Shown piece after piece: positions 1 to 64,000 of a stretch of DNA of 64,000 nucleotides. The notes under the pieces were generated by a model that saw only the letters and a list, made by a program, of their open reading frames with translations, had not been told where the DNA came from and did not search any database. The DNA is from Hyphomicrobiales bacterium (lineage in GTDB: Bacteria; Pseudomonadota; Alphaproteobacteria; JAPOUT01), in contig JAPOUT010000091.1 in assembly GCA_026708545.1 (NCBI GenBank), positions 946-64,945 on the forward strand, read 5' to 3'. Both the position numbers and the translations under genes were made by a program. Positions within the stretch are counted from its first letter, which is position 1. Each line of letters opens with the position of its first letter.

Positions 1-3000
1 TCCGCGGTTTCGGCAACGGTATCGTTCACAATTTCGATATCGAAGGTTTCGCTCGTTGCGGGGGCGGTGATGGTCCCGCTTCCGCTGCTGGTTGCGACTT
101 CGCCCGAGGGGGAAACCGACCAATTGAAAGAAATCGGCGAACCCGCGGCGGGCGCGGCGGTGGAGCGAACCGTCAGACTAACGGTGTCGCCCTCGCTCGC
201 AGTCGCGGCGTTGCCGCTGGCGGCAAAACCGAACGTTCCGCTCGGCGCGCTGTCGTTGTCGGTGATGGTGATAACGTGCGTCGTCGGCGAGACAAGCGCC
301 CAGCCGTCCGGCGGACCCGTAATGGTGAGTTCGATGGTCTCGCCGCTCTCCCCGAACACAGAGTCATCGATGATGGTGACGGGGATGTTCACCGTGCGTC
401 CGTTAACGGGAACGGTCACGCTCGAGCCGACGGTGTAATCGCTTCCGCGGGTCGCCCCGCCGCCCGTTGTGATGTTGAGCCTTATGCTGCTGTCGGGATT
501 CGGCGCATTAACTTGAACTTCGGCGTTATACGTTCCGTCTCCCTCGCCGACGGTACCGCTTGCAGATGCAAACTTGATCGTGTTGTCGTCGGCCGCAATG
601 GTGATGGTATGGGTCGTTCGATTCCCCAGCTTCCAGCCCGTCGGCAAACGGGAGCCGAGGGTGACGGTGACATCCTCGGCAGGTTCGGCGACATTGTCCT
701 GCCTGATAACGATGTCGAAGGTCTCGGAGTTGCTGCCGTTTTGAATGGTGACGGTTCCGTCGTCGGTTGCGATGTCGTCGTCACTGTTGTCGGCATCGTC
801 ATTGACCTCCCAGGTCAGATCCAGGTCGGCGGTGGCCGTGGTTGAGGAGCGAACCGTAAGCGTAACGGTTTCGCCTTCACTGCCGCCGGTGCGATTGACG
901 CTGCCGGAACTCGGCGCAAACTGCACCGTGTTGGGCTCGGGATCGTCAACCTCCAGCGTAAAGCTTGTGCCCGCAAGCTCCCAGCCGGCGCTCGAAGGGA
1001 AGCCGCCGCCTTCGCGGAAAGTAACCCCGTAACTGTTGTCGTCATAAGTACTGTCTTGCGGGAACGCCAGCCGCACCTTCGCGCTGCGGCCCGAGTTCGC
1101 CGGTATCGTGTAGGTTGCCGAGCCGGCGTTCCAGTTCCCCGGAACGTCCGGGGACGTGACGGTGATGCCCGAAGGAGCGGTAATGCGTATCGGCAGGGCA
1201 ACCGTGCTTGCATCGTTCAACGACAGGGTCAGGTCGTAATGTCCCGCCGATTCCAAAACAGTGGCCGTCGTCGCCGCAAAAGTGATGCGCCGGTCGTTCG
1301 CGGGAATGTTGATCGTGTGCGTGCGTGTGCCCAGCGACCAGCCCGTCGGCAGATTGGGACCGGTGAGAGTGACGACGACATTCTCGGGACCCTCGGGGTC
1401 GGGCGTAGGCGGGTCGGCAATCGTGAAAGAGAAAGTCGCCCTGCTGCTTCCGCTGTTGACAGTCACGGTTCCGCTGCCGGAGCCGTCAACATCCGAGGCT
1501 CCCGTGGTAACGCTCCAATTAAGGGGAAGCCTAGCGTTCGCGGTTGCAGTGGATGCCACCGCGAGGGTGACGCGCTGGCCCTCGCTTGCGGAAGTCGTAT
1601 TTGAACTCGCGAACCCGACGCTGCCCCTGGGCTCCTCGTTCTCGGGAATGGTGATGGTGTGCACCGTGCGCGTGCCGAAACCCCACCCGTTCGGGAACCC
1701 GTTGGGTGACGGGCGTTCCGAGAGCGTCAGAATGATGGTCTCGTCGCTTTCAGGCTGGTTGTCGACGCCCTGGCTGCGAACCCGGATATTAACGGTGCCT
1801 GTTCCTCCGGGAATGGTGAGGGTCCCGGCTCCGGAGGAATAAGACCCCGCGCCCGGAACGTCAATACTGTATTCGCCGCTGCCTGCGCTCCCGGAAATTC
1901 CAAGGCCGACCTGGATGTCGCCGGCAGCGTGGGGAAGGTTGACGTTAAGGGGGATGATAATTCCGCCGGTGTTGGTTTCTTCAAGCGTCGAACTGCCGCG
2001 CGCAAACTGGATGGTATTGTCGCTGGCATTGATGGAGAACTCGTTGTTGGGCGAAGGGATGCTCCATCCGTCCGGGAAGTTGACGCCCTCCTCGAGAATC
2101 AACCGGACGGTTTCGGCGGCTTCGGCAATCTCGTCGTTAACAATGTTGAAGTCAAAGGTCGCGCTGGTTTGCCCCGCCGGGATGGTGAAACTCCCCCCGG
2201 TCGGAGAGATGTCCCTGGATATGTTGGTGGTGCCGTCTCCGGCGGCCGCCCATCTGAAAGGAAGCCCGCCTGCGGGAGCCGCAACGCCGGTGATTTGAAC
2301 GGTTCGCGTGACAACACCGTCCGTCTCATCGTATTCGGAGGGATTGACGCCGCCGCCGGAGGCCGCAAAGCCGACGGTATTGTCGTTCGCGTTGATGGTC
2401 AGGGTGTGCGTTGTTGCACCGGGATCGAGCCGCCACGGAGACTGCGGGAAAGGACTGCCCCGTGCAATCGTGAATACGACTTCCTCGGCTCTTTCGCCGA
2501 TGGTGTCGGCGTTGACAGTAACCGCAACGGACGCCACCGATTGCGCTACGACTCCCTCATCCGTTCCCGCGGGCACGGTCACGGTTGTCGGGGATGTGAA
2601 GGTAATGTCGGAAGTTTGGCCGCTTGCACTCACGGAAATCGGAACGCCGCCGGCCGGAGCGGGGCGACCGAGCCGCAACAGCAGATGCGTTGTTACCGCT
2701 CCCGCGCCTTCGTCAACCCGGGAAGACGGCGACGCAAAGCCGATGGTGTAGTCGTCGTTGCGCGGAATGGTAATCCGCACGAGACCGTCCAAACGAGCGT
2801 AACGGGAGTTCGCGCCGGTGGTGGTTGCGGCAAGTTCAATGATTTCATCGGTCTCGGAGATGTCGTCGTTGGTGATGGTGATTGTGAGAGTCATGGAACT
2901 CGTGTATTGCGGCAGCACCATCTCGAGGCGTCCGCCCTCGCCGTTTGTCTGCGCTCCGACGGCCACGACCCCCTGTCCCTGCTCCCCTTGCCCCCGCACT

Positions 3001-4317
3001 CCTTGCGACGTTCCCGAAATTGTCGGCGGGGTGACCGTCGCCGCGCCGCTCAAAGCATAGTCGCCGGCATCCGCGCTCGAACGCGCCGTCGCCGCAAACA
3101 CGACCGTAACCTCCCGCTCCAGAGGTTTGTCAAAATCGAACCTCATGGTGAACGGGTCATCGCCCTCCGCGAGCGTTGCGATGGAAGTCTCAATCCGCGC
3201 GACCGCGGGAATAATATCGAAGCGCTCTTCGTAGAGAACGCGCTTCTCGCGCTCGACCAGGCGCCACAAGTCCGGCACCGCCACGCGTCCGCCGCCGCTG
3301 TCGCTGCCTTCGAATCCGGGCAACGAGAAGCGGAACGCCAAGCCTGCGTTCCAGCGCGAGCCCAGGGAGTCATCGGTGTTATGATGCTCATAGCCGCCTT
3401 GCAGGAAGACCCCCGGAAACACTCGGTATTCCCCGGTAAACTGGTGGGAGGTGTGCCAATCTCTTCTAGCCTGCTCGCGCTCTCCCTCAAAACGCCAAAC
3501 GCCGAGAGAGCCGTCGAGGCGGACTCTGTCCAGCGCCAATCCAAGACGGAAATCCGCGCCTTGCAGGGCCTGTTCTTCAAACCCCTCCCGGCCCTTACGC
3601 CAATCGCTCAGCGGATGGTAGTAATTCACATTGGCTTGCAAAACCCCGCTTTGCGCATCCACGCCAACGCCCAGACGACGGTGTCCGCGCCTGAAGTCGT
3701 AGTCGAAAAACAGCGAGCCTCCCACGGCGGTGTCTTTGTCAAGATGCGTGCGAAGGACAAGACCGAAGTTGGCATCAACGCGCTCGGCGCCCTCAAGCCC
3801 GTTCCAGATGACCACGCCGGGCTGCATAAAAAGAGCCGATCCGGTTCCGTCGCCGTATTCCTCGCCCCAAACAGGGAAAACGGCATCAATCTCTCCGTGA
3901 ACGCTTTCATCCAACACCCACGAAATACTCGAGTCCAGACGGAAGCGGTCCTCGAAGAGCGCAATGCCTCCGCTGCGAACGGCGTCTTCAATGGTATCGA
4001 CAAGCATGCGCGAAGCAGTGTTGCGCAACGATTGCCGCGCACATTCGGAGTAGTCGCGCCGGCCGGCATCATTGAGCGCGCTGGTGCTGCCTGTGCCGGT
4101 GCCAATGCCGTCGCCGGAGTTGTAACGATCGAGGGGAATGAAGCCCTGCGTGTCACCGGCATCATGACAGCCGAGAACGCCGCTCCACAGCCTTTCCAGC
4201 GTTTGCGAAGATTTAGAAAAAAGGGTCTCGTCCGCTTGCGACGACGCCGTCACCGCAAACAGAAGCGATATAACCGGAAACAAAAATGTTCTTATTGGAA
4301 CTCTCACACCAACCAAC
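1..4317 (-). CDS. Inverse autotransporter (type Ve, intimin/invasin-family N-terminal beta-barrel) with long Calx-beta-like repeat passenger. It is partial, because the 3' end lies beyond the window start. It has an apparent +1 frameshift in the signal-peptide region and may be a pseudogene.
   Basis: Manual translation of the minus strand from TTG 4317/GTG 4308 gives a signal-peptide-like N-terminus (VGVRVPIRTFLFPVISLL) that hits TAA at 4213-4215. The frame starting around 4253 reads FAVTASSQADETLF..SECARQSLRNTASRMLVDTIEDAVRSGGIALFEDRFRLDSS..FFDYDFRRGHRRLGVGVDAQSG..NYYHPLSDW.., which is collinear with the N-terminal beta-domain of the 7538..11590 ORF. Spot checks at ~1980-2040 and 61-179 show the same frame stays open. 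No stop-terminated ORF of 60 aa or more is listed in that frame anywhere in 1..4290, consistent with an open frame running to the window edge. The long + strand ORFs here (for example 1929..4442) are R/G-rich antisense artefacts. Confidence 0.6.
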
Positions 4318-4977
4318 TCTCATTACCAAATCAAAAATCAAACCGAAATCCCCAAAAAATCCGACTTTTCTTCACCTCGCCTGCATCCCCAAGATGCGGG
4401 GATAGTGGCAAATTTGACGAGTTTTGGCAAGAATTTTTTTAACAAACCTTGTTTTAACGGGCTGAACCTTGGTAACAACGGGTTTTTCGAGGCTTTCCGG
4501 GAAGGGAAAACAGCCGGAAACCCGAACCGAAACGTGGCGCTTGACCGGGGCGCCTGGTGAAGACACTCGATGAAGCCCTGTGCCTCAATGACTCCTTTTT
4601 GCGGAATTTTATCACCGCTTTGCTATGCCCGTCATGCACGGAAACGGAGCCCGACAAAGAAAACGAAGACGGCAAAGACGCCCCCACGGATACCCGCCGG
4701 ATGCATGGGTTGATTTGAATTGCCGAACGGGGTTGGACGAAAAACGAATATTGAGGGATAGCCCAAGATTACCAGATGGATAGCGAATTGGGAGAAGAGG
4801 GGCTGGAAGAACGCAAAGAAGAAACTGGTAGAGAATGCCGACCTATGGAAAAGGTTTCGGTGGGTATGTCGCCGGAATCGCTAGCTACGCAGGAACACTC
4901 CCGTAAAAGCAACCACCAAACTCAAGAAGGCAACATAATGGCCAGTCCAATCATTAACCTCGTGGTAATGGATGTGG

Positions 4978-5130
4978 TTATGGAATTAACGTACTTTCCA
5001 TATTCGCACGAAATTCTGCGTTACTCGCAAGAAGTCGATCGATAGCAGATTCGTTCTTCGCAAGGGTTGCTTCGTTTTCGGTTTTCGCTTGTTCTCTCTG
5101 GGCTTGTGAAACTCTCATATCTGCCTCCAT
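4978..5130 (-). CDS. Hypothetical small coiled-coil protein (50 aa)
   Basis: ATG at 5130 is preceded by GGAGG with a 5-nt spacer. The frame stays open for 50 codons in AT-rich DNA and reads MEADMRVSQAQREQAKTENEATLAKNESAIDRLLASNAEFRANMESTLIP. It sits 111 nt downstream of the 2-TM gene on the same strand. The supplied track does not list it because it is under 60 aa. Confidence 0.25.
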   Translation of the reverse strand: MEADMRVSQAQREQAKTENEATLAKNESAIDRLLASNAEFRANMESTLIP

Positions 5131-5241
5131 TTTGGCCTCCAGCGATTCGAGTTGATGCTCCAGTTTCTCGAATCGGCGGTCTGAATTTTTATTGGTTCAT
5201 ATACCCCCTAGCCGAGCAGCAAATCTCTTACAAGGAAACGG

Positions 5242-5646
5242 TTAGGAGGCATTATCGTCATCTGTATTTATGTCACCCTTGAAATTGATTTTTGATCTTT
5301 TCATCAAAGAAGTCGTAAAATTCACAAACCAAAACATCTTCCAATACACGGAAAGAAAAACGAGATCGATAATAAGAAATGTAAAAAGAGCGAAAGCATG
5401 AAACCAATTTTCCATAAAGGAAGATCGAAAAAAGTAGATGTAGATGGCTTCAAGAACAATAGCAACCATGAAAAGCTTGCCTGAACATTTACTAAGCCGT
5501 TCTCTTTCTAAATCTACATCATTTCGTAAACTGTTAGCATAAATATCAACCTCTTTTTTACCAAAGAGGTTTTGTCCAAGTTCAATCCAAGCTTTTAAAT
5601 CTTCTGGATTTAATTGTTCGTTATCCGGACTCTCCGAATCTCGCAT
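5242..5646 (-). CDS. Small membrane protein with an acidic soluble N-terminus and two predicted TM helices. It is the candidate toxin partner of the upstream Panacea-domain gene.
   Basis: 134-aa ORF. Its ATG at 5646 overlaps the stop of the upstream gene (5621-5623) by 26 nt, which suggests translational coupling. The hydrophobic segments are FMVAIVLEAIYIYFF and WFHAFALFTFLIIDLVFLSVYWKMFWFV. It lies in the AT-rich islet. Confidence 0.5.
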   Translation of the reverse strand: MRDSESPDNEQLNPEDLKAWIELGQNLFGKKEVDIYANSLRNDVDLERERLSKCSGKLFMVAIVLEAIYIYFFRSSFMENWFHAFALFTFLIIDLVFLSVYWKMFWFVNFTTSLMKRSKINFKGDINTDDDNAS

Positions 5647-6070
5647 GATACTCGATTACAATATCCTCTTGTGATATTATTCTGCCTCTTTCTCCAGGCT
5701 CATAAGCTTTATACCATGCGCCTTCTTTCCAGTGTGAAATGTTAATCATATCGCCAGCGTCTAAATCATCCATTGCGTTATACATATTTTCCAAATATGT
5801 AAATTCTTTATCGCGGCTTTCTAAACCTTTTTGAAAAAAGAAGACAGAGCTTTCTATCGGATATTTTCCGAACTGCTTAACATGACGGTATAAAGACGGT
5901 AACACAGGCCCATATTCCCACGCTTGGAAATTTTCACCTATCAACTTCTTCTTTTCCCTCCCAGAATAGAACATGTGTGCGAAGTATAGAACTTTCTGCA
6001 ACCGCAAATTGGTTATAGTCCAACTTGATATTTCGCAGAGCGTTTTCCCCGCCACAAGTGAATCGATCAT
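5621..6070 (-). CDS. Panacea-domain (DUF4065, SocA/GepA-like) protein, a putative antitoxin
   Basis: 149 aa. The motif ITNLRLQKVLYFAHMF...FQAWEYGPVLPSLY matches the hallmark K/RLQKLLYFAQ..W.yGPV..lY core of DUF4065. A GAGGTG Shine-Dalgarno sits 6 nt before the ATG. It lies immediately upstream of, and overlaps, a small TM protein gene. Confidence 0.6.
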   Translation of the reverse strand: MIDSLVAGKTLCEISSWTITNLRLQKVLYFAHMFYSGREKKKLIGENFQAWEYGPVLPSLYRHVKQFGKYPIESSVFFFQKGLESRDKEFTYLENMYNAMDDLDAGDMINISHWKEGAWYKAYEPGERGRIISQEDIVIEYHARFGESG

Positions 6071-6152
6071 CTTTCACACCTCAATTATAGACAGACCGGA
6101 ATCCGTTCAATTATTTAGGACCCCTTTTGTTCCTGTATAAATACGATAGGGG

Positions 6153-6181
6153 ATTATATGCGAAAGTGCCATGTTAGGCAA
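6153..6181 (-). promoter_or_regulatory. Putative sigma70-type promoter for the Panacea/2-TM operon (-35 TTGCCT, 17-nt spacer, -10 TATAAT)
   Basis: Read on the minus strand: TTGCCT at 6181..6176, then 17 nt, then TATAAT at 6158..6153, about 80 nt upstream of ATG 6070. The -35 overlaps the tnpB stop codon. Confidence 0.3.
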
Positions 6182-7298
6182 CTCGCTTAAGATGGACAGG
6201 CTCCGCCTCAACAGGCTTCAACGCTTTGTCTAACGACTCGACCCCGCGAGCCAATATGTTCTTGGCGGCATTGGTATCCGCATGCGCCCGGTATCCGCAA
6301 GCACAGGCAAACCCGCGCTCTTGGCGTTTCCCTCTCGCTCCACACGCATTGCATGTCTGCGAGGTGTATGCGGGATTAACATTAATCACCCGCATTTTGT
6401 AACCCAATTTCTGTTCCAAACTCCCCCAGCACGATTCCAATATCCCTCTGGTAAGGTTTTTATGTCCCTTACGCGTCATCTTTTTCGTTTGCAACGTTTC
6501 TAAAACCACGGTGCCATAATCGTTGGCTATTGTCCTGCTTGCATGATGCGCCCAATTCAAACGGATATTCGCCATCTTGGCATAAGCCCTGCCCGCCCGA
6601 CTCTTGGATACCAAATACCGCTTTGAACCCTTTCTACGCCTCGCCATTTGCCGCTGATACCTTGTCCGTTTGCGAATCAACGAATCGACCTGTGGAAGTT
6701 CAATGATTCGATTATCCGACAAGGCGATATTTCCTACATTCCGGTCAACACCAACCAACTTGGTATTTTGATTTTGTTCGGTCTCTGTCTTGTAAACCAA
6801 ATACACATACCATTTGCCGTTCTCATGCTTTACACGTCCCGAAACGGCTTTGCAACCCCTATAAGGATTGTTTCCGCTCAATCCCATCCACCCAATTCTT
6901 TGGATGTATATGGCATCGGAATTCCTATTGACACGAAAAGTTTTATTAGTTGCCAATGCAAACGATAAGGTTGTGTTGTATCTTCCCCGAAACTTTGGCA
7001 ATCCCGAATCCTTATGCTTAAAAAACTTCTTATAGGCCGTTTCTATCGGCTTCAACGAGTCCCGCACGTTACCCGCTGAATATTGCAACAACCACGGGTT
7101 TTGATTGCGAAGCGTAGTAAACCATTTCCCAAGCGTATAAAAACGATAATCGCATTTCCCCTTCCATTCATACTCGTCCCTAAGTTTGGATACAGCCTGA
7201 TTCCAAACCCACCTACAAGCCTCTGCAGTGCCAAATAACATAGCGTTTTTAGCCTTCGTTTTCGGATGCAATCTAAATCTTACTACTCTGTGTTCCAT
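6174..7298 (-). CDS. tnpB: IS200/IS605-family transposase accessory protein TnpB (OrfB; RNA-guided RuvC-like nuclease)
   Basis: 374 aa with an OrfB_IS605-like N-terminus. It has the RuvC-like motif VGVDRNVGNIALSD, a C-terminal zinc finger CNACG..CACG, and HADTNAAKNI (RuvC-III). No adjacent tnpA (Y1 HUH) gene is visible. Local AT-rich composition. Confidence 0.85.
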   Translation of the reverse strand: MEHRVVRFRLHPKTKAKNAMLFGTAEACRWVWNQAVSKLRDEYEWKGKCDYRFYTLGKWFTTLRNQNPWLLQYSAGNVRDSLKPIETAYKKFFKHKDSGLPKFRGRYNTTLSFALATNKTFRVNRNSDAIYIQRIGWMGLSGNNPYRGCKAVSGRVKHENGKWYVYLVYKTETEQNQNTKLVGVDRNVGNIALSDNRIIELPQVDSLIRKRTRYQRQMARRRKGSKRYLVSKSRAGRAYAKMANIRLNWAHHASRTIANDYGTVVLETLQTKKMTRKGHKNLTRGILESCWGSLEQKLGYKMRVINVNPAYTSQTCNACGARGKRQERGFACACGYRAHADTNAAKNILARGVESLDKALKPVEAEPVHLKRVA

Positions 7299-7537
7299 AG
7301 TCCCTATTTAGGGGAAACTTGGCACTTTCATATATATCCCCATACGATACATTTATCTAAATCAAATGCAACAGCCCCAAATTCGGCAATTACCGGCGGG
7401 TTTTTTGTGTATGTGATTCGAATCAGGCTAGCCCGTATTCCATTCACCTTGTCGACTTCGCTCATACGACCACCCAAGAATGTCTCGTTGATCTCCGTAG
7501 TGCCGGTCAGTTCGGAGAGAATGTTCTTCAGGATTGC

Positions 7538-10500
7538 TCACTCAGTGACAATGTCGATGGCATGGGAAGCCTGCCCGCCAATCTCCCAGCCCGCCGAGAT
7601 GTTGTCGTCCTGGCCTGCGGGTTTGCTGATGGCGAGGGTGGCCTGTGTATTCCCGGTTGCCGCGCTGCCGTCGGAGGATATGACGGTGAGAGTGACTTCG
7701 GGGGCCCCCACATCAACGACAAGGCGGTTGTTGGCGGCGTCGTACGTGCCGTTGGCTACGGAGTCGATGGTAACATCGCCGGTGACATCAAGGTCGAGAT
7801 TGAAAGCGGACGAATGCGGAAGATCGACGAGGATTTTGACCTTGATGCCGTCGGCCGCGGTTGTGGCGGTATTCTCAAGGGACGAAGACGAATCTTCAAA
7901 CGCAATCGTGTTGTCGTTGGCGGCAATGTGGATGGTGAGTTGGTTTGCATTGGCATCAATCTCCCAGTCATCCGAGGGAAAACGCGTCGTGTGCGGCTCG
8001 ATGGTGATGGTGTGTTCTTCCCGAAGTTCGGGATGTTCGTCTCCCCGGGGGTCTATGCTGAGTAAAATGTTTCCGTTTGGATGGGCTTGTCCCGCGGCAA
8101 TCGAGAGCAACTTGGACGCGGAACCGAACGAGCCGTCGGCCGCATCGGCGAAGTTGATGGTGAAGTCGTTGCTGTTTTCATCGTCGCCGAATTTCAGCGC
8201 GATGGGTATAATTGCGGGAACGGGACGCGTAAACGGGGCGCCTTCGGGCGTGCGCAACCGCAGCACCGTGCTTGCGGCAACCCCGTCCTCGGTGACCTCG
8301 ATCGGCACCGACGATGCGAAGCCGATTACGTTTTTCGGCTCAACGGGGTCGCCGCCGGGATCACCGCCAGTGCCGTCGTCGGCATCGTCATCGACAATGA
8401 CGAGGGTGTGGGTTATCTGGCTGCCGAACTGCACGCCCGGCGGCAGCCTTGTCGATGTCAAGGTGAAAACGATCTCCCTGCTGCCTTCAACATCGGAGTT
8501 GTCGGCGACGTCAATGCCGAGATTCGAAGCCGCCGAACTCACGGCAAAACGATGCGGAGTCTCGATGCCCGGGCCGCTCGTGCCCCGAATCTTCGCGTCA
8601 CCCGTCGCACCGTGCGCCGTAATCATTACGTCAAACGTCGTACCTAAAATCCCGGTTACGGAAATCGGAATGTCGAACGAACTGCCCTCGGTCACGCGCG
8701 ATCCCGATCTCGCAAACGCAACCCTTCCCCGGTTCGGTGGTTCGTCGTCAACAATCGTGACCTCGAGGAAACTCGAAGAAGCTCTCGTAGTGCCGATCCT
8801 CCAGCCGGACGGAACGCCCGGATCGCCGGCCGCGCCGGACTCGCTGACTTCGAAAATAACTGTCTTGTCGCCGTCGGCATCGGGATTGTCCCGCGGCACA
8901 ATCGTAACCTCGATCTCCTGTGCGCCCTCTCCGCCGTGCGCGGGAATCTCCAGTATCCCGTCGTCGGACGAATACGTGCCGCCCGATGTCACCGAATACA
9001 TGTAATCCCCCTCCTCTCCCGCCGAGGGCTGAAGCACCGCGGTCGAGTCGTCCGTGGGCAGCAGGCGCAGCCGCACCGGTTCCTCAAACGGACTGTTCAC
9101 AACCAACTTCACCGTCTGCGGACCCTCATCCTCTTGAATTTCAAGACTCCTGGCGGGATTCCAAACAACGGTGTTTTCATTTGCCGCAATCTCAATGCGC
9201 ATCCGGTCGGGTTGCGTGTCCAGGGGAATTCTCAGTATCGACCAGCCCGTCGGCAGCGGACGGCGGGAACTTTCACGGATGTTGAGGAAGATTTCTTCGG
9301 CGAACTCGGCAACGCCGTCCCTGACGGCGGTGAAGGTAAAATTATACGAATCCGTGTTGGCGGGAATGACCACATCGCTCGGGAACTGAACCTCGTCCGG
9401 ATCGGCATCCGCCGGACCGCCGGGATCGAAGGAGGCCTCCAATGCCAGAGTTATCGGCACGGGCGAAGGATCAAGGGCGATTTCGATTTCGACGGGGACG
9501 CCTTCCTCGACATCCGTCTCAAGACGCGCCGGCTCCGGATCGAGCGGATCGAAGGCGCCGAAGGCGATGTTCTTCTCGCTCGCGGTAATGGTGACGGTCT
9601 GGCTTGAAGGCACGCCAAGCCGCGCAACATCCTCATACTCGGCGGGAAGCGTAATGCCGAGGATGAGTGTCTCGGGATTCTCGGGAGTGTCGTCGTTGTT
9701 GACATTGACGGTAATCGAAGCGCTCGTCTCGCCGGCGGGAATGGTCAGCGTGCAATTTGAAACATCCGCATCGCAGTCCAGCGGCGGGCTGGAAGGGTCG
9801 GCGGGATTTGGATATTGGAAAAACCAGTCGTTCGGCGCGCTGCCGAAGTCCGCCGTGCCTCCCGTGGTAAAACCGATTGTGATATCTTCCGGAAGCCCCT
9901 CTTCCCCGCCGATGCGGACCTCCATGGTCATGGGAGCGCCGCCTTCTTCTGGAACGGTGGCCGAGCCTTCGTAAGCCAGCGTGACGGGCGGCGCGAGATG
10001 CCGACCGATGGTGAACACCTGCGTTGCATCGCGCACGGCAAGAAGCCCGGCATGTTCGGGCGGAACAACGAAGGAAACCCGGATCGTTTCCGTGCCCTCG
10101 TAATCCCCCTCGTTGTGAACCATAACGCGCACCTCGACCCTTGTATCGCCCGCAGGAACGGTAACCGCGCAAGGCGCATTCTCCGAAGCCTCCGCGCACT
10201 CGGTCATGCCCGCATGATCCGGACGCGCCGTCTCATTGGCGGGAACAACCCGGTAACCCATCTGCCAGTCGTCGGAATCGGGATCGGTCCCGTAGTCCGC
10301 CGTCCCGCCGCCGACAAGATGCAGCACGATGTCCTCCTCAAACGCCTCGCTCAACACGGCCGTCATTTGCACCATGCTCCCCTCGCCGAGGTTCCTCTCG
10401 CCCTCGTAACGCAACGAGACTCCCGGCCCCCGCTCATATTCTTCATAGAGAATTCGCTTCTCGCGCTCAACGGCACGCCACAAATCCGGATCCGGAAGCT

Positions 10501-11545
10501 GCCAGCCGCCGGCGCCCGTCGCACCATCCAAATTCGGCAACGAGAACTCGAACGACATCCCCGCGCTCCAGCGCGGACCCAGCGACTCCTCGTCCTCGTG
10601 GTGCTCATACCTCCCCTCCACAAACACGCCCGGCAGCACGCGGAAACCGGCATCAAACTCATAACTCGGATGCCACTGTGTTTGCGAGCCGTCTTCGCCC
10701 TCGAAGCGCCAGTATCCTAGCGAACCGCCCAGGTGCAGACGGTCGCGCCTGTACGCCAAATGCACATCCAGTCCGCGCAACGTCCTTTCGAAATAAGGGA
10801 TGGCGTTATCCTCGCGGCCTTCCAACTGGTTGGTGAGAGGATGGTAATAGTTGAAGGCGCCGTGGAACATCCCGCTTTGCACATCTGCCCCGATGCCCAA
10901 GCGCGAATGTCCGCGCCTGAAGCCGTGGTCGTAAAAGATCGATCCCCCCGCCACCAAACCGCTCGCCAGGTTTGAGCGGTAAACAAGCCCCAGGTTTGCA
11001 TCGGTGCGCACCTCTTCACCCAGCCCCTGCCAAAACACCGCACCCGGCTGAAGGAACAGTGCATTCCCCTCGCCCTCCGGGCGCCCGCTTGACCATATCG
11101 GCAGCACAACATCCACTTCGCCCTGGACACTGCTGCCGAAAACCCAGTTAAGCGACGAATCAAGCCGGAAACCCTCTTCGAAGACGGCAAGACCTCCCTG
11201 ATGAAGGACATCCTCAATAGTGTCAACGATTATGCGCGAGCCCGTATTTCGCAACGCCTGTCTTCCGCATTCGGAATAGTTGCGCGACTCCTTCGCCGGG
11301 ACGGAGCCGCTTTCAAGCGCTTGTTCGACGGCGGCATCATCGTCCCCGCGCACGGCACAACGCAGAGCGCCGCTCCACACCTGCTTGAATGCCGCATTCG
11401 GGCGCGCAAACAGGGACTCGTCCGCATGCGAATCCGACGACGAAGACAGGCCCCCGAACGAAAGCGCCAATATCGCAAGCGCAGGCATTGCCACGGCGCG
11501 CACAAGGCTCCGGCGGAGAACCAGCAAAGAGACAATACTATCCAT
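7538..11545 (-). CDS. Inverse autotransporter (type Ve secretion; intimin/invasin-like N-terminal beta-barrel) with a ~950-aa passenger of Calx-beta-like repeats
   Basis: One uninterrupted ORF. The listed start 11590 is TTG, and the likely start is ATG 11545 (MDSIVSLLVLRRSLVRAVAMPALAILALSF, a signal peptide). Residues ~200-400 read FYDHGFRRGHSRLGIGADVQSG..NYYHPLTNQLEGRE..LGYWRFEGE..DLWRAVEREKRILYEEY. This resembles the intimin/invasin IAT beta-domain (FYDxxxxxxHxRxGxG...NGY..LSGW; ..DLVQRNNNIILEY). The passenger has repeated GGGTADYG / TGGTADFG / TVTIT motifs typical of Calx-beta-like folds. Confidence 0.75.
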   Translation of the reverse strand: MDSIVSLLVLRRSLVRAVAMPALAILALSFGGLSSSSDSHADESLFARPNAAFKQVWSGALRCAVRGDDDAAVEQALESGSVPAKESRNYSECGRQALRNTGSRIIVDTIEDVLHQGGLAVFEEGFRLDSSLNWVFGSSVQGEVDVVLPIWSSGRPEGEGNALFLQPGAVFWQGLGEEVRTDANLGLVYRSNLASGLVAGGSIFYDHGFRRGHSRLGIGADVQSGMFHGAFNYYHPLTNQLEGREDNAIPYFERTLRGLDVHLAYRRDRLHLGGSLGYWRFEGEDGSQTQWHPSYEFDAGFRVLPGVFVEGRYEHHEDEESLGPRWSAGMSFEFSLPNLDGATGAGGWQLPDPDLWRAVEREKRILYEEYERGPGVSLRYEGERNLGEGSMVQMTAVLSEAFEEDIVLHLVGGGTADYGTDPDSDDWQMGYRVVPANETARPDHAGMTECAEASENAPCAVTVPAGDTRVEVRVMVHNEGDYEGTETIRVSFVVPPEHAGLLAVRDATQVFTIGRHLAPPVTLAYEGSATVPEEGGAPMTMEVRIGGEEGLPEDITIGFTTGGTADFGSAPNDWFFQYPNPADPSSPPLDCDADVSNCTLTIPAGETSASITVNVNNDDTPENPETLILGITLPAEYEDVARLGVPSSQTVTITASEKNIAFGAFDPLDPEPARLETDVEEGVPVEIEIALDPSPVPITLALEASFDPGGPADADPDEVQFPSDVVIPANTDSYNFTFTAVRDGVAEFAEEIFLNIRESSRRPLPTGWSILRIPLDTQPDRMRIEIAANENTVVWNPARSLEIQEDEGPQTVKLVVNSPFEEPVRLRLLPTDDSTAVLQPSAGEEGDYMYSVTSGGTYSSDDGILEIPAHGGEGAQEIEVTIVPRDNPDADGDKTVIFEVSESGAAGDPGVPSGWRIGTTRASSSFLEVTIVDDEPPNRGRVAFARSGSRVTEGSSFDIPISVTGILGTTFDVMITAHGATGDAKIRGTSGPGIETPHRFAVSSAASNLGIDVADNSDVEGSREIVFTLTSTRLPPGVQFGSQITHTLVIVDDDADDGTGGDPGGDPVEPKNVIGFASSVPIEVTEDGVAASTVLRLRTPEGAPFTRPVPAIIPIALKFGDDENSNDFTINFADAADGSFGSASKLLSIAAGQAHPNGNILLSIDPRGDEHPELREEHTITIEPHTTRFPSDDWEIDANANQLTIHIAANDNTIAFEDSSSSLENTATTAADGIKVKILVDLPHSSAFNLDLDVTGDVTIDSVANGTYDAANNRLVVDVGAPEVTLTVISSDGSAATGNTQATLAISKPAGQDDNISAGWEIGGQASHAIDIVTE

Positions 11546-11646
11546 GAACCATCGCACCGATACAAAAAGGGCGGCTATATGCCTAAGCAAACAGAATCTC
11601 TAGAAACCCTACGCCATGCGATAGGTTTTACCCGAAATTGTGATTC

Positions 11647-11952
11647 TCATTTTAAAATTCCCAATTTATCCATCCCGTATATCAAACTTATCAACCAACA
11701 AGGAGCGACAACAATAAAGGACATAACTATTAGCCAATCAGGTACCGGCAGAAAATAATTCAAATATGGATACGACAACCTAACCGTATCTTCATACATC
11801 CGATATTTCTCATTTATCAATTCTAATAAAAAAGGCAATGATGAAAAGGCGGTTAATAACCAGGTTGCTTTATTGATTATTTTACGAAAAAATGTAATTG
11901 ACGAGTCTAATGCCGCCTTCAACAACAGCCCACCCTCCGAACGCGTTAGCAA
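11647..11952 (-). CDS. Hypothetical small membrane protein (101 aa, 2 predicted TM segments) in the AT-rich spacer
   Basis: ORF located in the AT-rich 630-bp region upstream of the inverse autotransporter gene. Codon usage is atypical and it may be spurious. Confidence 0.2.
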   Translation of the reverse strand: MLTRSEGGLLLKAALDSSITFFRKIINKATWLLTAFSSLPFLLELINEKYRMYEDTVRLSYPYLNYFLPVPDWLIVMSFIVVAPCWLISLIYGMDKLGILK

Positions 11953-12224
11953 CCAAAAAACATATCGTTTTTAACACTTTCCTTCTCCTTCTTGTCGGTT
12001 TCCACCACCTGCACAGGGGCGCGAATCACTCCATGGACTAGTATAGGAACCCTCACGCGCTTTGCAAGAAAAATCTTCTTCGTCATTTCTACCTAAAGTA
12101 TACAACTGCCCAAAAGACGAACGCAATGCGAAATTACAGATTTAACCGCTTTTAGCAAGGGTTTAGGCTTAAAATCATCCGAAGTTTCACCGGGAGCGGC
12201 ACACACAAAGAGTGCAAATAACCA

Positions 12225-13655
12225 CTAGAAATCGACGCGCATTCCAACATTTGCACGATATTCCCGCACCTCGTTTCCGCGCGAAAAACCGAAATCCGCA
12301 TTCACCGAATAGCCGTCCCACCACTCGTAGTCCATTCCGAAGCCGAACTCGACTATCGGCGACTCAATCACGCTGGTCAGTTCCGCGCCCGAAACCCCGG
12401 TAACCGTCTCCCCGTCAAGCGGAAACCGCAAGTCAAGTCCCGCACGGATGCCTCCCCGGACGTCGGTCTCGTCAATCCACTCGGTATCCGCAACAATGCC
12501 GAAACGGGCCGTGAGTGTCTCTCCGTCCACCACTACAACAGTCTTGTTGTCGGGAGCGGTGAAACCATCGAAGTCAACATCGCCCCAAATCAGTTGCGCC
12601 GAGGGAATTAAAGAGAGGCGTCCCGCACGCAACCGATAGCCCCACTCGCCGGCCGCTGAAAATGTTTCTGCTTCGTTATCGACGGCAATAACCTCCCCCG
12701 GGGAGGAAATGTCCGAGGTTATGGCGGCATACTGCGCGCGCGTGTCAATGTAGAAATTCTCGTCCACCCATGACACATTCAACCCGCCGGAGAACAGTTC
12801 CGACTCAATGCTCCCGTTGCCCGACGCCGCCGAAACATCCGCGTCCGACGAGCCCGCCGCAATGTTTGCGCCGAACACCAAACCTCCCGCAACGGGAGCG
12901 TCAACGCCGAAGCGCATGCGTGCATCCATGACCTCATAGCTCGCCCCGGTCGTTGAGACCTTCGCCTCCGCATCCCAAATCCCCACATCCGCCTTCCCCC
13001 AAAAACCAACGCCGTCTTCCCTGACCCAGGAGCGTCCGTTGCGCGACTGCCGCAGGGATTCCAGGGATGAAAGTGACGCCAGCACCGCCGGATAGGATTC
13101 AAAAATCGACGCGCGATGCGAGAAACCCGTGTTTGCGGCAATGCTTCTGTTCCCGTCGGCAGGTTCGAGCGTGAGGTTGGAAGCGTCCATGACGAATTCA
13201 CCCGCCTCGAAAGCGTCAGAGCGCGAGTTCCCCATGACGGTGTTGAAAGTGACTCCATTGCCGGAGGTTTTGGGTGCACCGCCCCTGCGCGTGTTGTTGA
13301 TACGCCCCTTTAGTTCCGCAGTGCTCCCGTTCGAAACCGCTTCCGCCGTGACGGCCATTGCACTCCCTTCGGAATGCTCCTGACCGTCGACTCCGAAATT
13401 GCCGTTTTGCGTGACCGTCAAGGTCCGGCCCAAGGCCGCGGTGATCATTATCGGGGAATCGTTGTAACCATCCTGCCGCCTGGAACAGACGTAGACTCCA
13501 TCCGAATTAATAGAGGTGCACGTGCCTGCGCTTGCGGGCAGGGACATCGAAAGCACCGCGCCGAGCGCAACCGCCGACGTGCACGCCAGAAACGTTACAA
13601 AAGCGGCAAGTCCACGTCTGATTTTACGCAACGACACCTTCTCGCAGTGGTTCAC
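12225..13655 (-). CDS. Classical autotransporter (type Va) with a short passenger and a C-terminal beta-barrel translocator domain
   Basis: The C-terminal ~270 aa has alternating beta-strand patterning and a terminal ...YRANVGMRVDF, an aromatic C-terminus typical of autotransporter beta-domains. The likely start is GTG 13655, preceded by GGAGGG, giving the signal peptide MVNHCEKVSLRKIRRGLAAFVTFLACTSAVALGAVLSMSLPASA. The listed ORF start 13769 is the maximal ORF. Mature N-terminus GTCTSINSDGVYVCS. Confidence 0.7.
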   Translation of the reverse strand: MNHCEKVSLRKIRRGLAAFVTFLACTSAVALGAVLSMSLPASAGTCTSINSDGVYVCSRRQDGYNDSPIMITAALGRTLTVTQNGNFGVDGQEHSEGSAMAVTAEAVSNGSTAELKGRINNTRRGGAPKTSGNGVTFNTVMGNSRSDAFEAGEFVMDASNLTLEPADGNRSIAANTGFSHRASIFESYPAVLASLSSLESLRQSRNGRSWVREDGVGFWGKADVGIWDAEAKVSTTGASYEVMDARMRFGVDAPVAGGLVFGANIAAGSSDADVSAASGNGSIESELFSGGLNVSWVDENFYIDTRAQYAAITSDISSPGEVIAVDNEAETFSAAGEWGYRLRAGRLSLIPSAQLIWGDVDFDGFTAPDNKTVVVVDGETLTARFGIVADTEWIDETDVRGGIRAGLDLRFPLDGETVTGVSGAELTSVIESPIVEFGFGMDYEWWDGYSVNADFGFSRGNEVREYRANVGMRVDF

Positions 13656-13871
13656 GAACTCCCTCCAGGTTATGAATCTCTCGGACGGTGCACAGGAGAT
13701 TTTTACACGGCTCAAGAAGATTTCCGAGCATGATTCATATGAAGGGAAACCTGCGCAGAAATCTGACAAGAGCAGAGTCTACCAAAATGACCACACGCTT
13801 GCAACTTCCTCCCTGGAAGGCTCTATGCCCCTTAAAAAAACAAACCTACAATAGCAACGCTGACACCGCCA

Positions 13872-14034
13872 ATGGCTATCAAAACCAAGGATATAGTCAA
13901 ATTCATAGCAACGATGTCGGTGGGAATCGTTGTAGTGTTAGGCGGGTTCATTGCGTTCTTGCAATTTTACAAATTAAGACACAAACGTATCCACCAACCA
14001 CCCATAACCGAAAGGAGACGTTAGCGCGAATACT
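13872..14034 (+). CDS. Hypothetical 54-aa single-TM peptide (very tentative)
   Basis: ATG 13872 to TAG 14034 reads [50 protein letters not shown]. There is no obvious Shine-Dalgarno. It lies in the intergenic region between the divergent autotransporter genes and its 3' end overlaps the rnhA-like remnant. Confidence 0.15.
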
Positions 14035-14215
14035 CCTCCATGGTCCTCTGTGCTAATTCAACAGCATCCTCCCTCTCATAACCGGCACTAACCACTTCTT
14101 TCGGTGTCCAGACCCATTCTATCTGATGCCTTCCCGTTGCCTCTTTAAGCCTTTTCCATAGGTCCGCATTCTCCACCGGCTTCTTCTTTGCGTTCTTCCA
14201 GCCCCCCTTCTCCAT
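14021..14215 (-). pseudogene. rnhA: Remnant of an RNase HI gene (C-terminal ~60 codons only)
   Basis: The 64-aa ORF reads [32 protein letters not shown]... This aligns with E. coli RNase HI [36 protein letters not shown]. A TGA lies 2 codons upstream of the M. No N-terminal catalytic part is found in any frame upstream. Confidence 0.4.
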
Positions 14216-14395
14216 CTCCTTTCACGGGTTTCGTGCAATAGCAAAAACACTTTTGGAGAAAGGAATTGAATTTAATACAAAGTAAATCGAAATGCAGTTA
14301 GCACGCATGATTTTATATTGACATGACATTGACTAGCATGGAAAATACCGTCAGCCTCTGAAGCTGAATCAGTCCTGTTTTCAAGGGAGGATAAA

Positions 14396-17300
14396 ATGAA
14401 CGTTCCCACGCAGAAATCACCCTTTACCCCCTTCCTTACCCGAGGCGGAAGGCTTAGAAAAACTTCAAAAGGCCTAATCTCCTTTGCACCGTTTTTAGCC
14501 GGTACATCGGTGCTTGCACTGAGCGCGTTGTTGGCAACGAGCTCACCGGTTGAAGCCGGGACTTGCAGAGAAGCCGGGAGAACGGGAGTTTGGACTTGTT
14601 CTAGTGCGGCAAATTCATCGAATGATAATACCCAATCCATTACGGGTCGGGAAAATCAAGATATAGATGTTACCGGAAACGCTACCTTTGGTTTGAATTC
14701 TTCCGGTAATACAGGATTCGGCATCATGGTCACGTCCGTAGCGACTACCGGCACAATTGATGTCAACTTGTCGAATAACAACGACATCACCTCCTATTAC
14801 GATGCCATCAACATCGACCAAGACGGCACGGGTGCGGTTACTGTCACAACAGACGGAGCTCTCGAGTCCACTGATTATAGCGGCATAGAAATCAACCAAA
14901 GCGGAAATGGTAATGTTACCGTTACGGCAGACGGAACTGTAACAGGAGGCGCTCATGCCGGCATCGATATCGTCACGGCTGCAGGAACAACGGGCGAGGT
15001 AAATGTCACCACAAACGCGGCCGTCTCGAGCGGCGCGGAGGGCATCAAACTCGATATTGACGGAAACAACGCGGTTACCATTATGGCGACCGGAACGGTT
15101 ACTTCCAGTGCCAGTGAAGAGGCCATTGAGATTGAACATTCCGGCACGGGAAATGTGGATATAACCACCTCCGACACCGTGACCGCTACCAATAACGATA
15201 AAGATGCCATCCTTGTTAATCTCTCGGGCACCGGCAATATCACCCTCACCGCCAATGGCAACGTCGTTGGCCGTTCAACTGAGAAAGCCGTCAACCTCTC
15301 AACGGCATCGGGTACTGCCACCATCATTTCGGAAACAGATGCAAGTTTTACAGGTGGTATTACCTTGTCCTCGTCCACCGACGCGATTACCATTGATCTG
15401 GACGGCAACGTCACAGCCAAGGGAAAAGCCGTTGAAGCAAGAAAAAACGGTGCTGAAGGCGAGACGTCAATAATCCTCGATGGCAGGATTACATCCGAGA
15501 ATGAAGAAGCCATCTTCGTTTACATGCTTGGCGGAACAAACGCGGAAGTCTCTTCAACAGGAGACATTATAGCGGGAAAGGATGGCATCTATATGTTCCA
15601 AGGCGGATCAGGAACAACCGAAGTCACCACAGGCGAAATTGATGCAGGTGGCAGAGGTGTCTACATCGTTGCATCACACCTGCGAGCAGGTGCAATAGAA
15701 GTCACCACAGGTGACATTGACAGCGTTAGAACCTGTATTTTCGTTGACCAAAACGGAGCCGGCGACGTTACCGTTACGGCAAACGCCAATATCGATTCGG
15801 ATATGAACGACGGAATCGTTGTCACCACTGTACAGCAAACCGGGAATATCACCGTCATCGCAAAAGGCAACATAGACGTTGAAGATAATGGTATTGCGGT
15901 TGGGCAACAAGGCACCGGCTCCATCGACATCACAGCAGAGGGAAATATCACATCCGATATTGACGAGAGTATCAGAGTCGGCACGCATGCAAGAACAACA
16001 GGCGATGTCACCATCACAACGAACGGCGATGTCACTGGCATGGGAGGGATTGTTATAGGCCATCAAGGCAGCGGCAAAGTCCTCCTTACTGTTGGCGGTG
16101 AGGTTACAAGCACCAGAGGAGCCGGAATCTCCCTCGCTGGTAGTAGTACGGCAGATGCCAAAATCGTTATGCGCGACGGCGCCAGGCTCAATAGTTCTAT
16201 CTACGCCAAAAGTTTCGCAGGAACCGTAACACTTGAATTCGCGGGTGAGTTCAGCGATTTTGATTTCGGCGATCAAAACGAGGATGATGAGAATAATATC
16301 CTCGGCGTTGATAATATTACCATCAGTGAAAGCGGTGCCCTTGAATTCGAAACGTCCAGCCCGGCTTCGAGCGTCCCAATCACGCTTTCCGGACGACTCG
16401 CGCTTGCCGGCACATCCTCCATCGCAGCCTTCGGCGCAATCACAGCAAGCGGTGACACCGGCAGCATCGAGATTGACGTGGACTTTTCCGGCGGAAGCGT
16501 AACCCTAAGCACCGCACGACTCACGGCAACATCCGTCACCGGCACCATCCCCGTCAACATTCGCGCCGTTGGCGGGGTTGCTCCAACACAACAAGTCACC
16601 ATCACGAACCTCATTGATGTTGCCGATAACGATGCCTTTACCGCAGGCAACGCTCTCAACGGAGGCTTCACTTTCAACCTCCAATATGACGCTCCCAACA
16701 CACGATGGAATCTCATTGCCGCTCCTGCTGCAACGGACGGCGGCGACGACGGTAATGGTGGAGACGACAATGGTGATGGTAATGGGAACGGGGGAGGCAA
16801 CGGCGGGGATGGAGACAACGGAGACGGTGACAATAACGGCGGGGGTGGCAATGATGACGGGGGCGACAACGGCAATGGCGGGGGTGGAGACAATGGAGAC
16901 GGCAACGGTAATGGTGGAGGTAACGACAATGACGACGGTAATGGTGATGGCGGAAGCGGTGGTCTTCCCGTGACTCCGGCAGGCCCGGCAACGGCCTTCG
17001 ATACCTTGCCTTCCGTGCTCTCGCATCTCGCACTTACGGAGTCCATGCATGAAAGACAGCAAGGCAGAAATTTCAAAGACTCCACAAAAGCATTCGCAAA
17101 AATCACGGCTGCAACCAGCGAAATCGAACCTTCCGCTGCCAGTTTCAAGACCAAGGAAGCAGGTGTCGAGTTCGGTGTTAGCACTCCCTTCACGCCCACC
17201 ATCATCCTTGACGCAAGCGTTGGATTCGCCACTGCCGGAACCGAAGCCTCCGTTGCCGACGGGCCTGCCGATATTAACTCCGAAGCCATCTCTGCGACCA

Positions 17301-17839
17301 CCGGCGCGACTTGGTCGCACAACGATTACTATATTGGCGGACAGGTCAAGTTTTCCCGCTTCGAAACCGAAATTGAGAACGCCGCAACAACCCTCGCATC
17401 CCCGGACGCTACCGCCTTGGGTGTCGGCGTGGAAGTGGGCCATGTTTTTGATCTCGGCGACACCCGCTTGATCCTTTCGGAGGGATTGTCGTGGAGCCGT
17501 GTTGACTTCGATGACTACACCTCCACCGACGACACTGCCGTCTCCCTGGACGACGGGGACGTGTTGTTCGGGCGGGTTGGCGCGGTTGCCGAGGCTGAAT
17601 GGGACGGCGTGGACATGCACGGGCGCTTGGATGTCCTTGTGCCTCTGGACGGCAAAGTGGTCACGAAAGTTGCGGGTGCGGAGATGGTATCGGAAATGGA
17701 GGACCCTGTCCTTGACGTCGGATTCGGGGGTTCTTATTCTTGGAACGATAACTTCACCGTTTCCGCCGACATCTCCACGCAACAAGGCTCCGAAGTCAAA
17801 GGCTACACGGCAAACATCGGAATCAGATACGCGTTCTAG
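14396..17839 (+). CDS. Classical autotransporter (type Va) with a ~800-aa beta-helix-like repeat passenger, a Gly/Asp-rich linker and a C-terminal beta-barrel
   Basis: A strong Shine-Dalgarno (AGGGAGGA) precedes ATG 14396. The extended signal peptide is MNVPTQKSPFTPFLTRGGRLRKTSKGLISFAPFLAGTSVLALSALLATSSPVEA. The mature N-terminus GTCREAGRTGVWTCSS is paralogous to the 12225..13655 product. The passenger has many G-T-G-N-V/I-T-(V/I)-T repeats. The C-terminus ...KGYTANIGIRYAF matches the autotransporter beta-domain terminal motif. Confidence 0.85.
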   Translation: MNVPTQKSPFTPFLTRGGRLRKTSKGLISFAPFLAGTSVLALSALLATSSPVEAGTCREAGRTGVWTCSSAANSSNDNTQSITGRENQDIDVTGNATFGLNSSGNTGFGIMVTSVATTGTIDVNLSNNNDITSYYDAINIDQDGTGAVTVTTDGALESTDYSGIEINQSGNGNVTVTADGTVTGGAHAGIDIVTAAGTTGEVNVTTNAAVSSGAEGIKLDIDGNNAVTIMATGTVTSSASEEAIEIEHSGTGNVDITTSDTVTATNNDKDAILVNLSGTGNITLTANGNVVGRSTEKAVNLSTASGTATIISETDASFTGGITLSSSTDAITIDLDGNVTAKGKAVEARKNGAEGETSIILDGRITSENEEAIFVYMLGGTNAEVSSTGDIIAGKDGIYMFQGGSGTTEVTTGEIDAGGRGVYIVASHLRAGAIEVTTGDIDSVRTCIFVDQNGAGDVTVTANANIDSDMNDGIVVTTVQQTGNITVIAKGNIDVEDNGIAVGQQGTGSIDITAEGNITSDIDESIRVGTHARTTGDVTITTNGDVTGMGGIVIGHQGSGKVLLTVGGEVTSTRGAGISLAGSSTADAKIVMRDGARLNSSIYAKSFAGTVTLEFAGEFSDFDFGDQNEDDENNILGVDNITISESGALEFETSSPASSVPITLSGRLALAGTSSIAAFGAITASGDTGSIEIDVDFSGGSVTLSTARLTATSVTGTIPVNIRAVGGVAPTQQVTITNLIDVADNDAFTAGNALNGGFTFNLQYDAPNTRWNLIAAPAATDGGDDGNGGDDNGDGNGNGGGNGGDGDNGDGDNNGGGGNDDGGDNGNGGGGDNGDGNGNGGGNDNDDGNGDGGSGGLPVTPAGPATAFDTLPSVLSHLALTESMHERQQGRNFKDSTKAFAKITAATSEIEPSAASFKTKEAGVEFGVSTPFTPTIILDASVGFATAGTEASVADGPADINSEAISATTGATWSHNDYYIGGQVKFSRFETEIENAATTLASPDATALGVGVEVGHVFDLGDTRLILSEGLSWSRVDFDDYTSTDDTAVSLDDGDVLFGRVGAVAEAEWDGVDMHGRLDVLVPLDGKVVTKVAGAEMVSEMEDPVLDVGFGGSYSWNDNFTVSADISTQQGSEVKGYTANIGIRYAF
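16735..16970 (+). repeat. Low-complexity GGN/GAY repeat encoding a Gly/Asp/Asn-rich linker (GGDDGNGGDDNGDGNGNGGGNGG...) inside the autotransporter passenger
   Basis: Direct reading of the sequence shows degenerate tandem ggcgac/ggcaat/ggtgga units. Confidence 0.6.
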
Positions 17840-18348
17840 GATGCAAATTCTCGGGGGTTATGGTCCTGCGAATTTACAGACAGAGGGTGCAAATCCATCA
17901 TAATCGATTTCAGGCGGGTTTACGAAGGGTGGCCGGAAACTCGTTATACTCCGCGGAGTTCGTAAGACAAGAACCGGGATTCCGAGACATTTTGAGAAAA
18001 GGATTGAGGAAGACGTCAATGAATCTAAAAACCCGCAAAGTGTTTGACATGAAGGGAATATGTCTGGAAAATATCCCCGAATTTTAAAACCGGACGAATT
18101 GTGATAGGATGTTTTTGGCGGCAAGGTACGGAACGTTCTGCCCTATCTACCCCCTTTTGGGCGACTCGTATCTTGCCGCTCCTTCCTTCGTTTGGTTCAT
18201 TGTACCCGTCCCGTCGGTTTTCCTTAAATATCGGTACGCGGGCAATCACGGCAATAGTCACTGACTTAAGACCGTAAATTGGGTGTTGACCGTTTGCCTG
18301 AATTGCCTCACGGTCATGTTGGTTCACGGACCAACCTAGACTGTAGCG

Positions 18349-18882
18349 GTGGCGAAGGAGTTATTGGCTGTTATGAGCAAACCTGTTTTTGAAGGATGGC
18401 TTACACCTTCCGGCAGACGCAATCGCAGGAGTTATATTTTTGCCTCATTGGTGTTTTGGTTGGCATCTGATCCGATTGTTATATTCTTTCCAATTGTTTG
18501 GCTGGTCTTTGCGAGCCTCATTGAAGATTTTTTAATTCCGGATTTTGTGGTTTTTATCGAGGTTTTTTTGGCTCCGGATACCGGCTGGAGAGGCATCGCA
18601 TTTTTGGTTCCGGATATTGGCTGGAAAGGTCTTGCAAATGTGACTGCGAGCGTAAGCCTTTTGTATTTTGCACTATGGGGAGCATTCATATTGTTTCTCC
18701 TGATTTGCAATGTATTGGTAATTGCGCAAAGACTTCGTGACATAGAATGGTCAGGCTGGTGGGCCCTGCCTGCCATAATCTTGCCGATAATTCCTTTTGT
18801 GCTCTGGTTCATTCCGGGCACACAAGGAGAAAACAAATATGGTCCTGATCCTTTGTCTGTTGCGGACGAAAAGAAACAATGA
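18349..18882 (+). CDS. DUF805-family inner-membrane protein
   Basis: SGRRNRRSYIF near the N-terminus and AQRLRDIEWSGWWALP match the DUF805 signature (RLHDxGxSGWW). It has multiple TM segments. It contains an internal 36-nt imperfect tandem duplication (FLAPDTGWRGIA/FLVPDIGWKGLA). Confidence 0.6.
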   Translation: MAKELLAVMSKPVFEGWLTPSGRRNRRSYIFASLVFWLASDPIVIFFPIVWLVFASLIEDFLIPDFVVFIEVFLAPDTGWRGIAFLVPDIGWKGLANVTASVSLLYFALWGAFILFLLICNVLVIAQRLRDIEWSGWWALPAIILPIIPFVLWFIPGTQGENKYGPDPLSVADEKKQ

Positions 18883-19658
18883 GTGAATGCGTCTATGATG
18901 CAACGGATGAGAAAATATTAAAAAGCATTTTCAGCCGTTTCTATGACCGTCTCCGAACCGGCTTCTCGAAGGTTTAATGTGTGGTCTCCAGTCAGTGAAA
19001 ATTGAAGGTGGGAATTTGTAGTCGCAATTGCTGATGAACCAGGCAGAATCATGGCCAAACCATACGGATACTGATTGCCATAACCCGCATGTCCAAAATC
19101 AGGCATGATCCGATGGAGAATCGTCAGCCCCTGCATCAGGCCGGGAAACGCTCGCTGAAACCGATACGGCGTGAACCCCTTGAAATTGAAGCGGAGTGCT
19201 TGGAAAAAAGACGGGAGAGCCAAAAGGAGGAGCACTACAATGGACCTGCCCTCGCCGTCCAACCCGTGCCATATCGGGAATCTTCGAATTCAGGAAAATC
19301 CCTTGACCGCGGGTGCTGATAGCCTTTGCCAATTCCCGTGAATCTTGCTTTTCACGCGTGCCTCCGGCAACAGGTCATTGCCAAGGAAAAGGGAATTTTG
19401 AAGATCTCCCAACCCGGCAAACAGAACTGCCTCTTGCCGCATTTTCCCCTTCCCTCCCTCCGATAATTCTGCCATAACCGCCCGCGCTGACGGCAGACGA
19501 AACTTCCGGAAAGAAGCAGGACGTGATACAATGGGCGAACAGCAGGGTGCATGCCTCCCGCACCAGGACCAAGCACCACCTTCATCGCCGCCCTTGACTC
19601 CGGCGAAATAAACGCCCTATAACATACGGACTATCTAATAACGAGAGAGTACCAAACT

Positions 19659-19973
19659 ATGTCTGCACGCTGTGAACTTACAGGAAAAATGGCGCAAAGT
19701 GGTAATCGTGTCAGCCACGCGAACAACAAAACGCGGAGGCGGTTTCTTCCCAATCTTGCGAGCGTAAGCCTGATGAGCGACTCGCTTGGAAGGTCCGTGC
19801 GCATGCGTATTTCCATCCACGCATTGCGTTCGGTTGAGCATGCCGGCGGGCTGGACGCCTTCTTGCTAAAGTCGAAGCGGGCGGCTCTCTCTCCGAAAGC
19901 GCAACGCTTACAGACCCAGGTTGCCAAACACACCCAAGCCGCTTCTGCCACCCCTGCCGCTCAAACGGAATAA
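19659..19973 (+). CDS. rpmB: 50S ribosomal protein L28
   Basis: [33 protein letters not shown] aligns with E. coli L28 [33 protein letters not shown]. It carries an alphaproteobacterial-type C-terminal extension. Confidence 0.85.
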
Positions 19974-21370
19974 TACATATCAAACTCGACGGGATGTGGA
20001 GTCTGCTCGCAACGGTGGACTTCTTCCCACTTGAGTTCGAGGTATCCGTCGATTTGATCATCGGAGAAAACCTCGCCTTTCTTCAAAAACTCTCTGTCGG
20101 CGTCAAGTGATTCGCACGCCTCTCTCAACGACAGGCACACGGTTGGAATGCCCTGGAGTTCCTCGGGCGGCAACTCATACAAGTCCTTATCCATGGGTTC
20201 GCCGGGATGGAGTTTTTTCTCGATTCCGTCGATACCCGCCATGAGCATTGCGGCAAAGGCAAGATAGGGATTCGCGGCAGGGTCCGGAAAGCGGATTTCA
20301 ACGCGTTTGGCGTTCGGGGTTGCGCCATGCGGAATTCGACAAGACGCGGAGCGGTTCTTTGCGGAATACGCTAGCAACACCGGCGCCTCAAAACCCGGCA
20401 CGAGCCGTTTGTAGCTGTTTGTTGACGGATTGGTGAACGCGTTGATGGCTTTGGCGTGTTTGATGATTCCGCCGATGTAGTGAAGGCACGTCTCCGACAA
20501 GTCAGCATATTGGTTGCCGGCAAAAAGCGGCTTGCCGGATTTCCAGATGGATTGGTGGCAATGCATGCCTGTTCCGTTGTCGCCATAGACGGGCTTAGGC
20601 ATGAAGGTGGCGGTTTTGCCAAAGGAGTGCGCGACATTGTGCACGACATACTTGTAAATCTGCATCTTGTCGGCGCAACGGGTGAGAGTATCGAATTTCA
20701 TGCCAAGTTCGTGTTGAGCGGCGGCAACTTCGTGGTGATGTTTTTCGATATCAATGCCCATCGCTTGCATGGTGGTAAGCATTTCGGAGCGGATATCTTG
20801 ACCGGAGTCGATCGGCGGAACGGGAAAGTATCCGCCCTTGGTCCGCGGGCGATGTCCGAGATTCCCTGCTTCATAGAAGGTATCGGAGTTATCCGGAAAT
20901 TCCCCGGAATCGAGTTGAAATCCGGTGTTATAGGGTGTTGCAGCGAAGCGAACGTCGTCGAAGACAAAAAACTCGGCCTCGGGACCGAAGAACACCTGGT
21001 CCCCGATGCCCGTCTGCTGAAGAAAAGTCTCGGCTCGTTTGGCGGTGAGACGGGGATCCCGGCGATAAGATTCCCGAGTTGCAGGCTCAAGGATGTCGCA
21101 GATGAAAACGAGGGTCGGCTGCGCGGCGAAAGGGTCAAGGACGGCGGTATCGGGATCGGGCACGAGCACCATGTCGGATTCGTTGATGGCTTTCCACCCG
21201 GCGATGGAAGAACCGTCAAACATTTCGCCTTCGCTGAAGGTGTCTTCGGAAATCATGTTTGCCCCGAAGGTTACGTGCTGCCACTTTCCTCGAGGGTCCG
21301 TGAATCGCAAATCGACGAATTGCACGTCTTTGCTTTTCATTAGGTCTTTGATTTTCTGGATGTCCATCAT
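19961..21370 (-). CDS. glnA: Glutamine synthetase type I
   Basis: 469 aa ending ...[11 protein letters not shown], the canonical GSI C-terminus. The start is probably the second ATG (21367) given the AGGAGA spacing. It lies downstream of glnB. Confidence 0.95.
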
Positions 21371-21432
21371 GGGTCTCCTGTCGAACTTTATGGGTTGCTT
21401 GCTGGGTTGCTGGGTTGGTTTACAGATGGGGT

Positions 21433-21912
<480 letters not shown>

Positions 21913-22262
21913 CTACCCAATCTCCCGGGACGGTTTGAGCACCCGGCGGCTGGATGGGACTCTCAGAGGTCATTGCGCCTCTACCGGTGATTCCCATTGC
22001 GAGTCATACCACACCGACTCGCTTCGAGGCAAGAGATTTTATGGTTGAAATCTTCAGATGAACGCAAAGCCGCCAAGAGAGCGCTCCTCCGGCAGTGAAA
22101 CTATGGGCATCGGGAGGCCATGGAAGAATATCGGGCGCTTATTCACCGCCCGGGCGCAAGCGCGTCAGCACCACAGGTCCGGCCGCAAACGAAGATAATC
22201 GCTGTGCCCCCTCCCGCGCCGTTCGCGCTTGATTTTTCTGCCAGTTGCTGTGACACTGCCTT

Positions 22263-23336
22263 ATGGAAAAGGAGCGCATAGTCGTAGCAATGTCGGGAGG
22301 CGTGGATTCCTCGCTCGCGGCGGCAATGTTGTCACACGAGGGTTATGAGACCATCGGCATTACGCTCCAACTCTACAACCACGGTGAGCGAACGGCGCGC
22401 AAGGGAGCCTGTTGCGCGGGTCGAGACGTCCATGACGCCCGGAGGGTCGCCGCTTCGCTCGGCATCCCCCATTATGTCCTCGACTTCGAGGAACGTTTTC
22501 GCGCCGAGGTAATTGACGAGTTTGCAGATTCCTATCGCCGAGGTGAAACTCCGATTCCGTGTGTTCGCTGTAACGAGCGGATTAAATTTACGCACCTGCT
22601 TTCGATTGCCGAAGAACTCGGTGCATCTCATCTGGCAACGGGTCATTATGTTCGGCGCATTGGCAACGAACTCCATCGCGCGAAGGATTTGGAGCGTGAC
22701 CAGAGCTATTTCTTGTTCTCAACCCGTCCCAATCAACTCGTCCGCTTGCGTTTTCCACTTGGCTCGTTGACGAAGATGCAAACGCGCCAACGTGCAAAGG
22801 AACTGCGCCTTCCCGTTGCCGACAAGCCTGACAGCCAGGATATCTGCTTTGTTCCCCAAGGAAATTACGCCGATGTGATTGAGTCGTTGCATCCGGGTGC
22901 CGGGGAACCGGGCGAGATCATCCACACCGACGGACGCATTCTCGGACGTCATCGCGGTGTGATGCACTACACGATAGGCCAGCGCCGGGGACTTGGCATC
23001 GCAACCGGCGAGCCCTTGTTCGTGGTGGATTTGGACGCGCGCACCCGCCGCGTCACCGTCGGCTCTCGCGACGCCCTTGAAACCCGCGAGATCCGCTTGC
23101 ACAACATTAACTGGCTTGGGCGCGATACCTTCGCGAGACAAAACGGCATGGCCATACGGGTGAAATTGCGGTCAAATCAAGAGCCGACAGAGGCGCGCCT
23201 GACCGCCGACGGAGATGACGGCGCGATGGTGCGCTTTGCCGACGGCATTGAGACGACCGCGCCCGGACAGGCTTGCGTGTTCTACGCTCTTGGCAGCGAG
23301 CAGGTTCTCGGCGGCGGATGGATTTGCCAAACCTAG
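22263..23336 (+). CDS. mnmA: tRNA-specific 2-thiouridylase MnmA
   Basis: N-terminal PP-loop VAMSGGVDSS and a C-terminus conserved with MnmA/TrmU. Confidence 0.9.
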   Translation: MEKERIVVAMSGGVDSSLAAAMLSHEGYETIGITLQLYNHGERTARKGACCAGRDVHDARRVAASLGIPHYVLDFEERFRAEVIDEFADSYRRGETPIPCVRCNERIKFTHLLSIAEELGASHLATGHYVRRIGNELHRAKDLERDQSYFLFSTRPNQLVRLRFPLGSLTKMQTRQRAKELRLPVADKPDSQDICFVPQGNYADVIESLHPGAGEPGEIIHTDGRILGRHRGVMHYTIGQRRGLGIATGEPLFVVDLDARTRRVTVGSRDALETREIRLHNINWLGRDTFARQNGMAIRVKLRSNQEPTEARLTADGDDGAMVRFADGIETTAPGQACVFYALGSEQVLGGGWICQT

Positions 23337-23382
23337 CGTTTTGGTTTAGACTGTCCGCAACCGAAACTTTAAAGGAGTGCCC

Positions 23383-23970
23383 ATGTCTCCCCTCTTTACA
23401 CGATTAGTGATGTACGCGCTGGTGTTGGCGCTTTCATTTGCATCTCTTTCGATTGCGAGCAGGGCGCATGCCGACGAACATACGAACCCGACCTACTCAC
23501 GCGGCGAGGTGGACGACGAGGTTGAGGATTTGTTTGGAGGATTGTCGGAAAGCATGGCATTGGCTCTGAACCGCGTGTTTGAAGACTACGGCTCGCCGAA
23601 CGCATTTATCAAGGGGGAGGAGAACTCGGGCGCCTTGCTGTTCGGACTGACCTATGGAGAAGGCGAACTGCATATGAAGTCGGGGGAGCACGAAAAGATT
23701 TTCTGGCAAGGCCCGTCGTTCGGATTCGATGTTGGGGCCGAGAATTCGCAGGCGTTTGTGCTGGTCTACAATCTTGCCAATATTAATGATTTATTCCAGC
23801 GCTTTCCGGGTTTGGCGGGAAAAGCGTTTTTCATCGGGGGAATTGGAGTGACGTATTTACAAAGCGAAAACACGGTTGTAGCGGTGATGCGTTCCGGCGT
23901 CGGGATTCGCGGCGGGGTGAATGCGGGTTACTTGAAGTTCCGGCGAGAGGCGACCCTTTTGCCTTTTTGA
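23383..23970 (+). CDS. Conserved secreted hypothetical protein (possibly DUF1134/EipA-like)
   Basis: AAAGGAG sits 5 nt before ATG 23383. It has a signal peptide (LVMYALVLALSFASLSIASRAHA). The family assignment is from memory only. Confidence 0.5.
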   Translation: MSPLFTRLVMYALVLALSFASLSIASRAHADEHTNPTYSRGEVDDEVEDLFGGLSESMALALNRVFEDYGSPNAFIKGEENSGALLFGLTYGEGELHMKSGEHEKIFWQGPSFGFDVGAENSQAFVLVYNLANINDLFQRFPGLAGKAFFIGGIGVTYLQSENTVVAVMRSGVGIRGGVNAGYLKFRREATLLPF

Positions 23971-23998
23971 CGGGGAGAATTCCCGGTCTTGATCCGAC

Positions 23999-24937
23999 TT
24001 ATCTAAGAAAACGACTGTCCAATTCGTGTTCCCAAGGAGGGTTCGCCCCCTTCTTCCCGACTACGCATGATGAGATATAAACTCCCAGATTCAATGCATT
24101 TTGCAGTTCTTCTTCGGAAAAAACCTTCAGCCTTTCTTTTTTAAGGCCGTTGTTCCGCGAAAGCCAGAACAGGAAACCGGCATTAAACGTGTCGCCGGCT
24201 CCAACGGTATCGACCACGGACGTTTTCGGCGGTGTTGCGCCAATCTTGATGTTTCCCGTATAGAGCGAAGCGCCTTTCTCCCCCTTGGTCACAATGACAA
24301 TCGCGACCCCTTTGGCAATTAAATCGGCAACCGCATCCTCTTCGGGTTTCTGCCCTGAAATCCAGTCCAAATCCTCGTCCGAAACTTTTGCAATATCCGT
24401 ATAGCCGAGCATACGGTTCAACCGTTCGCGATATTTTTGCTCGTCGCTTACGAAGGCAGGGCGAATATTGGGGTCCAACATGATGACATTGTCGGCATGC
24501 TCACGCGCCATCAATGCCTCGTAGGTTGTAGCGCAAGGCTCGGAAATCAAACTAATCCCCCCGAAAAAATAGGCATCCGCCACTTCCGATGCTTTCGGCA
24601 AATGCTCGCGGGTGAGCGATATGCTTGCCGTATTCTCATCATGGAAAACATAACTTGCCTGGCCATTGGTCAATTTAACGAAAGCCAGCATGGTCGGGCG
24701 GTCGGAGACAATCACGCGCGACATGTCCACCCGGCTGTTGCGCAACTCTTCGCTGAGTTGCTCGCCGTATTTGTCTGTTGAAATGCCGGTGAAAAAACCG
24801 ACCGGCACGTTCAAACGCCCCAGCGCAATCGCGGTATTGAACACCGCGCCGCCGGCAATCGGATGAAACTCCCCGCTTTCGTCCGAAGGGGAAACGGGAA
24901 TCATGTCTATTAGAGCTTCACCGCAACATACAATCAT
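23999..24937 (-). CDS. PfkB-family carbohydrate kinase (fructokinase-like)
   Basis: MIVCCGEALIDMIP... with an N-terminal GG-like motif and the C-terminal DTVGAGDTFNAGFL PfkB signature. Confidence 0.85.
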   Translation of the reverse strand: MIVCCGEALIDMIPVSPSDESGEFHPIAGGAVFNTAIALGRLNVPVGFFTGISTDKYGEQLSEELRNSRVDMSRVIVSDRPTMLAFVKLTNGQASYVFHDENTASISLTREHLPKASEVADAYFFGGISLISEPCATTYEALMAREHADNVIMLDPNIRPAFVSDEQKYRERLNRMLGYTDIAKVSDEDLDWISGQKPEEDAVADLIAKGVAIVIVTKGEKGASLYTGNIKIGATPPKTSVVDTVGAGDTFNAGFLFWLSRNNGLKKERLKVFSEEELQNALNLGVYISSCVVGKKGANPPWEHELDSRFLR

Positions 24938-25081
24938 TTAAATCTTCTTTTGCAAACGACAGTGAAAGCGATGTTAATCAGACAAAGTCCATTCTGTCAA
25001 TAAATCGCCCTTACCCGGCAATTGATTTTTATTAACTTTCCGTCTATTATACGCGGCAGGCTGAAAGGCGGATGCATTTTG

Positions 25082-26551
25082 ATGAAAACCATTCCGGTTC
25101 CAGATTTTGATCTTGTTGTTTTCGGGGCAACGGGCGACCTTTCGAAGAGAAAGTTGATTCCTGCGTTGTATTACCGAATGATTGCGGGACAGATCCCGCC
25201 GGGTTCACGCATCATCGGGTCATCCCGCAGGGAAATGGACAAGAACAGCTTCCGTCTTTTTGCGAAACAGGCCCTCGAAGAGTTTGTAAAGCCCGACAAG
25301 CTGAACTCGAAGCATTTGCAATCTTTTCTGGAAATTCTTGACTTTGTAAGAATGGATGCGAGCGGCGATGTGGGTTGGAAGCAATTGGCGGAAACGCTGG
25401 AAGGAAGCCGAGACCGCGTTCGGGCCTTTTATTTGTCCATCTCTCCAGGTTTGTTCGGACCGGTTTTGGAGAGGCTTGTAAAATACGGGTTTGCAATCGA
25501 GCCGACGCGCGTTGTTGTCGAAAAACCTTTCGGCCGGGATTTCGCCTCGGCACAGGCGCTAAACCGGCAATTGTCAAACGGTTTTAGGGAATCGCAAATT
25601 TATCGCATTGATCATTACCTGGGAAAGGAAACGGTGCAAAATCTCATGGCTTTGCGCTTTGCCAACTCGCTTTTTGAGCCTTTGTGGAATTCCAGGCACG
25701 TTGACCACGTCCAGATCACCGTTGCCGAAGATATCGGCGTCGAGGGACGCGGCGAATATTACGACCAATCGGGCGCTATGCGTGACATGGTTCAAAATCA
25801 CCTGATGCAACTATTGTGCCTGACCGCGATGGAGCCGCCCAATATGTTCGAGGCCGATGCGGTTCGAGATGAAAAACTCAAAGTCATCAAGGCGCTTGAG
25901 CCCATAACACCGGAGGACATTGCCGCCCATACGGTTCGCGGACAATATCGTGCAAACGGCGAGGCGCAAAGCTATTTTGACGATGTCGGCAATAGTGACA
26001 GCCGCACCGAATGCTACCTTGCCCTAAAAGCCGAGATTGCCAACTGGCGCTGGTCAGGGACGCCGTTCTACCTGCGCACAGGAAAGCGGCTGCGCTCGAG
26101 GTTGACGGAGATTGTCGTTATTTTCAAGGATACGCCCCATTCCATTTTTGGCGAGAAGGGCAGCAATCTCCACGGCAATGCCCTGGTAATGCGATTACAG
26201 CCGGATGAAGCAATTACGCTGCAAATGAACATCAAAGACCCGGGACCGGGCGGCATGCGTTTGCGCGAAGTTTCCCTTGATATGTCATTCAAAGACCAAC
26301 TCAATCTGGACGGCGCCGAAATGCCGGATGCATATGAGCGCCTGCTTATGGATGTCATTCGCGGCGACCAGACCCTCTTTATGCGCGGTGATGAAGTCGA
26401 AGCGGCATGGAAGTGGGCGGATTCCATTCTCCAGGCGTGGTCCAAGTCCGGCCATCCGCCCCGGCAATATGATGCCGGAAGTTCCGGTCCCGAAGATGCG
26501 ATGATGTTAATTCACCGGGACGGCCGTCGTTGGCGGGATATTCAACTATAA
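25082..26551 (+). CDS. zwf: Glucose-6-phosphate 1-dehydrogenase
   Basis: VVFGATGDLSKRKL dinucleotide motif and the RIDHYLGKE active-site motif. 489 aa from ATG 25082. Confidence 0.95.
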   Translation: MKTIPVPDFDLVVFGATGDLSKRKLIPALYYRMIAGQIPPGSRIIGSSRREMDKNSFRLFAKQALEEFVKPDKLNSKHLQSFLEILDFVRMDASGDVGWKQLAETLEGSRDRVRAFYLSISPGLFGPVLERLVKYGFAIEPTRVVVEKPFGRDFASAQALNRQLSNGFRESQIYRIDHYLGKETVQNLMALRFANSLFEPLWNSRHVDHVQITVAEDIGVEGRGEYYDQSGAMRDMVQNHLMQLLCLTAMEPPNMFEADAVRDEKLKVIKALEPITPEDIAAHTVRGQYRANGEAQSYFDDVGNSDSRTECYLALKAEIANWRWSGTPFYLRTGKRLRSRLTEIVVIFKDTPHSIFGEKGSNLHGNALVMRLQPDEAITLQMNIKDPGPGGMRLREVSLDMSFKDQLNLDGAEMPDAYERLLMDVIRGDQTLFMRGDEVEAAWKWADSILQAWSKSGHPPRQYDAGSSGPEDAMMLIHRDGRRWRDIQL

Positions 26552-26553
26552 GA

Positions 26554-27237
26554 ATGAACATTATTCGCTATGAAACCCCGGATGCCCAGGCCGAAAACCT
26601 GGCAAAAGCGGTGGCGCAAGAATTGGATGACGCTGTCGGGAAACGCCAAAAAGCCACCTTGGCCGTTCCGGGAGGCACGACTCCCGGACTGTTTCTAACG
26701 CGACTTTCCTTGGAAGACATTGATTGGTCCAAAGTAACCGTCACGCTTACGGATGAAAGATGGGTTCCGGAAACGAGTGAGCGCTCCAACTTTGCCTTGT
26801 TGCGCGACAAATTGGGACGAAATAAAGCCAAGGAAGCTCGTTTCTTTCCCCTTTATCGGGATGCGCCAACTCCGGAAGAGGCATACAGGGAAGTGGAATC
26901 CGCCCTGTCTCCCCACCTGCCTATTGACGTGTGCGTGGTCGGGATGGGAGAGGACATGCACACGGCGTCTCTATTTCCGCGCGCCGAGGGACTGGATGAG
27001 GCCTTGTCGGAAGACAACCCCTGTTCCCTTGCGCCCATTCGCCTTGCAGACAGCGGAGAGATGCGTCTCACCCTGACGGCCTTTGCATTTAATCAAACGG
27101 CATTGCATCATGTCCTCATTAAGGGAGAGAACAAAATTAAGGCGCTCGAACAGGCCGAGCAAACCCCGTCTTTGGGGGACGCGCCTATCCGACTGATATT
27201 CAATCAACCTCGCACAACCATTCATTACACGGCTTAG
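26554..27237 (+). CDS. pgl: 6-phosphogluconolactonase
   Basis: ATLAVPGGTTPG...TLTDERWV motifs. It starts 3 nt after the zwf stop. Confidence 0.85.
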   Translation: MNIIRYETPDAQAENLAKAVAQELDDAVGKRQKATLAVPGGTTPGLFLTRLSLEDIDWSKVTVTLTDERWVPETSERSNFALLRDKLGRNKAKEARFFPLYRDAPTPEEAYREVESALSPHLPIDVCVVGMGEDMHTASLFPRAEGLDEALSEDNPCSLAPIRLADSGEMRLTLTAFAFNQTALHHVLIKGENKIKALEQAEQTPSLGDAPIRLIFNQPRTTIHYTA

Positions 27238-27246
27238 GAGAAGAGA

Positions 27247-29064
27247 ATGTCTTTGAACAACATGGTGCACAAGGTTACCAAGCGCATTGAGGAGCGCAGT
27301 TCGGACAGCCGCTCGGCCTATCTTCGGCGCGTGCGGCAGGACAAGGAAGACCATCCGGTGCGCAGAAAGCTATCGTGCGGTAATATCGCCCATGCGGTCG
27401 CGGGATGCGCGGGCGCCGACAAGAAAGCCATGATCGAAGGCGATAAAGGCAACCTCGCAATTATCACCGCCTATAACGACATGCTCTCCGCTCACAAACC
27501 GTTTGAAGGCTATCCCGAAATCATCCGACAAGCCGCGCGTGAAATCGGTGCAACGGCACAGGTTGCCGCCGGCGTTCCGGCCATGTGCGACGGCGTCACA
27601 CAGGGCCAGCCGGGCATGGAACTGTCCTTGTTTTCGCGCGAGATTATTGCCATGTCCGCGAGCGTGGGACTTTCACATAACTGCTTTGATGCGGTTGTCT
27701 TTCTTGGCGTGTGTGACAAAATCATCCCCGGACTTGTTATGGCGGCCGCTTCTTTTGGCCATCTGCCTGCGGTTTTCCTGCCCGCCGGCCCCATGACGTC
27801 GGGAATTCCCAACGACAAGAAGTCCAAAATTCGTCAAAAATTCGCCCGCGGAGAAATCGATAGAAAAGAGCTTCTTCGAGCCGAGATGAGCTCTTACCAT
27901 AGTGCCGGCACCTGCACGTTTTACGGCACGGCGAACACCAACCAGTTCCTCATGGAAGTGATGGGACTGCACATGCCCGGAGCGGCGTTCGTCAATCCCG
28001 GGACGCCCCTGAGAGAAGCTCTGACAAAGATGGGTGCGAAACAAGCGCTGAACATAAGTTCGTTGGGCGAACACTATACGCCCGTCGGGGACATTCTCGG
28101 TGCGCGGGCTTTTGTAAACGCCATCGTCGGATTGCATGCCACGGGAGGATCGACAAACCTCGTCATCCACCTGTGCGCAATGGCAAAGGCTGCCGGCATT
28201 ATATTGGATTTGGAGGATTTTGCCGACCTCTCCGAAGTAACTCCTTTGCTGGCGCGTGTTTATCCCAACGGCATCGCTGATGTAAACCAGTTTCACGCCG
28301 CAGGCGGCGCCGCATACGTCATTGGCGAAATGCTCGATAACGGCCTAATGCATGGCGACGTTAATACCGTATTCGGCCGCGGCCTTCATCTCTACACCAA
28401 AGAACCTTGTCTCGATGACGCGGGAAATGTTTGCTGGAAAGACGGTTCAGGACAATCGCTTGATAAAAATATCGTGCGTCCCGTTTCGGATCCTTTTAGT
28501 AAAAACGGCGGGCTGTCACAATTGCAAGGCAACCTGGGTACGGCCGTGATGAAGATATCCGCCGTCGCTTCCGAGCATCACGTTGTTGAAGCGCCGGTCA
28601 AAGTTTTTCACGACCAAGAGGATGTAAAACAGGCTTTTGCAAACAAACAGCTTGACCGCGATTGTATCATTGTCGTCCGTTTTCAGGGGCCAAAAGCCAA
28701 CGGCATGCCGGAACTTCACGGACTCACGCCCACTCTGGGCAACATTCAAGATCAAGGCTTCAAAGTCGCCCTTGTCACCGACGGACGCATGTCGGGAGCA
28801 TCCGGGAAGGTGCCCGCCGCCATCCACCTCACCCCGGAAGCTTGCGACGGCGGCGCCATCGCCAAACTGCAAGACGGAGATATGGTTCGCCTTGATGCAA
28901 CTCGGGGAAGTTTGGATATCCTCATTGACGAAAGCGAGTGGGCGCAACGTTTGCCCGCATCCTGCGATTTATCGGCAAGCCGGCATGGATTGGGCAGAAA
29001 CCTGTTTTCCGTTTTTCGCGATCATGTCAGCCCCGCCGACAAGGGCGCGAGTATCTCCGTATGA
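27247..29064 (+). CDS. edd: Phosphogluconate dehydratase (Entner-Doudoroff)
   Basis: 605 aa in the IlvD/EDD family. AGGAG Shine-Dalgarno. Its position between pgl and eda supports the call. Confidence 0.9.
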   Translation: MSLNNMVHKVTKRIEERSSDSRSAYLRRVRQDKEDHPVRRKLSCGNIAHAVAGCAGADKKAMIEGDKGNLAIITAYNDMLSAHKPFEGYPEIIRQAAREIGATAQVAAGVPAMCDGVTQGQPGMELSLFSREIIAMSASVGLSHNCFDAVVFLGVCDKIIPGLVMAAASFGHLPAVFLPAGPMTSGIPNDKKSKIRQKFARGEIDRKELLRAEMSSYHSAGTCTFYGTANTNQFLMEVMGLHMPGAAFVNPGTPLREALTKMGAKQALNISSLGEHYTPVGDILGARAFVNAIVGLHATGGSTNLVIHLCAMAKAAGIILDLEDFADLSEVTPLLARVYPNGIADVNQFHAAGGAAYVIGEMLDNGLMHGDVNTVFGRGLHLYTKEPCLDDAGNVCWKDGSGQSLDKNIVRPVSDPFSKNGGLSQLQGNLGTAVMKISAVASEHHVVEAPVKVFHDQEDVKQAFANKQLDRDCIIVVRFQGPKANGMPELHGLTPTLGNIQDQGFKVALVTDGRMSGASGKVPAAIHLTPEACDGGAIAKLQDGDMVRLDATRGSLDILIDESEWAQRLPASCDLSASRHGLGRNLFSVFRDHVSPADKGASISV

Positions 29065-29708
29065 CGACAACAGCCGACATAAAGCAAATCTGCCGCCAGG
29101 CGCCGATGATTCCTGTTTTGGTAATCGGCGAGATTGAAGATGCCGTTCCGATGGCACGGGCCTTGATCGAAGGCGGTCTGCGGGTGTTTGAGATTACCTT
29201 GCGAAGCGATTGCGCTCTCGGCGCCATTGAACGCATCGCAAAGGCCTGTCCTGAAGCCCTCGTCGGCGCGGGAACTCTCAAAGCGGCGCATGATGTCGAC
29301 GACTGCATCAATGCCGGTGCCGTTTTTGGCGCCTCTCCGGGCTCCCCCGCCCCGTTGGTTGAAAAGGTTTTGGATGCCGGGTTTCCTTTTTTACCGGGCT
29401 GTGTTACGCCGACGGAAGCAATGGCCTTGTTCGATTGCGGTTTCGAAGTTCTGAAGTTTTTTCCGGCCGAGGCTTCAGGTGGCGTGAAGATGCTTGAGTC
29501 CATGATTTCACCGCTGCCCGATGTGGCCTTCTGTCCGACCGGCGGTATTTCATTGGAGAATGCAAAACATTATTTGAAATTACCGAACGTCATCACCGTT
29601 GGCGGTTCATGGGTTGCTCCCTCCGGCTTAATTGCGCAAAAAGACTGGAACGCAATTAGGAAAACTGCAAACCGGACATGCGAGGAGCTGCTTTGCGTTC
29701 AATCTTGA
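29061..29708 (+). CDS. eda: KDPG/KHG aldolase
   Basis: MTTTADIKQICRQAPMIPVLVI...GAGTL fits the Eda family. ATGA start/stop overlap with edd. Confidence 0.9.
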   Translation: MTTTADIKQICRQAPMIPVLVIGEIEDAVPMARALIEGGLRVFEITLRSDCALGAIERIAKACPEALVGAGTLKAAHDVDDCINAGAVFGASPGSPAPLVEKVLDAGFPFLPGCVTPTEAMALFDCGFEVLKFFPAEASGGVKMLESMISPLPDVAFCPTGGISLENAKHYLKLPNVITVGGSWVAPSGLIAQKDWNAIRKTANRTCEELLCVQS

Positions 29709-31171
29709 CGAGCCACGTAATCGCGCAACATTTCCTGCGTTCCTTTGCGCCATAGCCCGTTCAAGGAATTGGAAAATTCGGACAGGAAAATTCCATTATC
29801 CGACAATGTGCCGAAAACGTCCGACATTCCCAGGAAAGCGGCGGGATTCGTTTTTGCTTTCCTCGCATTCTCCTTGAGCAGGTCCGCTTTCGAATCGTTG
29901 ATTGTAACGGGGTCTCCCCGCTCGTTTACCCCGGCGCAGTAGCGGCACCACAGCGCCACTTCAAGAGCCAGCCCCCTAACCGCTTTCCCGTTTTGCAAAC
30001 GATTATGAATGATCGGGAGAATGAATTTCGGCTGGCGGTTGGAACCGTCCATGCAAAGACGATCTATCGTATCGGCAATTTCCGGATTGGCAAAACGCTC
30101 TTTCACTTTTTCGAAATACTGCACGTAATCGACTTCGGCGGAAGTCACCAAGGTTGGAATGGTTTCCTCGCGTTCCAGCTTGTCCAAATAATCGACAATC
30201 ACGCGGGAAGCCATCGCATCGTGGGCATAATCAATTCCAAGGAGGCGGGACGGATAGGCGATCGCGGCGTGACCGGCGTTCAAGATGCGTATTTTCATCA
30301 ATTCGTGCATGGTGACGTCATTGACGAACTCGACTCCGACCTTCTCGAGGGCGGGACGGCCTTGCGGGAAATCATCCTCAATTACCCATTGTGAAAAAGT
30401 CTCGCAAACAACAACGCAGTCGTCCTGGTAGCCGAACTGTTCCCTGACCAGGTCGAGTTCGCGTTTTCCGGTAGCAGGCGTGATGCGGTCCACCATGGAA
30501 CTGGGAAAGGCAACGTTGTCGGCAATCCATTTTGCCATATCGGGCGCCATGATTTCCGCTACGCCAACAACGGCATTGCGGGCGGCATGGCCGTTTTTTG
30601 GTATGTTGTCGCATGAGAGAATTGTGAAAGGCGGCATGCCATTCTCTTTCCTGTACTTTAAGGCTTTAACGATGATGCCGAACACCGTTTGCGGTTCGTT
30701 AATGTCCGTTTCCGCCTGAATGACCCTGTTTTTACAGTCAAAACCCTCCGTGTTCGGATCAATGTAATAACCGCCTTCGGTGATTGTCAGGGAGACAATA
30801 CGAATCTCGGGCAGGCACATGGCCCTAAACACCCCGTGGTTCGATACCTCGGCAAAATCAACAACCGATCCGCAAACTTCTCCCGTGTAGCCTTGCGGAT
30901 CAAGTTCTATTACGCTGTAGAGGCAGTCCTGTTCCAGCAGTTTGTCGCGCATAAGAGCATCTTGTGTCATGATTCCGGCACCTAGGACGCCCCAGTCATA
31001 CCCTTCCCCTTGGTGAAACAACCGGTTGAGATAAACGGCTTGATGAGAACGATGGAAGTTTCCCAGGCCGACATGAACGATTCCCGCGCTTAATGCCTTT
31101 CTGTCATATCCGGGTACAGAAACCTTCCCGGAAATCTCATTGAGAGAAAGAGTGTTTAATTTTTTCAGCAT
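29699..31171 (-). CDS. Long-chain mannitol-dehydrogenase-family oxidoreductase (mannitol 2-dehydrogenase / mannonate or fructuronate reductase-like)
   Basis: 490 aa. The N-terminal Rossmann motif VHVGLGNFHRSHQAVY is typical of the MtlK/UxuB family. Confidence 0.8.
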   Translation of the reverse strand: MLKKLNTLSLNEISGKVSVPGYDRKALSAGIVHVGLGNFHRSHQAVYLNRLFHQGEGYDWGVLGAGIMTQDALMRDKLLEQDCLYSVIELDPQGYTGEVCGSVVDFAEVSNHGVFRAMCLPEIRIVSLTITEGGYYIDPNTEGFDCKNRVIQAETDINEPQTVFGIIVKALKYRKENGMPPFTILSCDNIPKNGHAARNAVVGVAEIMAPDMAKWIADNVAFPSSMVDRITPATGKRELDLVREQFGYQDDCVVVCETFSQWVIEDDFPQGRPALEKVGVEFVNDVTMHELMKIRILNAGHAAIAYPSRLLGIDYAHDAMASRVIVDYLDKLEREETIPTLVTSAEVDYVQYFEKVKERFANPEIADTIDRLCMDGSNRQPKFILPIIHNRLQNGKAVRGLALEVALWCRYCAGVNERGDPVTINDSKADLLKENARKAKTNPAAFLGMSDVFGTLSDNGIFLSEFSNSLNGLWRKGTQEMLRDYVARQD

Positions 31172-31246
31172 TTTTCCATTTTGCCCGCTTCACTCGAATC
31201 CCGGAACGTTTTTCCCAAGCAATCTTACCGGCGCAAACACCCAGTA

Positions 31247-32305
31247 TTAACGAACGGCTTGGCCATCCTGAGTGAAAAAATGCAGTTGGTCAACCGCAAA
31301 AGCCAGGCCAACCTCGCTGCCTACTTTGTGGCTCTCACCGCCCGGGACGCGCACATTCAACACGCCCACCCCCTCGCAATTCACATATACGTATCTGTCC
31401 GCGCCGAGATATTCGACCACCTCAATCCGTCCGCGGCATTGGCCGTCGGCGGTTGCGGCAAAACGAATATGTTCGGGGCGCACGCCAAGATGCACAATGC
31501 CGGACGCATCCTCTTGCAACCCGTGCCTGCCCCCTCCCTGTTCGGGCAGATGATAGTCCGAACCCTGTGCCGTGCAAGGCATGATATTCATTTTCGGGCT
31601 GCCGATAAACTGCGCGACAAACAATGTACGGGGCGTCTCATAGAGTGCGTGCGGCGTGCCGACTTGTTCGATCACCCCGTCTCTCAGGACGACTATTTTA
31701 TCAGCCAGCGTCATCGCCTCGACTTGGTCATGGGTAACATAGACCATGGTTGCTCCGAGTTTTTTATGCAACTTGGCAATTTCGAAACGCATTTGCACCC
31801 GCAGAGCCGCATCCAGATTGGAAAGCGGTTCATCAAAGAGAAACCCCTTGGGTTCGCGGACGATCGCCCGTCCTATGGCAACGCGCTGGCGCTGTCCGCC
31901 CGAAAGCTCCTTCGGGCGCCTTTCCAGATAATCGTCCAGCTCCAGAATGGAAGCGGCCTCCGAGACTTTCCTGTCAATGCTGGCCCGGTCCACACCCGCC
32001 GTTTTCAGCGCAAAGCCGATATTCTGGCGCACCGACATATGCGGATAAAGCGCATAGGATTGAAATACCATGGACAGCGCGCGCTCGGAGGGAATTTTAT
32101 CGGTAACATCCCGGTCATCTATCAGAATCCGGCCGTAGCTTGTTTCCTCCAGTCCGGCAATCATCCGCAGCAGTGTGGACTTGCCGCAACCCGAAGGACC
32201 GACAAAAACGACCAACTCGCCATCCTCAATCTCCAGGGACAAGCCGCGGATAACCTGCAAGTCGCCAAACCATTTTTCAACATTTTCAAGTCTTATCGCG
32301 CCCAT
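31247..32305 (-). CDS. Sugar ABC transporter ATP-binding protein (MalK/UgpC-like)
   Basis: Walker [18 protein letters not shown] and a C-terminal TOBE-like domain. A perfect Shine-Dalgarno AAGGAGG sits 5 nt before ATG 32305. The listed longer ORF start is spurious. Confidence 0.9.
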   Translation of the reverse strand: MGAIRLENVEKWFGDLQVIRGLSLEIEDGELVVFVGPSGCGKSTLLRMIAGLEETSYGRILIDDRDVTDKIPSERALSMVFQSYALYPHMSVRQNIGFALKTAGVDRASIDRKVSEAASILELDDYLERRPKELSGGQRQRVAIGRAIVREPKGFLFDEPLSNLDAALRVQMRFEIAKLHKKLGATMVYVTHDQVEAMTLADKIVVLRDGVIEQVGTPHALYETPRTLFVAQFIGSPKMNIMPCTAQGSDYHLPEQGGGRHGLQEDASGIVHLGVRPEHIRFAATADGQCRGRIEVVEYLGADRYVYVNCEGVGVLNVRVPGGESHKVGSEVGLAFAVDQLHFFTQDGQAVR

Positions 32306-32315
32306 TTTTACCTCC

Positions 32316-33605
32316 TTAACCGGTTTGAAACGCAGGCGCATCACGGCCCGCCCAGGCGAGCCATAATGCCGCCGTCCAAGAAAAGTCTCCACCGATGCAG
32401 CCCTCGCCCGACATCGGGTCAAAACACTCATAAAAGCCCGACAACTCAATCACCCGGCGCAAGTCCAGTCGCATTTTCTCCGCCAAGCCTGCCTCGCCGT
32501 TTTCGGCCAGCCCGCGGGCAATCATGTAATTCATCTGGCACCAAAGCGGACCACACCAATAGCGCTGGCTTTCAAAGCCGGCCGCATCGGGGTCCCAGCT
32601 GGGCTGCCCAAATCTGGTCTTGTCACCGATGCGCCGAATATGCTCCAGCGTGTGCTGACGCTGTTCTTGTGTTCCCGCCCCCGCATAAAAAACAAGCGCG
32701 CTGGCACTTGAGAAACCGTTTGAAAAGATGCCGGTGCGCACATCCCTTGCACAAAAGGCACGCATTTCGTCATTCCAGAGATAATTAACCGCTGCCTCGC
32801 CGGCCCTGATCCAATGTTCAATGTCTGCGCACGCATCTTCGCGCTCCAATATATGCGCCAATTTCAACAAATCACGATTAGCGCGCAGCAAGATAAAATG
32901 AAGACCTGGATCGGCCACCTGCAACGGCCCGTCCTTTAGCAATGTGTCCTGATTCCAACCGTGTTCCCTGCCGAATTTAACGATTGTCAGATATTTGTCA
33001 TACTCAAGTTGACTCGGTCTTTGGGAGGCGTCTGCGTGCTCAATATCCTTGCGCACATAAGACGGCAGTTCGGAGTCCACTTCCATTCCGGCCAGTGCGG
33101 TATTCCAATCGGGACAGTTGTCACGGCCTGTTTCCCAAGGATGAACGGTGCAAATAGCCGGCGCATTCTCGGTGCGGCGGAAGAGATGAAACCAGCGATG
33201 CCAACGCATGACAGGATCAAACAACGCCATAGCCCGCTCGCAGCTGCCGGTATCCGCCGGATCCGTAAGGGACAACATCACGCTGGCCAGAACGGGCGGC
33301 TGCGAGATGCCAGTGCAGGAAACCGGCCCGTTATCATTCTGCCAGATTTTCGGTCCCGGAAAATAATCCTGGTCGTCGGAACGGAAAATAATGCTTGGAA
33401 TCATGCCGTCACTGCACTGCCCTCCCACCAGCATTTCAAGTTCCCGCCATGCCCTGTCCGGATCATAAGTGGTCAGCCCCAATGCGGTAAAAGATGAATC
33501 CCAGTTCCATTGAAACGGGTAGAGACGCGCGGTGGGAATGGTGAAACCGCCGCGGTCGTTCTTTTTCAAAATGGCAACGGCTTTCTCATTGAGACGTTTA
33601 TTCAT
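32316..33605 (-). CDS. (alpha/alpha)6-barrel glycoside hydrolase, GH63-like (mannosylglycerate/glucosylglycerate hydrolase-like)
   Basis: LYPFQWNWDSSF near the N-terminus and ...FDPMSGEGCIGGDFSWTAALWL near the C-terminus resemble GH63/MGH-family enzymes. Embedded in an ABC transporter operon. The family call is from motif memory only. Confidence 0.5.
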   Translation of the reverse strand: MNKRLNEKAVAILKKNDRGGFTIPTARLYPFQWNWDSSFTALGLTTYDPDRAWRELEMLVGGQCSDGMIPSIIFRSDDQDYFPGPKIWQNDNGPVSCTGISQPPVLASVMLSLTDPADTGSCERAMALFDPVMRWHRWFHLFRRTENAPAICTVHPWETGRDNCPDWNTALAGMEVDSELPSYVRKDIEHADASQRPSQLEYDKYLTIVKFGREHGWNQDTLLKDGPLQVADPGLHFILLRANRDLLKLAHILEREDACADIEHWIRAGEAAVNYLWNDEMRAFCARDVRTGIFSNGFSSASALVFYAGAGTQEQRQHTLEHIRRIGDKTRFGQPSWDPDAAGFESQRYWCGPLWCQMNYMIARGLAENGEAGLAEKMRLDLRRVIELSGFYECFDPMSGEGCIGGDFSWTAALWLAWAGRDAPAFQTG

Positions 33606-33609
33606 CGCC

Positions 33610-34845
33610 CTAGCCTTTCACGCTGCCTGCCGTCAAACCGGAGACCAGATATTTTTCAAACCACAGAAAAATTACCAGAACCGGCAGTGTGGCCACCACC
33701 GCACCGGCCATCAAATGCTGGCGCGGCACCTCGGAGGAATTGAGCGATACCACGCCGCGCGAGAGGGTGAAGATATCCAAGTCGTCGAGAAACATGAAGG
33801 CAAAGAGGAATTCATTCCAGGCAATCATGAATACATAAAGGGAAACCGAGGCCAGAGCGGGCACAGCCAGCGGCAGGGTGATTTTCCAGATGACCTGCAC
33901 CCGGCTCAATCCGTCCATCAATCCCGCTTCCTCAAGTTCGGACGGCAGACCGCGAAAATAACCCTGCAACATGTAGAGAGCCACGGGAATAGTGGTTGCC
34001 GGATAAACAACCATCAAACCGACGAGCGAATTGCGCAACCCCAGCTGGCTGAAAACGGCATAAAGCGGGATTACCAGAATGATCGCCGGCACCATGTAAA
34101 TCAGCAAAATAGAGCGGGACAAAAACGCCTGTCCCGGAAAACGCAAACGGGCAACGGCATAGGCTCCCGGTATCGCAAAAGCCAGAGAAATAAATACGGT
34201 CACAACCGAGACTATGGCCGAATTTATCAGAAATGTATCGAAATGGAATTTGGTGAACAGTTCAATATAGGAACGAAACAATTCATCCGGCGGCGCAGTG
34301 ATATTAACGGAAAAATCAAGCGGATTGGCCAGCAGCGACTGTTGGCTTTTCAAACTTGTCATCACCATCACATAGAACGGAAGCGCAACGAATACTGAAA
34401 ACAGAACCAACCCAAGCCCTTTGAGAACACGCAGCATCAGAAGTTCGTAGAGATAGCGGCGAACCGGCTGGCTGCCAAACCCCTCAAGGCAAAGATGCGC
34501 AGAGACCACGCTGAGCCCGGCCCAAAGCAGCATGGTTCCCGCCTGTGTCCAGATGCCTTCCGACAGGCGAAGCCCGAAAGGCGCCATGCGCCCGAACATC
34601 AGAAGGCCGAAAACCAGCAGTAACGCCAAACCAATGAGACGCGGAAATTTTCGGCTTTCCGGCGTTACAAAAAAGAGAATCCCGAGCGCCATCAACGCGC
34701 CCAGAAAGGCGGCCAGTCCGGCGGGCGGTGTGAAAACAAGACCGCTAACCATCATCATCGTGATTCCCGCCAGCACCATCCAGAGCGCGCCCCAGACGGC
34801 ACCGATAACGCCGGCGGTTATGGGAAGTTGAAATCGCCTCATCAA
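33610..34845 (-). CDS. Sugar ABC transporter permease (MalG/UgpE-like) with extra N-terminal TM segments
   Basis: EAA-loop region (LMDGLSRVQVIWKITLP). 411 aa with multiple TM helices. Confidence 0.85.
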   Translation of the reverse strand: MMRRFQLPITAGVIGAVWGALWMVLAGITMMMVSGLVFTPPAGLAAFLGALMALGILFFVTPESRKFPRLIGLALLLVFGLLMFGRMAPFGLRLSEGIWTQAGTMLLWAGLSVVSAHLCLEGFGSQPVRRYLYELLMLRVLKGLGLVLFSVFVALPFYVMVMTSLKSQQSLLANPLDFSVNITAPPDELFRSYIELFTKFHFDTFLINSAIVSVVTVFISLAFAIPGAYAVARLRFPGQAFLSRSILLIYMVPAIILVIPLYAVFSQLGLRNSLVGLMVVYPATTIPVALYMLQGYFRGLPSELEEAGLMDGLSRVQVIWKITLPLAVPALASVSLYVFMIAWNEFLFAFMFLDDLDIFTLSRGVVSLNSSEVPRQHLMAGAVVATLPVLVIFLWFEKYLVSGLTAGSVKG

Positions 34846-36149
34846 CCGTCATCCTTTGGCGAAAATTTAAAGAATATCAAAGAGAAGAACAGCAGCACAA
34901 AAAACACCACAACGGCAACCGCTGCACCCGCGCCCAGATTGGAAACGGCAAAAGCCTGCTCGTAGACATCCACCGTCAGCGTACGGGTGCCGGCCGCCCC
35001 GCCGGTGAGCAGAAAAATATCGTCAAACTTGTTGAAGGTCCAAATGAAGCGCAACAAAAACAGAATGGAGAGAATTCCCAGGAGTTGCGGAATGGACAGA
35101 TACCAGAACTGCTGGAACGGCGTCGCGCCGTCCATTTCAGCGGCTTCGTAAATCTCGGAAGAAATCGATTGCATGCGCGCCAGAATGAACAAAAAAGCCA
35201 GCGGAAAATAACGCCAGGATTCAAAAATAATAACCGTGGTTAGCGCCACGGGAAAGGCAAAGTTGAAACCGAACAAATGGATATCAACGGATCGCTTGCC
35301 AAGAAAATTGATTGGACCGTCGGATACCTCCATCTGCTGCAGCATTGCGTTGAAGGTGCCGCCCGGACCGGCATCGAGAAGCAGCACCCAGGCAAAAGCG
35401 ACCGCTATGACTGGCGCCACATAGGGAAAAAGAAAAAGTCCGCGCAGGATAATCCTCCCCCTGAAAGCCGTGTTGAGGAGTTGGGCGGCAAACAGCCCCA
35501 TTACCAATGCGCCCAAAGTGCCGAATATGGTGTAATACAAAGAAACTCGCAGGACTTGCCAGAATTCCCGGGCCGAGAAGATCTTGTTGAAATTATCCAG
35601 CGAGAACTCCAGGTTGGTTAGTGAATTTTCCGCCTCGTAGGCAAGCACGGGCTTGCTTGCACGCGCCTGCTCGCCGCTATCGATATAGACTTGGCTGACT
35701 CGTGTTTCCATCTCGATATCCAGCCTGCTGCCGCCCTCGAGATCGCCAAGCCGGCAAGTCAAGACGGATCCGTTTATCCGGCAACTTTCATGTAAATTTG
35801 TGACTTCAAGCCCTGTCGGCAATACGTCCGTAAAAGAGACTGCATAAAGTTGGTCCTTTTTTGATGAATTGCGTACACGATAACGCAACACGCCCTCATC
35901 ACCCGCCGCTTTCGGCCGCGGCCTGATCCGTTCGTTGACGACCGGTTGCGCCGCCCGCAAATCACCCAGCGTAACCGGTTTGAAACTAATCCAAAAATTA
36001 GCCAATAGCGGCAGCAATACAATGCCGAGCACGATGAAAAAAGTCGGCAACAGCATGATGTAGGCCAAACTTCTCTCGCGCTTGGCCAGCGCGCCTGCTT
36101 TTGACGGCGGGCGGGAGTGGGACCCGATAAGGGTATTTGCTTCCATCAC
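34842..36149 (-). CDS. Sugar ABC transporter permease (MalF/UgpA-like) with a large periplasmic insertion
   Basis: Binding-protein-dependent permease signature (EAAEMDGATPFQQFWYLSIP). 435 aa. Confidence 0.85.
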   Translation of the reverse strand: MMEANTLIGSHSRPPSKAGALAKRERSLAYIMLLPTFFIVLGIVLLPLLANFWISFKPVTLGDLRAAQPVVNERIRPRPKAAGDEGVLRYRVRNSSKKDQLYAVSFTDVLPTGLEVTNLHESCRINGSVLTCRLGDLEGGSRLDIEMETRVSQVYIDSGEQARASKPVLAYEAENSLTNLEFSLDNFNKIFSAREFWQVLRVSLYYTIFGTLGALVMGLFAAQLLNTAFRGRIILRGLFLFPYVAPVIAVAFAWVLLLDAGPGGTFNAMLQQMEVSDGPINFLGKRSVDIHLFGFNFAFPVALTTVIIFESWRYFPLAFLFILARMQSISSEIYEAAEMDGATPFQQFWYLSIPQLLGILSILFLLRFIWTFNKFDDIFLLTGGAAGTRTLTVDVYEQAFAVSNLGAGAAVAVVVFFVLLFFSLIFFKFSPKDDG

Positions 36150-36202
36150 TTAGGAAACAAGTCCGGGCAGCCGCCAGGACTGCCCGGACTTCTGGTTGGT
36201 TT

Positions 36203-37543
36203 TTACAAAGCCTTGTGCTTGGCTACGATTTCATCGGCCGCTTCATCCAGCGAGATTTCGCCGTCGATGTACTTGCGAATCACTTGTGACATCACGCGCG
36301 AGTTCACAATCTGAGAAGCCTTTTCCAACTGGCCGTCCGCAACTCCCCAGCGGTCGCCCACCGAAAGGCCGGCAACGATGTCCGATATCACGGCATCCGG
36401 ATAGATATTGCCCAGAGGCTCTTTGCGATCGACGCCGGTCGGCAGCCTGGACCAGAGTTCTTCATATTCCGTGCTACCTGCCGACGGACCTCTGCGTACC
36501 GGGAATTTCCCTTCCGGAGCCATGCCCAGCCAGTCGCCATAGCCGTCGGACACAACAAACTTGACGAACTCGCTGGCCACATCGGTATTGGCATCACTGG
36601 TAATTCCCAAGTAGCGAATATCCGCATAAGCGGCGCCGTCGCGATTGCCGGGACCCGAGAATATGGTCACAAAGCCGGTATCCCGCGCCAGTTCCTTGGT
36701 GGTTGGATCATTGTTGATGGTCACGGGGGCCGAATCACGCAAACCGCCCAATTCGTCCAGCAAAGAAGGTGACCAGATGATCATCGCGGCCTTGCCGCCC
36801 AGATACAATTCACGCGACTGCTTCCAGAACAGATCACCTTCCGGAGAGGCATCGGCAATGGTCTTGTAAAAAGACAGCACTTCCTTCAACTTTCCGGTGT
36901 CTTCGTTGATAGAGCCGTTCGCATTCACCGGGGAATAACCGGCTGCCAGCGAGATGTGCTCAATCAACTGCATCATGTAAGTTTCGTCAATCTTGGTTGC
37001 GGCCACAAAACCATAACGCTCCGGAGGATTATGCAGCGCCTTGATGGCCGCCTCAATGTCGGCAAAGGTGCGCGGCGGATTCAAACCGGCCTCTTCGAAC
37101 AAATCGGCGCGATAAACAACCAACTGCGTCCAGCCGTCGGTCGGCACGGAAACAATTTCACCTTCCGACGTTGCCATTTTGACGGCGCCCGAGGCGAAAC
37201 TGCCTTTGCCCAAATCATTAACCACTTCGTCCGCGGCAGCCGTATCCAGAATGCCTGCGGAAGCAAACGGCAACAGGTGCTGAACTGTGTGATTCAGAAC
37301 GTCGGGCAAATCACCCGCGGCAAACGCCGCTGTCGTGCGTGTCTGAATGTCCTTCTCCGTTACCGGCACAATTCTCACGGAATGGCCGGTCGCCGCCTCA
37401 AAGGCGTCCGCAATTTTTTCCTGCCGTGCCAAACGGTCCGGCTGTTCTTCCATGGTCCACATGGTAATGGTGTCGGCAAAAGCGTTGGTCGCGACAGATG
37501 CCGACAACATCAGTCCGATACTAAACAGGGTGAGTTTTTTCAT
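36203..37543 (-). CDS. Sugar ABC transporter substrate-binding protein
   Basis: Signal peptide MKKLTLFSIGLMLSASVATNAFA. ~420-aa mature SBP_bac_1-like protein. First gene of the operon. Confidence 0.85.
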   Translation of the reverse strand: MKKLTLFSIGLMLSASVATNAFADTITMWTMEEQPDRLARQEKIADAFEAATGHSVRIVPVTEKDIQTRTTAAFAAGDLPDVLNHTVQHLLPFASAGILDTAAADEVVNDLGKGSFASGAVKMATSEGEIVSVPTDGWTQLVVYRADLFEEAGLNPPRTFADIEAAIKALHNPPERYGFVAATKIDETYMMQLIEHISLAAGYSPVNANGSINEDTGKLKEVLSFYKTIADASPEGDLFWKQSRELYLGGKAAMIIWSPSLLDELGGLRDSAPVTINNDPTTKELARDTGFVTIFSGPGNRDGAAYADIRYLGITSDANTDVASEFVKFVVSDGYGDWLGMAPEGKFPVRRGPSAGSTEYEELWSRLPTGVDRKEPLGNIYPDAVISDIVAGLSVGDRWGVADGQLEKASQIVNSRVMSQVIRKYIDGEISLDEAADEIVAKHKAL

Positions 37544-37920
37544 ATTACCCTCCTAACTTGGGTTCGTGTTGTGATGACTACAGCAAGCCACCGCTCATCC
37601 ACGCGCAACCCCACGCTGCAAGAGCCCGACGCCGCAAGGGATATTTGTAAATCCTCCAAGTTTGGATACTACGCCGAAAATCCCTCCGTAATCAATGCGG
37701 TTTGCGCGTTTTTTCTTGATGCCTTTTTGGAGATTGCATGCGGGCCCTGCCAAAATCCCCAGAAAACGGCGGAAAAGCGCGAATTTTAAGATATCGCACA
37801 ATTCAGGCGACGGGCTCCCTTTCTTTTCATATAACGGCAGCCTGAAAACTGGAAAGTATGAATTTTCCTTGGTAATGTCGGATATTGAAACTCGTCCGCA
37901 CCTAAAAGGGAATTGTCGCA

Positions 37921-39102
37921 GTGCCCCGTCCCGCCTTTGAATCGCCCGCCTTTCTGAAAGACCATGTCGCCTCAATTCTCTCCTTCTACGAGCCGAATGC
38001 ATATGATCCTTCAGGCGGGTTCTTCCAGAACTTCCGTGACGACGGCACGGTCTATGATGCCGGAACACGTCATTTGGTCAGCTCGACGCGGTTTGTGTTT
38101 AACTATGCCAACGCCTATCTGCAAAACGGCACGGCACGGCATCTCGACTGGGCCGCACACGGCTTTGCCTATCTCCTAACCCGTCATCGCCAATCCAACG
38201 GTGCTTATATCTGGCAGCTTAACGGAAACGAGGTCGAAGATGGCCGGGCAATGGCTTACGGGCATGCGTTTGTGATGCTCGCGGCGGCATGGGCGGCGCG
38301 GCTGGAAATTGAAGAAGCCGAACGCACGCTCCGCGAGGTTTGGAATTTCATGGAGGCGTACTTCTGGGAGCCCGAACATGCCGCCTATGCCGACGAACGC
38401 GACGCCTCGCTTCAGACACTCAGTCCCTATCGAGGCCAGAATGCGAATATGCATACGGTCGAAGCTCTGATTGCGGCTTACGAAACAACGCGGGAAAACA
38501 AATATCTGGAACGTGCGGAATTGGTAGCCGGCCATTTCTGCCGGACCCTCGCCGCTGCGGCGGAAGGACAGATATGGGAGCATTATACGCAAGACTGGGC
38601 ACCCGATTGGAATTACAACATCGACAAGCCCGACGACCTTTTTAAACCCTGGGGGTTTCAACCCGGCCACCAAGCGGAATGGGCAAAATTGCTGCTGCAA
38701 CTTGACGCTCTCAGGCCGCAAGACTGGTATTTGCCGACGGCGCGCCGAATGTTTGATAATGCAATGGCAAAGGGCTGGGACAAAGACCATGGCGGATTGG
38801 TCTACGGCTACGCGCCGGACGGCGGTGTTGCCGATGCACATAAATATTTCTGGGTGCATGCAGAAGCGTTCGCTGCCGCCTGGCGGCTTTACGACAGAAC
38901 GGGTTCCCAGCATTACCTTGACGAGTACAAGCGGGTGTGGCGCTGGGCTTGGGACCATCTGGTGGACCATGAACACGGTGCCTGGTATCGCATTGTGGCC
39001 CGCAACGGACAATGGCTGGAGCCTTACAAGTCACCGATTGGCAAGGTGGATTACCACACGATGGGCGCCTGCTGGGATGTTTTGCGGGTACAGAAAGGCT
39101 GA
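37921..39102 (+). CDS. AGE-family (N-acylglucosamine 2-epimerase fold) sugar epimerase/isomerase (mannose isomerase / cellobiose 2-epimerase / YihS-like)
   Basis: GTG start. LKDHVASILSFYEP...GGFFQNF... and the (alpha/alpha)6 repeat pattern are typical of the AGE superfamily. Divergent from the SBP gene. Confidence 0.75.
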   Translation: MPRPAFESPAFLKDHVASILSFYEPNAYDPSGGFFQNFRDDGTVYDAGTRHLVSSTRFVFNYANAYLQNGTARHLDWAAHGFAYLLTRHRQSNGAYIWQLNGNEVEDGRAMAYGHAFVMLAAAWAARLEIEEAERTLREVWNFMEAYFWEPEHAAYADERDASLQTLSPYRGQNANMHTVEALIAAYETTRENKYLERAELVAGHFCRTLAAAAEGQIWEHYTQDWAPDWNYNIDKPDDLFKPWGFQPGHQAEWAKLLLQLDALRPQDWYLPTARRMFDNAMAKGWDKDHGGLVYGYAPDGGVADAHKYFWVHAEAFAAAWRLYDRTGSQHYLDEYKRVWRWAWDHLVDHEHGAWYRIVARNGQWLEPYKSPIGKVDYHTMGACWDVLRVQKG

Positions 39103-39136
39103 ACTTCAACACCCGGCCTTTGCGAACAAGTGCCTG

Positions 39137-40141
39137 CTAGCCTCTCCGGAGCATTTCATTTTCATCAAAATGATGGATGCGTCCGTCCATCGGAGTGACG
39201 TAGATGATGTCGCCATGCCCGAGATTGTTTTCACCTTCGGCTCGAACCGTAAGCTGCGTGTCGTCTTTCAGGGTGACATGGAGGAAAGTGTCCGCGCCAA
39301 AATGTTCCGCAATCCCGATGCTCCCCTTCCATGTTCCGCTTTGCGTGGACAATGTTAAATGTTCCGGGCGTATGCCTATGGCATGGGCGGAACGGTCCGC
39401 GGCAAAATCGCCATAGAGGAAATTCATCTTTGGAGAACCGATAAAACCCGCGACAAACATATTGACCGGATTGCGGTAAAGTTCCATGGGCGATCCTACC
39501 TGCTCGACCGTGCCGGCATTTAACACGACAATTTTGTCCGCCATGGTCATGGCCTCCACTTGATCGTGCGTCACATAAATCATTGTTGTGCCGAGGCTCT
39601 GGTGAAGACGGGAAATCTCAAGCCGCATATTCACCCGCAAAGCCGCATCGAGGTTTGACAAGGGCTCATCGAACAAAAAAGCCTTTGGTTCGCGGACAAT
39701 TGCGCGGCCGATTGCCACACGTTGGCGTTGTCCGCCGGACAATTGGCCGGGACGGCGGTCCAGATACGAACTCAGGTTCAGAATATCGGCCGCAGAGGTG
39801 ACGCGTTTTTCGATCTCCTCGCGCCCCGCCTTTGCCATCTTCAGGGGAAAAGCGATGTTGTTGCGCACCGTCATGTGCGGATAAAGCGCGTAGGATTGGA
39901 ATACCATCGCCAATCCGCGACGTGCCGGACGAACATGCGTTGCATCCTCGCCATTAATAAGAACCTGCCCGGATGTCACGTCTTCCAGTCCCGCAATCAT
40001 GCGCAGAAGCGTTGATTTTCCGCAACCCGAAGGGCCAACGAAAACGACGAACTCGCCTTCATCAATTTCCAAATTCATCGGCGGAATAACTTCCAGCTTG
40101 CCGAATCTCTTCGTTACGTTTTTGAGTTGTATTCTACCCAT
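39137..40141 (-). CDS. Sugar ABC transporter ATP-binding protein (MalK/UgpC-like), second system
   Basis: [14 protein letters not shown]...GPSGCGKST...LSGGQRQR. Confidence 0.9.
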
Positions 40142-40150
40142 CGTCTTTTC

Positions 40151-40981
40151 CTATTTTACAGCGCCAAAAGTGAGGCCTCGAACCAACTGCTTCTGGCAAA
40201 ACCATCCCATAATCAGAATCGGGGCGATCGCCATCGTCGAAGCCGCAGATAATTTCGCGTAGAACAATCCCTCCGGGCTGGAGAAACTCGCAATAAACGC
40301 CGTCAGCGGCGCGGCATCAACGGTTGTCAGGTTGATTGTCCAGAAAGCCTCGTTCCAAGCCAGAATGATATTCAATAACAAAGTCGATGCAATCCCGGGA
40401 AGCGCCATGGGCGTGAGGATGTGTACCACTTCGTTCAAAAGAGGCGCGCCGTCCATGCGGGCGGCTTCGAGAATTTCGACCGGAATTTCCCTGAAATAGG
40501 TATAGAGCATCCAAACTATGATCGGCAGGTTAATCAGCGTCAGCACGAACAGCAGGCCGAATCGCGTATCCAGCATCCCGAAATCGCGAAACAAAAGATA
40601 AATCGGCACCAGCACGCCGACCGGAGGCAGCATCTTGGTCGACAGCATCCACATCAGAATGTTTTTGGTCTGTTTTCCAGGCACGAAGGCCATCGCCCAT
40701 GCCGCCGGAATGGCAATCAACAAGCCAAGCACGGTGGAACCGACCGAAATAATCACCGAATTCATAAAAAAGCGAAAATAATCGGCACGCTCAAAAACTG
40801 CGTCATAGTTTTCCAGCGTCCATTCAAAATTGAAAAAGACGGGAGGCGACGCAATCGCGACAGCCTCCGTTTTAAACCCGGTCAGAAACGTCCACAGGAT
40901 GGGAAAGAAAATCGCCATGCCGACAGCCCAGGCAAAAGCCGTTACTGCAATCTTTTGGTAAGGGATTTTTTTCTGCGCCAT
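40151..40981 (-). CDS. Sugar/polyol ABC transporter permease (MalG-like)
   Basis: EAA loop AARMDGAPLLNEVVHILTPMALPG. 276 aa. Confidence 0.85.
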   Translation of the reverse strand: MAQKKIPYQKIAVTAFAWAVGMAIFFPILWTFLTGFKTEAVAIASPPVFFNFEWTLENYDAVFERADYFRFFMNSVIISVGSTVLGLLIAIPAAWAMAFVPGKQTKNILMWMLSTKMLPPVGVLVPIYLLFRDFGMLDTRFGLLFVLTLINLPIIVWMLYTYFREIPVEILEAARMDGAPLLNEVVHILTPMALPGIASTLLLNIILAWNEAFWTINLTTVDAAPLTAFIASFSSPEGLFYAKLSAASTMAIAPILIMGWFCQKQLVRGLTFGAVK

Positions 40982-40984
40982 TGC

Positions 40985-41857
40985 CTAGTTCTCCAGATTT
41001 TTACCAATCATGCGCATCAGGAAAACGGCAACGATATTCGCGAGAACGACCGCGACAATGCCGCCCGCCGAGCCTCCGCCGACGTCAAACTGCAGCAGCG
41101 ATTGCGCGTAAACAAGATAGGTTATGTTTGTGGAAGCGTATCCGGGCCCGCCGTTCGTAGTGACAAGAATTTCCGCAAAAATGGACAGGAGAAAGATCGT
41201 TAAAATAAGTATGACGACGGTAATGGCGCGTGAAAGATGGGGCAATACAATATGGTAGAAACGGTTGAATTTCCGCGCGCCGTCCATTTTCGCTGCTTCG
41301 ATTTGTTCCTTGTCCAGTGATTGCAACGCCGTCAAAAATATCAGCGTTGCGAAAGGCAGCCATTGCCATGCAACGATAAAAGTAATGGACAGCAGAGGCG
41401 CCTGGCCGAAAAAGTCAAAAGCCTCCAACCCGAGGCCTTTTGCCAAATGGGCAAAAAGCCCGTTTACGGGATTCATAAACATGTTCTTCCAGACCAGGGC
41501 GGAAACGGTAGGCATGATGAAAAAAGGGGCAATCACCAGAATTCGGACGATCCCCTGCCCCCACATGGGCTGGTCCAGCAAGACGGCGAGACCGACACCT
41601 CCGCAAACCGTAAGAAACAGCACGCCGAGAACCAATTGCAAGGTGTTCGCCAACGCCTCAAAAAAAGCCGGATCCGTCAGAAAGAATTCGTAATTGGTCA
41701 AACCGATCCATTCTTCCAGTCCCGGCGAAAGGAGATTGTAATTTAGAAAAGAAAAATAAATCGTCATCGAGAGCGGCACAATCATCCACCCCAGCAGCAG
41801 GAAGACTGCGGGTGAAATCATAAACCGCGCCGTGATGCGCGAATGGTCGGTCGCCAT
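40985..41857 (-). CDS. Sugar/polyol ABC transporter permease (MalF-like)
   Basis: Start ATG 41857 (MATDHS...) is preceded by GGGAGGG. EAA loop AAKMDGARKFNRFYHIVLP. Confidence 0.85.
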   Translation of the reverse strand: MATDHSRITARFMISPAVFLLLGWMIVPLSMTIYFSFLNYNLLSPGLEEWIGLTNYEFFLTDPAFFEALANTLQLVLGVLFLTVCGGVGLAVLLDQPMWGQGIVRILVIAPFFIMPTVSALVWKNMFMNPVNGLFAHLAKGLGLEAFDFFGQAPLLSITFIVAWQWLPFATLIFLTALQSLDKEQIEAAKMDGARKFNRFYHIVLPHLSRAITVVILILTIFLLSIFAEILVTTNGGPGYASTNITYLVYAQSLLQFDVGGGSAGGIVAVVLANIVAVFLMRMIGKNLEN

Positions 41858-41946
41858 AATCCGATACCCTCCCATTAAATGAAAGGAGAGCGCAAGAGGG
41901 CGCCGCTTAAATAAGCGAACGCCCTCCTGTTGAGAAGATTAGGAGG

Positions 41947-43257
41947 TTATTTGATATAACCCGCCTTCTTCATTGCGCGCTCTGTCAAATCTTGCGCGTT
42001 TTTCAGCGCAACGTCTGCACTGATCTGGCCGGCAAGCGCGGCAGAGAATTGCTGGCCGACAGCCGTTGCAATGCCCTGGAATTCCGGAATGGCAACGAAC
42101 TGGATGCCTACGTAAGGCACCGGATCAACCGCCGGATTTGTCGGGTCAGCAGAATTAATGCTGTCGAGCGTCATCTGAGCGAACGGCACCTTGGCGTATT
42201 CCGGGTTTTCATACAAAGACGTCCGCGTGCCCGGAGGTACGTTTGCCCACCCCTCCTTGGATGCGACCAAGGCGAGATAGTCTTTCGACGTTGCCCAGTT
42301 GATGAATTTCTTCGCCGCTTCAACTTTCTGGGAGCCGGCAGGAATGGCCAGGCTCCACGCCCACAACCAGTTTCCGCGCTTGCCCAGACCCTTGTCCGGC
42401 GCCAGCGCGAAGCCGACCCGGTCGTGAACCTGGCTGTCATTCGGGTTCGTGACGAAAGAGGCCGCGACGGTGGCGTCAATCCACATGCCGCATTTGCCGG
42501 TTTGAAACAGCGCAAGGTTTTCATTGAACCCGTTTGAAGAGGCTCCCGGAGGGCCTGATTCTTCCATCATCTCCAGATAAAAGTTCAGTGTCTCTTTCCA
42601 AGCGTTACCGTCGAACTGCGGATTCCAGTCCAAGTCAAACCATCTGGCGCCAAAAGAATTCGACATCGCAGTAATGAACGCCGCGTTTTCACCCCAGCCT
42701 GCCTTGCCGCGCAAGCAAACGCCGTACACCTCGTTGTCCTTATCCGTCATGGCTTTGGCCGCCTCGCGGATAAAGTCCCAGGTTGGCGCGTCTGGCATGG
42801 TCAAGCCTGCTTTCTCCATCAGGTCCGTTCGATACATGACCATGGAACTTTCTCCATAGAACGGTGCGGCGTAAAGGCTGCCGTCAACGCTCAATCCGCC
42901 GCGAATAGCGGGAAGGAGATCATCGATATCGTAAGATGCAGGCAAATCGTCGAGAGAAACCAGCCAGCCCTCCCTTGCCCAGATCGGCACCTCATACGTG
43001 CCGATGGTCATGATGTCATATTGCCCGCCCTTCGTCGCGATGTCCGTGGTCACCCGCTGGCGAAGAACATTTTCTTCCAAGGTAACCCAGTTGAGTTCGA
43101 TGCCGGGGTTTTTCTCCGTAAAATCCGAAGTCAGCTTCTGCATCCGAATCATGTCGCCATTGTTCACAGTGGCGATCGTAAGGCTTTGGGCGAAAGCCGC
43201 GCCCGAAGCCAGAGACACCACCGCCGCGGCGCAAAAAATCTGCGTAATTCTCTTCAT
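41947..43257 (-). CDS. Sugar/polyol ABC transporter substrate-binding protein (SmoE-like)
   Basis: Start at MKRITQIFCAAAVVSLASGAAFAQ (ATG 43257, AAGGA Shine-Dalgarno). The listed upstream extension is spurious. Confidence 0.85.
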   Translation of the reverse strand: MKRITQIFCAAAVVSLASGAAFAQSLTIATVNNGDMIRMQKLTSDFTEKNPGIELNWVTLEENVLRQRVTTDIATKGGQYDIMTIGTYEVPIWAREGWLVSLDDLPASYDIDDLLPAIRGGLSVDGSLYAAPFYGESSMVMYRTDLMEKAGLTMPDAPTWDFIREAAKAMTDKDNEVYGVCLRGKAGWGENAAFITAMSNSFGARWFDLDWNPQFDGNAWKETLNFYLEMMEESGPPGASSNGFNENLALFQTGKCGMWIDATVAASFVTNPNDSQVHDRVGFALAPDKGLGKRGNWLWAWSLAIPAGSQKVEAAKKFINWATSKDYLALVASKEGWANVPPGTRTSLYENPEYAKVPFAQMTLDSINSADPTNPAVDPVPYVGIQFVAIPEFQGIATAVGQQFSAALAGQISADVALKNAQDLTERAMKKAGYIK

Positions 43258-43386
43258 TGCATTTTCCTTTGTTTCTGTTACATATCCCGCCGACGGAGGC
43301 ATTCCGCCCACGCGTTTAGACACATACTCGCCCTTCCGAACAGTGGAGTCAATACATTTAGCGGTGATTCGGGAAACCCGGCCGCT

Positions 43387-43836
43387 TCATTCACACCCCC
43401 CTTCCTTGCGGCATTTCCGAAAAAACTCCTGCAGGAGTTGCGCCGATTCCCCTGCCGCGATTCCCCCGTAAACCTCCGGGGCATGATGGCAGGTCGGCAG
43501 CGAAAACCACCCGATTCCCCCGCCTTTTTCATCTTCTGCACCATAGTAGAGACGGCGGATTCGTGCAAATGAAATGACCCCTGCGCACATGGTGCAAGGC
43601 TCGAGTGTGACATAAAGGTCGCAATTGAAAAGCCTCGCCGTGCCCAGGATTTTCGCGGCCTTGCGGAGAACGAGCATCTCGGCATGGGCGGACGGGTCCG
43701 ACGTCTCGATGGTGCGGTTTCCATCGCTGGCGACGACGTCCCCCTCGCCCGAAACGACCGCCGCGCCGACGGGAACCTCTCCGCGTTCGAAAGCGCCGCG
43801 TGCTTCTTTCAGGGCTTGCTTCATGGCCGCCGACAT
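43387..43836 (-). CDS. tadA: tRNA-specific adenosine deaminase
   Basis: [28 protein letters not shown]...HAEMLVLR...[10 protein letters not shown], the CDA zinc motifs HAE/PCxxC. Confidence 0.85.
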
Positions 43837-43872
43837 TCTGCTATCCTTGCAAAAACAGCGGTGAAAGGGAAG

Positions 43873-44586
43873 ATGAAAGAAGAGCGTATAGCAAAATATT
43901 TGGCCCGGCGGGGAGCCGGGTCCCGGCGTGATGCGGAACGCTGGATTTTCGAGGGACGCGTGCGCGTGGACGGCGTTCGCCTTGAGACCCCCGCCGTCAA
44001 CGTAAAGGCGGGACAGCAGATTACACTTGACGGCATCGTGATGGGAGAAAAACCGCCGACGCGATTGTGGCGTTACCATAAACCCCGCGGCTTGGTGACG
44101 ACCCGCCGGGACACCCACGGGCGCAAGACAGTGTTTGATTCCCTGCCGGAGAATTTACCCCGGGTAATCAGTGTCGGCCGCCTCGATATGGAAAGCGAAG
44201 GCTTGTTGCTGCTCACCAACGACGGCGGGCTTGCGAGGTCATTGGAGTTGCCCGCGTCCGGATGGGAGCGGCGCTATCGCGTGTGCGCAAAAGGAACGCT
44301 CACGCGGCGCGGCCTGGAACGACTCAATCAAGGCATGGAGATTCGAGGCATTCGTTATTCCTGTCACGCCCGTGTCGAAAAACGTGCCGGCGATGATGTT
44401 TGGCTGTTGATGACATTGCATGAAGGAAAAAACCGCCAGATCCGCCGAATGCTCCAACATATCGGCTTGAGCGTGGAGCGGCTGGTAAGACTTTCCCACG
44501 GGCCCTTTCGACTCGCCCGCCTTGCGCCGGGAGACGTGCGCGAGGTTCCCGCAACCGCGCTGGAACGGTTCAATCATGCGCATTAG
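43873..44586 (+). CDS. RluB/RsuA-family pseudouridine synthase
   Basis: S4 domain ([31 protein letters not shown]) plus the catalytic [18 protein letters not shown] motif. Confidence 0.8.
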
Positions 44587-45145
44587 CGGAGGAAGGCTTC
44601 GAGGACGCAGGCTTGCGCCCCTTCACGGCAAAAACATCCGACCGAGCGCGGAAAAAATTCGACAGGCCATGTTCAACGCCCTTGCCTCGCGGCGGCAAAG
44701 CGACAGCCTTGCCGGCTTGCGCGTGCTCGATGCTTTCGCCGGCAGCGGCGTTCTCGGCTTCGAGGCATTATCGAGAGATGCATCGTTTGTGTTGTTCCTT
44801 GATAAAGATAAAAACGCCCTCGCAACCATCCGCCACAACGCCGACAAACTCGAACTCGACAAAAATTTCGACCTGCGCCACCGGGACATCACCCGTTTGG
44901 GAAAAATTCCCAAAACCATAGAACCGTTCGATTTGGTTTTTTGCGACCCGCCCTACTCCAAGGGTCTGGGCGAACGTGCCTTGGCGAGGCTCGAAGCGGG
45001 AGGCTGGCTCTCAACAAACGCAATAGTCGTGGTGGAGGAATCCGCAAACGCGGCCCTCGCGCCTCCGCCATCGTTGAAAACTTTTCTCCAGCGCCGCTAT
45101 GGAGACACGGAATTATTTTGGTTTATACTCGGTCCATGCGCCTGA
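44576..45145 (+). CDS. rsmD: 16S rRNA (guanine966-N2)-methyltransferase RsmD
   Basis: [13 protein letters not shown]...[18 protein letters not shown]...DLVFCDPPY. The start overlaps the end of the upstream gene. Confidence 0.8.
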
Positions 45146-46278
45146 AACACTGTTACAACTTTGAAGATTACCGCTCACTGGCCCGCCAACGCCTTCCCGC
45201 TCCGATTTTCCATTACATTGACGGCGGTGCGGACGACGAGGTCACCCGTCGCAAGAATGCGGAGAGTTTCAACGACGTTGACCTCGTCCCCGATGTTTTA
45301 CGCGGTGTCGGGGATGTGGACATGTCAGTGCAAGTGATGGGGCAAAAACTCGCAACGCCGTTCTATTGCTCGCCGACAGCATTGCAGCGATTGTTTCACC
45401 CCGATGGCGAATATGCCGTCGGCGCGGCGGCAAATGCAATGGGCACGATGTTCGGAGTTTCGTCGCTGGGAACGGTGAGCATCGAAGAACTGCGGCGCAG
45501 ATACAAGACTCCGCAGGCATACCAGTTCTATTTCCACAAGGATCGAGGCGTGAACCGGGCAATGATGGAGCGCGCCAAGGCCGCAGGAGTTGACGTCATG
45601 ATGCTCACGGTCGATACCATCACCGGCGGCAATCGGGAGCGTGACCTTCGAACCGGTTTTTCCATTCCGCTGCGCCTGACGCTTGGAGGGATGATGTCGT
45701 TTGCGCTAAAGCCGCGTTGGATTCTCGATTACCTCCGCCATGAAAAATTCCGCTTTCCCCAGCTGGAAGATCACATCGACATGAGCGGCGGAGCGATTTC
45801 GGTCGGCAAATATCTCACCGAAACGCTTGACCCCGCCATGAGCTGGGATGACGCCGCCGAGATGGTCGCGCAATGGGACGGACAATTCTGTTTGAAGGGC
45901 GTGATGTCGGTCGCGGACGCCAAGCGCGCCGTCGACATCGGCTGCAACGGAATCATTCTATCCAACCACGGCGGGCGGCAACTGGACGGTTCACGCACCG
46001 CTTTCGATCAACTCGGCGAAGTGGTTGATGCCGTCGGCGGCAACATTGATATCATGATGGACGGGGGAATCAAACGGGGCACCCACGTCCTCAAGGCCCT
46101 GGCGATGGGGGCAAAGGCGGTGGGGATCGGTCGCTACTATCTCTTCGCCCTTGCCGCCGCCGGACAGGAGGGCGTTGAGCACGCCCTCAACACCCTCAAA
46201 TCCGAGGTGGAAAGGGATATGAAACTCATGGGGTGCACATCACTTTCCCGACTCTCGAAAGCAAACCTTGCATTTTGA
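45136..46278 (+). CDS. FMN-dependent alpha-hydroxy acid dehydrogenase (L-lactate dehydrogenase LldD-like)
   Basis: 380 aa. ...ILSNHGGRQLDG...MMDGGIKRGTHVLKALAMGA matches the FMN_dh family. Confidence 0.8.
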   Translation: MRLKHCYNFEDYRSLARQRLPAPIFHYIDGGADDEVTRRKNAESFNDVDLVPDVLRGVGDVDMSVQVMGQKLATPFYCSPTALQRLFHPDGEYAVGAAANAMGTMFGVSSLGTVSIEELRRRYKTPQAYQFYFHKDRGVNRAMMERAKAAGVDVMMLTVDTITGGNRERDLRTGFSIPLRLTLGGMMSFALKPRWILDYLRHEKFRFPQLEDHIDMSGGAISVGKYLTETLDPAMSWDDAAEMVAQWDGQFCLKGVMSVADAKRAVDIGCNGIILSNHGGRQLDGSRTAFDQLGEVVDAVGGNIDIMMDGGIKRGTHVLKALAMGAKAVGIGRYYLFALAAAGQEGVEHALNTLKSEVERDMKLMGCTSLSRLSKANLAF

Positions 46279-46333
46279 ACATCCTCGCATCATCGAGTCT
46301 CGGAAAATTTATCCGCCCCGTTGCGAGTGAAGA

Positions 46334-48196
46334 TTAGGAACGCCCGAACAACCGCTCGATGTCCTTGAGTTTCATCTCGATATACGTCGGACGGCCGTGA
46401 TTGCACTGCCCCGAGTGGGGAACGCGCTCCATCTCGCGCAACAGCGCGTTCATCTCCTCGCCTTTAAGGCGCCGGCCCGCGCGAACCGAACCATGGCACG
46501 CAATCGTTCCGGATATCTCGTCAAGGCGCTCCTTCAGCGCAAATGTCTCCCCTATCTCGATGAGATTGTCGGCAAGGGCGCGGACAAGCGCTTTCGCGTC
46601 AACGCTGCCGAGCAACGCGGGAGTCTCGCGCACAAGCACCGCATCCTCGCCGAATCCCTCCAGAAGCAGCCCGAGCATCTCCAGTTCCTCGCAACGCTTC
46701 AGCAGCGATTCCACCTGCGGAGGCTCCAGTTCGACAACCTCGGGAATCAGCAACAGCTGCCGCGCCACCCCCTTGTCCTTGCTCGCGGACTTCATCGCCT
46801 CGTGAACGAGGCGCTCGTGCGCCGCATGCTGGTCGACTATCACGAAACCGTCCGCCGTCTGCGCGAGGATGTAGGTCTTGTGCAACTGCGCGCGCGCCAG
46901 GCCCAGCGGCGGCATGTCGTCCTCGGAGGTCTCCAGAACCGGCGCGTCCGGGACCGGAGGCGAAAGCGAGCGGCCGTTCCCCTCGCCGAACTGCAGGCGA
47001 CTGCCATGCGCGGGCTTGGTGTAGCGTCCCTGCAAGGCGGTGCCCGGCGCATGCGGCATAAGGGGAGCGGAAGGAGTAGAAGGAACGGAAAGGACGTGCG
47101 AAGAGCCCGGATGCTCGGGCGTGAGCGTCCCGGGCTTGAACGACCCGAGAGCCTCGTCGGCGATGCGCGTCGAAGAGCGGTGCGCCTCGCCCATTAATCC
47201 CCGGCGCAAAGTCCCGACCAGCATGCCGCGCATCTTCGAGGCGTCGCGGAAACGAACCTCCGCCTTGCTCGGGTGCACGTTCATATCCACATACTGCGGC
47301 GGCATTTCCACGAACAGAACAATGTACGGATAGCGGTTGGAAACCAGAAAATCGGCATACGCGCCGCGCACGGCCCCCAGGAGTTCCTTGTCGCGCACGG
47401 GACGCCCGTTGACGAAAAGAAACTGCTGCCTGGAATTGCCCGCATGGAAAGTCGGCACGCTGATATAGCCGCGCAGCCGGATGTCGTCGCGCGTTTCATC
47501 CACCGCGATGGCGTTGTCAACGAACTCCTTTCCCATGACTTCGCGCAAACGCCCGGGCCAGGTTTCCTCGAAACCGCCCTCGTTCGCGGAACAGTTCAGC
47601 AAGGTTCGTCCGTCGGACGTTAGCTTGATCGCAATGTCGGGGCGCGACATCGCGAGACGCTTGACGACGTCCTTGACGAGATTGACTTCGGAGCGCTCGG
47701 TTTTGAGGAACTTCAGGCGCGCAGGCGTCGCATAGAAGATGTCGCGGACTTCGACATGGGTCCCCGGCGCGCCGGCTTCGGGGCGGGGCGGATGCACCGT
47801 GCCGCCCTCGACGTCGATGCGCCAGGCGGAATCCTGCCCCTTGATCCGGCTGGTAATCGAGAGCCGTGCCACCGCCCCGATGGAGGGCAGCGCCTCGCCG
47901 CGGAACCCCAGCGTCTGGACCCGCAGAATGTCTTCATAGCCTTCCTCGCCGGAGAGTTTCGATGTTGCGTGCCGCTCGATGGCCAGGGGCAGGTCGTCCT
48001 TTTCGATGCCGATGCCGTTGTCGCGCACGCAGATGCTCGTGCGGCCGCCGCCTTCAAGGGCGACTTCGATTCGCGAGGATTTTGCATCAACGGCGTTTTC
48101 CACCAACTCCTTGACGACGCTCGCGGGGCGTTCAATGACTTCACCGGCGGCAATGCGGTTGATTGCGCCTTGCGAAAGCTTGCGTATGACCGGCAT
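46334..48196 (-). CDS. mutL: DNA mismatch repair protein MutL
   Basis: N-terminal GHKL ATPase (LSQGAINRIAAGEVIERPASVVKELVENAVDA...RDNGIGI). 620 aa. Confidence 0.95.
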   Translation of the reverse strand: MPVIRKLSQGAINRIAAGEVIERPASVVKELVENAVDAKSSRIEVALEGGGRTSICVRDNGIGIEKDDLPLAIERHATSKLSGEEGYEDILRVQTLGFRGEALPSIGAVARLSITSRIKGQDSAWRIDVEGGTVHPPRPEAGAPGTHVEVRDIFYATPARLKFLKTERSEVNLVKDVVKRLAMSRPDIAIKLTSDGRTLLNCSANEGGFEETWPGRLREVMGKEFVDNAIAVDETRDDIRLRGYISVPTFHAGNSRQQFLFVNGRPVRDKELLGAVRGAYADFLVSNRYPYIVLFVEMPPQYVDMNVHPSKAEVRFRDASKMRGMLVGTLRRGLMGEAHRSSTRIADEALGSFKPGTLTPEHPGSSHVLSVPSTPSAPLMPHAPGTALQGRYTKPAHGSRLQFGEGNGRSLSPPVPDAPVLETSEDDMPPLGLARAQLHKTYILAQTADGFVIVDQHAAHERLVHEAMKSASKDKGVARQLLLIPEVVELEPPQVESLLKRCEELEMLGLLLEGFGEDAVLVRETPALLGSVDAKALVRALADNLIEIGETFALKERLDEISGTIACHGSVRAGRRLKGEEMNALLREMERVPHSGQCNHGRPTYIEMKLKDIERLFGRS

Positions 48197-48200
48197 GTCC

Positions 48201-49475
48201 TCATCCTCGTTGAAGCCGCTTAATGGTGTTGCGTTTCACTTGCTCGACGGCGGGTTGTCCGAGCGCATTGATGCCAAGCATTCGAGCGGTAACAAGAGTC
48301 TCGACCATGAAATGCATGAACAAACCTCCCAGTGCATACGCGTCAATGGCGTTCAACCGAAACCGCCGAAGCGGCGCGCCTTTCTCGACGAGAACCTCGG
48401 CGGTCGCGCACCATTGCGCCTCAACGATACAACTTAAAGTATATTCTTGCAAGCCATCTACAATCTCCGATTGTATCGGTGCCGATTCTTCCGGAGGCGG
48501 GCACAACAGCGTAAACCAGTTGCCGGCCCCCGCATCCAGCCACGCCTGCAATTGCGCATGCTGCGCGACCGGTGCAAGCGCATAATTGAGATTGGCGCGA
48601 TGCCCCTGCTTTCCCAGCGATTCCATCCACAATTGCTGGTGCCATTTGCTCGCGGATTCGAGATGGTCGGCATAAGCAAGCAATACAGCATTGTCATAAC
48701 CGGCGCGGAAAAGCCCCACCGCCGCGAGCGCGCCGCGCAACGGCGACGACAACGGCATCTCGTTCTCCGTGTCCGAGCGCATTGTTTCGAGAACCCATGC
48801 GGCTCCTTCACGCATGGGCTCGACCTCCTTGCCCATCGCCAACAATGCCGCCGCGCCGAGAGCTCCAAGCACCGAGAATCTTCCTCCCAGCAAAGGGTCA
48901 TGGTCGAACACGGGCGCGTCGAGACGCTCTGCCAAACGGCGAAGGGGAGTATCGCCGGGCTCGGTAAGAAAAGCGAAACGCTTGTGCAGTCCGCCTATAT
49001 CCCGCAAGCGCAATGCCTCGAGCGCGACAAAACTTTGCGCCAAAGTTTCGAGAGTGTTGCCGGATTTGGAAACAATGAAAAAACGCGCGCCCTCGACATC
49101 CAATCCATCAAAAAAGTCGTTGCTGGTGCGTGCATCGAGATTATCCAGAAAATGCAACCGCAACCCGTGACGATTCAAGAGATACGCCGGTGTTCCCCAT
49201 CCGTCAATCTGTGCGAGGGCCTGTGCGCCGAGACTCGATCCTCCCACTCCCAGGAAGACCAAATCCGACGCATCCGACAGCAACGTCTCCAGCATCAAAC
49301 GCAGAGGCGCAATATCATCGACGATCCCGGGAGTATGCAAAATCGCCCGCTCGCCCAATTCCTGCGTTGCCAGCAATCCCGCCGCCGCTTCACGGCTCTC
49401 CCGAGCCAAATTCCTAAGAGTCTCTTCTTTTAACGGACGGAGCGCTGTGTCGTCATGATACTCAAACGGGGACAT
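48201..49475 (-). CDS. pgi: Glucose-6-phosphate isomerase (short bacterial form)
   Basis: 424 aa. SIS-domain patterns (LGVGGSSLGAQAL..., FFIVSKSGNTLETL). Confidence 0.7.
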   Translation of the reverse strand: MSPFEYHDDTALRPLKEETLRNLARESREAAAGLLATQELGERAILHTPGIVDDIAPLRLMLETLLSDASDLVFLGVGGSSLGAQALAQIDGWGTPAYLLNRHGLRLHFLDNLDARTSNDFFDGLDVEGARFFIVSKSGNTLETLAQSFVALEALRLRDIGGLHKRFAFLTEPGDTPLRRLAERLDAPVFDHDPLLGGRFSVLGALGAAALLAMGKEVEPMREGAAWVLETMRSDTENEMPLSSPLRGALAAVGLFRAGYDNAVLLAYADHLESASKWHQQLWMESLGKQGHRANLNYALAPVAQHAQLQAWLDAGAGNWFTLLCPPPEESAPIQSEIVDGLQEYTLSCIVEAQWCATAEVLVEKGAPLRRFRLNAIDAYALGGLFMHFMVETLVTARMLGINALGQPAVEQVKRNTIKRLQRG

Positions 49476-49477
49476 GG

Positions 49478-50839
49478 CTAGGGGGCACCCGAAAGCTCCG
49501 GCTCGCCAACTATCACAACCAGCAACTTCTCAGGGTCAAGGAGACGCTGCGCCGCCCTGAAAACGTCATCGCGAGTGACCGACTCAATCAACGCGTTGCG
49601 GCGGTCTATGTAATCAATGCCAAGTTCCTCGCGCTGTATATATGAAAGCTGCAAGGCAATTTTTTCGTTGCTGTCAAAGCGCAGCGGATATGAACCGACG
49701 AGATAGGCTTTGGCATCGTCGAGTTCCTTTTGGCTGACGCCTTCCTTTTGCATGCGGGCAAGCTCAAGGCGGACTTGCTTGAGGGCTTCGCCGGCGCGGG
49801 CGTTCTCGGTTGCAAGCGAACCGGCGAACAAGGAGGCGTGATCGAGAGGGTAAAGGTAACTGTAAACCGAATACGCAAGACCGCGTTTTTCGCGAACCTC
49901 CTCGCCGAGCCGCGAGACCAAAACGCTCCCGCCAAGCACATGATTCATCACATAAGCGGCAATGAAATCAGGATCGTCACGGGTAATCCCGTCGTGACCA
50001 AATTGAATCAGGCTTTGCGGATTGGGATATTCGATAACCTCGACATGCCCGGGCGCCTGAAAAGCCGCCGCTTCGGGAGTCGCAACCTTCGCCTTTTGGG
50101 GCAGGCCGGCAAGGGCTTTCTCGAGTAGCTGCTCAAGTCTTTCCGGAGTGACGTCTCCGACGACGGTGACGCCGATGTTGTCACGTGCAAGGGCGCGAGA
50201 CATCCAGTCGCGCAAATCATCCGCTTGAATCGCTTGAACGGTCTCGGCCGTTCCACGTGTCGTGCGCGCGTAGGGATGATCGGCGAAAGCGGCCGCAAAC
50301 CACGCCCTTGAGGCAATAATTTCGGGATTTTGGAGACTCTGTTTCAAGGACGCAAGGATTTGCGCACGCACGCGCTCAAGAGCCTCTTCATCGAAACGCG
50401 GCCGCGTAAGGGCGAGCGCCAATAACTCGATCGCCTCATCGAGATTCTCCTCTAAAGTTTTAATACGGGCGCTGAAGAAATCCTTCGACGCATTGAACTC
50501 AAGGTCAATGTTCAAATCCGCAAGACGCTTTTGAAACGCCTCGCTATCGATATCGCCGGCACCCTCGTCCAGCATGCCCGAGAGCATGTATGCAAGGCCG
50601 TCGAGGCCGTCCGTCTCGCTGCTCGATCCCGCACGCCAGAAAATCTCAACAAACACAATCGGAAGCCTGTGGTCCTCAACCAGCCAAGCCTCAATGCCGC
50701 TCGGCGTTGCAATACGTTGGATTTCCATAGCCTCTCCTCGATATACTTGCAATGACATCCCCACCACCCATGCCGCCAAAAGCATGGCAAAACGAGACAT
50801 CACGTCCCTACTCACGGTTGCGAAGCGGGTAACAGCCAT
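49478..50839 (-). CDS. M16-family zinc peptidase, probable non-catalytic partner subunit
   Basis: Peptidase_M16 / M16_C architecture without the HxxEH motif. It overlaps the upstream M16 gene by 28 nt. The start is uncertain. Confidence 0.75.
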   Translation of the reverse strand: MAVTRFATVSRDVMSRFAMLLAAWVVGMSLQVYRGEAMEIQRIATPSGIEAWLVEDHRLPIVFVEIFWRAGSSSETDGLDGLAYMLSGMLDEGAGDIDSEAFQKRLADLNIDLEFNASKDFFSARIKTLEENLDEAIELLALALTRPRFDEEALERVRAQILASLKQSLQNPEIIASRAWFAAAFADHPYARTTRGTAETVQAIQADDLRDWMSRALARDNIGVTVVGDVTPERLEQLLEKALAGLPQKAKVATPEAAAFQAPGHVEVIEYPNPQSLIQFGHDGITRDDPDFIAAYVMNHVLGGSVLVSRLGEEVREKRGLAYSVYSYLYPLDHASLFAGSLATENARAGEALKQVRLELARMQKEGVSQKELDDAKAYLVGSYPLRFDSNEKIALQLSYIQREELGIDYIDRRNALIESVTRDDVFRAAQRLLDPEKLLVVIVGEPELSGAP

Positions 50840-52149
50840 CCGGTAACGGAATTCTCGGCGCGCAGATATTCCCGCGCGCTCGAAACCACCTGCGCACGAG
50901 TCGTTGAGCGCACGACTTCGGGCCAGCGCAAAACATCGCGAGGCAAAATCCCGGAGCCCCAGGACGCGCCAAAAACATAAGCTTGCTGCTGCTGGTCGTC
51001 CCAGCCGTAGATTAAATCGGCAAGATAACCGCGCCGGACGCGCTCCATCTCTTCATCCTCAACGCCCTTATCAACAAGCTCGGCAACAACCGCGTCAATG
51101 GCAGCCTCGAGCGTCTCGGGCTTGACGCCCTCGCGCGGAATGGCATAGATGCCGATGCGGCCCCGGTCGAGAAGATCGGTCGTCGCCCACGCCCCCGCGG
51201 AAACGGCAACCTTCTGCTCAACCACAAGGGCGCGGTAAAGCCGCGAAGTGGTTCCGGCGCCGAGAATCTCGGCGAGCATGTCGATGGCGGTAGCGGGCTC
51301 GAGTCCGGCGCTGTGGTAACTCTGCGCCAAATAGAGGCGTTGGAACACCGGCTGTTGTGCCCGTTCGTCCTCGTGGGCGACACGCACCGGTTCGCCGATT
51401 TCGGAAATTTCGGGGCGTTTATCGCGCACTGCCTGTTTGTTCGGCTTAATGCCGCCGTAGTAAGCCTTCGCCAATTCAAGCAGTTCATCGGGTTCGATGT
51501 CACCGGCGACAACGAGAGCCGCATTATTCGGAGCATAGAAGCGTCGATAAAATTGCAGCGCATCGCCGTCGTCGAGAGTTTCGATTTCATCGCGCCAGCC
51601 TATAATAGGGCGGCCGTACGGATGCTCGCCGTAAAGCGCGACCGTCATCTTCTCGCCGAGGAGGGCAAGCGGCTGGCTCTCAACGCGCGTACGACGTTCC
51701 TCCAAAACAACGCCGCGCTCGGGAATGATGTCCTCAAGGGAAAGTTTCAAATTCGTCATGCGGTCGGCTTCCATCTCCATCATCAACGGCAATTGCTCCT
51801 TGGCAACACGTTGGAAGTAGGCGGTATAATCATAGGAAGTGAACGCATTTCCCTTGCCGCCGTTGCGCGCAACAATATGCGAGAACTCGCCGCCCGGGAC
51901 CTTTTCGGTTCCCTTGAACATCAGATGCTCGAGAAAATGCGCAATGCCGGATTTACCCGCGGGCTCTTCGGCGGAACCAACGCGATACCACACCATGTGC
52001 GTGACAACCGGTGCACGATGGTCCGGTATGACAATCACCTCCATGCCATTGTCGAGAGTGAAGCTTTCAACGCCCTCTTGAGCCTGTACCGGAACCGCCG
52101 TCTCAAGCATCGCTATCAGCGTTGATAAGAGGAAGAGTTTGGCACGCAA
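50812..52149 (-). CDS. M16-family zinc peptidase (catalytic subunit, HFLEH motif)
   Basis: HFLEHLMFKGT inverted zinc-binding motif. The likely start is TTG 52149, giving the signal peptide MRAKLFLLSTLIAMLETAVPVQAQ. The listed start 52491 is the maximal ORF. Confidence 0.75.
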   Translation of the reverse strand: MRAKLFLLSTLIAMLETAVPVQAQEGVESFTLDNGMEVIVIPDHRAPVVTHMVWYRVGSAEEPAGKSGIAHFLEHLMFKGTEKVPGGEFSHIVARNGGKGNAFTSYDYTAYFQRVAKEQLPLMMEMEADRMTNLKLSLEDIIPERGVVLEERRTRVESQPLALLGEKMTVALYGEHPYGRPIIGWRDEIETLDDGDALQFYRRFYAPNNAALVVAGDIEPDELLELAKAYYGGIKPNKQAVRDKRPEISEIGEPVRVAHEDERAQQPVFQRLYLAQSYHSAGLEPATAIDMLAEILGAGTTSRLYRALVVEQKVAVSAGAWATTDLLDRGRIGIYAIPREGVKPETLEAAIDAVVAELVDKGVEDEEMERVRRGYLADLIYGWDDQQQQAYVFGASWGSGILPRDVLRWPEVVRSTTRAQVVSSAREYLRAENSVTGWLLPASQP

Positions 52150-52150
52150 G

Positions 52151-52660
52151 TTAGAAGAGATCCCACAAGTCCCCGAAAATACTCTCGACCTTTGCGCCCC
52201 CCTCGGTCGCACTCTTCTCAATCGCCGGAGTGCCCCCCTCCTCGCCGGTCTCGAGCCGCCTTGCCTCCCCCAGCGCGTCAACAACCGGATCGCCGCCGGC
52301 CGCGCCGCTCGCCGATGAACTACCCGGCGCAGGCGCGCTCGCACGATCTTTTTTAAGATTCTCAAGATGCTGCAAGAGCGCTTCCTCGCCGGCGGTAAGA
52401 TTGTCGCGTTTGTCGCCATCCGCGCTCTCGTCCGAATCCGCTTCCCCTTGGAAAAGCGTCTCGGCAACACCGGAATTGACAACACCCGCATTCTCTCCCG
52501 GCGGACGAAGGGTGTAGTCCGGCGGTATCACCAACGGCCGGTTGGTTGTCACGGAAAACTCATCCGGACCTCCCCGCGGAAAAGACAAAACGTTCTTGAC
52601 ATTGTCACAACCGGACAAAACCATCATCGCCAAAACAGCCACGACACAGAAATACTTTTT
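52151..52660 (-). CDS. DUF3035-like lipoprotein
   Basis: GTG 52660 is preceded by AGGAGA. Lipobox ...AMMVLSGC. Its position directly downstream of lspA is typical in alphaproteobacteria. Confidence 0.55.
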   Translation of the reverse strand, partial: KKYFCVVAVLAMMVLSGCDNVKNVLSFPRGGPDEFSVTTNRPLVIPPDYTLRPPGENAGVVNSGVAETLFQGEADSDESADGDKRDNLTAGEEALLQHLENLKKDRASAPAPGSSSASGAAGGDPVVDALGEARRLETGEEGGTPAIEKSATEGGAKVESIFGDLWDLF

Positions 52661-52667
52661 CACTCTT

Positions 52668-53174
52668 TCATCTCCTATGTTTAAACCCGGCACTATGCCA
52701 AACCAACACCGCCCCTCCAATAACGATCCAGACATCCGCTACGTTGAAAATATACCAATAAAATCCCCACGCATGGAAACTGAAAAAATCCGCCACCGCC
52801 CCAAAACGAATCCTGTCCCAGAGATTCCCGACCGCACCCCCGATCACCATCCCAAGCGCAACCGCAACAAAAACATTCCGAGTATGCGCGAGCCACACAA
52901 GCAAAATCACGATAATGCATGCGCCAATGCCGATCAGGGCGGGCTGGGCAAACCACTGGTTGGATGCAAGGATACCATAACTGATGCCCTTATTCCAAGA
53001 CAAAACGATGTCAAAGAAGGGGGTAACGGTGATTTTTGGGGGAAAACGCCCGTGGAGAAGGCCAATAAGATAGGTTTTAGAGAGGGTATCGGCCAAAAAC
53101 GCCGCCAGCGCGATTATCGCGCCAAGCGCCGAACGCCTCCCCCACAGGCGCAGCCATTCAGGACGTTTTGGCAT
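52668..53174 (-). CDS. lspA: Lipoprotein signal peptidase II
   Basis: Start at MPKRPEWLRLW (ATG 53174). Conserved NxGxAFS-like and FNVAD motifs (GAVGNLWDRIRFGAVADFF...FNVADVWI). Confidence 0.85.
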   Translation of the reverse strand: MPKRPEWLRLWGRRSALGAIIALAAFLADTLSKTYLIGLLHGRFPPKITVTPFFDIVLSWNKGISYGILASNQWFAQPALIGIGACIIVILLVWLAHTRNVFVAVALGMVIGGAVGNLWDRIRFGAVADFFSFHAWGFYWYIFNVADVWIVIGGAVLVWHSAGFKHRR

Positions 53175-56100
53175 CGAGTTTGCGGACGACATCGGCATCG
53201 CGCCTGGAAAGTTCGGGATAGTTCGGGTCTGTGCCAACTTCGGGCAAAATCTTCCAGCAGCGACGGCATTTATTACCCGTCGCCGTCTCGACGACGACGC
53301 CGATGCCGGAAACCTCGGGCAAACGGAAAGCTTCGGCGGGAGCGCCTCCTTTTTCCCACCGCGCCGAAGAGGTTATCAGCAACTCGGCGAGATCGATGCC
53401 CTCAAGGGACTTGATGTCCTCGTCGAGCTCGAGAAACAGGCATGGTGCAGCCTCCAGCGACGACCCGATTCGCTTTTCTCGACGCTCGACCTCCAACGCG
53501 CCGGTTGCAACACGGCGAAGCTGGCGAAGCCGCCTCCACTTCTCTCCGAGATTGTCATCACGCCACGAAGAAGGAGTCTCCGGAAAGATTTGCAAATGCA
53601 CGGAAGCATCGACGGCGGCATCGCCGTAACGCGAACGATAGGCTTCCTCCATGGTGAAACACAACAACGGTGCCAGCCAGCAGTTCAATCGCCGGAACAA
53701 TTCGTCCAAAAGCGTTCGGCATGACCGGCGACGCGGGTCGTCAACGGCATCGCAATAGAGCGAGTCCTTGCGCACGTCAAAATAGAACGCCGATAAATCC
53801 AACGTCATAAAATGAAAGATGTCACGGTAGGCTCTTTGAAACGCAAACTCTTTGTAATTTTCCCGCAACGATTTGTCCATTTCCCAAAGACGGTGCAGAA
53901 GCCACCGCTCGAGTTCAGGCATTTCCTTGGCGTCAATGCGCTCGCTTTCGTCGAAACCGTGGAGATTTCCCAGCATGAATCGAAATCCGTTTCGGAGCTT
54001 TCGATACGAGTCAACGCTCGACTTCAGAATTTCATTCGAAATGCGAAGTTCTTCGGTGTAGTCGGAGCCGAGCGCCCACAGACGCAGTATGTCGGCGCCA
54101 TGTTGCTCAACGACCTCTTGCGGCGCAATGGTGTTGCCCAGCGACTTCGACATTTTGCGACCTTCTCCGTCAACGACAAAACCGTGCGTGAGCACCGCGT
54201 CATAAGGGGCGCGTCCGCGTGTAGCGCAGGACTCGAGCAACGAAGACTGGAACCATCCGCGGTGTTGGTCGGTGCCCTCGAGATAAAGCGCGGCGGGCCA
54301 AGCAAGTTCCTCGCGTTGCTCGAGAACGAACGCATGCGTCGCACCGGACTCAAACCACACATCGAGAATATCGCTTACTTGCTCCCATTCTTGCGGATCG
54401 ATGCCGTCCAATCCGTCAAGGAAACGCTCCCGCGCACCGGGCGCAAACCATGCATCCGAGCCTTCGGCTTCAAAAGCGGTCTTGATGCGCTCGCGCACTT
54501 GCGTGCAGACGCCTTCTCCGTAACGCTCGACCGCCTCAAGCCCGGGGAGGACAACTCCGTTTTTATGATTGCGAAAGATTGTGAGCGGCACACCCCATGC
54601 GCGCTGCCGCGAGATGACCCAGTCGGGACGATGAGAGACCATGTCATGCAAACGGTTTTGCTCGGAATCAGGATAGAAGCGCGTTGCGCCGACCGACTTC
54701 AATGCGCGTTGTCGCAGGGAATCGCTCCCTTTCATGTTTGCAGCGGACTGATCGAGAGCGATAAACCACTGCGGCGTGTTTCGAAACAACACCGGCGTCT
54801 TCGAACGCCATGAATGCGGATATTGATGCCGCAAGGGTGCACGCGCGAGCAGCATTCCCGCGGCATCCATCGCATCAATGACGGCACCTTCGGCCTCTCC
54901 CCGCTCGCCTTCGGGGGTAAGAATGCGCTTGCCCGTGAAACCCGCCGCCGCTTCGGTGTAGACGCCGTCGGCATCAACCATCTCGGAAATATCGGAAGCA
55001 ATGCCCTCGGCTTTGCAGTACTCCATCCAAACTTCGAAGTCTTCGCGCCCGTGGCCGGGAGCCGTATGCACAAAGCCCGTACCCTCTTTGTCGGTGACAT
55101 GATCGCCGCACAGCAACGGCACATCAAAACCGTAACCGCCCAAACCGGCATCGCGAAGCGGATGCACGCACCCGCACCCGTTCGCAAGCGCCTTCCCCGA
55201 CACACTTCCGACCTCCTTGTAGTCGGCAATCTCCGCCGCCGACATCACCGCCTCGGCGCACGCCTTCGCAACCACGATGCGTCCGCCGCTGTATTCGTAG
55301 ATTCCGTAATTGAGGTCGGCGGCGCAGGCAATGGCACGGTTGGCGGGAATGGTCCAAGGCGTCGTCGTCCAAATGATCAAATGCGCTCCGCTCAGGATGT
55401 CGTCATCGGCACGCGACACCGGAAATTTCACCCAGACGCTGTTGGAAGTATACTCTTTGTATTCGACTTCGGCTTCGGCAAGCGCGGTCTTCTCGACCAC
55501 CGACCACATCACGGGCTTCGATCCTCGATACACCAGCCCGCGCATGGCAATGTCGTGGAATTCCGCGGAAATCGCCGCCTCGGATTCATACGCCATCGTC
55601 ACATACGGATGCTTCCAGTTTCCTTCGACTCCGAGACGTTTGAACTCCTGCATCTGTATCGACATCCAATGTTGCGCGAACGCCCGACATTCGGCGCGAA
55701 AATCGAGAACGGGAACGTCGTCCTTGTTGCGCCCGGAATCGCGGTATTTTTTTTCAACCTGCCATTCGATGGGGAGCCCGTGGCAATCCCACCCGGGAAC
55801 ATAGTGGCAGTCGAGATCAAGCATGTAGCGCGAACGAACAACCGCATCTTTGAGAATCTTGTTGAACGCGCTACCGATGTGGAGATGCCCGTTCGCATAC
55901 GGAGGTCCGTCGTGAAGAATGAACTTCTCGCGTCCGGATGCCTGCGCCTGCAAGCATTCCTGGAGATTAATCTCCTTCCAAAACTCGAGCAGTTCAGGCT
56001 CGAGTCGCGGGAGATTCGCCTTCATGGAGAAGTCGGTGCGAGGAAGCAGCAGCGTGTCCCGATAGTCGCGAGGTTCGCCTGGTGCCGTGTCTGATGCCAT
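53158..56100 (-). CDS. ileS: Isoleucyl-tRNA synthetase
   Basis: 980 aa. HIGH (PYANGHLHIGSAFNK) and KMSKS motifs. C-terminal zinc-binding region. Confidence 0.95.
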   Translation of the reverse strand: MASDTAPGEPRDYRDTLLLPRTDFSMKANLPRLEPELLEFWKEINLQECLQAQASGREKFILHDGPPYANGHLHIGSAFNKILKDAVVRSRYMLDLDCHYVPGWDCHGLPIEWQVEKKYRDSGRNKDDVPVLDFRAECRAFAQHWMSIQMQEFKRLGVEGNWKHPYVTMAYESEAAISAEFHDIAMRGLVYRGSKPVMWSVVEKTALAEAEVEYKEYTSNSVWVKFPVSRADDDILSGAHLIIWTTTPWTIPANRAIACAADLNYGIYEYSGGRIVVAKACAEAVMSAAEIADYKEVGSVSGKALANGCGCVHPLRDAGLGGYGFDVPLLCGDHVTDKEGTGFVHTAPGHGREDFEVWMEYCKAEGIASDISEMVDADGVYTEAAAGFTGKRILTPEGERGEAEGAVIDAMDAAGMLLARAPLRHQYPHSWRSKTPVLFRNTPQWFIALDQSAANMKGSDSLRQRALKSVGATRFYPDSEQNRLHDMVSHRPDWVISRQRAWGVPLTIFRNHKNGVVLPGLEAVERYGEGVCTQVRERIKTAFEAEGSDAWFAPGARERFLDGLDGIDPQEWEQVSDILDVWFESGATHAFVLEQREELAWPAALYLEGTDQHRGWFQSSLLESCATRGRAPYDAVLTHGFVVDGEGRKMSKSLGNTIAPQEVVEQHGADILRLWALGSDYTEELRISNEILKSSVDSYRKLRNGFRFMLGNLHGFDESERIDAKEMPELERWLLHRLWEMDKSLRENYKEFAFQRAYRDIFHFMTLDLSAFYFDVRKDSLYCDAVDDPRRRSCRTLLDELFRRLNCWLAPLLCFTMEEAYRSRYGDAAVDASVHLQIFPETPSSWRDDNLGEKWRRLRQLRRVATGALEVERREKRIGSSLEAAPCLFLELDEDIKSLEGIDLAELLITSSARWEKGGAPAEAFRLPEVSGIGVVVETATGNKCRRCWKILPEVGTDPNYPELSRRDADVVRKLDAKTS

Positions 56101-56171
56101 GATGTTTCCCTAAACGAAAGACTTGAAGGTAGTTTGTAGCACAGATGGCCGACAATTCTAAAATTCGATGT

Positions 56172-57134
56172 TCACAGGCCGGGAGGACCGCTTGTTTCCC
56201 CAAGCCGTTTGCGCGCATCAAGGCAGTCGAGGCGCATCTGCCGCCGAAGGGCGCCAAGGCTGCCGAACTTTTCCTCGCCGCGCAGAAATGCCATCGGGAA
56301 AACCCAGAGCCGCCGACCGTAGAGATTCCCGTCGAAGCCAAGCAAATGCGCCTCAAGAAGGGGTCGGCGGGTCTCAAACATCGGGCGCCAGCCGATATTC
56401 AGGGCCGCACGATAAGCCTTGCTCGAGGCGGTCGTCTCGATGAAAACCCATGCCGCGTAAATGCCGAATGGCAAGGCAAACGCCTCGCCGAGAGCCGAAT
56501 CCTCAAGCGGGATGTTCGCGGTGGGGAACCCGAGCTTGCGTCCACGGCCGTCACCGTAAACAACCTGCCCGCCCATGCCCCATTGGTGCCCGAGCATATC
56601 GGCGGCACCGGCGAGGTCGCCAAGGTGAAGCGCCTCGCGGATGCGCGTCGAAGAACAGGGCTTCGCATTCGCAACCACCGGCTTGACGATATCGATGTCA
56701 ATGCCGTTTTGCCCGGCGAGCCGCTGCAGGGTTTGCGCGTCACCCTGCCGCTTGTTGCCAAAGGCGAAATCGTAACCCACCGCGACGTGACGCGCACAGA
56801 GTTGCTCAACGAGGACCTCGCGTACGAAACATTCCGCCGACCGCGTCGCCATCCTTGCATCAAACGGCGCAACGACCGCAATATCAACCCCAAGTCTCTC
56901 AAGCAGGCAAAGTTTTGCACGCAAATCGGTCAGGCACGGGAGCGGCTTGTCGGGCTGAAAGTATCTGCGCGGATGCGGCGCAAACAGCAAAACGCCCAGT
57001 GGCGACTTGCGCGATTGCCGCGCCGCGTCAATGACGGCCTGGTGGCCCCGATGCACACCGTCGAAGTTGCCGATGGCGAACGCCCCGCCTTTGAGGTCGC
57101 CCGGCATTTGGGAAAAACGTCGCAACAGTCGCAT
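56172..57134 (-). CDS. ribF: Bifunctional riboflavin kinase / FMN adenylyltransferase
   Basis: AIGNFDGVHRGHQAVI (FAD synthetase) plus a C-terminal riboflavin kinase domain. Confidence 0.9.
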   Translation of the reverse strand: MRLLRRFSQMPGDLKGGAFAIGNFDGVHRGHQAVIDAARQSRKSPLGVLLFAPHPRRYFQPDKPLPCLTDLRAKLCLLERLGVDIAVVAPFDARMATRSAECFVREVLVEQLCARHVAVGYDFAFGNKRQGDAQTLQRLAGQNGIDIDIVKPVVANAKPCSSTRIREALHLGDLAGAADMLGHQWGMGGQVVYGDGRGRKLGFPTANIPLEDSALGEAFALPFGIYAAWVFIETTASSKAYRAALNIGWRPMFETRRPLLEAHLLGFDGNLYGRRLWVFPMAFLRGEEKFGSLGALRRQMRLDCLDARKRLGETSGPPGL

Positions 57135-57139
57135 AACGG

Positions 57140-58027
57140 CTACCAGGAAAGATGCGCCATTGCGGCAACGGGCTGCACGTTGTGCGCCTCGTAAAAACGC
57201 TTGAGGCGTTGCGGTGACGGCGTATGCGCATCGTCGCCGACCTCCAGGGCCGCGATACCCCCGGTGATAAAGACAGCATCAATGCCGAAATCACGCGCAC
57301 CGAGAATATCGGTTGCAATGCCGTCGCCGACGGCAAGAACGCGTTTTTTGTCGAGAATGCCTCCGACCTTGCCTTCGAGGATTTTCCATGCATGAAGATA
57401 AATATCCTTGTGTGGTTTGCCGAAGTAGCGCACCTTGCCGCCGAGTGTCTCGTACAGGCGCGCCAGCGCGCCGGCGCACGGCAGGAGATTTTCGCCGCGC
57501 TCAACGATGATGTCGGGATTTGCGCAAACCATGGGTACGGAACGCATCGCCATTCGTTGCAGCAAAGGCCGGTATCCCTCCACCTTTTCGCGCTCGTCGT
57601 CGCGAAGTCCGACACACAGGATGAACTCGGCGGCGTCTTCATTGACGGCGTTGAGGTTGCTTTCTTCAACAAAGCGCCGGTCATGCCCGGGCCCGAGGTA
57701 GAAGCACGCGCGTCCGAGACGCCCGGATGCAAGCGCCTCAAGGGTGACATCCCCGGAAGTGACCACCCCGTCGTAGAGGTCGCCGCCCGCACCGAGAGCT
57801 TCAAGCGACATGCGCGCGTAGGCGTTCAAACGAGGCGCGTTCGAGAACAACAACACGCATCCTCCGCCGTCCCGATAACGCCGCACCGCATCAAGGGCGC
57901 GGGGATGGGCGCGCTCGCCGTTGTGAATGACCCCCCAAACGTCGCACAGGATTGCGTCGTAATTGCGGGCAATGTCGCGCAGCCCCTCCAGCAAGGGGAT
58001 GTCGACGGTGGGAGCATCTAGCGTCAT
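57140..58027 (-). CDS. HAD-superfamily class IIA hydrolase (TIGR01459-like)
   Basis: ILCDVWGVIHNG motif I and the GDGIATDILGA motif IV. Confidence 0.7.
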   Translation of the reverse strand: MTLDAPTVDIPLLEGLRDIARNYDAILCDVWGVIHNGERAHPRALDAVRRYRDGGGCVLLFSNAPRLNAYARMSLEALGAGGDLYDGVVTSGDVTLEALASGRLGRACFYLGPGHDRRFVEESNLNAVNEDAAEFILCVGLRDDEREKVEGYRPLLQRMAMRSVPMVCANPDIIVERGENLLPCAGALARLYETLGGKVRYFGKPHKDIYLHAWKILEGKVGGILDKKRVLAVGDGIATDILGARDFGIDAVFITGGIAALEVGDDAHTPSPQRLKRFYEAHNVQPVAAMAHLSW

Positions 58028-58094
58028 GGTTATGCTTTCGATAGCGAGGGTTTACGATTTCGTCAAGAGAGGTTTTTATGCTATCGCTTGTAGC

Positions 58095-58550
58095 ATGGAA
58101 AAGATATTACGTTTCTTTCGGACCGAGGAGCCGTCCCCGCCTTCGCCCTGCGACGGAATGGATGCGGGGGATTTTGCCGCTATATGCCTGCTCGTCTCCG
58201 CAGCCTATATTGAGGACGGATGCGATCCTCGCGAGGAAGCCGCGCTGCGTCGAATGGCGGTTGATGGATTCAACCTGGATGCCGGTGAAGCCGAGGCGTT
58301 GTTGTCGCTGGCCGTCTCGGAAGAACAAGAAGCAAGCGATTTGTTCCGCTGGACAAAACGCGTAAACGAATCCTACGAATACGAGCGCAAAATCGGCTTG
58401 CTGGAGAAGATGTGGGAAGTTGTTGCCAGCGACGGGGTCATCGGAGACTTCGAATCCAATTTGTTGCGAAGGGTTTCGGGACTGTTGTATGTTAGCGACA
58501 AAGATGCGGGGGAAGCTCGCCGCCGAGTGCTGCTTCGAATGGAAGGATAA
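58095..58550 (+). CDS. TerB-like (tellurite-resistance TerB / DjlA N-terminal fold) protein
   Basis: Acidic helical repeat pattern (…[24 protein letters not shown]…[37 protein letters not shown]). Start at MEKILRFF. Confidence 0.5.
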
Positions 58551-58555
58551 GAGAA

Positions 58556-58894
58556 ATGACGTTTCTGGTAACAGAGTCTTGCATTCGTTGCAAGTATACG
58601 GACTGCGTTGAGGTATGTCCGGTCGATTGCTTCTACGAGGGAGAGAATATGCTGGTCATTCATCCCGACGAATGCATTGACTGCGGCGTTTGCGTCGTCG
58701 AATGCCCTGTTGATGCCATCATTCCCGATGATGAGGACCCGGACGGCCGGTGGTTGAAATTGAACGCCGAATACTCGCAGAAATGGCCAAACATTCTCGA
58801 GAAGCACGACCCTCCCGCCGATGCCGACGACTTCAAGGAAGAATCGGACAAATTTGCCCGTTTTTTCTCCGAATCTCCCGGCGAAGGCGATTGA
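58556..58894 (+). CDS. fdxA: 7Fe ferredoxin (FdxA type)
   Basis: [19 protein letters not shown]...[12 protein letters not shown] cysteine clusters for [3Fe-4S][4Fe-4S]. Confidence 0.9.
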
Positions 58895-59228
58895 ATCACC
58901 TTCGAATCACCGGCGGCATACCTCAAAATCGCTCCAAAACCGCGGGAAAACTCCTCAAATCGCCGTGAACGCTTGGCTTCCGAAGGAGAATCGGTTATAC
59001 TGCGCGCTGGGATAAACAAATAGGCGCCTTCGCGGCAACGCAAGCGGGCGCGCGTTGGGTGATAGAGGCGCAAGAATTTCAGAGATTTCCGGTGTCGGCG
59101 AAGGCAGATTCGCCGGGAATCCCCCTTCCCCACATTTCCCATCCCAGTTGGTTCCGGATTTTTCCGGCGTGTTGCTTGCCTCAAACGGCATGCGACGGAT
59201 TTTTCGATTGGTAGGTTAAGGTTAGAAC

Positions 59229-60218
59229 ATGAGCGGCACGACAACATCAAAGAAGAAAAAGAAAACAACGAACAAAAAGCGCGTTTCGAACAGTAGCAAG
59301 CCTGCGGCAAAAAAAGCGGCGAGCGGGTCGAAGCGCACGGCTTCAAGTAGGACAAGCACGAGCAGGTCGAGAGCATCGGCGCGCCGGTCGGCTACGAAGA
59401 AAACCGCGCGTGCAAAATCACGAACAAAGGCAAAAATCGGTGTAAAAGCCAAGGCCAAGAGGCCTGCAAGTTCGAAGGCCAAGGCCAAAGTTAAAGTTAA
59501 GTCAAAAACTAAAATAAAAACCAAGGTCAAAACCAAAGTAAAAGCCAAAACCAAGGTAAAGGTTAAAGCTAAAGTTAAAACCAAGTCTTCTTCGAGAAGC
59601 CGGCCGAGCACGAAGAAGGTTGCCGTCAAAAAGAAACCGTCGGCCACCAAAGCGAAAACTGCAAAGCATGCCGATATTCGGAGAGGCGGCAGTACCAAGC
59701 GGAATGATGCGCCTTTTAGGGCGGGGGAGTTCGTCGTATGCCCCCCCCATGGCGTCGGAAAGATTCTTGAAATAAGCAAGCAAACCATTGATGATACGCT
59801 CCAGGAACAGGCCAAGATTGAGTTTGAGCGTGAAAAATTCATCATGCGCATTCCACTGCTTAAGACGGAGAATGTCGGATTGCGGCGCTTATCGGAAAGA
59901 TCGGTCGTCACCAAGGCGATGGAAACTTTGCGCCGTCGCGCGCAGGTCAAGCGAACCATGTGGTCACGTCGTTCGCAAGAATACAATACGAAGATTAACT
60001 CAGGGGATTTGATCTCGATTGCCGAAGTAACGCGGGATTTGTTTCGGCCGCACCGTCAAGCCGAGCAATCTTATTCGGAGCGCCAACTATATGAGGCCGC
60101 ACTTGACCGCATCGTTCAAGAAATTGCCGTCATTCACGGCATTAGCGAAGAATCCGCCCTCAAAAGGATTGAGAACAACCTGCAACGCGCCTATGCACCG
60201 TCCGAGGTGATGGCGTAA
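59229..60218 (+). CDS. CarD/CdnL-family RNA-polymerase-binding transcription factor with a ~165-aa N-terminal Lys/Ala/Ser/Thr-rich histone-H1-like extension
   Basis: The C-terminal ~160 aa carries the CarD_CdnL_TRCF motif FRAGEFVVCPPHGVGKILEI.... The N-terminus is an uninterrupted frame of KAKAK/KTKVK repeats encoded by an AT-rich tandem repeat. Confidence 0.7.
   Translation: MSGTTTSKKKKKTTNKKRVSNSSKPAAKKAASGSKRTASSRTSTSRSRASARRSATKKTARAKSRTKAKIGVKAKAKRPASSKAKAKVKVKSKTKIKTKVKTKVKAKTKVKVKAKVKTKSSSRSRPSTKKVAVKKKPSATKAKTAKHADIRRGGSTKRNDAPFRAGEFVVCPPHGVGKILEISKQTIDDTLQEQAKIEFEREKFIMRIPLLKTENVGLRRLSERSVVTKAMETLRRRAQVKRTMWSRRSQEYNTKINSGDLISIAEVTRDLFRPHRQAEQSYSERQLYEAALDRIVQEIAVIHGISEESALKRIENNLQRAYAPSEVMA
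59440..59585 (+). repeat. AT-rich degenerate tandem repeat (aaa-gyn units) encoding KxK repeats inside the carD-like gene
   Basis: aaagttaaagttaagtcaaaaactaaaataaaaaccaaggtcaaaaccaaagtaaaagccaaaaccaaggtaaaggttaaagctaaagttaaaacc. Confidence 0.6.
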
Positions 60219-60232
60219 GGGACCGAACCCTT

Positions 60233-61273
60233 TTAGAAGCGGTCGATAACGACAAAGCCCTGTGTATTGAAATCGCTCATGTCGCTCAGGACATTGCCGG
60301 TTTCCTCGAGACTGACCGTTTTGGAAACAAGTTGCAGGGGGTCAAGCCTCCCGTCGGAAACCAATCGTAACAGTGTGTCGAGATTGTTAGCGGGCATTCC
60401 CTTGGAACCGATGAGGGAGAGTTCTCTTTCAATGATGCTGTCAACCGGAAGCGCAATGGCGTCAATGCCGTCGCTCATGCCGACCTGCACATGGCGGCCG
60501 CGCTTGCGCAGCGATAACAGGGCGTTTCTGCAAGTCTGTTCGTGTCCGAGGGCGTCAAGGGCGATGTGCGCGCCTCCCCCGGTGATGTCACGCACGGCTT
60601 CGGGGGCATCGGCAATGTCTTTGGCGTTAATGGTTGCGTAGGCGCCAAGCGTCTTGGCAAGTGCGAGCGCCTCATCGCTGATGTCGACACAAACGGGATG
60701 AGCACCGGCGGCCACGGCGATTTGCACAGCCGACAACCCCACGCCTCCGCACCCGTAGACGGCAACCCATTCGCCGGCATTGAGGTTGGCGCGCGTAACA
60801 AGTGCGTGGAAAGCCGTGATGAATCGGCAACCCATGCCTGCGGCTGCGACGTCATCAATGTTTTCGGGAAGCGTTGCGAGGTTGAAATCGGCGTGTTGGA
60901 CGGCAACATATTCGGCGAAGCCTCCCCAGTGCGAAAATCCTGGCGTGAAGGGGAAATCGCAGATATTGGAGCGTCCGGCACGGCATTGCGGGCACGTGCC
61001 TTCGCCGCCACAGAAAGGAATGAGCACACGCTCGCCTTTGGAGAAACGTGCCACTCCTCCGCCAACTTCTTCGATAATGCCGCACATTTCATGACCGAGA
61101 ACATGGGGAAGTTTGAAGAAGTCCGCCCAATGCCCTTTCCATGCATGCCAGTCGGAACGGCAGATTCCGCATGCGAGCACACGCACAATCACGCCGTGCT
61201 CGGATACATGCGGGTCGGCAACCTCGCGCACCGGCATGGGTGCGTTGTAGGCCTCAAGAAGCGCGGCTTTCAT
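60233..61273 (-). CDS. Zinc-dependent alcohol dehydrogenase (MDR family)
   Basis: GICRSDWH zinc-ligand motif and the GCGGVG Rossmann motif. 346 aa. Confidence 0.85.
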   Translation of the reverse strand: MKAALLEAYNAPMPVREVADPHVSEHGVIVRVLACGICRSDWHAWKGHWADFFKLPHVLGHEMCGIIEEVGGGVARFSKGERVLIPFCGGEGTCPQCRAGRSNICDFPFTPGFSHWGGFAEYVAVQHADFNLATLPENIDDVAAAGMGCRFITAFHALVTRANLNAGEWVAVYGCGGVGLSAVQIAVAAGAHPVCVDISDEALALAKTLGAYATINAKDIADAPEAVRDITGGGAHIALDALGHEQTCRNALLSLRKRGRHVQVGMSDGIDAIALPVDSIIERELSLIGSKGMPANNLDTLLRLVSDGRLDPLQLVSKTVSLEETGNVLSDMSDFNTQGFVVIDRF

Positions 61274-62493
61274 CGTGCACCGTCTGCAGGCTGCGCATGC
61301 TTGAAATCAACGGGTTCGCGTGACATTTCCAAATGCAGCCCGTTACCGTTGTAGGGATGGGCGCGTGCGACTTTTTCGTTTAACTCAATGCCAAGTCCCG
61401 GTGAATCAGGCGGGATGATATAGCCCTCCTCCCAGCGAAAACCTTCGCGCAAAAGCTCGCCGTGAAAACCGTCCATCTTGCCGATGCTCTCGAGTATCAA
61501 AAAGTTGGGGATGCAAGTTGCAAGTTGAATGTTTGCAGCGGCAACGATCGGGCCGCAATACAGGTGCGGAGCGATCTGCGCATGATGCACTTCCGCGAGT
61601 GCCGCAATTTTTTTGCCCTCAAAAATTCCGCCCGAGCGCCCCAGATCCGGCTGCAGAATGGATGCGGCATTGCACGAGAGCAGCCTGGCGAATTCGTACT
61701 TTGTTGTAAGTCGCTCGCCTGCCGCAACGGGAACGTCGGTGTTTGCAGCGACCTTTGCCATGGCTTCGGGCATGTCGGGCGGGACAGGCTCCTCAAACCA
61801 GAGAGGTTCGAAGGCCTCGATCCGGCGCGCCAGCCGCAAGGCCCCCGAGGGCGTGAACTGCCCGTGCGTTCCGAACAACAAATCGGCGCGTTCGCCTACG
61901 GCTTCGCGTATGAGTTGCATAAATTGTTCGCACCGTTCGAGCACGGCAGGCGTGGGTTGATCGGGTCCGAATGCGGAATATGCTCCGGCGGGGTCAAACT
62001 TTACCGCGCTGAAACCCTCCTCGACGAGCTCCGCCGCGCGCTCTGCAGACATTTGCGCATCCGCATAAAATTGCTCCGCGTCCTGTTCATCGCCGGGATA
62101 GAGGTATGTGTAACAGCGCAAACGGTCTCGAACCTTTCCGCCGAGCAGCATGTAGACGGGTTTATCGAGCGCCTTGCCGACGATGTCCCAACAGCACATC
62201 TCGAGCGCGCTAAACGCCCCCATAGTGGTTATATCGGGACGCTGCGAAAATCCCGAACCATAAACACGGCGAAACAAGCTCTCGATTTGAAACGGGCTTT
62301 CATTCAGGAAATATCGCTCAAAGACGTCCTTGATGACTCCTTCCATCACCTTGGGGCCGACGTTTGCGGCGTAGGCCTCTCCGACTCCCGTAACGCCGCA
62401 CGCCGACGTCGCTTTCACGAACAGAAAGTAACGCCCTCCCCTGCCCGGCTTGGGATTTCCGACAGTGAAGATTTCCAGATTGCCGAGACGCAT
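61270..62493 (-). CDS. Enolase-superfamily enzyme (mandelate racemase / sugar-acid dehydratase-like, e.g. mannonate/galactonate dehydratase)
   Basis: 407 aa. The N-terminal capping domain plus the (beta/alpha)7beta barrel pattern is typical of the MR/MLE family. It overlaps the ADH start by 4 nt. Confidence 0.75.
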   Translation of the reverse strand: MRLGNLEIFTVGNPKPGRGGRYFLFVKATSACGVTGVGEAYAANVGPKVMEGVIKDVFERYFLNESPFQIESLFRRVYGSGFSQRPDITTMGAFSALEMCCWDIVGKALDKPVYMLLGGKVRDRLRCYTYLYPGDEQDAEQFYADAQMSAERAAELVEEGFSAVKFDPAGAYSAFGPDQPTPAVLERCEQFMQLIREAVGERADLLFGTHGQFTPSGALRLARRIEAFEPLWFEEPVPPDMPEAMAKVAANTDVPVAAGERLTTKYEFARLLSCNAASILQPDLGRSGGIFEGKKIAALAEVHHAQIAPHLYCGPIVAAANIQLATCIPNFLILESIGKMDGFHGELLREGFRWEEGYIIPPDSPGLGIELNEKVARAHPYNGNGLHLEMSREPVDFKHAQPADGAR

Positions 62494-62586
62494 GGCTTTG
62501 ACCCTTCAAACCGTTGATGGAGCGGCAAGCATAATCCGTTTTACCGCATTTACAAGGGATGATTTGTGCCATAAATTACACATGTT

Positions 62587-63603
62587 ATGAAGACCGTATC
62601 GATTGACGAGGCGCGCGAGCGTGAGGCGCGCATTTCCGCAATAGAACTGCGCGATTTGGCCCGCCCTGAACTGGATGCTCTTGAGGCTCTGATGCGTGAG
62701 CGCATTCGATCAAGTGCGCCGCTGATACCGGAACTCTCGGAATACATGATATTCTCGGGCGGCAAACAATTGCGTGCACTAATAACGATTCTATGCGCAA
62801 AAATGTCGAATTATTCCGGTAAGGAGCATATTCGTCTGGCTGCGGCGGTCGAGTTTCTCCACAACGCAACTTTGCTGCATGACGACGTCGTTGATGAGGG
62901 AGACATGCGCCGCGGACGCGCGACGGCACGAGGCATATGGGGTAATCCGGCAAGCGTGCTGGTTGGGGATTTTTTACTTGGACGCGCATTTGAGATGATG
63001 GTTGCCTCAGGTTCGATGGAGGCGTTGCGCGTGCTTTCTCGTGCAGCCGCGTTAATCGCCGAAGGAGAAGTGATGCAGTTGGCAATCCTGGGAGATGTGG
63101 AGGCCGGTGAGGAGCAGTATTTTCGCGTGATTGAAACAAAGACGGCAACTTTGTTTTCGGCGGCGGCATCGGTTGGCGGAATTGTCGCAAATTGCAACGC
63201 GCGCGAAGTTGAATCATTGCGCGTTTACGGACACAATCTTGGTATCGCATTTCAGTTGGTGGATGACGCCCTCGATTACGGCGGCGAAAGCGCCCGCCTA
63301 GGCAAATGGGTCGGCAATGACTTCCTGCAAGGAAAAGTGACGCTTCCGATTTTATTAGCGTTCTCGCGCGGGAATGACGACGAAAAAAATTTTTGGCGCG
63401 ACAAACTTGCGGCGCAACAGCGCGGCACAGAGGACTTAAGCACGGCAATGTCACTCGTTGAAAAGCACGATGTGTTGCCGAAGGTGCTAGAAAAAGCAAA
63501 GGAGTACGGCACCATTGCACACGACTCCCTTGCTTCTTTTGAGGGAAAATACGCCGATGCCCTGCGCGGCGCCGTACGCTTTGCCACCGACCGCAAGCAT
63601 TAG
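62587..63603 (+). CDS. ispB: Polyprenyl (octaprenyl) diphosphate synthase
   Basis: LLHDDVVDEGDMRRG and FQLVDDALDYGG (two DDxxD motifs). Confidence 0.9.
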   Translation: MKTVSIDEAREREARISAIELRDLARPELDALEALMRERIRSSAPLIPELSEYMIFSGGKQLRALITILCAKMSNYSGKEHIRLAAAVEFLHNATLLHDDVVDEGDMRRGRATARGIWGNPASVLVGDFLLGRAFEMMVASGSMEALRVLSRAAALIAEGEVMQLAILGDVEAGEEQYFRVIETKTATLFSAAASVGGIVANCNAREVESLRVYGHNLGIAFQLVDDALDYGGESARLGKWVGNDFLQGKVTLPILLAFSRGNDDEKNFWRDKLAAQQRGTEDLSTAMSLVEKHDVLPKVLEKAKEYGTIAHDSLASFEGKYADALRGAVRFATDRKH

Positions 63604-63720
63604 GTAAAATTGCCGATTTTATCCGTTTTCCAACGCTTCCGATTTTGTAAATATCGGTAATCAAATGTGAAAAATTTCTATGATTCGAATCAGGCGAACG
63701 GCCTGCAAAGCGAATCATTT

Positions 63721-64000
63721 TTACAACGTTTGCAGTTCTTCCCGATACTTCCGCGCGCGCTCCATGTATCCCTGTGCAGCAGCCTCGAAGGCTTCCGCTT
63801 GCTCATCGGTGACCTGTTTCAACACACGCCCTGGAACACCCAGCACAAGGGAGCGCTCGGGAATTTTCACCCGCTCCCCCACCAATGCACCCGCGGCGAT
63901 TAAACTCTCCCGTCCAATCACCGCGCCATTCAAGATGATCGCGCCGATGCCTACCAGGCACCTCTCTTCAACCCGGCATCCATGCAAAACCGCCCGGTGT
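63721..64000 (-). CDS. Gamma-class carbonic anhydrase-like / hexapeptide-repeat protein (partial, N-terminus beyond the window end)
   Basis: The C-terminal 88 aa are shown by the listed ORF (LbH repeats ...GIGAIILNGAVIGRESLIAAGALVGERV...). The frame continues to position 64000. Confidence 0.65.
   Translation of the reverse strand, partial: HRAVLHGCRVEERCLVGIGAIILNGAVIGRESLIAAGALVGERVKIPERSLVLGVPGRVLKQVTDEQAEAFEAAAQGYMERARKYREELQTL

Follow-up and report, generated by a model that had tools for sequence, protein, structure and literature searches.

Inverse autotransporters with tandem Calx-beta passengers, probable Ca2+-dependent adhesins, in a type V gene cluster of an uncultured marine alphaproteobacterium

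Nearly all of the inverse (type Ve) autotransporters studied so far are proteins of enteric pathogens, with passengers built of Big domains. Intimin, invasin and FdeC, the reference members of this type (PF11924), have an N-terminal barrel of 12 strands followed by a C-terminal passenger that is a chain of beta-sandwich domains of variable number. Type I secretion is the export route of the giant RTX adhesins of the LapA and SiiE type. LapA and SiiE, which are RTX adhesins, share with BapP a long tandem array of beta-sandwich repeats carrying acidic Ca2+ sites, forming a stalk presumed to be stiffened by Ca2+ (PMC12153261). Calx-beta domains occur in one or two copies as cytoplasmic regulatory domains of eukaryotic membrane proteins such as NCX and integrin beta4. 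The classical (type Va) autotransporters (PF03797) have an N-terminal signal peptide and a C-terminal barrel ending in phenylalanine.

In the current analysis we describe a locus situated at one end of a stretch of 64,000 nucleotides (the window) from an organism labelled 'Hyphomicrobiales bacterium' at NCBI, whose relatives belong to Parvibaculaceae (GTDB f__RS24). The organism is an uncultured marine alphaproteobacterium, and the locus is a cluster, on its chromosome, of genes for surface proteins of type V secretion. Positions 1-17839 contain four type V autotransporter genes, two of type Ve (A and B) and two of type Va (C and D). The features of the locus and its flank are as follows.

3-4307, minus strand: gene A, type Ve, 5' part only, leaving the window at its start (IAT_beta and Calx-beta matches)
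3-3203, minus strand: gene A passenger, aa 373-1439, at least nine tandem Calx-beta-like repeats (iterated repeat HMM)
3189-4046, minus strand: gene A barrel and linker, aa 92-377, with the motif DLWRLVEREKRVLYEE at its end (barrel alignment)
4781-4870, unstranded: 64-67 bp repeat, copy 1, upstream of A
5242-5646, minus strand: 134-aa ORF, hydrophobic-looking, downstream of and overlapping the SocA_Panacea gene (no Pfam match)
5621-6070, minus strand: SocA_Panacea gene, 149 aa, intact (PF13274 recorded for the exact protein)
6149-7343, minus strand: TnpB-only mobile element, 1,195 bp (NF040570 TnpB, 205.9 bits)
6174-7298, minus strand: tnpB, 374 aa (NF040570 TnpB)
7538-11590, minus strand: gene B, complete type Ve autotransporter, longest ORF 1350 aa
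7541-10426, minus strand: gene B passenger, aa 389-1350, seven tandem Calx-beta-like domains (repeat HMM, AlphaFold, Foldseek)
10403-11272, minus strand: gene B barrel and linker, aa 107-396, an N-terminal helix and 12 beta-strands, then the linker (AlphaFold model)
12225-13769, minus strand: gene C, short type Va autotransporter, 514-aa ORF, called at 476 aa from 13655 (Autotransporter 82.8 bits, TIGR01414 84.5 bits)
12228-12920, minus strand: gene C barrel, the protein ending ...RVDF
14147-14214, unstranded: 64-67 bp repeat, copy 2, upstream of D, in the same orientation relative to the gene as copy 1
14396-17839, plus strand: gene D, type Va autotransporter, 1147 aa (Autotransporter 80.6 bits when the C-terminal 299 residues are scanned)
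16736-16963, plus strand: gene D linker, G/D/N-rich, about 76 aa
17129-17836, plus strand: gene D barrel, the protein ending ...IRYAF
18349-21370: conserved flank with a DUF805 gene (18349-18882, plus), rpmB (19659-19973, plus) and glnA (19961-21370, minus) (Pfam matches)
18921-19070, minus strand: remnant of a third inverse autotransporter with about 50 N-terminal codons left (identity of 72-80% with the P0041 and P0055 N-termini)

The scaffold carrying the locus is named ROBB21-1_SAMN13943203, and this name, together with the relatives, indicates that the source bacterium most probably lives in association with a sponge. In the sponge Cliona orientalis a single lineage, Parvibaculales, is dominant (PMC8163846; PMC12639293). 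The rpmB-glnA neighbourhood is constant in all six of the assemblies that carry the locus, and the order DUF805, rpmB, glnA is identical in a contig of 3.77 Mb. The locus is thus not a freely mobile island, because its position beside rpmB-glnA is conserved in all six.

The original prediction of two type Ve and two type Va genes is borne out at each position, with IAT_beta matches in A and B and Autotransporter matches in C and D. The motifs on which it had been based are all present (FYDHGFRRGHSRLGIGADVQSG, NYYHPL, DLWRAVEREKRILYEE, GGGTADYG and TGGTADFG, with C and D ending in F). Its proposal of two paralogous pairs agrees with the alignments, in which A and B share 32% identity over 1124 residues (E-value 2e-118) and the barrels of C and D share 32% (E-value 2e-45). 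The inverse topology that it had assigned to A and B, with the barrel N-terminal and the passenger C-terminal, is recovered by Pfam, by profile comparison and in the 12-strand model.

On the minus strand, the frame of gene A is open between 4319 and the window edge (3), and the start is likely to be the GTG at 4307, as judged from the ortholog. A predicted signal peptide, VRVPIRTFLFPVISLLFAVTASSQA|DE, was recognised by eye as a hydrophobic stretch ending SSQA|DE. Pfam scores for this gene are 59.3 bits for IAT_beta (cut-off 22.3) and 73-78 bits for Calx-beta (cut-off 27), the latter in three stretches of the passenger with a best score of 77.7 bits; the iterated repeat HMM covers the passenger from end to end (E-values 1e-8 to 3e-34), the last visible repeat being truncated by the window edge. 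Over 1,435 residues, gene A is 99.5% identical to the start of an ortholog called at 6,678 residues in the 3.77-Mb contig, and the visible part is therefore probably about the first fifth of a giant gene. Short-read assemblies break within it.

Gene B is complete. Its start is probably M16 at 11545, on which the gene callers agree, and the predicted signal peptide, again judged by eye, ends ...SSSDSHA|DE. Pfam assigns IAT_beta at 63.4 bits (cut-off 22.3) and scores Calx-beta at 23-24 bits, under the 27-bit cut-off; these repeats are tiled by the repeat profile seeded on the Calx-beta match of gene A. The AlphaFold model of the barrel region has 12 strands and a pLDDT of 72.9, that is moderate confidence, and low in the linker. 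According to the repeat HMM there is no separate tip domain in the passenger of gene B, and its C-terminal end is itself a Calx-beta-like repeat.

A and B both code for a 12-strand barrel that is homologous to the barrels of intimin and of invasin, a linker and a C-terminal passenger, as judged from sequence profiles and the models. The barrel profile matches the invasin barrel 4e1t (E-value 9e-14) and the intimin barrel 4e1s (E-value 3e-9), and the Foldseek search of the PDB with the barrel model of gene B gives intimin 4e1s on top (E-value 8.9e-12, TM 0.75), together with 4e1t (invasin) and 5g26. In the profile alignment the linker motif falls on the C-terminal end of the barrel construct of invasin. 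Homology extends to both sequence and fold. The A/B barrel is only about 19-20% identical to intimin and invasin and constitutes a separate subfamily.

By repeat profile and modelled fold, the passengers of A and B consist of tandem Calx-beta domains only. The closest solved structures to the repeat profile are the Calx-beta domains of NCX1 (E-value 1.8e-14). The model of residues 535-672 of gene B (pLDDT 90.3) retrieves Calx-beta domains of NCX1, CALX and integrin beta4 as all of its top 24 PDB matches in Foldseek, with TM up to 0.78. The choice of Calx-beta over Big domains in the original prediction is accordingly upheld both by the PF03160 search, through the scores of gene A, and by structure prediction, through the fold match of gene B. 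A passenger of Big_1 or Big_2 type has been rejected, since the repeats match Calx-beta by profile and fold, and Pfam gave zero matches to Big_1, Big_2, Intimin_C, Invasin_D3 or LysM in A and B even at E <= 1. In this respect the two proteins differ from intimin and invasin, and they are also devoid of the C-type lectin and Invasin_D3 tips and of LysM; a tip domain distinct from the repeats and suited to ligand binding was not found. An RTX adhesin of LapA or SiiE type has likewise been rejected, as no RTX, HemolysinCabind or T1SS family is found among the Pfam matches of A and B. Unlike LapA and SiiE, they have their own N-terminal inverse-autotransporter barrel as anchor and exporter.

In NCX1 CBD1 the acidic Ca2+-binding residues comprise an E, a DDxxxE..E motif and a terminal D/N-D. 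This pattern, E ... DDxxxE..E ... DD, is common to the repeats and to NCX1 CBD1/CBD2, CALX and integrin beta4, their best relatives in structure and sequence. In the alignment most repeats retain it (A1, A3, A7, A8, B2, B4, B5 and B6 are examples), and it is partly lost in A5, A6, B1, B3 and B7. In contrast to the one or two cytoplasmic domains of the eukaryotic proteins, there are here 7 to more than 50 copies in a predicted extracellular stalk.

C and D are classical autotransporters by sequence, each with a signal peptide at the N-terminus, a barrel at the C-terminus and F as the last residue. The full-length protein of gene D has no Pfam match, and its barrel scored only when the last 299 residues were scanned alone. 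The repeat period of 24-28 residues in the passenger of gene D suggests a beta-helix. The passengers of C and D match no Pfam family and, by sequence, no solved structure. Gene D also differs from typical type Va proteins in its unusual linker of about 76 residues, in the region of which the DNA carries tandem repeats (16796-16953).

The spacers had been described as AT-rich and as carrying IS and gene remnants. Their GC content is indeed 39-48%, as compared with about 60-62% in genes A and B, but IS is confined to the A-B spacer, and the B-C and C-D spacers have none. What had been taken for remnants in the A-B spacer is an intact SocA_Panacea gene, which with the 134-aa ORF (5242-6070) is possibly a toxin-antitoxin pair of Panacea type, and the TnpB element. 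The latter is bounded by terminal inverted repeats of 29 nt (6147-6175 and 7316-7344) and flanked by a target duplication of approximately 8 bp; one strain (L039) does not have it, its empty site being visible, and is otherwise 99.3-99.4% identical. The one clear gene remnant is that of the third inverse autotransporter, which sits beyond 1-17839. The copy of the 64-67 bp repeat upstream of A adjoins position 4767, where strain L040 ceases to match the window.

In strain L040 the slot of gene A is occupied by a paralog of 31% identity. Six independent assemblies, the 3.77-Mb contig among them, have intact and nearly identical copies of B, C and D (gene B in L002, L003 and L039-L042). The strain-to-strain excess differences in gene B are mostly synonymous (28 against 12 non-synonymous), a pattern that does not indicate positive selection. 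A Parvibaculaceae relative of 2.84 Mb encodes 34 paralogs, in which the number of repeats per protein ranges from 2 to more than 30 and the total is at least 364 Calx-beta repeats; the paralogs amount to at least 6.4% of the genome, and at one of its loci (L028) an inverse autotransporter again adjoins two homologs of C and D. Members of the subfamily reach up to 7,165 residues and up to 57 repeats. The copy number (34 in one genome) is far above that of intimin, invasin and FdeC, and the sizes go up to about 7,000 residues. The comparison of strains and genomes shows that the family diversifies by change of repeat number, replacement by paralogs and duplication, and the proposal that this is a diversification locus is thereby supported.

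To date the A/B barrel subfamily is confined to genomes of uncultured 'Hyphomicrobiales'/Parvibaculaceae as far as has been seen. When 5.8 billion proteins were searched, all named matches to it came from 'Hyphomicrobiales' MAGs, and more distant inverse autotransporters with Calx-beta domains were found in MAGs of other Alpha- and Gammaproteobacteria. The passenger class had been suggested to be perhaps uncommon. This holds for the literature, in which our search found no published description of a Calx-beta inverse autotransporter; two surveys covering inverse autotransporters and fibrillar adhesins make no mention of Calx-beta, and the sole paper containing both terms draws no link between them. 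It does not hold for sequence databases, in which such proteins are not rare and bear only generic annotation. A Calx-beta passenger on an inverse-autotransporter barrel is thus an undescribed design, the export machine itself being already known.

By analogy with established type V biology, each protein would cross the inner membrane through Sec, BAM/TAM would insert the barrel into the outer membrane, and the passenger would thread its own barrel as a hairpin and fold domain by domain outside the cell. The acidic Ca2+ residues kept in most repeats suggest that in seawater the chain would be a stiff rod, of the kind formed by other repeat adhesins that depend on Ca2+. At an assumed 4-5 nm or so per domain (our own estimate), the predicted length is a few tens of nm for B and perhaps more than 200 nm for the full-length ortholog of A. 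A and B are therefore predicted to be, probably, Ca2+-stiffened fibrillar adhesins, whose likely role is to attach the bacterium in a Ca2+-dependent manner to the matrix or cells of a host or to other bacteria.

We regard this explanation as a whole (a type V cluster with Calx-beta chains acting as Ca2+-dependent adhesins of a diversifying family) as likely to be correct. Adhesion might instead be directed to other symbiont cells, as Ca2+-dependent self-aggregation or biofilm formation rather than host attachment. Calx-beta repeat proteins such as BapP are Ca2+-dependent biofilm adhesins (PMC12153261), the inverse autotransporter FdeC promotes interaction between bacteria (PMC4943183), and the repeat HMM found no host-specific tip domain in the passengers; 34 divergent paralogs per genome, however, are better suited to many ligands than to one self-interaction, and this reading appears unlikely. 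Rods of such length could also form a variable surface layer against phagocytosis, grazing or phage adsorption, in keeping with the extreme copy number and length in the 2.84-Mb genome and with the replacement in the A slot, which resembles antigenic variation. All characterised inverse autotransporters with long passengers are, however, adhesins or invasins (PMC4943183), and the promoters show no phase-variation signal such as simple repeats, so that a mainly protective coat is very improbable. It could finally be argued that repetitive DNA has given false or dead ORFs, given the truncation of gene A at the window edge, the assembly breaks inside it and the remnant of a third inverse autotransporter. 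The near-identity of B, C and D in six assemblies, the mostly synonymous differences in gene B and the confident AlphaFold domain models leave this with hardly any probability.

Another possibility is that the Calx-beta arrays specifically bind or imitate the sponge Aggregation Factor, by which the bacteria would dock to host cells or be taken as 'self' and not food. The Aggregation Factors of demosponges contain 2-15 Calx-beta domains and require Ca2+ (PMC5400394; PMC11670116), a lineage with kinship to the dominant sponge symbiont shows a huge expansion of the family, and the named matches to the subfamily are restricted as described above. Against this, free-living marine bacteria commonly have Calx-beta repeats as stalk modules (PMC12153261), and more distant inverse autotransporters of Calx-beta type are present in MAGs of other Alpha- and Gammaproteobacteria; we consider the idea quite improbable. 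The same low probability is given to its wider form, in which the lineage-restricted inverse autotransporters of pure Calx-beta type (from 2 to some 57 domains, lengths of up to about 7,000 residues, dozens of paralogs per small genome) would constitute the interface between Parvibaculales and sponges through Ca2+-dependent binding or imitation of the Aggregation Factor, gene replacement between strains serving host-specific matching.

With Ca2+-dependent adhesion as the preferred reading, the family would present type V secretion with the same export machine and a different stalk, predicted to depend on Ca2+, and its passengers of several thousand residues bear on the length of chain that a 12-strand barrel can export. 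The only label that such genes bear at present is 'inverse autotransporter beta domain-containing protein', and in short-read assemblies they come out broken or shortened. For the question of how sponges discriminate between resident bacteria and food, this family gives concrete candidate molecules; a relative of the source bacterium devotes at least 6% of its genome to surface proteins made with the domain type of the sponge host's cell-adhesion factor.

The interval 1-17839 is filled by four large genes, A-D, of which A and B encode inverse (type Ve) and C and D classical (type Va) autotransporters:

3-4307, minus strand: A, 1,435 aa or more, truncated by the edge of the window, with the frame open from 4319
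7538-11590, minus strand: B, ORF of 1350 aa, in which gene callers begin at an internal methionine (M16)
12225-13769, minus strand: C, ORF of 514 aa, called as 476 aa
14396-17839, plus strand: D, 1147 aa

A plus-strand ORF of 837 aa in 1-4442 has been rejected as arginine-rich antisense noise, the true gene A being on the minus strand. For the IAT_beta domain (PF11924) of the Pfam database, with its cut-off of 22.3, A scores 59.3 bits and B scores 63.4 bits; the Autotransporter domain (PF03797) has been assigned to C (82.8 bits) and to the last 299 aa of D scanned alone (80.6 bits). Full-length D has no match in Pfam, probably because of a G/D/N-rich stretch; its C-terminus alone does score. 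The domain assignments agree with the original prediction, and every sequence motif quoted in it is found in the window. The two paralogous pairs that it proposed are also recovered, with A and B sharing a sequence identity of 32% over 1124 aa and the barrels of C and D an identity of 32%. The spacers, described there as AT-rich, have a GC content of 39-48% against about 60-62% in A and B. No additional full barrel copy has been detected by tblastn of the barrels within the 64-kb window.

The N-terminal regions of A, B and 14 homologs were aligned, and the profile derived from this alignment matches the solved barrels of invasin (4e1t, E-value 9e-14) and intimin (4e1s, E-value 3e-9). In the match to invasin, the conserved ...VEREKRILYEE motif falls at the point where the linker exits the pore, which is the C-terminal end of the construct. 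The AlphaFold model of residues 107-396 of B (mean pLDDT 72.9, with 80-93 in the barrel core) comprises twelve strands, preceded by a helix and followed by a linker. The best three PDB matches of this model in Foldseek are intimin/invasin barrels (E-value about 1e-11, TM 0.71-0.75), unrelated 12-strand porins being about five orders of magnitude weaker. Profile, model and structural matches are in accord, and at the level of sequence and predicted structure they establish that the barrel precedes the passenger in A and B, which is the type Ve topology originally proposed.

The Calx-beta family (PF03160) has been assigned to the passenger of A (73-78 bits), and B scores 23-24 bits, under the Pfam cut-off of 27. 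A repeat profile seeded on the Pfam match of A and iterated over A, B and homologs tiles both passengers end to end. B has 7 of these repeats and A has at least 9 before the window edge, and the tiling of B and of visible A leaves no sequence over for a distinct tip domain. The best solved relatives of an alignment of 50 repeat sequences are the Calx-beta domains of NCX1 (3us9, E-value 1.8e-14), followed by CALX. For the AlphaFold model of residues 535-672 of B (pLDDT 90.3), each of the top 24 PDB matches in Foldseek is a Calx-beta domain of NCX1 (CBD1 or CBD2), CALX or integrin beta4, and no Big domain ranks near them. The suggestion that the passengers are of Calx-beta rather than Big type is therefore borne out by the predicted repeat structure.

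In an alignment with CBD1 of NCX1, the early Glu, DDxxxE..E stretch and terminal D/N-D are retained by most repeats, part of this acidic pattern being lost in A5, A6, B1, B3 and B7. This pattern of retention makes Ca2+ binding by the repeats of A and B plausible on sequence grounds. The membrane-proximal two repeats of B (aa ~465-478 and ~604-613; window ~9750-10200) have an insertion with a conserved cysteine pair, for example LDCDADVSNCTLTI, which is also found in the equivalent repeats of many homologs. The insertion may form a disulfide-closed loop, and the repeat model is least confident at this point.

In every testable feature, A and B belong to the inverse autotransporter family. They lack the Big, lectin, Invasin_D3 and LysM domains of intimin and invasin, and their barrels are only about 19-20% identical to those of the two proteins; A and B are therefore not themselves intimins or invasins. 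The Calx-beta stalk resembles that of RTX-type Ca2+-dependent adhesins, from which A and B differ in export and anchoring. A reading of A and B as RTX or type I secreted adhesins has been rejected on the basis of the Pfam results and the tiling of the passengers by Calx-beta repeats. In the searchable literature no link is drawn between inverse autotransporters and Calx-beta (one paper has both terms, unconnected), and Calx-beta is unmentioned in a 2016 survey of the inverse autotransporter family and a 2021 survey of fibrillar adhesins. Database entries for the proteins of the family are already public and list both Pfam domains.

The classical autotransporters C and D have a long signal peptide region in common and, as originally described, C-terminal barrels ending in F. 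Their passengers match no Pfam family and nothing meaningful in sequence searches of the PDB. The passenger of D has a periodicity of 24-28 aa (G-x-V-x-V-T...), as expected of a β-helix, and may adopt this fold. Between the passenger and barrel of D is a G/D/N-rich low-complexity linker of about 76 aa (aa 781-856; window 16736-16963). Its coding sequence is made up of imperfect tandem repeats of 36 and 75 nt, and the linker may be variable in length. These linker repeats are the sole output of a tandem-repeat finder, which revealed no promoter repeats hinting at phase variation. No known RNAs are identified by Rfam in 1-22000.

The spacers had been described as carrying IS and gene remnants. 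This holds for a TnpB element in the A-B spacer, but the SocA_Panacea gene of the same spacer (5621-6070) is intact and no IS is found in the B-C and C-D spacers. The SocA_Panacea gene is overlapped by 26 bp by a downstream ORF of 134 aa (the pair spanning 5242-6070 on the minus strand), which looks hydrophobic and has no Pfam match; the two genes, situated between A and B, may constitute a Panacea-type toxin-antitoxin pair. At least 23 contigs are indexed as carrying exactly this SocA protein. The TnpB gene (NF040570, 206 bits) belongs to a TnpB-only element of 1,195 bp (6149-7343), whose ends are inverted repeats of 29 nt and which has a target duplication of about 8 bp (ATACGATA), as shown by the empty site in a 3.77-Mb contig carrying the same locus. 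The element is present in the window and in other assemblies with this locus (L002, L003, L040, L041 and L042) and is missing from the 3.77-Mb contig, which is 99.3-99.4% identical. To our knowledge inverted repeats and a target duplication are not the usual ends of IS200/IS605 elements, and this difference suggests that tnpB is a cargo mobilised by a DDE-type transposase supplied in trans.

Beyond D lies a remnant of a third inverse autotransporter (18921-19070, minus strand) comprising about 50 N-terminal codons, the remainder of the gene being lost. It is 72-80% identical to the N-termini of two short family members (P0041 and P0055) and is followed by DUF805, rpmB and glnA.

With B as the query, 72 relatives have been identified, most of which have both PF11924 and PF03160; the sole name among them is 'inverse autotransporter beta domain-containing protein [Hyphomicrobiales bacterium]'. 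A scan of the GTDB species set revealed one matching genome, the Parvibaculaceae MAG OY734805.1 (2,838,304 bp), a single match that is partly due to the two subfamily-specific patterns used and has no bearing on other inverse-autotransporter subfamilies. In this genome the family is expanded to 34 separate loci, whose proteins range from 554 aa to more than 3,700 aa, eight of them extending beyond the fetched 10 kb. They total at least 60,469 aa, or at least 6.4% of the genome, with at least 364 Calx-beta-like repeats covering the passengers. At one locus (19044-39874) a short inverse autotransporter of 599 aa has two homologs of C and D, both classical autotransporters, less than 10 kb away, so that types Ve and Va are paired in a relative as well.

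When 1.84 billion representative proteins were searched exhaustively with a profile, 1,871 matched at E <= 1e-3, of which 554 remained at E <= 1e-10 and 103 at E <= 1e-30. Members of the close subfamily have 2-57 repeats and up to 7,165 aa. A second large protein search with the barrel profile was less informative, as it yielded mostly short fragments from within this lineage and no distant relatives. Calx-beta also occurs on more distant barrels in MAGs of other Alphaproteobacteria and of Gammaproteobacteria. A distant inverse autotransporter of 1,733 aa (P0192) has an odd architecture, with cytochrome c domains flanking the barrel on both sides and LapA/Calx-beta-like repeats.

Intact genes are conserved across the assemblies carrying the locus, which is polymorphic between strains. 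Gene order in the 3.77-Mb contig is that of the window, with 99.3-99.6% identity over about 31 kb. Its ortholog of A (11765-20450 of the fetched locus) has a called length of 6,678 aa, with 21 repeats in the first 2,895 aa, and shares 99.5% identity with the window A over 1,435 aa. By this comparison the window would hold only about the first fifth of A, which is probably a giant gene. Short-read assemblies stop inside the gene in this slot. Another assembly (L040) is 99.9% identical to the window up to position 4767, where the match ends; its A slot (10727-18190) is occupied by another family member, 2,487 aa long with 16 repeats and an identity of 31%, and after it comes an Mrr-like gene. 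Copies of a 64-67-bp repeat, 91-92% identical, are found 471 bp upstream of A (4791-4857, next to this divergence point) and 182 bp upstream of D (14147-14214), both oriented alike with respect to the gene that they precede. The repeat may serve the two genes as a common regulatory element or mark a site of recombination; no copy was found in the loci fetched from the Parvibaculaceae genome.

Between the window and the 3.77-Mb strain there are about 10 differences per kb in B, 3.9 in C, 1.7 in D and 2.3-3.3 in the flanking core genes. As 28 of the 40 changed codons in B are synonymous, positive selection has been rejected as the explanation, and allele or paralog exchange fits the excess better.

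IleRS and MutL of the window are identical to proteins that NCBI lists for a 'Hyphomicrobiales bacterium' MAG, and GlnA to a protein on the 3.77-Mb ENA contig ERZ21788730:contig_4. The island occurs on metagenome scaffolds, among them ROBB21-1_SAMN13943203 and NCBI JAPOUY010000165.1. In the sponge Cliona orientalis no lineage other than Parvibaculales was reported to be dominant (Robbins et al. 2021; PMC8163846), and a closed Parvibaculaceae (f__RS24) genome was later obtained from this sponge (PMC12639293). From the scaffold name and these relatives we infer a sponge origin of the window organism. The sponge Aggregation Factor has Calx-beta domains and is Ca2+-dependent (PMC5400394); that the Calx-beta rods of the A/B family engage or imitate it is an unlikely, speculative idea.

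By analogy with known type V secretion, A and B would be exported through Sec and their barrels inserted into the outer membrane by BAM/TAM; intimin depends on BamA, and TAM stimulation has been described for intimin and FdeC (PMC4943183). The passenger would then be threaded as a hairpin through its own barrel and fold outside the cell, one domain after another. In seawater, Ca2+ bound at the acidic motif would make the repeat chain a stiff rod. The likeness to FdeC, intimin and invasin, and to adhesins with Calx-beta or cadherin-like repeats such as BapP and LapA (PMC12153261), suggests an adhesive function of these proteins.

Follow-up and report, generated by a model that had tools for sequence, protein, structure and literature searches.

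The window, i.e., the whole 64-kb stretch of DNA analysed here, harbours a conserved gene pair that we consider to be a chromosomal type II PanAT module, in which a membrane-damaging toxin would be neutralised by direct binding of its PanA antitoxin. We assign this reading a probability of about 0.75. The first gene encodes a protein with a complete Panacea domain, and the overlapping second gene encodes a protein that is remotely homologous to a PanA-linked family. Judged by profile comparison, the putative toxin is a very divergent relative of a catalogued predicted cluster and not a wholly new family, such that the PanAT repertoire gains a very divergent branch.

Both open reading frames, as reported in a preliminary description of this DNA, are present on the minus strand and share 26 nt (5621-5646); their coordinates are given in Table 1 together with the other features of the locus. 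A scan of the 64-kb window with HMMs of both families finds one PanA/partner pair only. The low-GC setting of the two genes is likewise reproduced, with a GC content of 0.35-0.41 over positions 5200-6200 vs. 0.58-0.64 (about 62%) in the flanks. With regard to the surroundings, giant genes on both flanks carry the inverse-autotransporter domain PF11924, in agreement with the surface-protein locus that had been proposed. Leaving the neighbouring IS element aside, the pair fills the low-GC gap of about 2 kb between these two giant genes.

Table 1. Features of the panA/toxin locus and its upstream region (window coordinates).
Feature	Position	Strand	Remarks
panA	5621..6070	-	149 aa, ATG start; standalone Panacea (DUF4065) antitoxin, no extra N-terminal domain
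panT-like ORF, putative membrane toxin	5242..5646	-	134 aa, ATG start; head, two-helix hairpin and short tail
Toxin head, residues 1-57	5476..5646	-	13 acidic and 9 basic residues, net charge -4; soluble
Predicted TM helix 1	5419..5475	-	residues about 58-76 (hydrophobic segment about 54-76); Kyte-Doolittle windows >1.6; model helix 30-74
Predicted TM helix 2	5323..5409	-	residues about 80-108; Kyte-Doolittle windows >1.6; model helix 80-119
Shine-Dalgarno GAGGTG	6077..6082	-	6 nt before the panA ATG; read from the sequence
Proximal promoter-like site	6084..6110	-	TTGAAC (6110-6105), 15-nt spacer, TATAAT (6089-6084); candidate, read from the sequence
Outward promoter-like site	6181-6153	faces panA	TTGCCT-17-TATAAT, inside the right end of the IS; consensus scan
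tnpB-only IS, polymorphic insertion	6143..7343	-	1,201 bp; without tnpA; 72 nt upstream of panA

The Panacea (DUF4065) assignment was assessed with the Pfam model that had been named beforehand for this check. PF13274 (SocA_Panacea) matches PanA with an E-value of 5.9e-17 and 63 bits (gathering threshold 25.7) over profile positions 1-113 of 113, i.e., far above chance, and phrog_1281 matches with an E-value of 1.8e-31. The AlphaFold2 model of PanA is of high confidence (pLDDT 94.9, pTM 0.91) and places helices around two short strands (49-51 and 54-56). This can be related to the Panacea fold, which has been described as alpha1-alpha7/beta1-beta2 (Ernits et al. 2023, PMC10440598): in the model, the window PanA shows a compact fold with a core tyrosine by beta2 and a histidine at a helix end. 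Both residues, Tyr53 next to strand 2 and His113, are invariant, the latter together with a W-x-Y-G-P-V motif throughout the PanA clade, and both are also found in the PanA of phage S1249, which belongs to cluster T12. By position only, they are equivalent to Y56 and H120 of the Bartonella PanA, which no longer neutralises its toxin when carrying the substitutions Y56A and H120E (Ernits et al. 2023, PMC10440598). A Foldseek search of the PDB with the PanA model returns nothing below E = 3, and sequence searches of the PDB give no match for PanA or the 134-aa protein; a solved Panacea structure seems not to exist.

For the 134-aa protein, the acidic head and the two strongly hydrophobic helices of the preliminary description are recovered from charge counts and hydropathy (Table 1). 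Its AlphaFold2 model, which is based on an alignment of five sequences, has low confidence (pLDDT 59.8) and contains helices at residues 14-27, 30-74 and 80-119. None of the Pfam, NCBIfam, PHROG and PADLOC models matches this protein, and a word-indexed sequence search returned only the query itself. An exhaustive phmmer search against 1.84 billion representatives yielded one relative with 48% identity. Extending the query to a profile added nothing beyond the already known subfamily partners, and a scan of JGI metagenomes with an alignment of the window toxin and its L001 homologue gave no confirmed relative.

With regard to the gene pair, the six closest PanA relatives in public data show 47-70% identity and stem from marine metagenomes. 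In each of the six, PanA is followed by an overlapping ORF of 121-138 aa with a soluble head and two hydrophobic helices; the overlap comprises 26 nt in four cases and 41 nt in two. A distant PanA from Paceibacteria (36% identity) has an unrelated, non-membrane partner, which is the partner swapping expected for Panacea. The PanA alignment was then used to scan GTDB genomes, each species being represented by a single one, and 80 loci with 36-50% identity were obtained, mostly from Alphaproteobacteria. For 45/80 loci, a simple hydropathy rule identifies an overlapping downstream ORF of 100-135 aa with exactly two hydrophobic segments. When 49 such partners are combined into an HMM, it matches directly downstream of PanA in 73/80 loci and nowhere else within the 6-kb loci, where only the remaining matches are independent because 42/80 loci contributed sequences to this HMM.

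The conservation is also reflected in how the two genes evolve. Pairwise divergences of PanA and partner are correlated (Spearman 0.50), a value that is reached by 0/200 label permutations, and the partner evolves faster than PanA (mean identity 25% vs. 44%). In dozens of genera, the two genes have remained paired and in an unchanged frame relative to each other. With regard to the FlaGs-based two-gene criteria of Kurata et al., the genes are at most 100 nt apart and their architecture is conserved across species. The preliminary description had asked whether the neighbourhood is conserved and had considered its reading wrong if toxin homologues were never adjacent to antitoxin-like genes; beyond the counts above, all detectable toxin homologues (P0010-P0013) adjoin a PanA. 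That is, one PanA clade is stably paired with one head-plus-two-helix family in many Alphaproteobacteria and their prophages. A single toxicity and neutralisation result for any member would annotate hundreds of 'hypothetical proteins'.

The pair is not restricted to bacterial genomes. The same partner HMM identifies a PanA-adjacent partner in 29 IMG/VR viral contigs, in which PanA belongs to the same clade, as well as the partner in Bordetella phage vB_BaM-IFTN6. The Bordetella phages vB_BaM-IFTN (including vB_BaM-IFTN6) carry PanA and partner beside their lysis cassette. This frequent prophage carriage suggests a function in addiction or phage exclusion. Taken further, the pair could be a phage-defence or superinfection-exclusion (abortive infection) module, with PanA as the sensor that would set the membrane effector free once infection occurs. 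Beside the viral copies, the sensory role that has been proposed for Panacea (Ernits et al. 2023, PMC10440598) speaks for this possibility. However, neither PanA nor the 134-aa protein matches a defence model of PADLOC-DB v2 (0 families at E-values up to 1), and the window copy is located between adhesin genes and not in a prophage or defence island. We consider such a function unlikely; since it is compatible with the type II account, it would refine rather than replace it. For this genome the implication of the type II reading is modest: two giant adhesin genes enclose a module that probably serves addiction or exclusion.

The location itself allows for another reading. In two different MAGs, the pair is again found next to adhesin genes of the autotransporter or inverse-autotransporter type. 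It is conceivable, albeit quite doubtful, that seven pairs associated with marine sponges or corals, the window pair among them, have swapped the ancestral head for an unrelated acidic domain while keeping the hairpin, and that the pair might stabilise, or be co-regulated with, variable surface-protein loci. If true, the head swap would set these pairs apart as a PanT type that has a PanA interface or trigger of its own, and, if the link to the surface loci holds, the pair would not be a free-standing selfish module.

We also compared the window with ten conspecific contigs, i.e., those encoding an identical PanA. In 7/10 contigs, which stem from different samples, the toxin ORF is intact and does not differ from the window at any nucleotide, while 2/10 show one or two missense changes in the toxin. 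The tenth, the IS-free contig L095, carries the substitutions C54G, F97L and G124D as well as the nonsense mutation W106*, which truncates the protein at predicted TM helix 2. The panA gene of L095 differs by a single synonymous change only. This fits a loss of the toxin with the antitoxin kept, observed in a single lineage. Five contigs with an annotated 75-aa product, which gave the impression of independently inactivated toxins, were discarded as such: they show the same DNA as the window, and the shorter product results from the start choice of the gene caller.

These observations bear on the question whether the downstream ORF is toxic at all. It might instead be a decaying remnant, or its product might be harmless and serve PanA as a membrane anchor or partner, in which case the conserved pairing would reflect a non-toxic function; in a variant of this view, translation yields solely the 75-aa form that begins with Met60. 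The 75-aa annotations on identical DNA in five contigs and the truncated natural allele (W106*) would be in line with this, and ten predicted toxin-antitoxin pairs were non-toxic in E. coli (Ernits et al. 2023, PMC10440598). On the other hand, the intact and identical copies in 7/10 conspecific contigs, the pairing and reading frame retained among dozens of genera, and an architecture that matches validated membrane PanTs (PMC8832971) speak against this reading. Furthermore, the head is 56% identical to the L001 homologue vs. 40% for the remaining protein. The head is thus the best conserved part of the two closest homologues, which argues that it is translated and under selection, and this better conservation supports the 134-aa form. 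Taken together, we regard a non-toxic downstream ORF as very unlikely.

To place the putative toxin among known families, we compared it with the PanA-adjacent partners on profile level. Against an HMM of 45 two-helix partners adjacent to PanA, the window protein reaches 18.6 bits and its subfamily 19-36 bits, while 0/54 reversed or shuffled control sequences score. Aligning the profile of the seven-member subfamily with that of the PanA-adjacent partner set via hhalign yields a probability of 97% with an E-value of 1e-10 over 90 columns, compared to 4-5% for reversed and 0.2% or less for column-shuffled profiles. The signal is confined to residues 58-134; for the head alone, hhalign detects no similarity to the larger family. 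The partner from the Bordetella phage matches both profiles, i.e., that of the subfamily and that of the larger set.

The larger set corresponds to a catalogued group. Dataset S1 of Kurata et al. (2022, PNAS 119:e2102212119, PMC8832971) lists T32 (pT38) as a predicted PanT cluster with status 'notest', and its members include proteins of Pelagibacterium montanilacus (WP_127144915.1) and Paracoccus isoporae (WP_090521056.1). Our family alignment includes Pelagibacterium montanilacus CCL18 (L031) and Paracoccus isoporae DSM 22220 (L053). Members of this T32-like family are mostly alphaproteobacterial, comprise 100-135 aa and consist of a charged head, two hydrophobic helices and a short tail. 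As in T32, the window pair shows a standalone PanA, antitoxin-first order and overlapping genes. In contrast to it, the window protein and its marine subfamily of six members share no more than 10-20% identity with typical members, and the family is beyond the reach of plain phmmer when starting from the window protein. Hallmarks of the T32-like family are [ED]-R-F before helix 1, an aspartate in the middle of helix 1 and L-A-x-R-x-G-V after helix 2. They are absent from the window protein, where the aligned positions read G-K-L, Y and L-S-V-Y-W-K-M, respectively. Because the most conserved motifs of the family are missing, we treat the window protein as a divergent branch and not as a typical T32-like member. 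The preliminary description had recognised no named family and considered an undescribed toxin. The first part stands insofar as no Pfam or NCBIfam model was found for the T32-like family; the second stands only in part, given the connection to the catalogued T32 cluster.

Evidence for the possible activity of the toxin comes from characterised PanTs. Head-plus-transmembrane PanTs of clusters T3 and T12 both depolarise and permeabilise E. coli, and the respective PanA neutralises them (Kurata et al. 2022, PMC8832971). Validated examples are WP_077993242.1 of Bartonella apis/choladocola (T12, node D11) and WP_000019185.1 of E. coli STEC O31 (T3). As for the window pair, the antitoxin is a standalone Panacea protein encoded first, and several members show overlaps of -26 or -29 nt. 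Our own comparison used single phage-borne representatives, i.e., D11S_2262 of Aggregatibacter phage S1249, a T12 member, and the PanT of Escherichia phage PhiR47_1, which is probably of T3 type given its annotation and 22-nt spacing. Both exhibit the head-plus-hairpin architecture of the window family. No HMM match was observed between the window family and these two representatives, and hhalign gave probabilities of 0.6-10%. Thus, with a shared architecture but no detectable similarity, the window toxin cannot be filed in T3/T12.

Judged by its architecture and genomic context, the window protein would be expected to act like the T3/T12 PanTs. Most likely, it adopts a helical hairpin in the inner membrane, with the N- and C-termini both facing the cytoplasm, and free toxin would depolarise or permeabilise this membrane. 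The standalone Panacea protein of Bartonella acts directly on its toxin, and its predicted contacts are the N-terminal region of the toxin and the short helix ahead of the membrane segment (Ernits et al. 2023, PMC10440598). By analogy with this PanT_D11:PanA pair, we take the head as the predicted PanA-binding region. That is, the window PanA most likely blocks the toxin directly, by binding to its acidic head in the cytosol and to the helix located just ahead of membrane helix 1.

Highly improbable is that the Panacea protein delivers the toxin to ClpXP for degradation as in the type VI system SocAB of Caulobacter crescentus: its antitoxin SocA has the same DUF4065/Panacea domain (PMC8832971) and the SocA model NF047745 is the best NCBIfam match of PanA (E-value 7.2e-24), but the 84.4 bits are well below the 190 required by the equivalog cutoff, the partner has two predicted membrane helices instead of being a soluble, DnaN-binding protein like SocB, the PanATs tested by Kurata et al. 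form complexes typical of type II (PMC8832971), and the direct neutralisation of the Bartonella membrane toxin (PMC10440598) lets us expect direct binding for the window pair as well. Some resemblance is also found outside of PanAT systems. HokB (type I) and RmrT of Rosmer are small proteins with C-terminal membrane helices whose expression collapses the membrane potential, and they served as comparators in the studies on PanATs (PMC8832971, PMC10440598). Control is exerted by antisense RNA for Hok-type toxins and by an ImmA-type partner for RmrT, in contrast to the Panacea protein found here, and, unlike these toxins, the putative window toxin bears a 57-residue soluble head.

With regard to expression, panA and the toxin gene would form one minus-strand operon with panA first, from which both are co-transcribed. 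Toxin translation is probably coupled to that of panA, because the ribosome-binding site of the toxin ORF is only weak (GAG, at a distance of 4 nt from the ATG) and the ORF starts 26 nt inside panA, and it is probably lower than that of panA. The Shine-Dalgarno sequence and the -35/-10 pair upstream of panA had been described before. Both motifs are present, but their joint use on one mRNA is inconsistent: the perfect TATAAT at 6089-6084 sits 1 nt upstream of the GAGGTG Shine-Dalgarno, such that a transcript from this -10 box begins in or after the Shine-Dalgarno, and both signals therefore cannot serve the same mRNA. Furthermore, the TTGAAC/TATAAT pair is not reported by the consensus promoter scan because of its 15-nt spacer. 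The only promoter-like site that the scan reports upstream of panA is the TTGCCT-17-TATAAT within the IS. Since the region shows no excess of promoter-like sites compared to shuffled sequences (3 found vs. 2.9 expected), the promoter evidence at panA is no better than chance. Also at chance level is a terminator-like hairpin inside the toxin ORF (5571-5548; 1 found vs. 1.8 expected), which we therefore rejected.

Finally, we investigated the neighbouring IS element. The solo tnpB next to the pair, which had been noticed before, is confirmed: TnpB is encoded at 6174..7298 (NF040570, E-value 1.1e-60) and tnpA is absent from the 1,201-bp element. No Rfam match is observed within 4200-7700, i.e., no model of a TnpB-associated RNA matched. 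The IS is missing from the 3.77-Mb contig L095, which is otherwise 97-98% identical, and we thus consider it a recent, polymorphic insertion outside of the module. The empty site in L095 reads AAATGTATCGT^GTTTATACAGG, and TATCGT is found at both junctions.

PanA proteins of the same clade as the window's antitoxin (32-44% identical) are encoded by the Bordetella avium phages vB_BaM-IFTN2, 4, 5, 6 and 7 as well as by 29 viral contigs from IMG/VR (see table for the loci). In all 29 viral contigs and in IFTN6, the one Bordetella phage that we examined for this, PanA is directly followed on its 3' side by a T32-like partner, i.e., a two-helix protein of the family that includes members of the predicted PanT cluster T32 (Kurata et al. 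2022). Within IFTN6, this pair is adjoined by holin and lysozyme genes. The clade also shows a different arrangement in three Binatia genomes (L032, L033, L035; 3438-3926), where the panA gene, whose product shares 46% identity with the window PanA, overlaps by 4 nt the gene of a 162-aa non-membrane partner. That is, the Binatia pairs are an example of partner swapping inside one PanA clade.

Mobile elements are found near the pairs as well. Each of the three longer metagenomic contigs with homologous PanA-toxin pairs carries an IS1595-family DDE transposase gene about 0.2-1.2 kb from the pair. In the window, a tnpB-only IS element lies upstream of panA, with TATCGT at both of its junctions. 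This element is polymorphic within the species: the window and most conspecific contigs have it, and the 3.77-Mb contig L095 lacks it, with the empty site around position 5906. The right end of the element contains an outward promoter-like site (TTGCCT-17-TATAAT) that faces panA at a distance of 72 nt and could alter panAT expression. When we searched the 3' end of the element against Rfam, no RNA model matched.

Features at and near PanA-toxin pairs
Feature	Location	Strand	Remark
tnpB-only IS element	window 6143-7343	minus	1,201 bp
promoter-like site in IS right end	window 6181-6153
50-aa ORF, 3' of toxin	window 4978-5130	minus	gene call in several conspecific contigs
IS1595-family DDE transposase genes	L001:1936-2502; L003:6637-7785; L005:4955-5473
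phage/viral PanA loci	L092:2495-3315; L104-L136

The toxin gene itself varies among conspecific contigs. The L095 allele (6425-6742, corresponding to window 5646-5330) carries W106* in addition to C54G, F97L and G124D, while the adjoining PanA is 100% identical as a protein with a single synonymous SNP; this allele may reflect toxin decay with the antitoxin kept. For five further contigs (L094, L097, L098, L099, L101), a 75-aa product starting at Met60 is called (6602-6829 or equivalent). The underlying DNA does not differ from that of the 134-aa ORF in the window, such that public annotations of the toxin are inconsistent. The 50-aa ORF is rich in charged residues, coiled-coil-like and without a Pfam match, and a polymorphism is located just upstream of it at 5138.

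Two giant inverse-autotransporter (PF11924) adhesin genes, both on the minus strand, flank the pair (7538-11590 and below about 4190). A related pair in another Hyphomicrobiales MAG is placed directly 3' of an autotransporter gene (PF03797; L187:3268-4359). The location beside autotransporter-type genes in both MAGs may be a coincidence or may indicate a preference for surface-protein loci. Further low-GC patches (GC 0.37-0.46) between high-GC genes are observed at 11600-12100 and 13600-14000; this adhesin-rich region may thus contain additional small insertions of accessory DNA.

Follow-up and report, generated by a model that had tools for sequence, protein, structure and literature searches.

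A CdnL/CarD-family gene on the DNA analysed here (the window, 64,000 nucleotides) carries a polycationic N-terminal tail of about 160 residues, fused in frame to a complete CdnL core. On sequence grounds, the locus is a CdnL orthologue, a housekeeping CarD-family RNA polymerase (RNAP)-binding factor, of a marine Hyphomicrobiales/Parvibaculaceae-like bacterium, and the tail is almost certainly translated. Tailed CdnL is an uncharacterised variant that is common in Hyphomicrobiales, and it is no novelty of this genome, because many homologues bear basic N-terminal tails.

The CdnL core and its gene neighbourhood

Positions 59229..60218 (+) form a single ORF of 329 aa (Table 1). Pfam matched CarD_TRCF_RID (PF02559) at aa 163-220 (29.9 bits, cutoff 23) and CarD_C (PF21095) at aa 229-314 (84.1 bits, cutoff 23.1), and with both domains in the same ORF as the tail, the original prediction that a Lys-rich N-terminal segment is fused to a CdnL/CarD core was borne out. 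The protein matched Myxococcus xanthus CdnL (2lwj, 9e-16) and Mycobacterium tuberculosis (Mtb) CarD (4kbm, 7e-14) in phmmer searches. The AF2 model of the core had a pLDDT > 90, with beta strands placed at residues 168-209, and Foldseek superimposed it on Mtb CarD in the RPo entry 6edt_M (TM 0.88, rmsd 2.1 Å) and on 4l5g_A (TM 0.84). Among 60 homologues W245, P209, V170 and P172 were invariant and R207 nearly so. W245 and R207/P209 lined up with tnWsrr and tvRvP of the PDB CarD chains, and we take their counterparts in Mtb CarD to be W85 for the conserved Trp and R47-V-P49 for the R-x-P motif. The protein ends 15 residues past the CarD_C domain, and its C-terminal 169 residues appear to be a standard CdnL.

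The neighbours of cdnL are TerB, fdxA, an alcohol dehydrogenase and an enolase-superfamily gene, and the order TerB-fdxA-cdnL is conserved among relatives. The fdxA-cdnL interval holds a conserved leader of 334 nt, and the region upstream of 59229 was ~90% column-identical in three relatives. A promoter-like site lies within this leader. Searches against Rfam returned no matches, either for 58700-60400 at E up to 1 or for the whole window at gathering score, and the window likewise held no tRNAs.

Table 1. Features of the cdnL locus (positions in the window)
Feature	Position	Strand	Remarks
Promoter-like TTGGCT-17-TATACT	58973..59001	+	9/12 consensus matches; weak, consensus-only
Shine-Dalgarno-like AAGG, 7 nt 5' of ATG	59218..59221	+	read from sequence; conserved in L001 and L002
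Antisense shadow ORF, 254 aa	59222..59986	-	L/F/V/T-rich; by-product of the Lys-rich coding strand
Start codon ATG	59229..59231	+	sole in-frame ATG/GTG/TTG between the upstream stop (TAG, 59223-59225) and the RID
Polycationic low-complexity tail, aa 1-160	59229..59708	+	net +60; predicted disordered; from AF2, dN/dS and composition
Hypervariable (Lys-x)n tail core, aa 83-120	59475..59588	+	KAKAKVKVKSKTKIKTKVKTKVKAKTKVKVKAKVKTKS; degenerate AT-rich 6/12/18-nt repeats
RNAP-interacting domain (RID; CarD_TRCF_RID, Tudor-like beta module), aa 163-220	59715..59888	+	Pfam; includes R207-I-P209
CarD C-terminal helical domain, aa 229-314	59913..60170	+	Pfam; invariant Trp245 (TMWSRR)
Stop codon	60216..60218	+	protein C-terminal end ...APSEVMA

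Translation of the tail

The start had been predicted at 59229, with a start near 59700 as the outcome that would speak against a tail. No in-frame ATG, GTG or TTG was found from 59229 to the RID, and the next candidate is a Met inside the RID, so the upstream start stood and a downstream start was rejected. Relatives L002-L006 likewise have a sole start upstream of the RID. Conservation of the start and of the first ~70 residues extends to L001 (~91% nt identity) and to L002 and L004-6 (~85% nt identity), the N-terminal residues MSGTT..KKKKTT.KKRVS are kept among relatives, and the same start and N-terminal residues were found again in independent assemblies.

In frame-blind DNA alignments, every indel between relatives was a multiple of 3 (3, 3, 3, 15, 18, 12 and 15 nt in the first of three alignments; 6, 252, 3 and 12 nt in the second; 3, 3, 6, 15, 6, 264 and 15 nt in the third). 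The sense frame of the tail contains no stops, and its dN/dS (0.19-0.33; core, 0.055-0.078) lies below that of the other five frames; the tail diverges 3-5 times faster than the core. Because there is a single start, a recurring N-terminus, indels in multiples of 3 and the lowest dN/dS in the sense frame, we conclude that the tail is almost certainly translated.

Composition and repeats of the tail

The tail measures ~160 residues, slightly short of the ~165 originally given. Residues 1-160 comprise K 29%, S 16%, A 14%, T 12.5%, R 9%, V 7% and P 2.5%, with two acidic residues, no aromatics, a net charge of +60 and a pI of ~12. AF2 assigned it no secondary structure and a pLDDT of ~47-57, low pLDDT being a proxy for disorder only. 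No other ORF in the window holds a 40-aa stretch with more than 40% Lys.

The tail had been described as histone-H1-like, which holds for its charge only. H1 C-terminal domains are typically K/A/P-rich, and by that comparison K (29%) fits, A (14%) and P (2.5%) are low, and S+T (28%) and R (9%) are high, making this a KxKx/S/T/R type of sequence. A Pfam scan of the tail alone at E up to 10 gave only a spurious match to Omp28 (E 1.8) and none to H1 or HC2. Homology to these or other Pfam families was therefore rejected; NCBIfam matches (mfd, TolA and others) fell far under their cutoffs and are low-complexity noise.

An unbroken (K-x)n run occupies aa 83-120, and blastn alignments with relatives break over this part of the gene (from ~59360/59416 to 59600/59696). 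The original description of AT-rich tandem repeats applies to part of the tail only, since AT-richness is limited to ~59400-59625 (GC 0.39-0.41, compared with ~0.55 in the flanks), and the repeats there are degenerate: TRF reported periods of 6, 12 and 30 with 63-86% matches, and copies within the window share 60-76% identity. The repeat is a (AAR-NNN)n dipeptide pattern and no clean microsatellite. The counterpart of this region in L001 consists of 18-nt repeats that are 92-95% identical.

Tails in related proteins

The view that alphaproteobacterial CdnL is normally tail-less proved too strong for this group. A basic N-terminal tail of at least 30 aa was present in 42 of the 120 closest core homologues, and an extension of at least 60 aa in 115 of the 146 nearest 50%-identity cluster representatives whose core motif could be located; the median net charge over these 115 tails was +15 per 100 aa. 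As the original prediction had proposed checking, relatives do carry the extension: besides L001, L002 and L004-6, comparable basic extensions of up to ~380 aa occur in Rhodopseudomonas, Bradyrhizobium, Afipia, Tardiphaga, Parvibaculum and Methylocella. A survey from 2010 gave alphaproteobacterial lengths of 143-456 aa (PMC2919716), and this range was the sole trace in a full-text literature search, which returned no account of basic N-terminal tails on CdnL.

Tail length spans 0 to ~380 aa among close core homologues and is 143, 160 and at least 244 aa across related species. A second MAG of this species encodes the identical protein, and three MAGs of a sister species show no difference in length. 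Thus the suggestion that repeat DNA drives length variation agrees with the differences between species, but no rapid repeat-driven change was seen between MAGs of one species (two species compared).

How far the tails are related was assessed with Smith-Waterman scores against 300 composition-preserving shuffles, a measure for which fast divergence and independent gain look alike: z was ~5 for P0003 and P0065 only, and ~1 for the tails of Bradyrhizobium, Afipia, Tardiphaga and Parvibaculum. A common ancestry of tails across families is thus unsupported outside P0003 and P0065, and beyond close relatives the similarity is, at the level of alignment, compositional only.

Proposed function

CdnL/CarD acts as a general regulator of open-complex stability and is often essential, and the core is predicted to act as it does elsewhere. 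The Tudor-like RID would dock on the RNAP beta-1 lobe, the conserved Trp of the helical domain would wedge at the upstream edge of the -10 bubble, and open complexes would be stabilised at sigma-70/sigma-A promoters, for example rRNA promoters.

We consider it reasonably probable that the tail is a non-specific nucleic-acid anchor that raises the residence of CdnL at promoters, with selection on its charge, composition and frame. A disordered polycation of +60 could hold nucleic acid electrostatically and without sequence specificity. It would tether CdnL to the nucleoid or to promoter-upstream DNA, so that the protein is locally more concentrated and stays longer at RNAP-promoter complexes, and by analogy would do the same job as the basic, disordered HMGA-like or H1-like C-terminal domain of myxobacterial CarD. 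Because selection of this kind would ignore the exact sequence, the mid-tail could expand and contract between species by in-frame gain and loss of repeats. The tail is an accessory, since Caulobacter manages with a tail-less or short-tailed CdnL and such proteins are annotated in Tepidicaulis and Azorhizobium. An addition at the N-terminus need not be neutral: Caulobacter CdnL was impaired by an N-terminal FLAG tag (PMC5324124). A further point against an anchoring role is that mycobacterial CdnL is thought to reach promoters via RNAP and not via DNA binding (PMC4374960).

We put forward a bolder proposal only tentatively. The hypervariable tail may have turned the CdnL of many Hyphomicrobiales from a factor recruited by RNAP alone into a DNA- or nucleoid-resident one, perhaps forming condensates at rRNA promoters, with tail length tuning global promoter kinetics from species to species, in convergence with the HMGA/H1-like domains at the opposite end of myxobacterial CarD. 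Model members of the family are taken to locate promoters by way of RNAP rather than DNA. If the tails do confer a nucleic-acid affinity of their own, the mechanism described for Mycobacterium, Myxococcus and Caulobacter would not be transferable unchanged to these bacteria; the tailed Hyphomicrobiales include rhizobia and relatives of methanotrophs.

Alternative explanations

The tail might be translated and have another role, a tenable if rather unlikely reading: it could bind RNA, nascent rRNA, polyphosphate, ribosomes or the membrane, promote RNAP condensates, tune the proteolytic turnover of CdnL, or simply make the protein more soluble or provide an entropic spacer. A polycationic, disordered sequence conserved in composition fits such roles equally. 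CdnL levels in Caulobacter are under proteolytic control (PMC5324124), and the protein described here lacks the usual AA/VA C-terminus. Nothing points specifically to RNA, polyphosphate or proteolysis, however, and DNA binding is the only role with an experimental precedent for a basic disordered region attached to a CarD-type scaffold (PMC4374960).

It is improbable that the tail is near-neutral, a low-complexity expansion produced by slippage in a permissive N-terminal linker and hitch-hiking on an essential gene. Quick divergence, the spread in length among close core homologues, the recent near-perfect 18-nt expansions in L001 and the merely compositional similarity across families would all be expected of such a sequence. 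Nevertheless, dN/dS in the tail is clearly < 1, the N-terminal and linker blocks are conserved, the bias towards positive charge is consistent over the 115 tails, and the frame was kept through at least 12 indel events. Drift would not maintain a charge of +38 per 100 residues with almost no acidic residues.

That the Lys-rich region is untranslated is very doubtful. A CdnL of ~170 or 151 aa would then be made from a downstream start, and the region would be a 5' leader, or the antisense ORF would be real. Public annotation lends this reading support, in that gene callers systematically shorten cdnL and call the antisense ORF, as NCBI does for a MAG with 99.8% identity to the window; the counterparts of this ORF are entered as hypothetical proteins. 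Short products of 151-152 aa are called in P0121 and P0122 together with antisense ORFs of 166-209 aa, with similar calls in P0001 and P0123, and alphaproteobacterial cdnL genes with long 5' leaders have been reported (PMC5324124). The calls themselves argue against it. The annotated 151-aa product begins within the RID, so that this domain is lost, and its precomputed Pfam match is CarD_C only. As a gene, the antisense ORF (called in the NCBI annotation of L003-L006) was rejected: its dN/dS is above that of the sense frame, it overlaps conserved RID codons, it has no Pfam match and its length varies from 166 to 335 aa in relatives. Five close relatives (P0001, P0121, P0122, P0123 and P0006) look tail-less as annotated, but in every one a Lys-rich in-frame region precedes the called start. 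An antisense ORF call accompanies three of these short calls, and two adjoin a scaffold gap. In four of the five, tail and core are continuous; in the other (L008) this is only probable, as the tail enters the gap in a different frame. Furthermore, no canonical in-frame start separates 59229 from the RID, the indels, dN/dS and N-terminus behave as those of coding sequence, and a separate conserved leader is still present upstream of 59229. Published statistics on CdnL length may be affected by truncated gene calls of this kind, and we suggest that reports of long 5' intergenic regions of cdnL are possibly affected too.

An assembly artefact, through a collapsed or chimeric repeat, is scarcely credible despite N-gaps within the repeat region in the short-read scaffolds of L001 and L008, since an identical 329-aa ORF occurs in the independent 99.8%-identical MAG (12 mismatches over 6.4 kb), intact in-frame tails occur in three further MAGs and in a 2.8-Mb chromosome-level assembly (OY734805.1), and the repeats in the window (60-76% identity) are too degenerate to collapse easily; the extension therefore stands against the misassembly that had been named as its possible refutation.

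Comparison with known systems

Mycobacterial HupB, Chlamydia Hc1/Hc2 and Pseudomonas AlgP have Lys-rich, histone-like tails that are presumably DNA-condensing or DNA-anchoring. The protein described here shares with them a polycationic low-complexity segment, but its tail showed no homology to theirs in the Pfam scan and the attached functional domain differs.

With the CdnL/CarD proteins of Caulobacter, M. xanthus, M. tuberculosis and Thermus thermophilus it shares the two-domain core, the Trp wedge and the R-x-P motif of the RID, and a predicted role in RNAP beta-1 binding and RPo stabilisation. Characterised CdnL/CarD proteins are standalone modules of 160-200 aa with no extra DNA-binding domain (PMC4374960), whereas this protein, at 329 aa, bears an added polycationic, disordered N-terminus of 160 aa.

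Its architecture recurs in proteins of Rhodopseudomonas, Bradyrhizobium, Afipia, Tardiphaga, Parvibaculum and Methylocella that are known from database entries only, as 'CarD family transcriptional regulators', and in which a basic low-complexity tail of 46-380 aa precedes a CdnL core (cores 54-60% identical). Tails in those genera are mostly A/K/P-rich (AKKP type), some with precomputed Pfam HC2 (PF07382) matches. The present tail is instead K/S/T/R/V-rich with an alternating KxKx block, a style common to P0003 and P0065 only.

Myxobacterial CarD, which has CarG as a partner and a link to ECF sigma factors, carries an HMGA-like C-terminal domain in M. xanthus and a histone-H1-like one in Anaeromyxobacter. 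As in these proteins, a CarD-type RNAP-binding module is joined here to a basic, intrinsically disordered segment. The segment lies at the opposite end, as originally predicted: it is N-terminal and in frame, and there is no acidic region. The AT-hook motif RGRP is absent from the whole 329-aa sequence, and because of this, together with the lack of a Pfam H1/HC2 match, the tail owes nothing to the HMGA tail of CarD. Unlike myxobacterial CarD, moreover, the core belongs to a CdnL orthologue, which is not a CarD paralogue and lies in synteny with fdxA, like its counterparts at other Hyphomicrobiales-like loci. If the anchoring role is correct, a CarD-type module would in tailed CdnL have been joined a second time, and independently, to a basic, disordered DNA-binding domain.

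Structure of the cdnL gene and its product

The cdnL gene (window 59229..60218, forward strand) is a single open reading frame (ORF) of 329 amino acids, in which a Lys-rich tail (residues 1-160) runs in frame into a core with both Pfam domains of CdnL, as originally predicted. The tail is of low complexity (29% Lys, 16% Ser, 14% Ala, 12.5% Thr, 9% Arg, 7% Val, 2.5% Pro), with a net charge of +60, a pI of ~12, two acidic residues and no aromatics, and it includes an alternating 38-residue block, KAKAKVKVKSKTKIKTKVKTKVKAKTKVKVKAKVKTKS (residues 83-120). No other ORF in the 64-kb window has a comparably Lys-rich stretch. Its DNA had been described as AT-rich tandem repeats. This was right in substance, but 'tandem repeat' was somewhat too strong, because the repeats are degenerate (TRF periods of 6, 12 and 30, 63-86% matches; copies 60-76% identical) and AT enrichment is limited to ~59400-59625 (GC 0.39-0.41 compared to ~0.55).

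Features of the cdnL locus and of the corresponding public annotations
Feature	Position	Strand	Remarks
CarD_TRCF_RID	aa 163-220	+	Pfam, 29.9 bits (cutoff 23)
CarD_C	aa 229-314	+	Pfam, 84.1 bits (cutoff 23.1)
Antisense ORF over Lys-rich codons	window 59222-59986	-	counterparts called as hypothetical protein
Spurious antisense calls	L003 2460-3089; L004-6 2526-3026; L007 595-1158	-	public annotation
Promoter-like TTGGCT-17-TATACT	58973-59001		in fdxA-cdnL leader
Hairpin CCGGA-TTTT-TCCGG	59154-59167		in fdxA-cdnL leader

AlphaFold2, run on a 60-sequence alignment, gave pLDDT values of ~47-57 and no secondary structure for residues 1-160, and values of ~90 or more for residues 161-322, which form a beta module and five helices. 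Foldseek aligned this core with Mtb CarD in the open promoter complex (6edt_M; TM 0.88, rmsd 2.1 Å), T. thermophilus CarD (4l5g_A; TM 0.84) and M. xanthus CdnL (2lwj; phmmer 9e-16). The conserved W245 and R207-x-P209 aligned with the Trp in tnWsrr and with tvRvP of the actinobacterial CarD chain 8hvr_H, which we take to be Mtb W85 and R47/P49, respectively. Homology identifies the core as a bona fide CdnL, expected to bind the beta-1 lobe of RNAP and to stabilise open complexes.

Evidence for translation of the tail

ATG 59229, one codon after an in-frame TAG and with AAGG 7 nt upstream, is the only in-frame ATG, GTG or TTG before the RNAP-interacting domain (RID); the next candidate, the Met in FIMRIP, already lies within the RID. 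The predicted start was thus upheld over a downstream one. Whether relatives carry the extension, a question raised with the original prediction, was answered by a shared ORF structure and N-terminus (MSGTT..KKKKTT.KKRVS..KPAA.K...SRSR.SARR..TKK) in the window, L001 (a relative with ~91% nucleotide identity in the flanks), L002 (a chromosome-level Parvibaculaceae MAG of 2.8 Mb, OY734805.1; ~85% identity), L003 (a second MAG of the same species, 99.8% identical and with an identical CdnL protein) and L004-6 (MAGs of one sister species, likewise ~85%). In a frame-blind MAFFT alignment at the DNA level, all pairwise indels were multiples of three (3,3,3,15,18,12,15; 6,252,3,12; 3,3,6,15,6,264,15). 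In a six-frame comparison of the tail region, the sense frame was free of stops and had the lowest dN/dS, 0.19-0.33, compared to 0.39-0.46 for the open antisense frame and 0.5-1.8 for the remaining frames; the CdnL core gave 0.055-0.078. Upstream of the ATG there is a separate 334-nt leader, in which ~90% of alignment columns are identical among three relatives. The sole start, conserved N-terminus, multiple-of-three indels, low sense dN/dS and separate leader together make it very probable that cdnL is translated from ATG 59229, tail included.

The leader runs from the fdxA stop to the cdnL ATG (window 58895-59228; overall nucleotide identity of the relatives, 85-91%), and gave no Rfam hit. 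It fits with the unusually long cdnL 5' intergenic regions of alphaproteobacteria (PMC5324124). The protein ends in ...SEVMA (60204-60215), and lacks the AA/VA C-terminus reported for >80% of alphaproteobacterial CdnL, which in Caulobacter has been linked to turnover dependent on ClpXP (PMC5324124). It also lacks the C-terminal Pro/Asp/Lys repeat extension, PPPPNPDKPDKPDKTEKTE, of P0006, a marine (Tara) homologue (L008 1501-2055).

Over window 57140-62493, cdnL is preceded by genes for a HAD hydrolase, a TerB-domain protein and a 112-aa ferredoxin (fdxA-like), and followed by convergent Zn-alcohol dehydrogenase and enolase-superfamily (MR_MLE) genes. This order is kept in L001, L003-L006 and a further relative, L008, while L007 (core identity 68%) differs downstream. 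Within its clade, the cdnL locus is itself unremarkable.

Public annotation of tailed cdnL genes

The NCBI annotation of L003 (GCA_026708445.1) and L004-6 has a protein of 151/152 aa, named 'CarD family' or 'hypothetical', which begins inside the RID and keeps CarD_C only, together with an antisense ORF of 166-209 aa over the Lys-rich codons that has no Pfam hit. This antisense protein is spurious. The L007 call begins at a GTG inside GEF|VVYP, with 245 codons open upstream. Overall, public annotations shorten cdnL to 151-161 aa, and the RID is lost partly or wholly. Scaffold N-gaps inside the repeats truncate the L001 and L008 calls. These gaps (L001 ~5760-5861; L008 ~1380-1480) fall exactly within the Lys-rich repeat region, where short-read assemblies break. 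The L008 gap length scrambles the reading frame; its Lys-rich ORF is probably joined to the CdnL core, and only probably because it enters the gap in a different frame. All five 'tail-less' close relatives checked owe the loss of their tail to gene calling or a scaffold gap.

Distribution of tailed CdnL

Alphaproteobacterial CdnL had been assumed to be normally a tail-less protein of ~170 aa, which the searches showed to be too strong a premise. When the full protein was the query, most matches were 'CarD family transcriptional regulators' of 250-418 aa whose N-termini are rich in K/A/P/S/T; these belong to Bradyrhizobium, Afipia, Tardiphaga, Rhodopseudomonas, Xanthobacteraceae and Parvibaculum. 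A core-only query, free of bias from low-complexity words, found tails of at least 30 aa in 42 of 120 hits; 41 of these tails were net basic, and most were rich in K/A/P/T. Extensions of at least 60 aa, and up to ~380 aa, occurred in 115 of the 146 cluster representatives with a locatable core motif (from the best 150 at 50% identity), a count that overstates tailed forms because hypervariable tails split into many clusters. The median extension had 23% Ala, 14% Lys, 9% Pro and a net charge of +15 per 100 aa. The longest tailed homologues reach ~550 aa, among them Methylocella sp. and other Hyphomicrobiales; short forms exist too (Tepidicaulis marinus, 172 aa; Azorhizobium, 198 aa).

CdnL has been defined as a standalone protein of 160-200 residues (PMC4374960), and alphaproteobacterial lengths of 143-456 aa have been tabulated without comment (PMC2919716). 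The literature searched by full text gave no description of basic N-terminal CdnL tails. A basic, disordered N-terminal region joined to CdnL is a widespread, database-visible and functionally uncharacterised architecture, of which the window protein is one example.

Evolution of the tail

The window, L001 and L002 share three recognisably conserved blocks, namely residues 1-70, a KRP..SK motif and the last 40 residues ahead of the RID. The middle varies in length and sequence: 38 residues of KxKx in the window, a short K/S/R version in L002, and in L001 at least 11 copies of an 18-nt unit encoding KPKAS[AT], with the scaffold gap within. As these copies are 92-95% identical, they indicate a recent in-frame repeat expansion in L001. 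The L001 repeats (5645-5944; CCAAGGCCAGCGCCAAGC) are near-perfect and GC-rich, in place of the AT-rich KxKx block. Tail lengths are 160 aa (window), at least 244 aa (L001) and 143 aa (L002), but are constant within species (window and L003; L004, L005 and L006, bar point substitutions). The suggested repeat-driven length variation therefore holds between species only, and repeat turnover shows up from species to species rather than as fast, phase-like variation.

Compared with composition-matched shuffles, tail similarity was z ~5 for the nearest clade (P0003, P0065) and z ~1 beyond it, a level compatible with either a common origin or repeated gain. Many long-tailed homologues (P0228-P0373) open with a motif similar to M-x-[ST]-x-KK-x-x-K (e.g. 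MRSVKKTIKS, MSSVKKIGKS, MATRKKVTRK; MSGTTTSKKKKK in the window), and in many the tail ends before the RID with ..KKP[VL].QR[HQ]G. Insertions between these two short conserved ends may have lengthened the tails.

Possible role and comparison with known systems

As a disordered polycation, the tail is predicted to bind nucleic acids non-specifically, and would lengthen the residence of CdnL on the nucleoid or promoter-upstream DNA, with myxobacterial CarD as precedent. Against such a DNA anchor, mycobacterial CdnL is considered to reach promoters via RNAP alone (PMC4374960), Caulobacter CdnL is impaired by an N-terminal FLAG tag (PMC5324124), and many lineages can dispense with the tail. Alternatively, the tail could act in RNA or polyphosphate binding, condensate formation or control of protein turnover. 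Near-neutral expansion fits poorly with the tail dN/dS of <0.35 and its strict charge bias.

The window protein is not a myxobacterial CarD, as it has neither a C-terminal HMGA/H1 domain nor an AT-hook. The 'histone-H1-like' label originally given to the tail holds for charge only: Ala and Pro are low, and Pfam gave no profile match to H1. The corrected cdnL gene model is the most concrete result. It is a testable hypothesis, relevant to many important Hyphomicrobiales, that a global transcription factor here carries a convergent DNA anchor on the opposite end.
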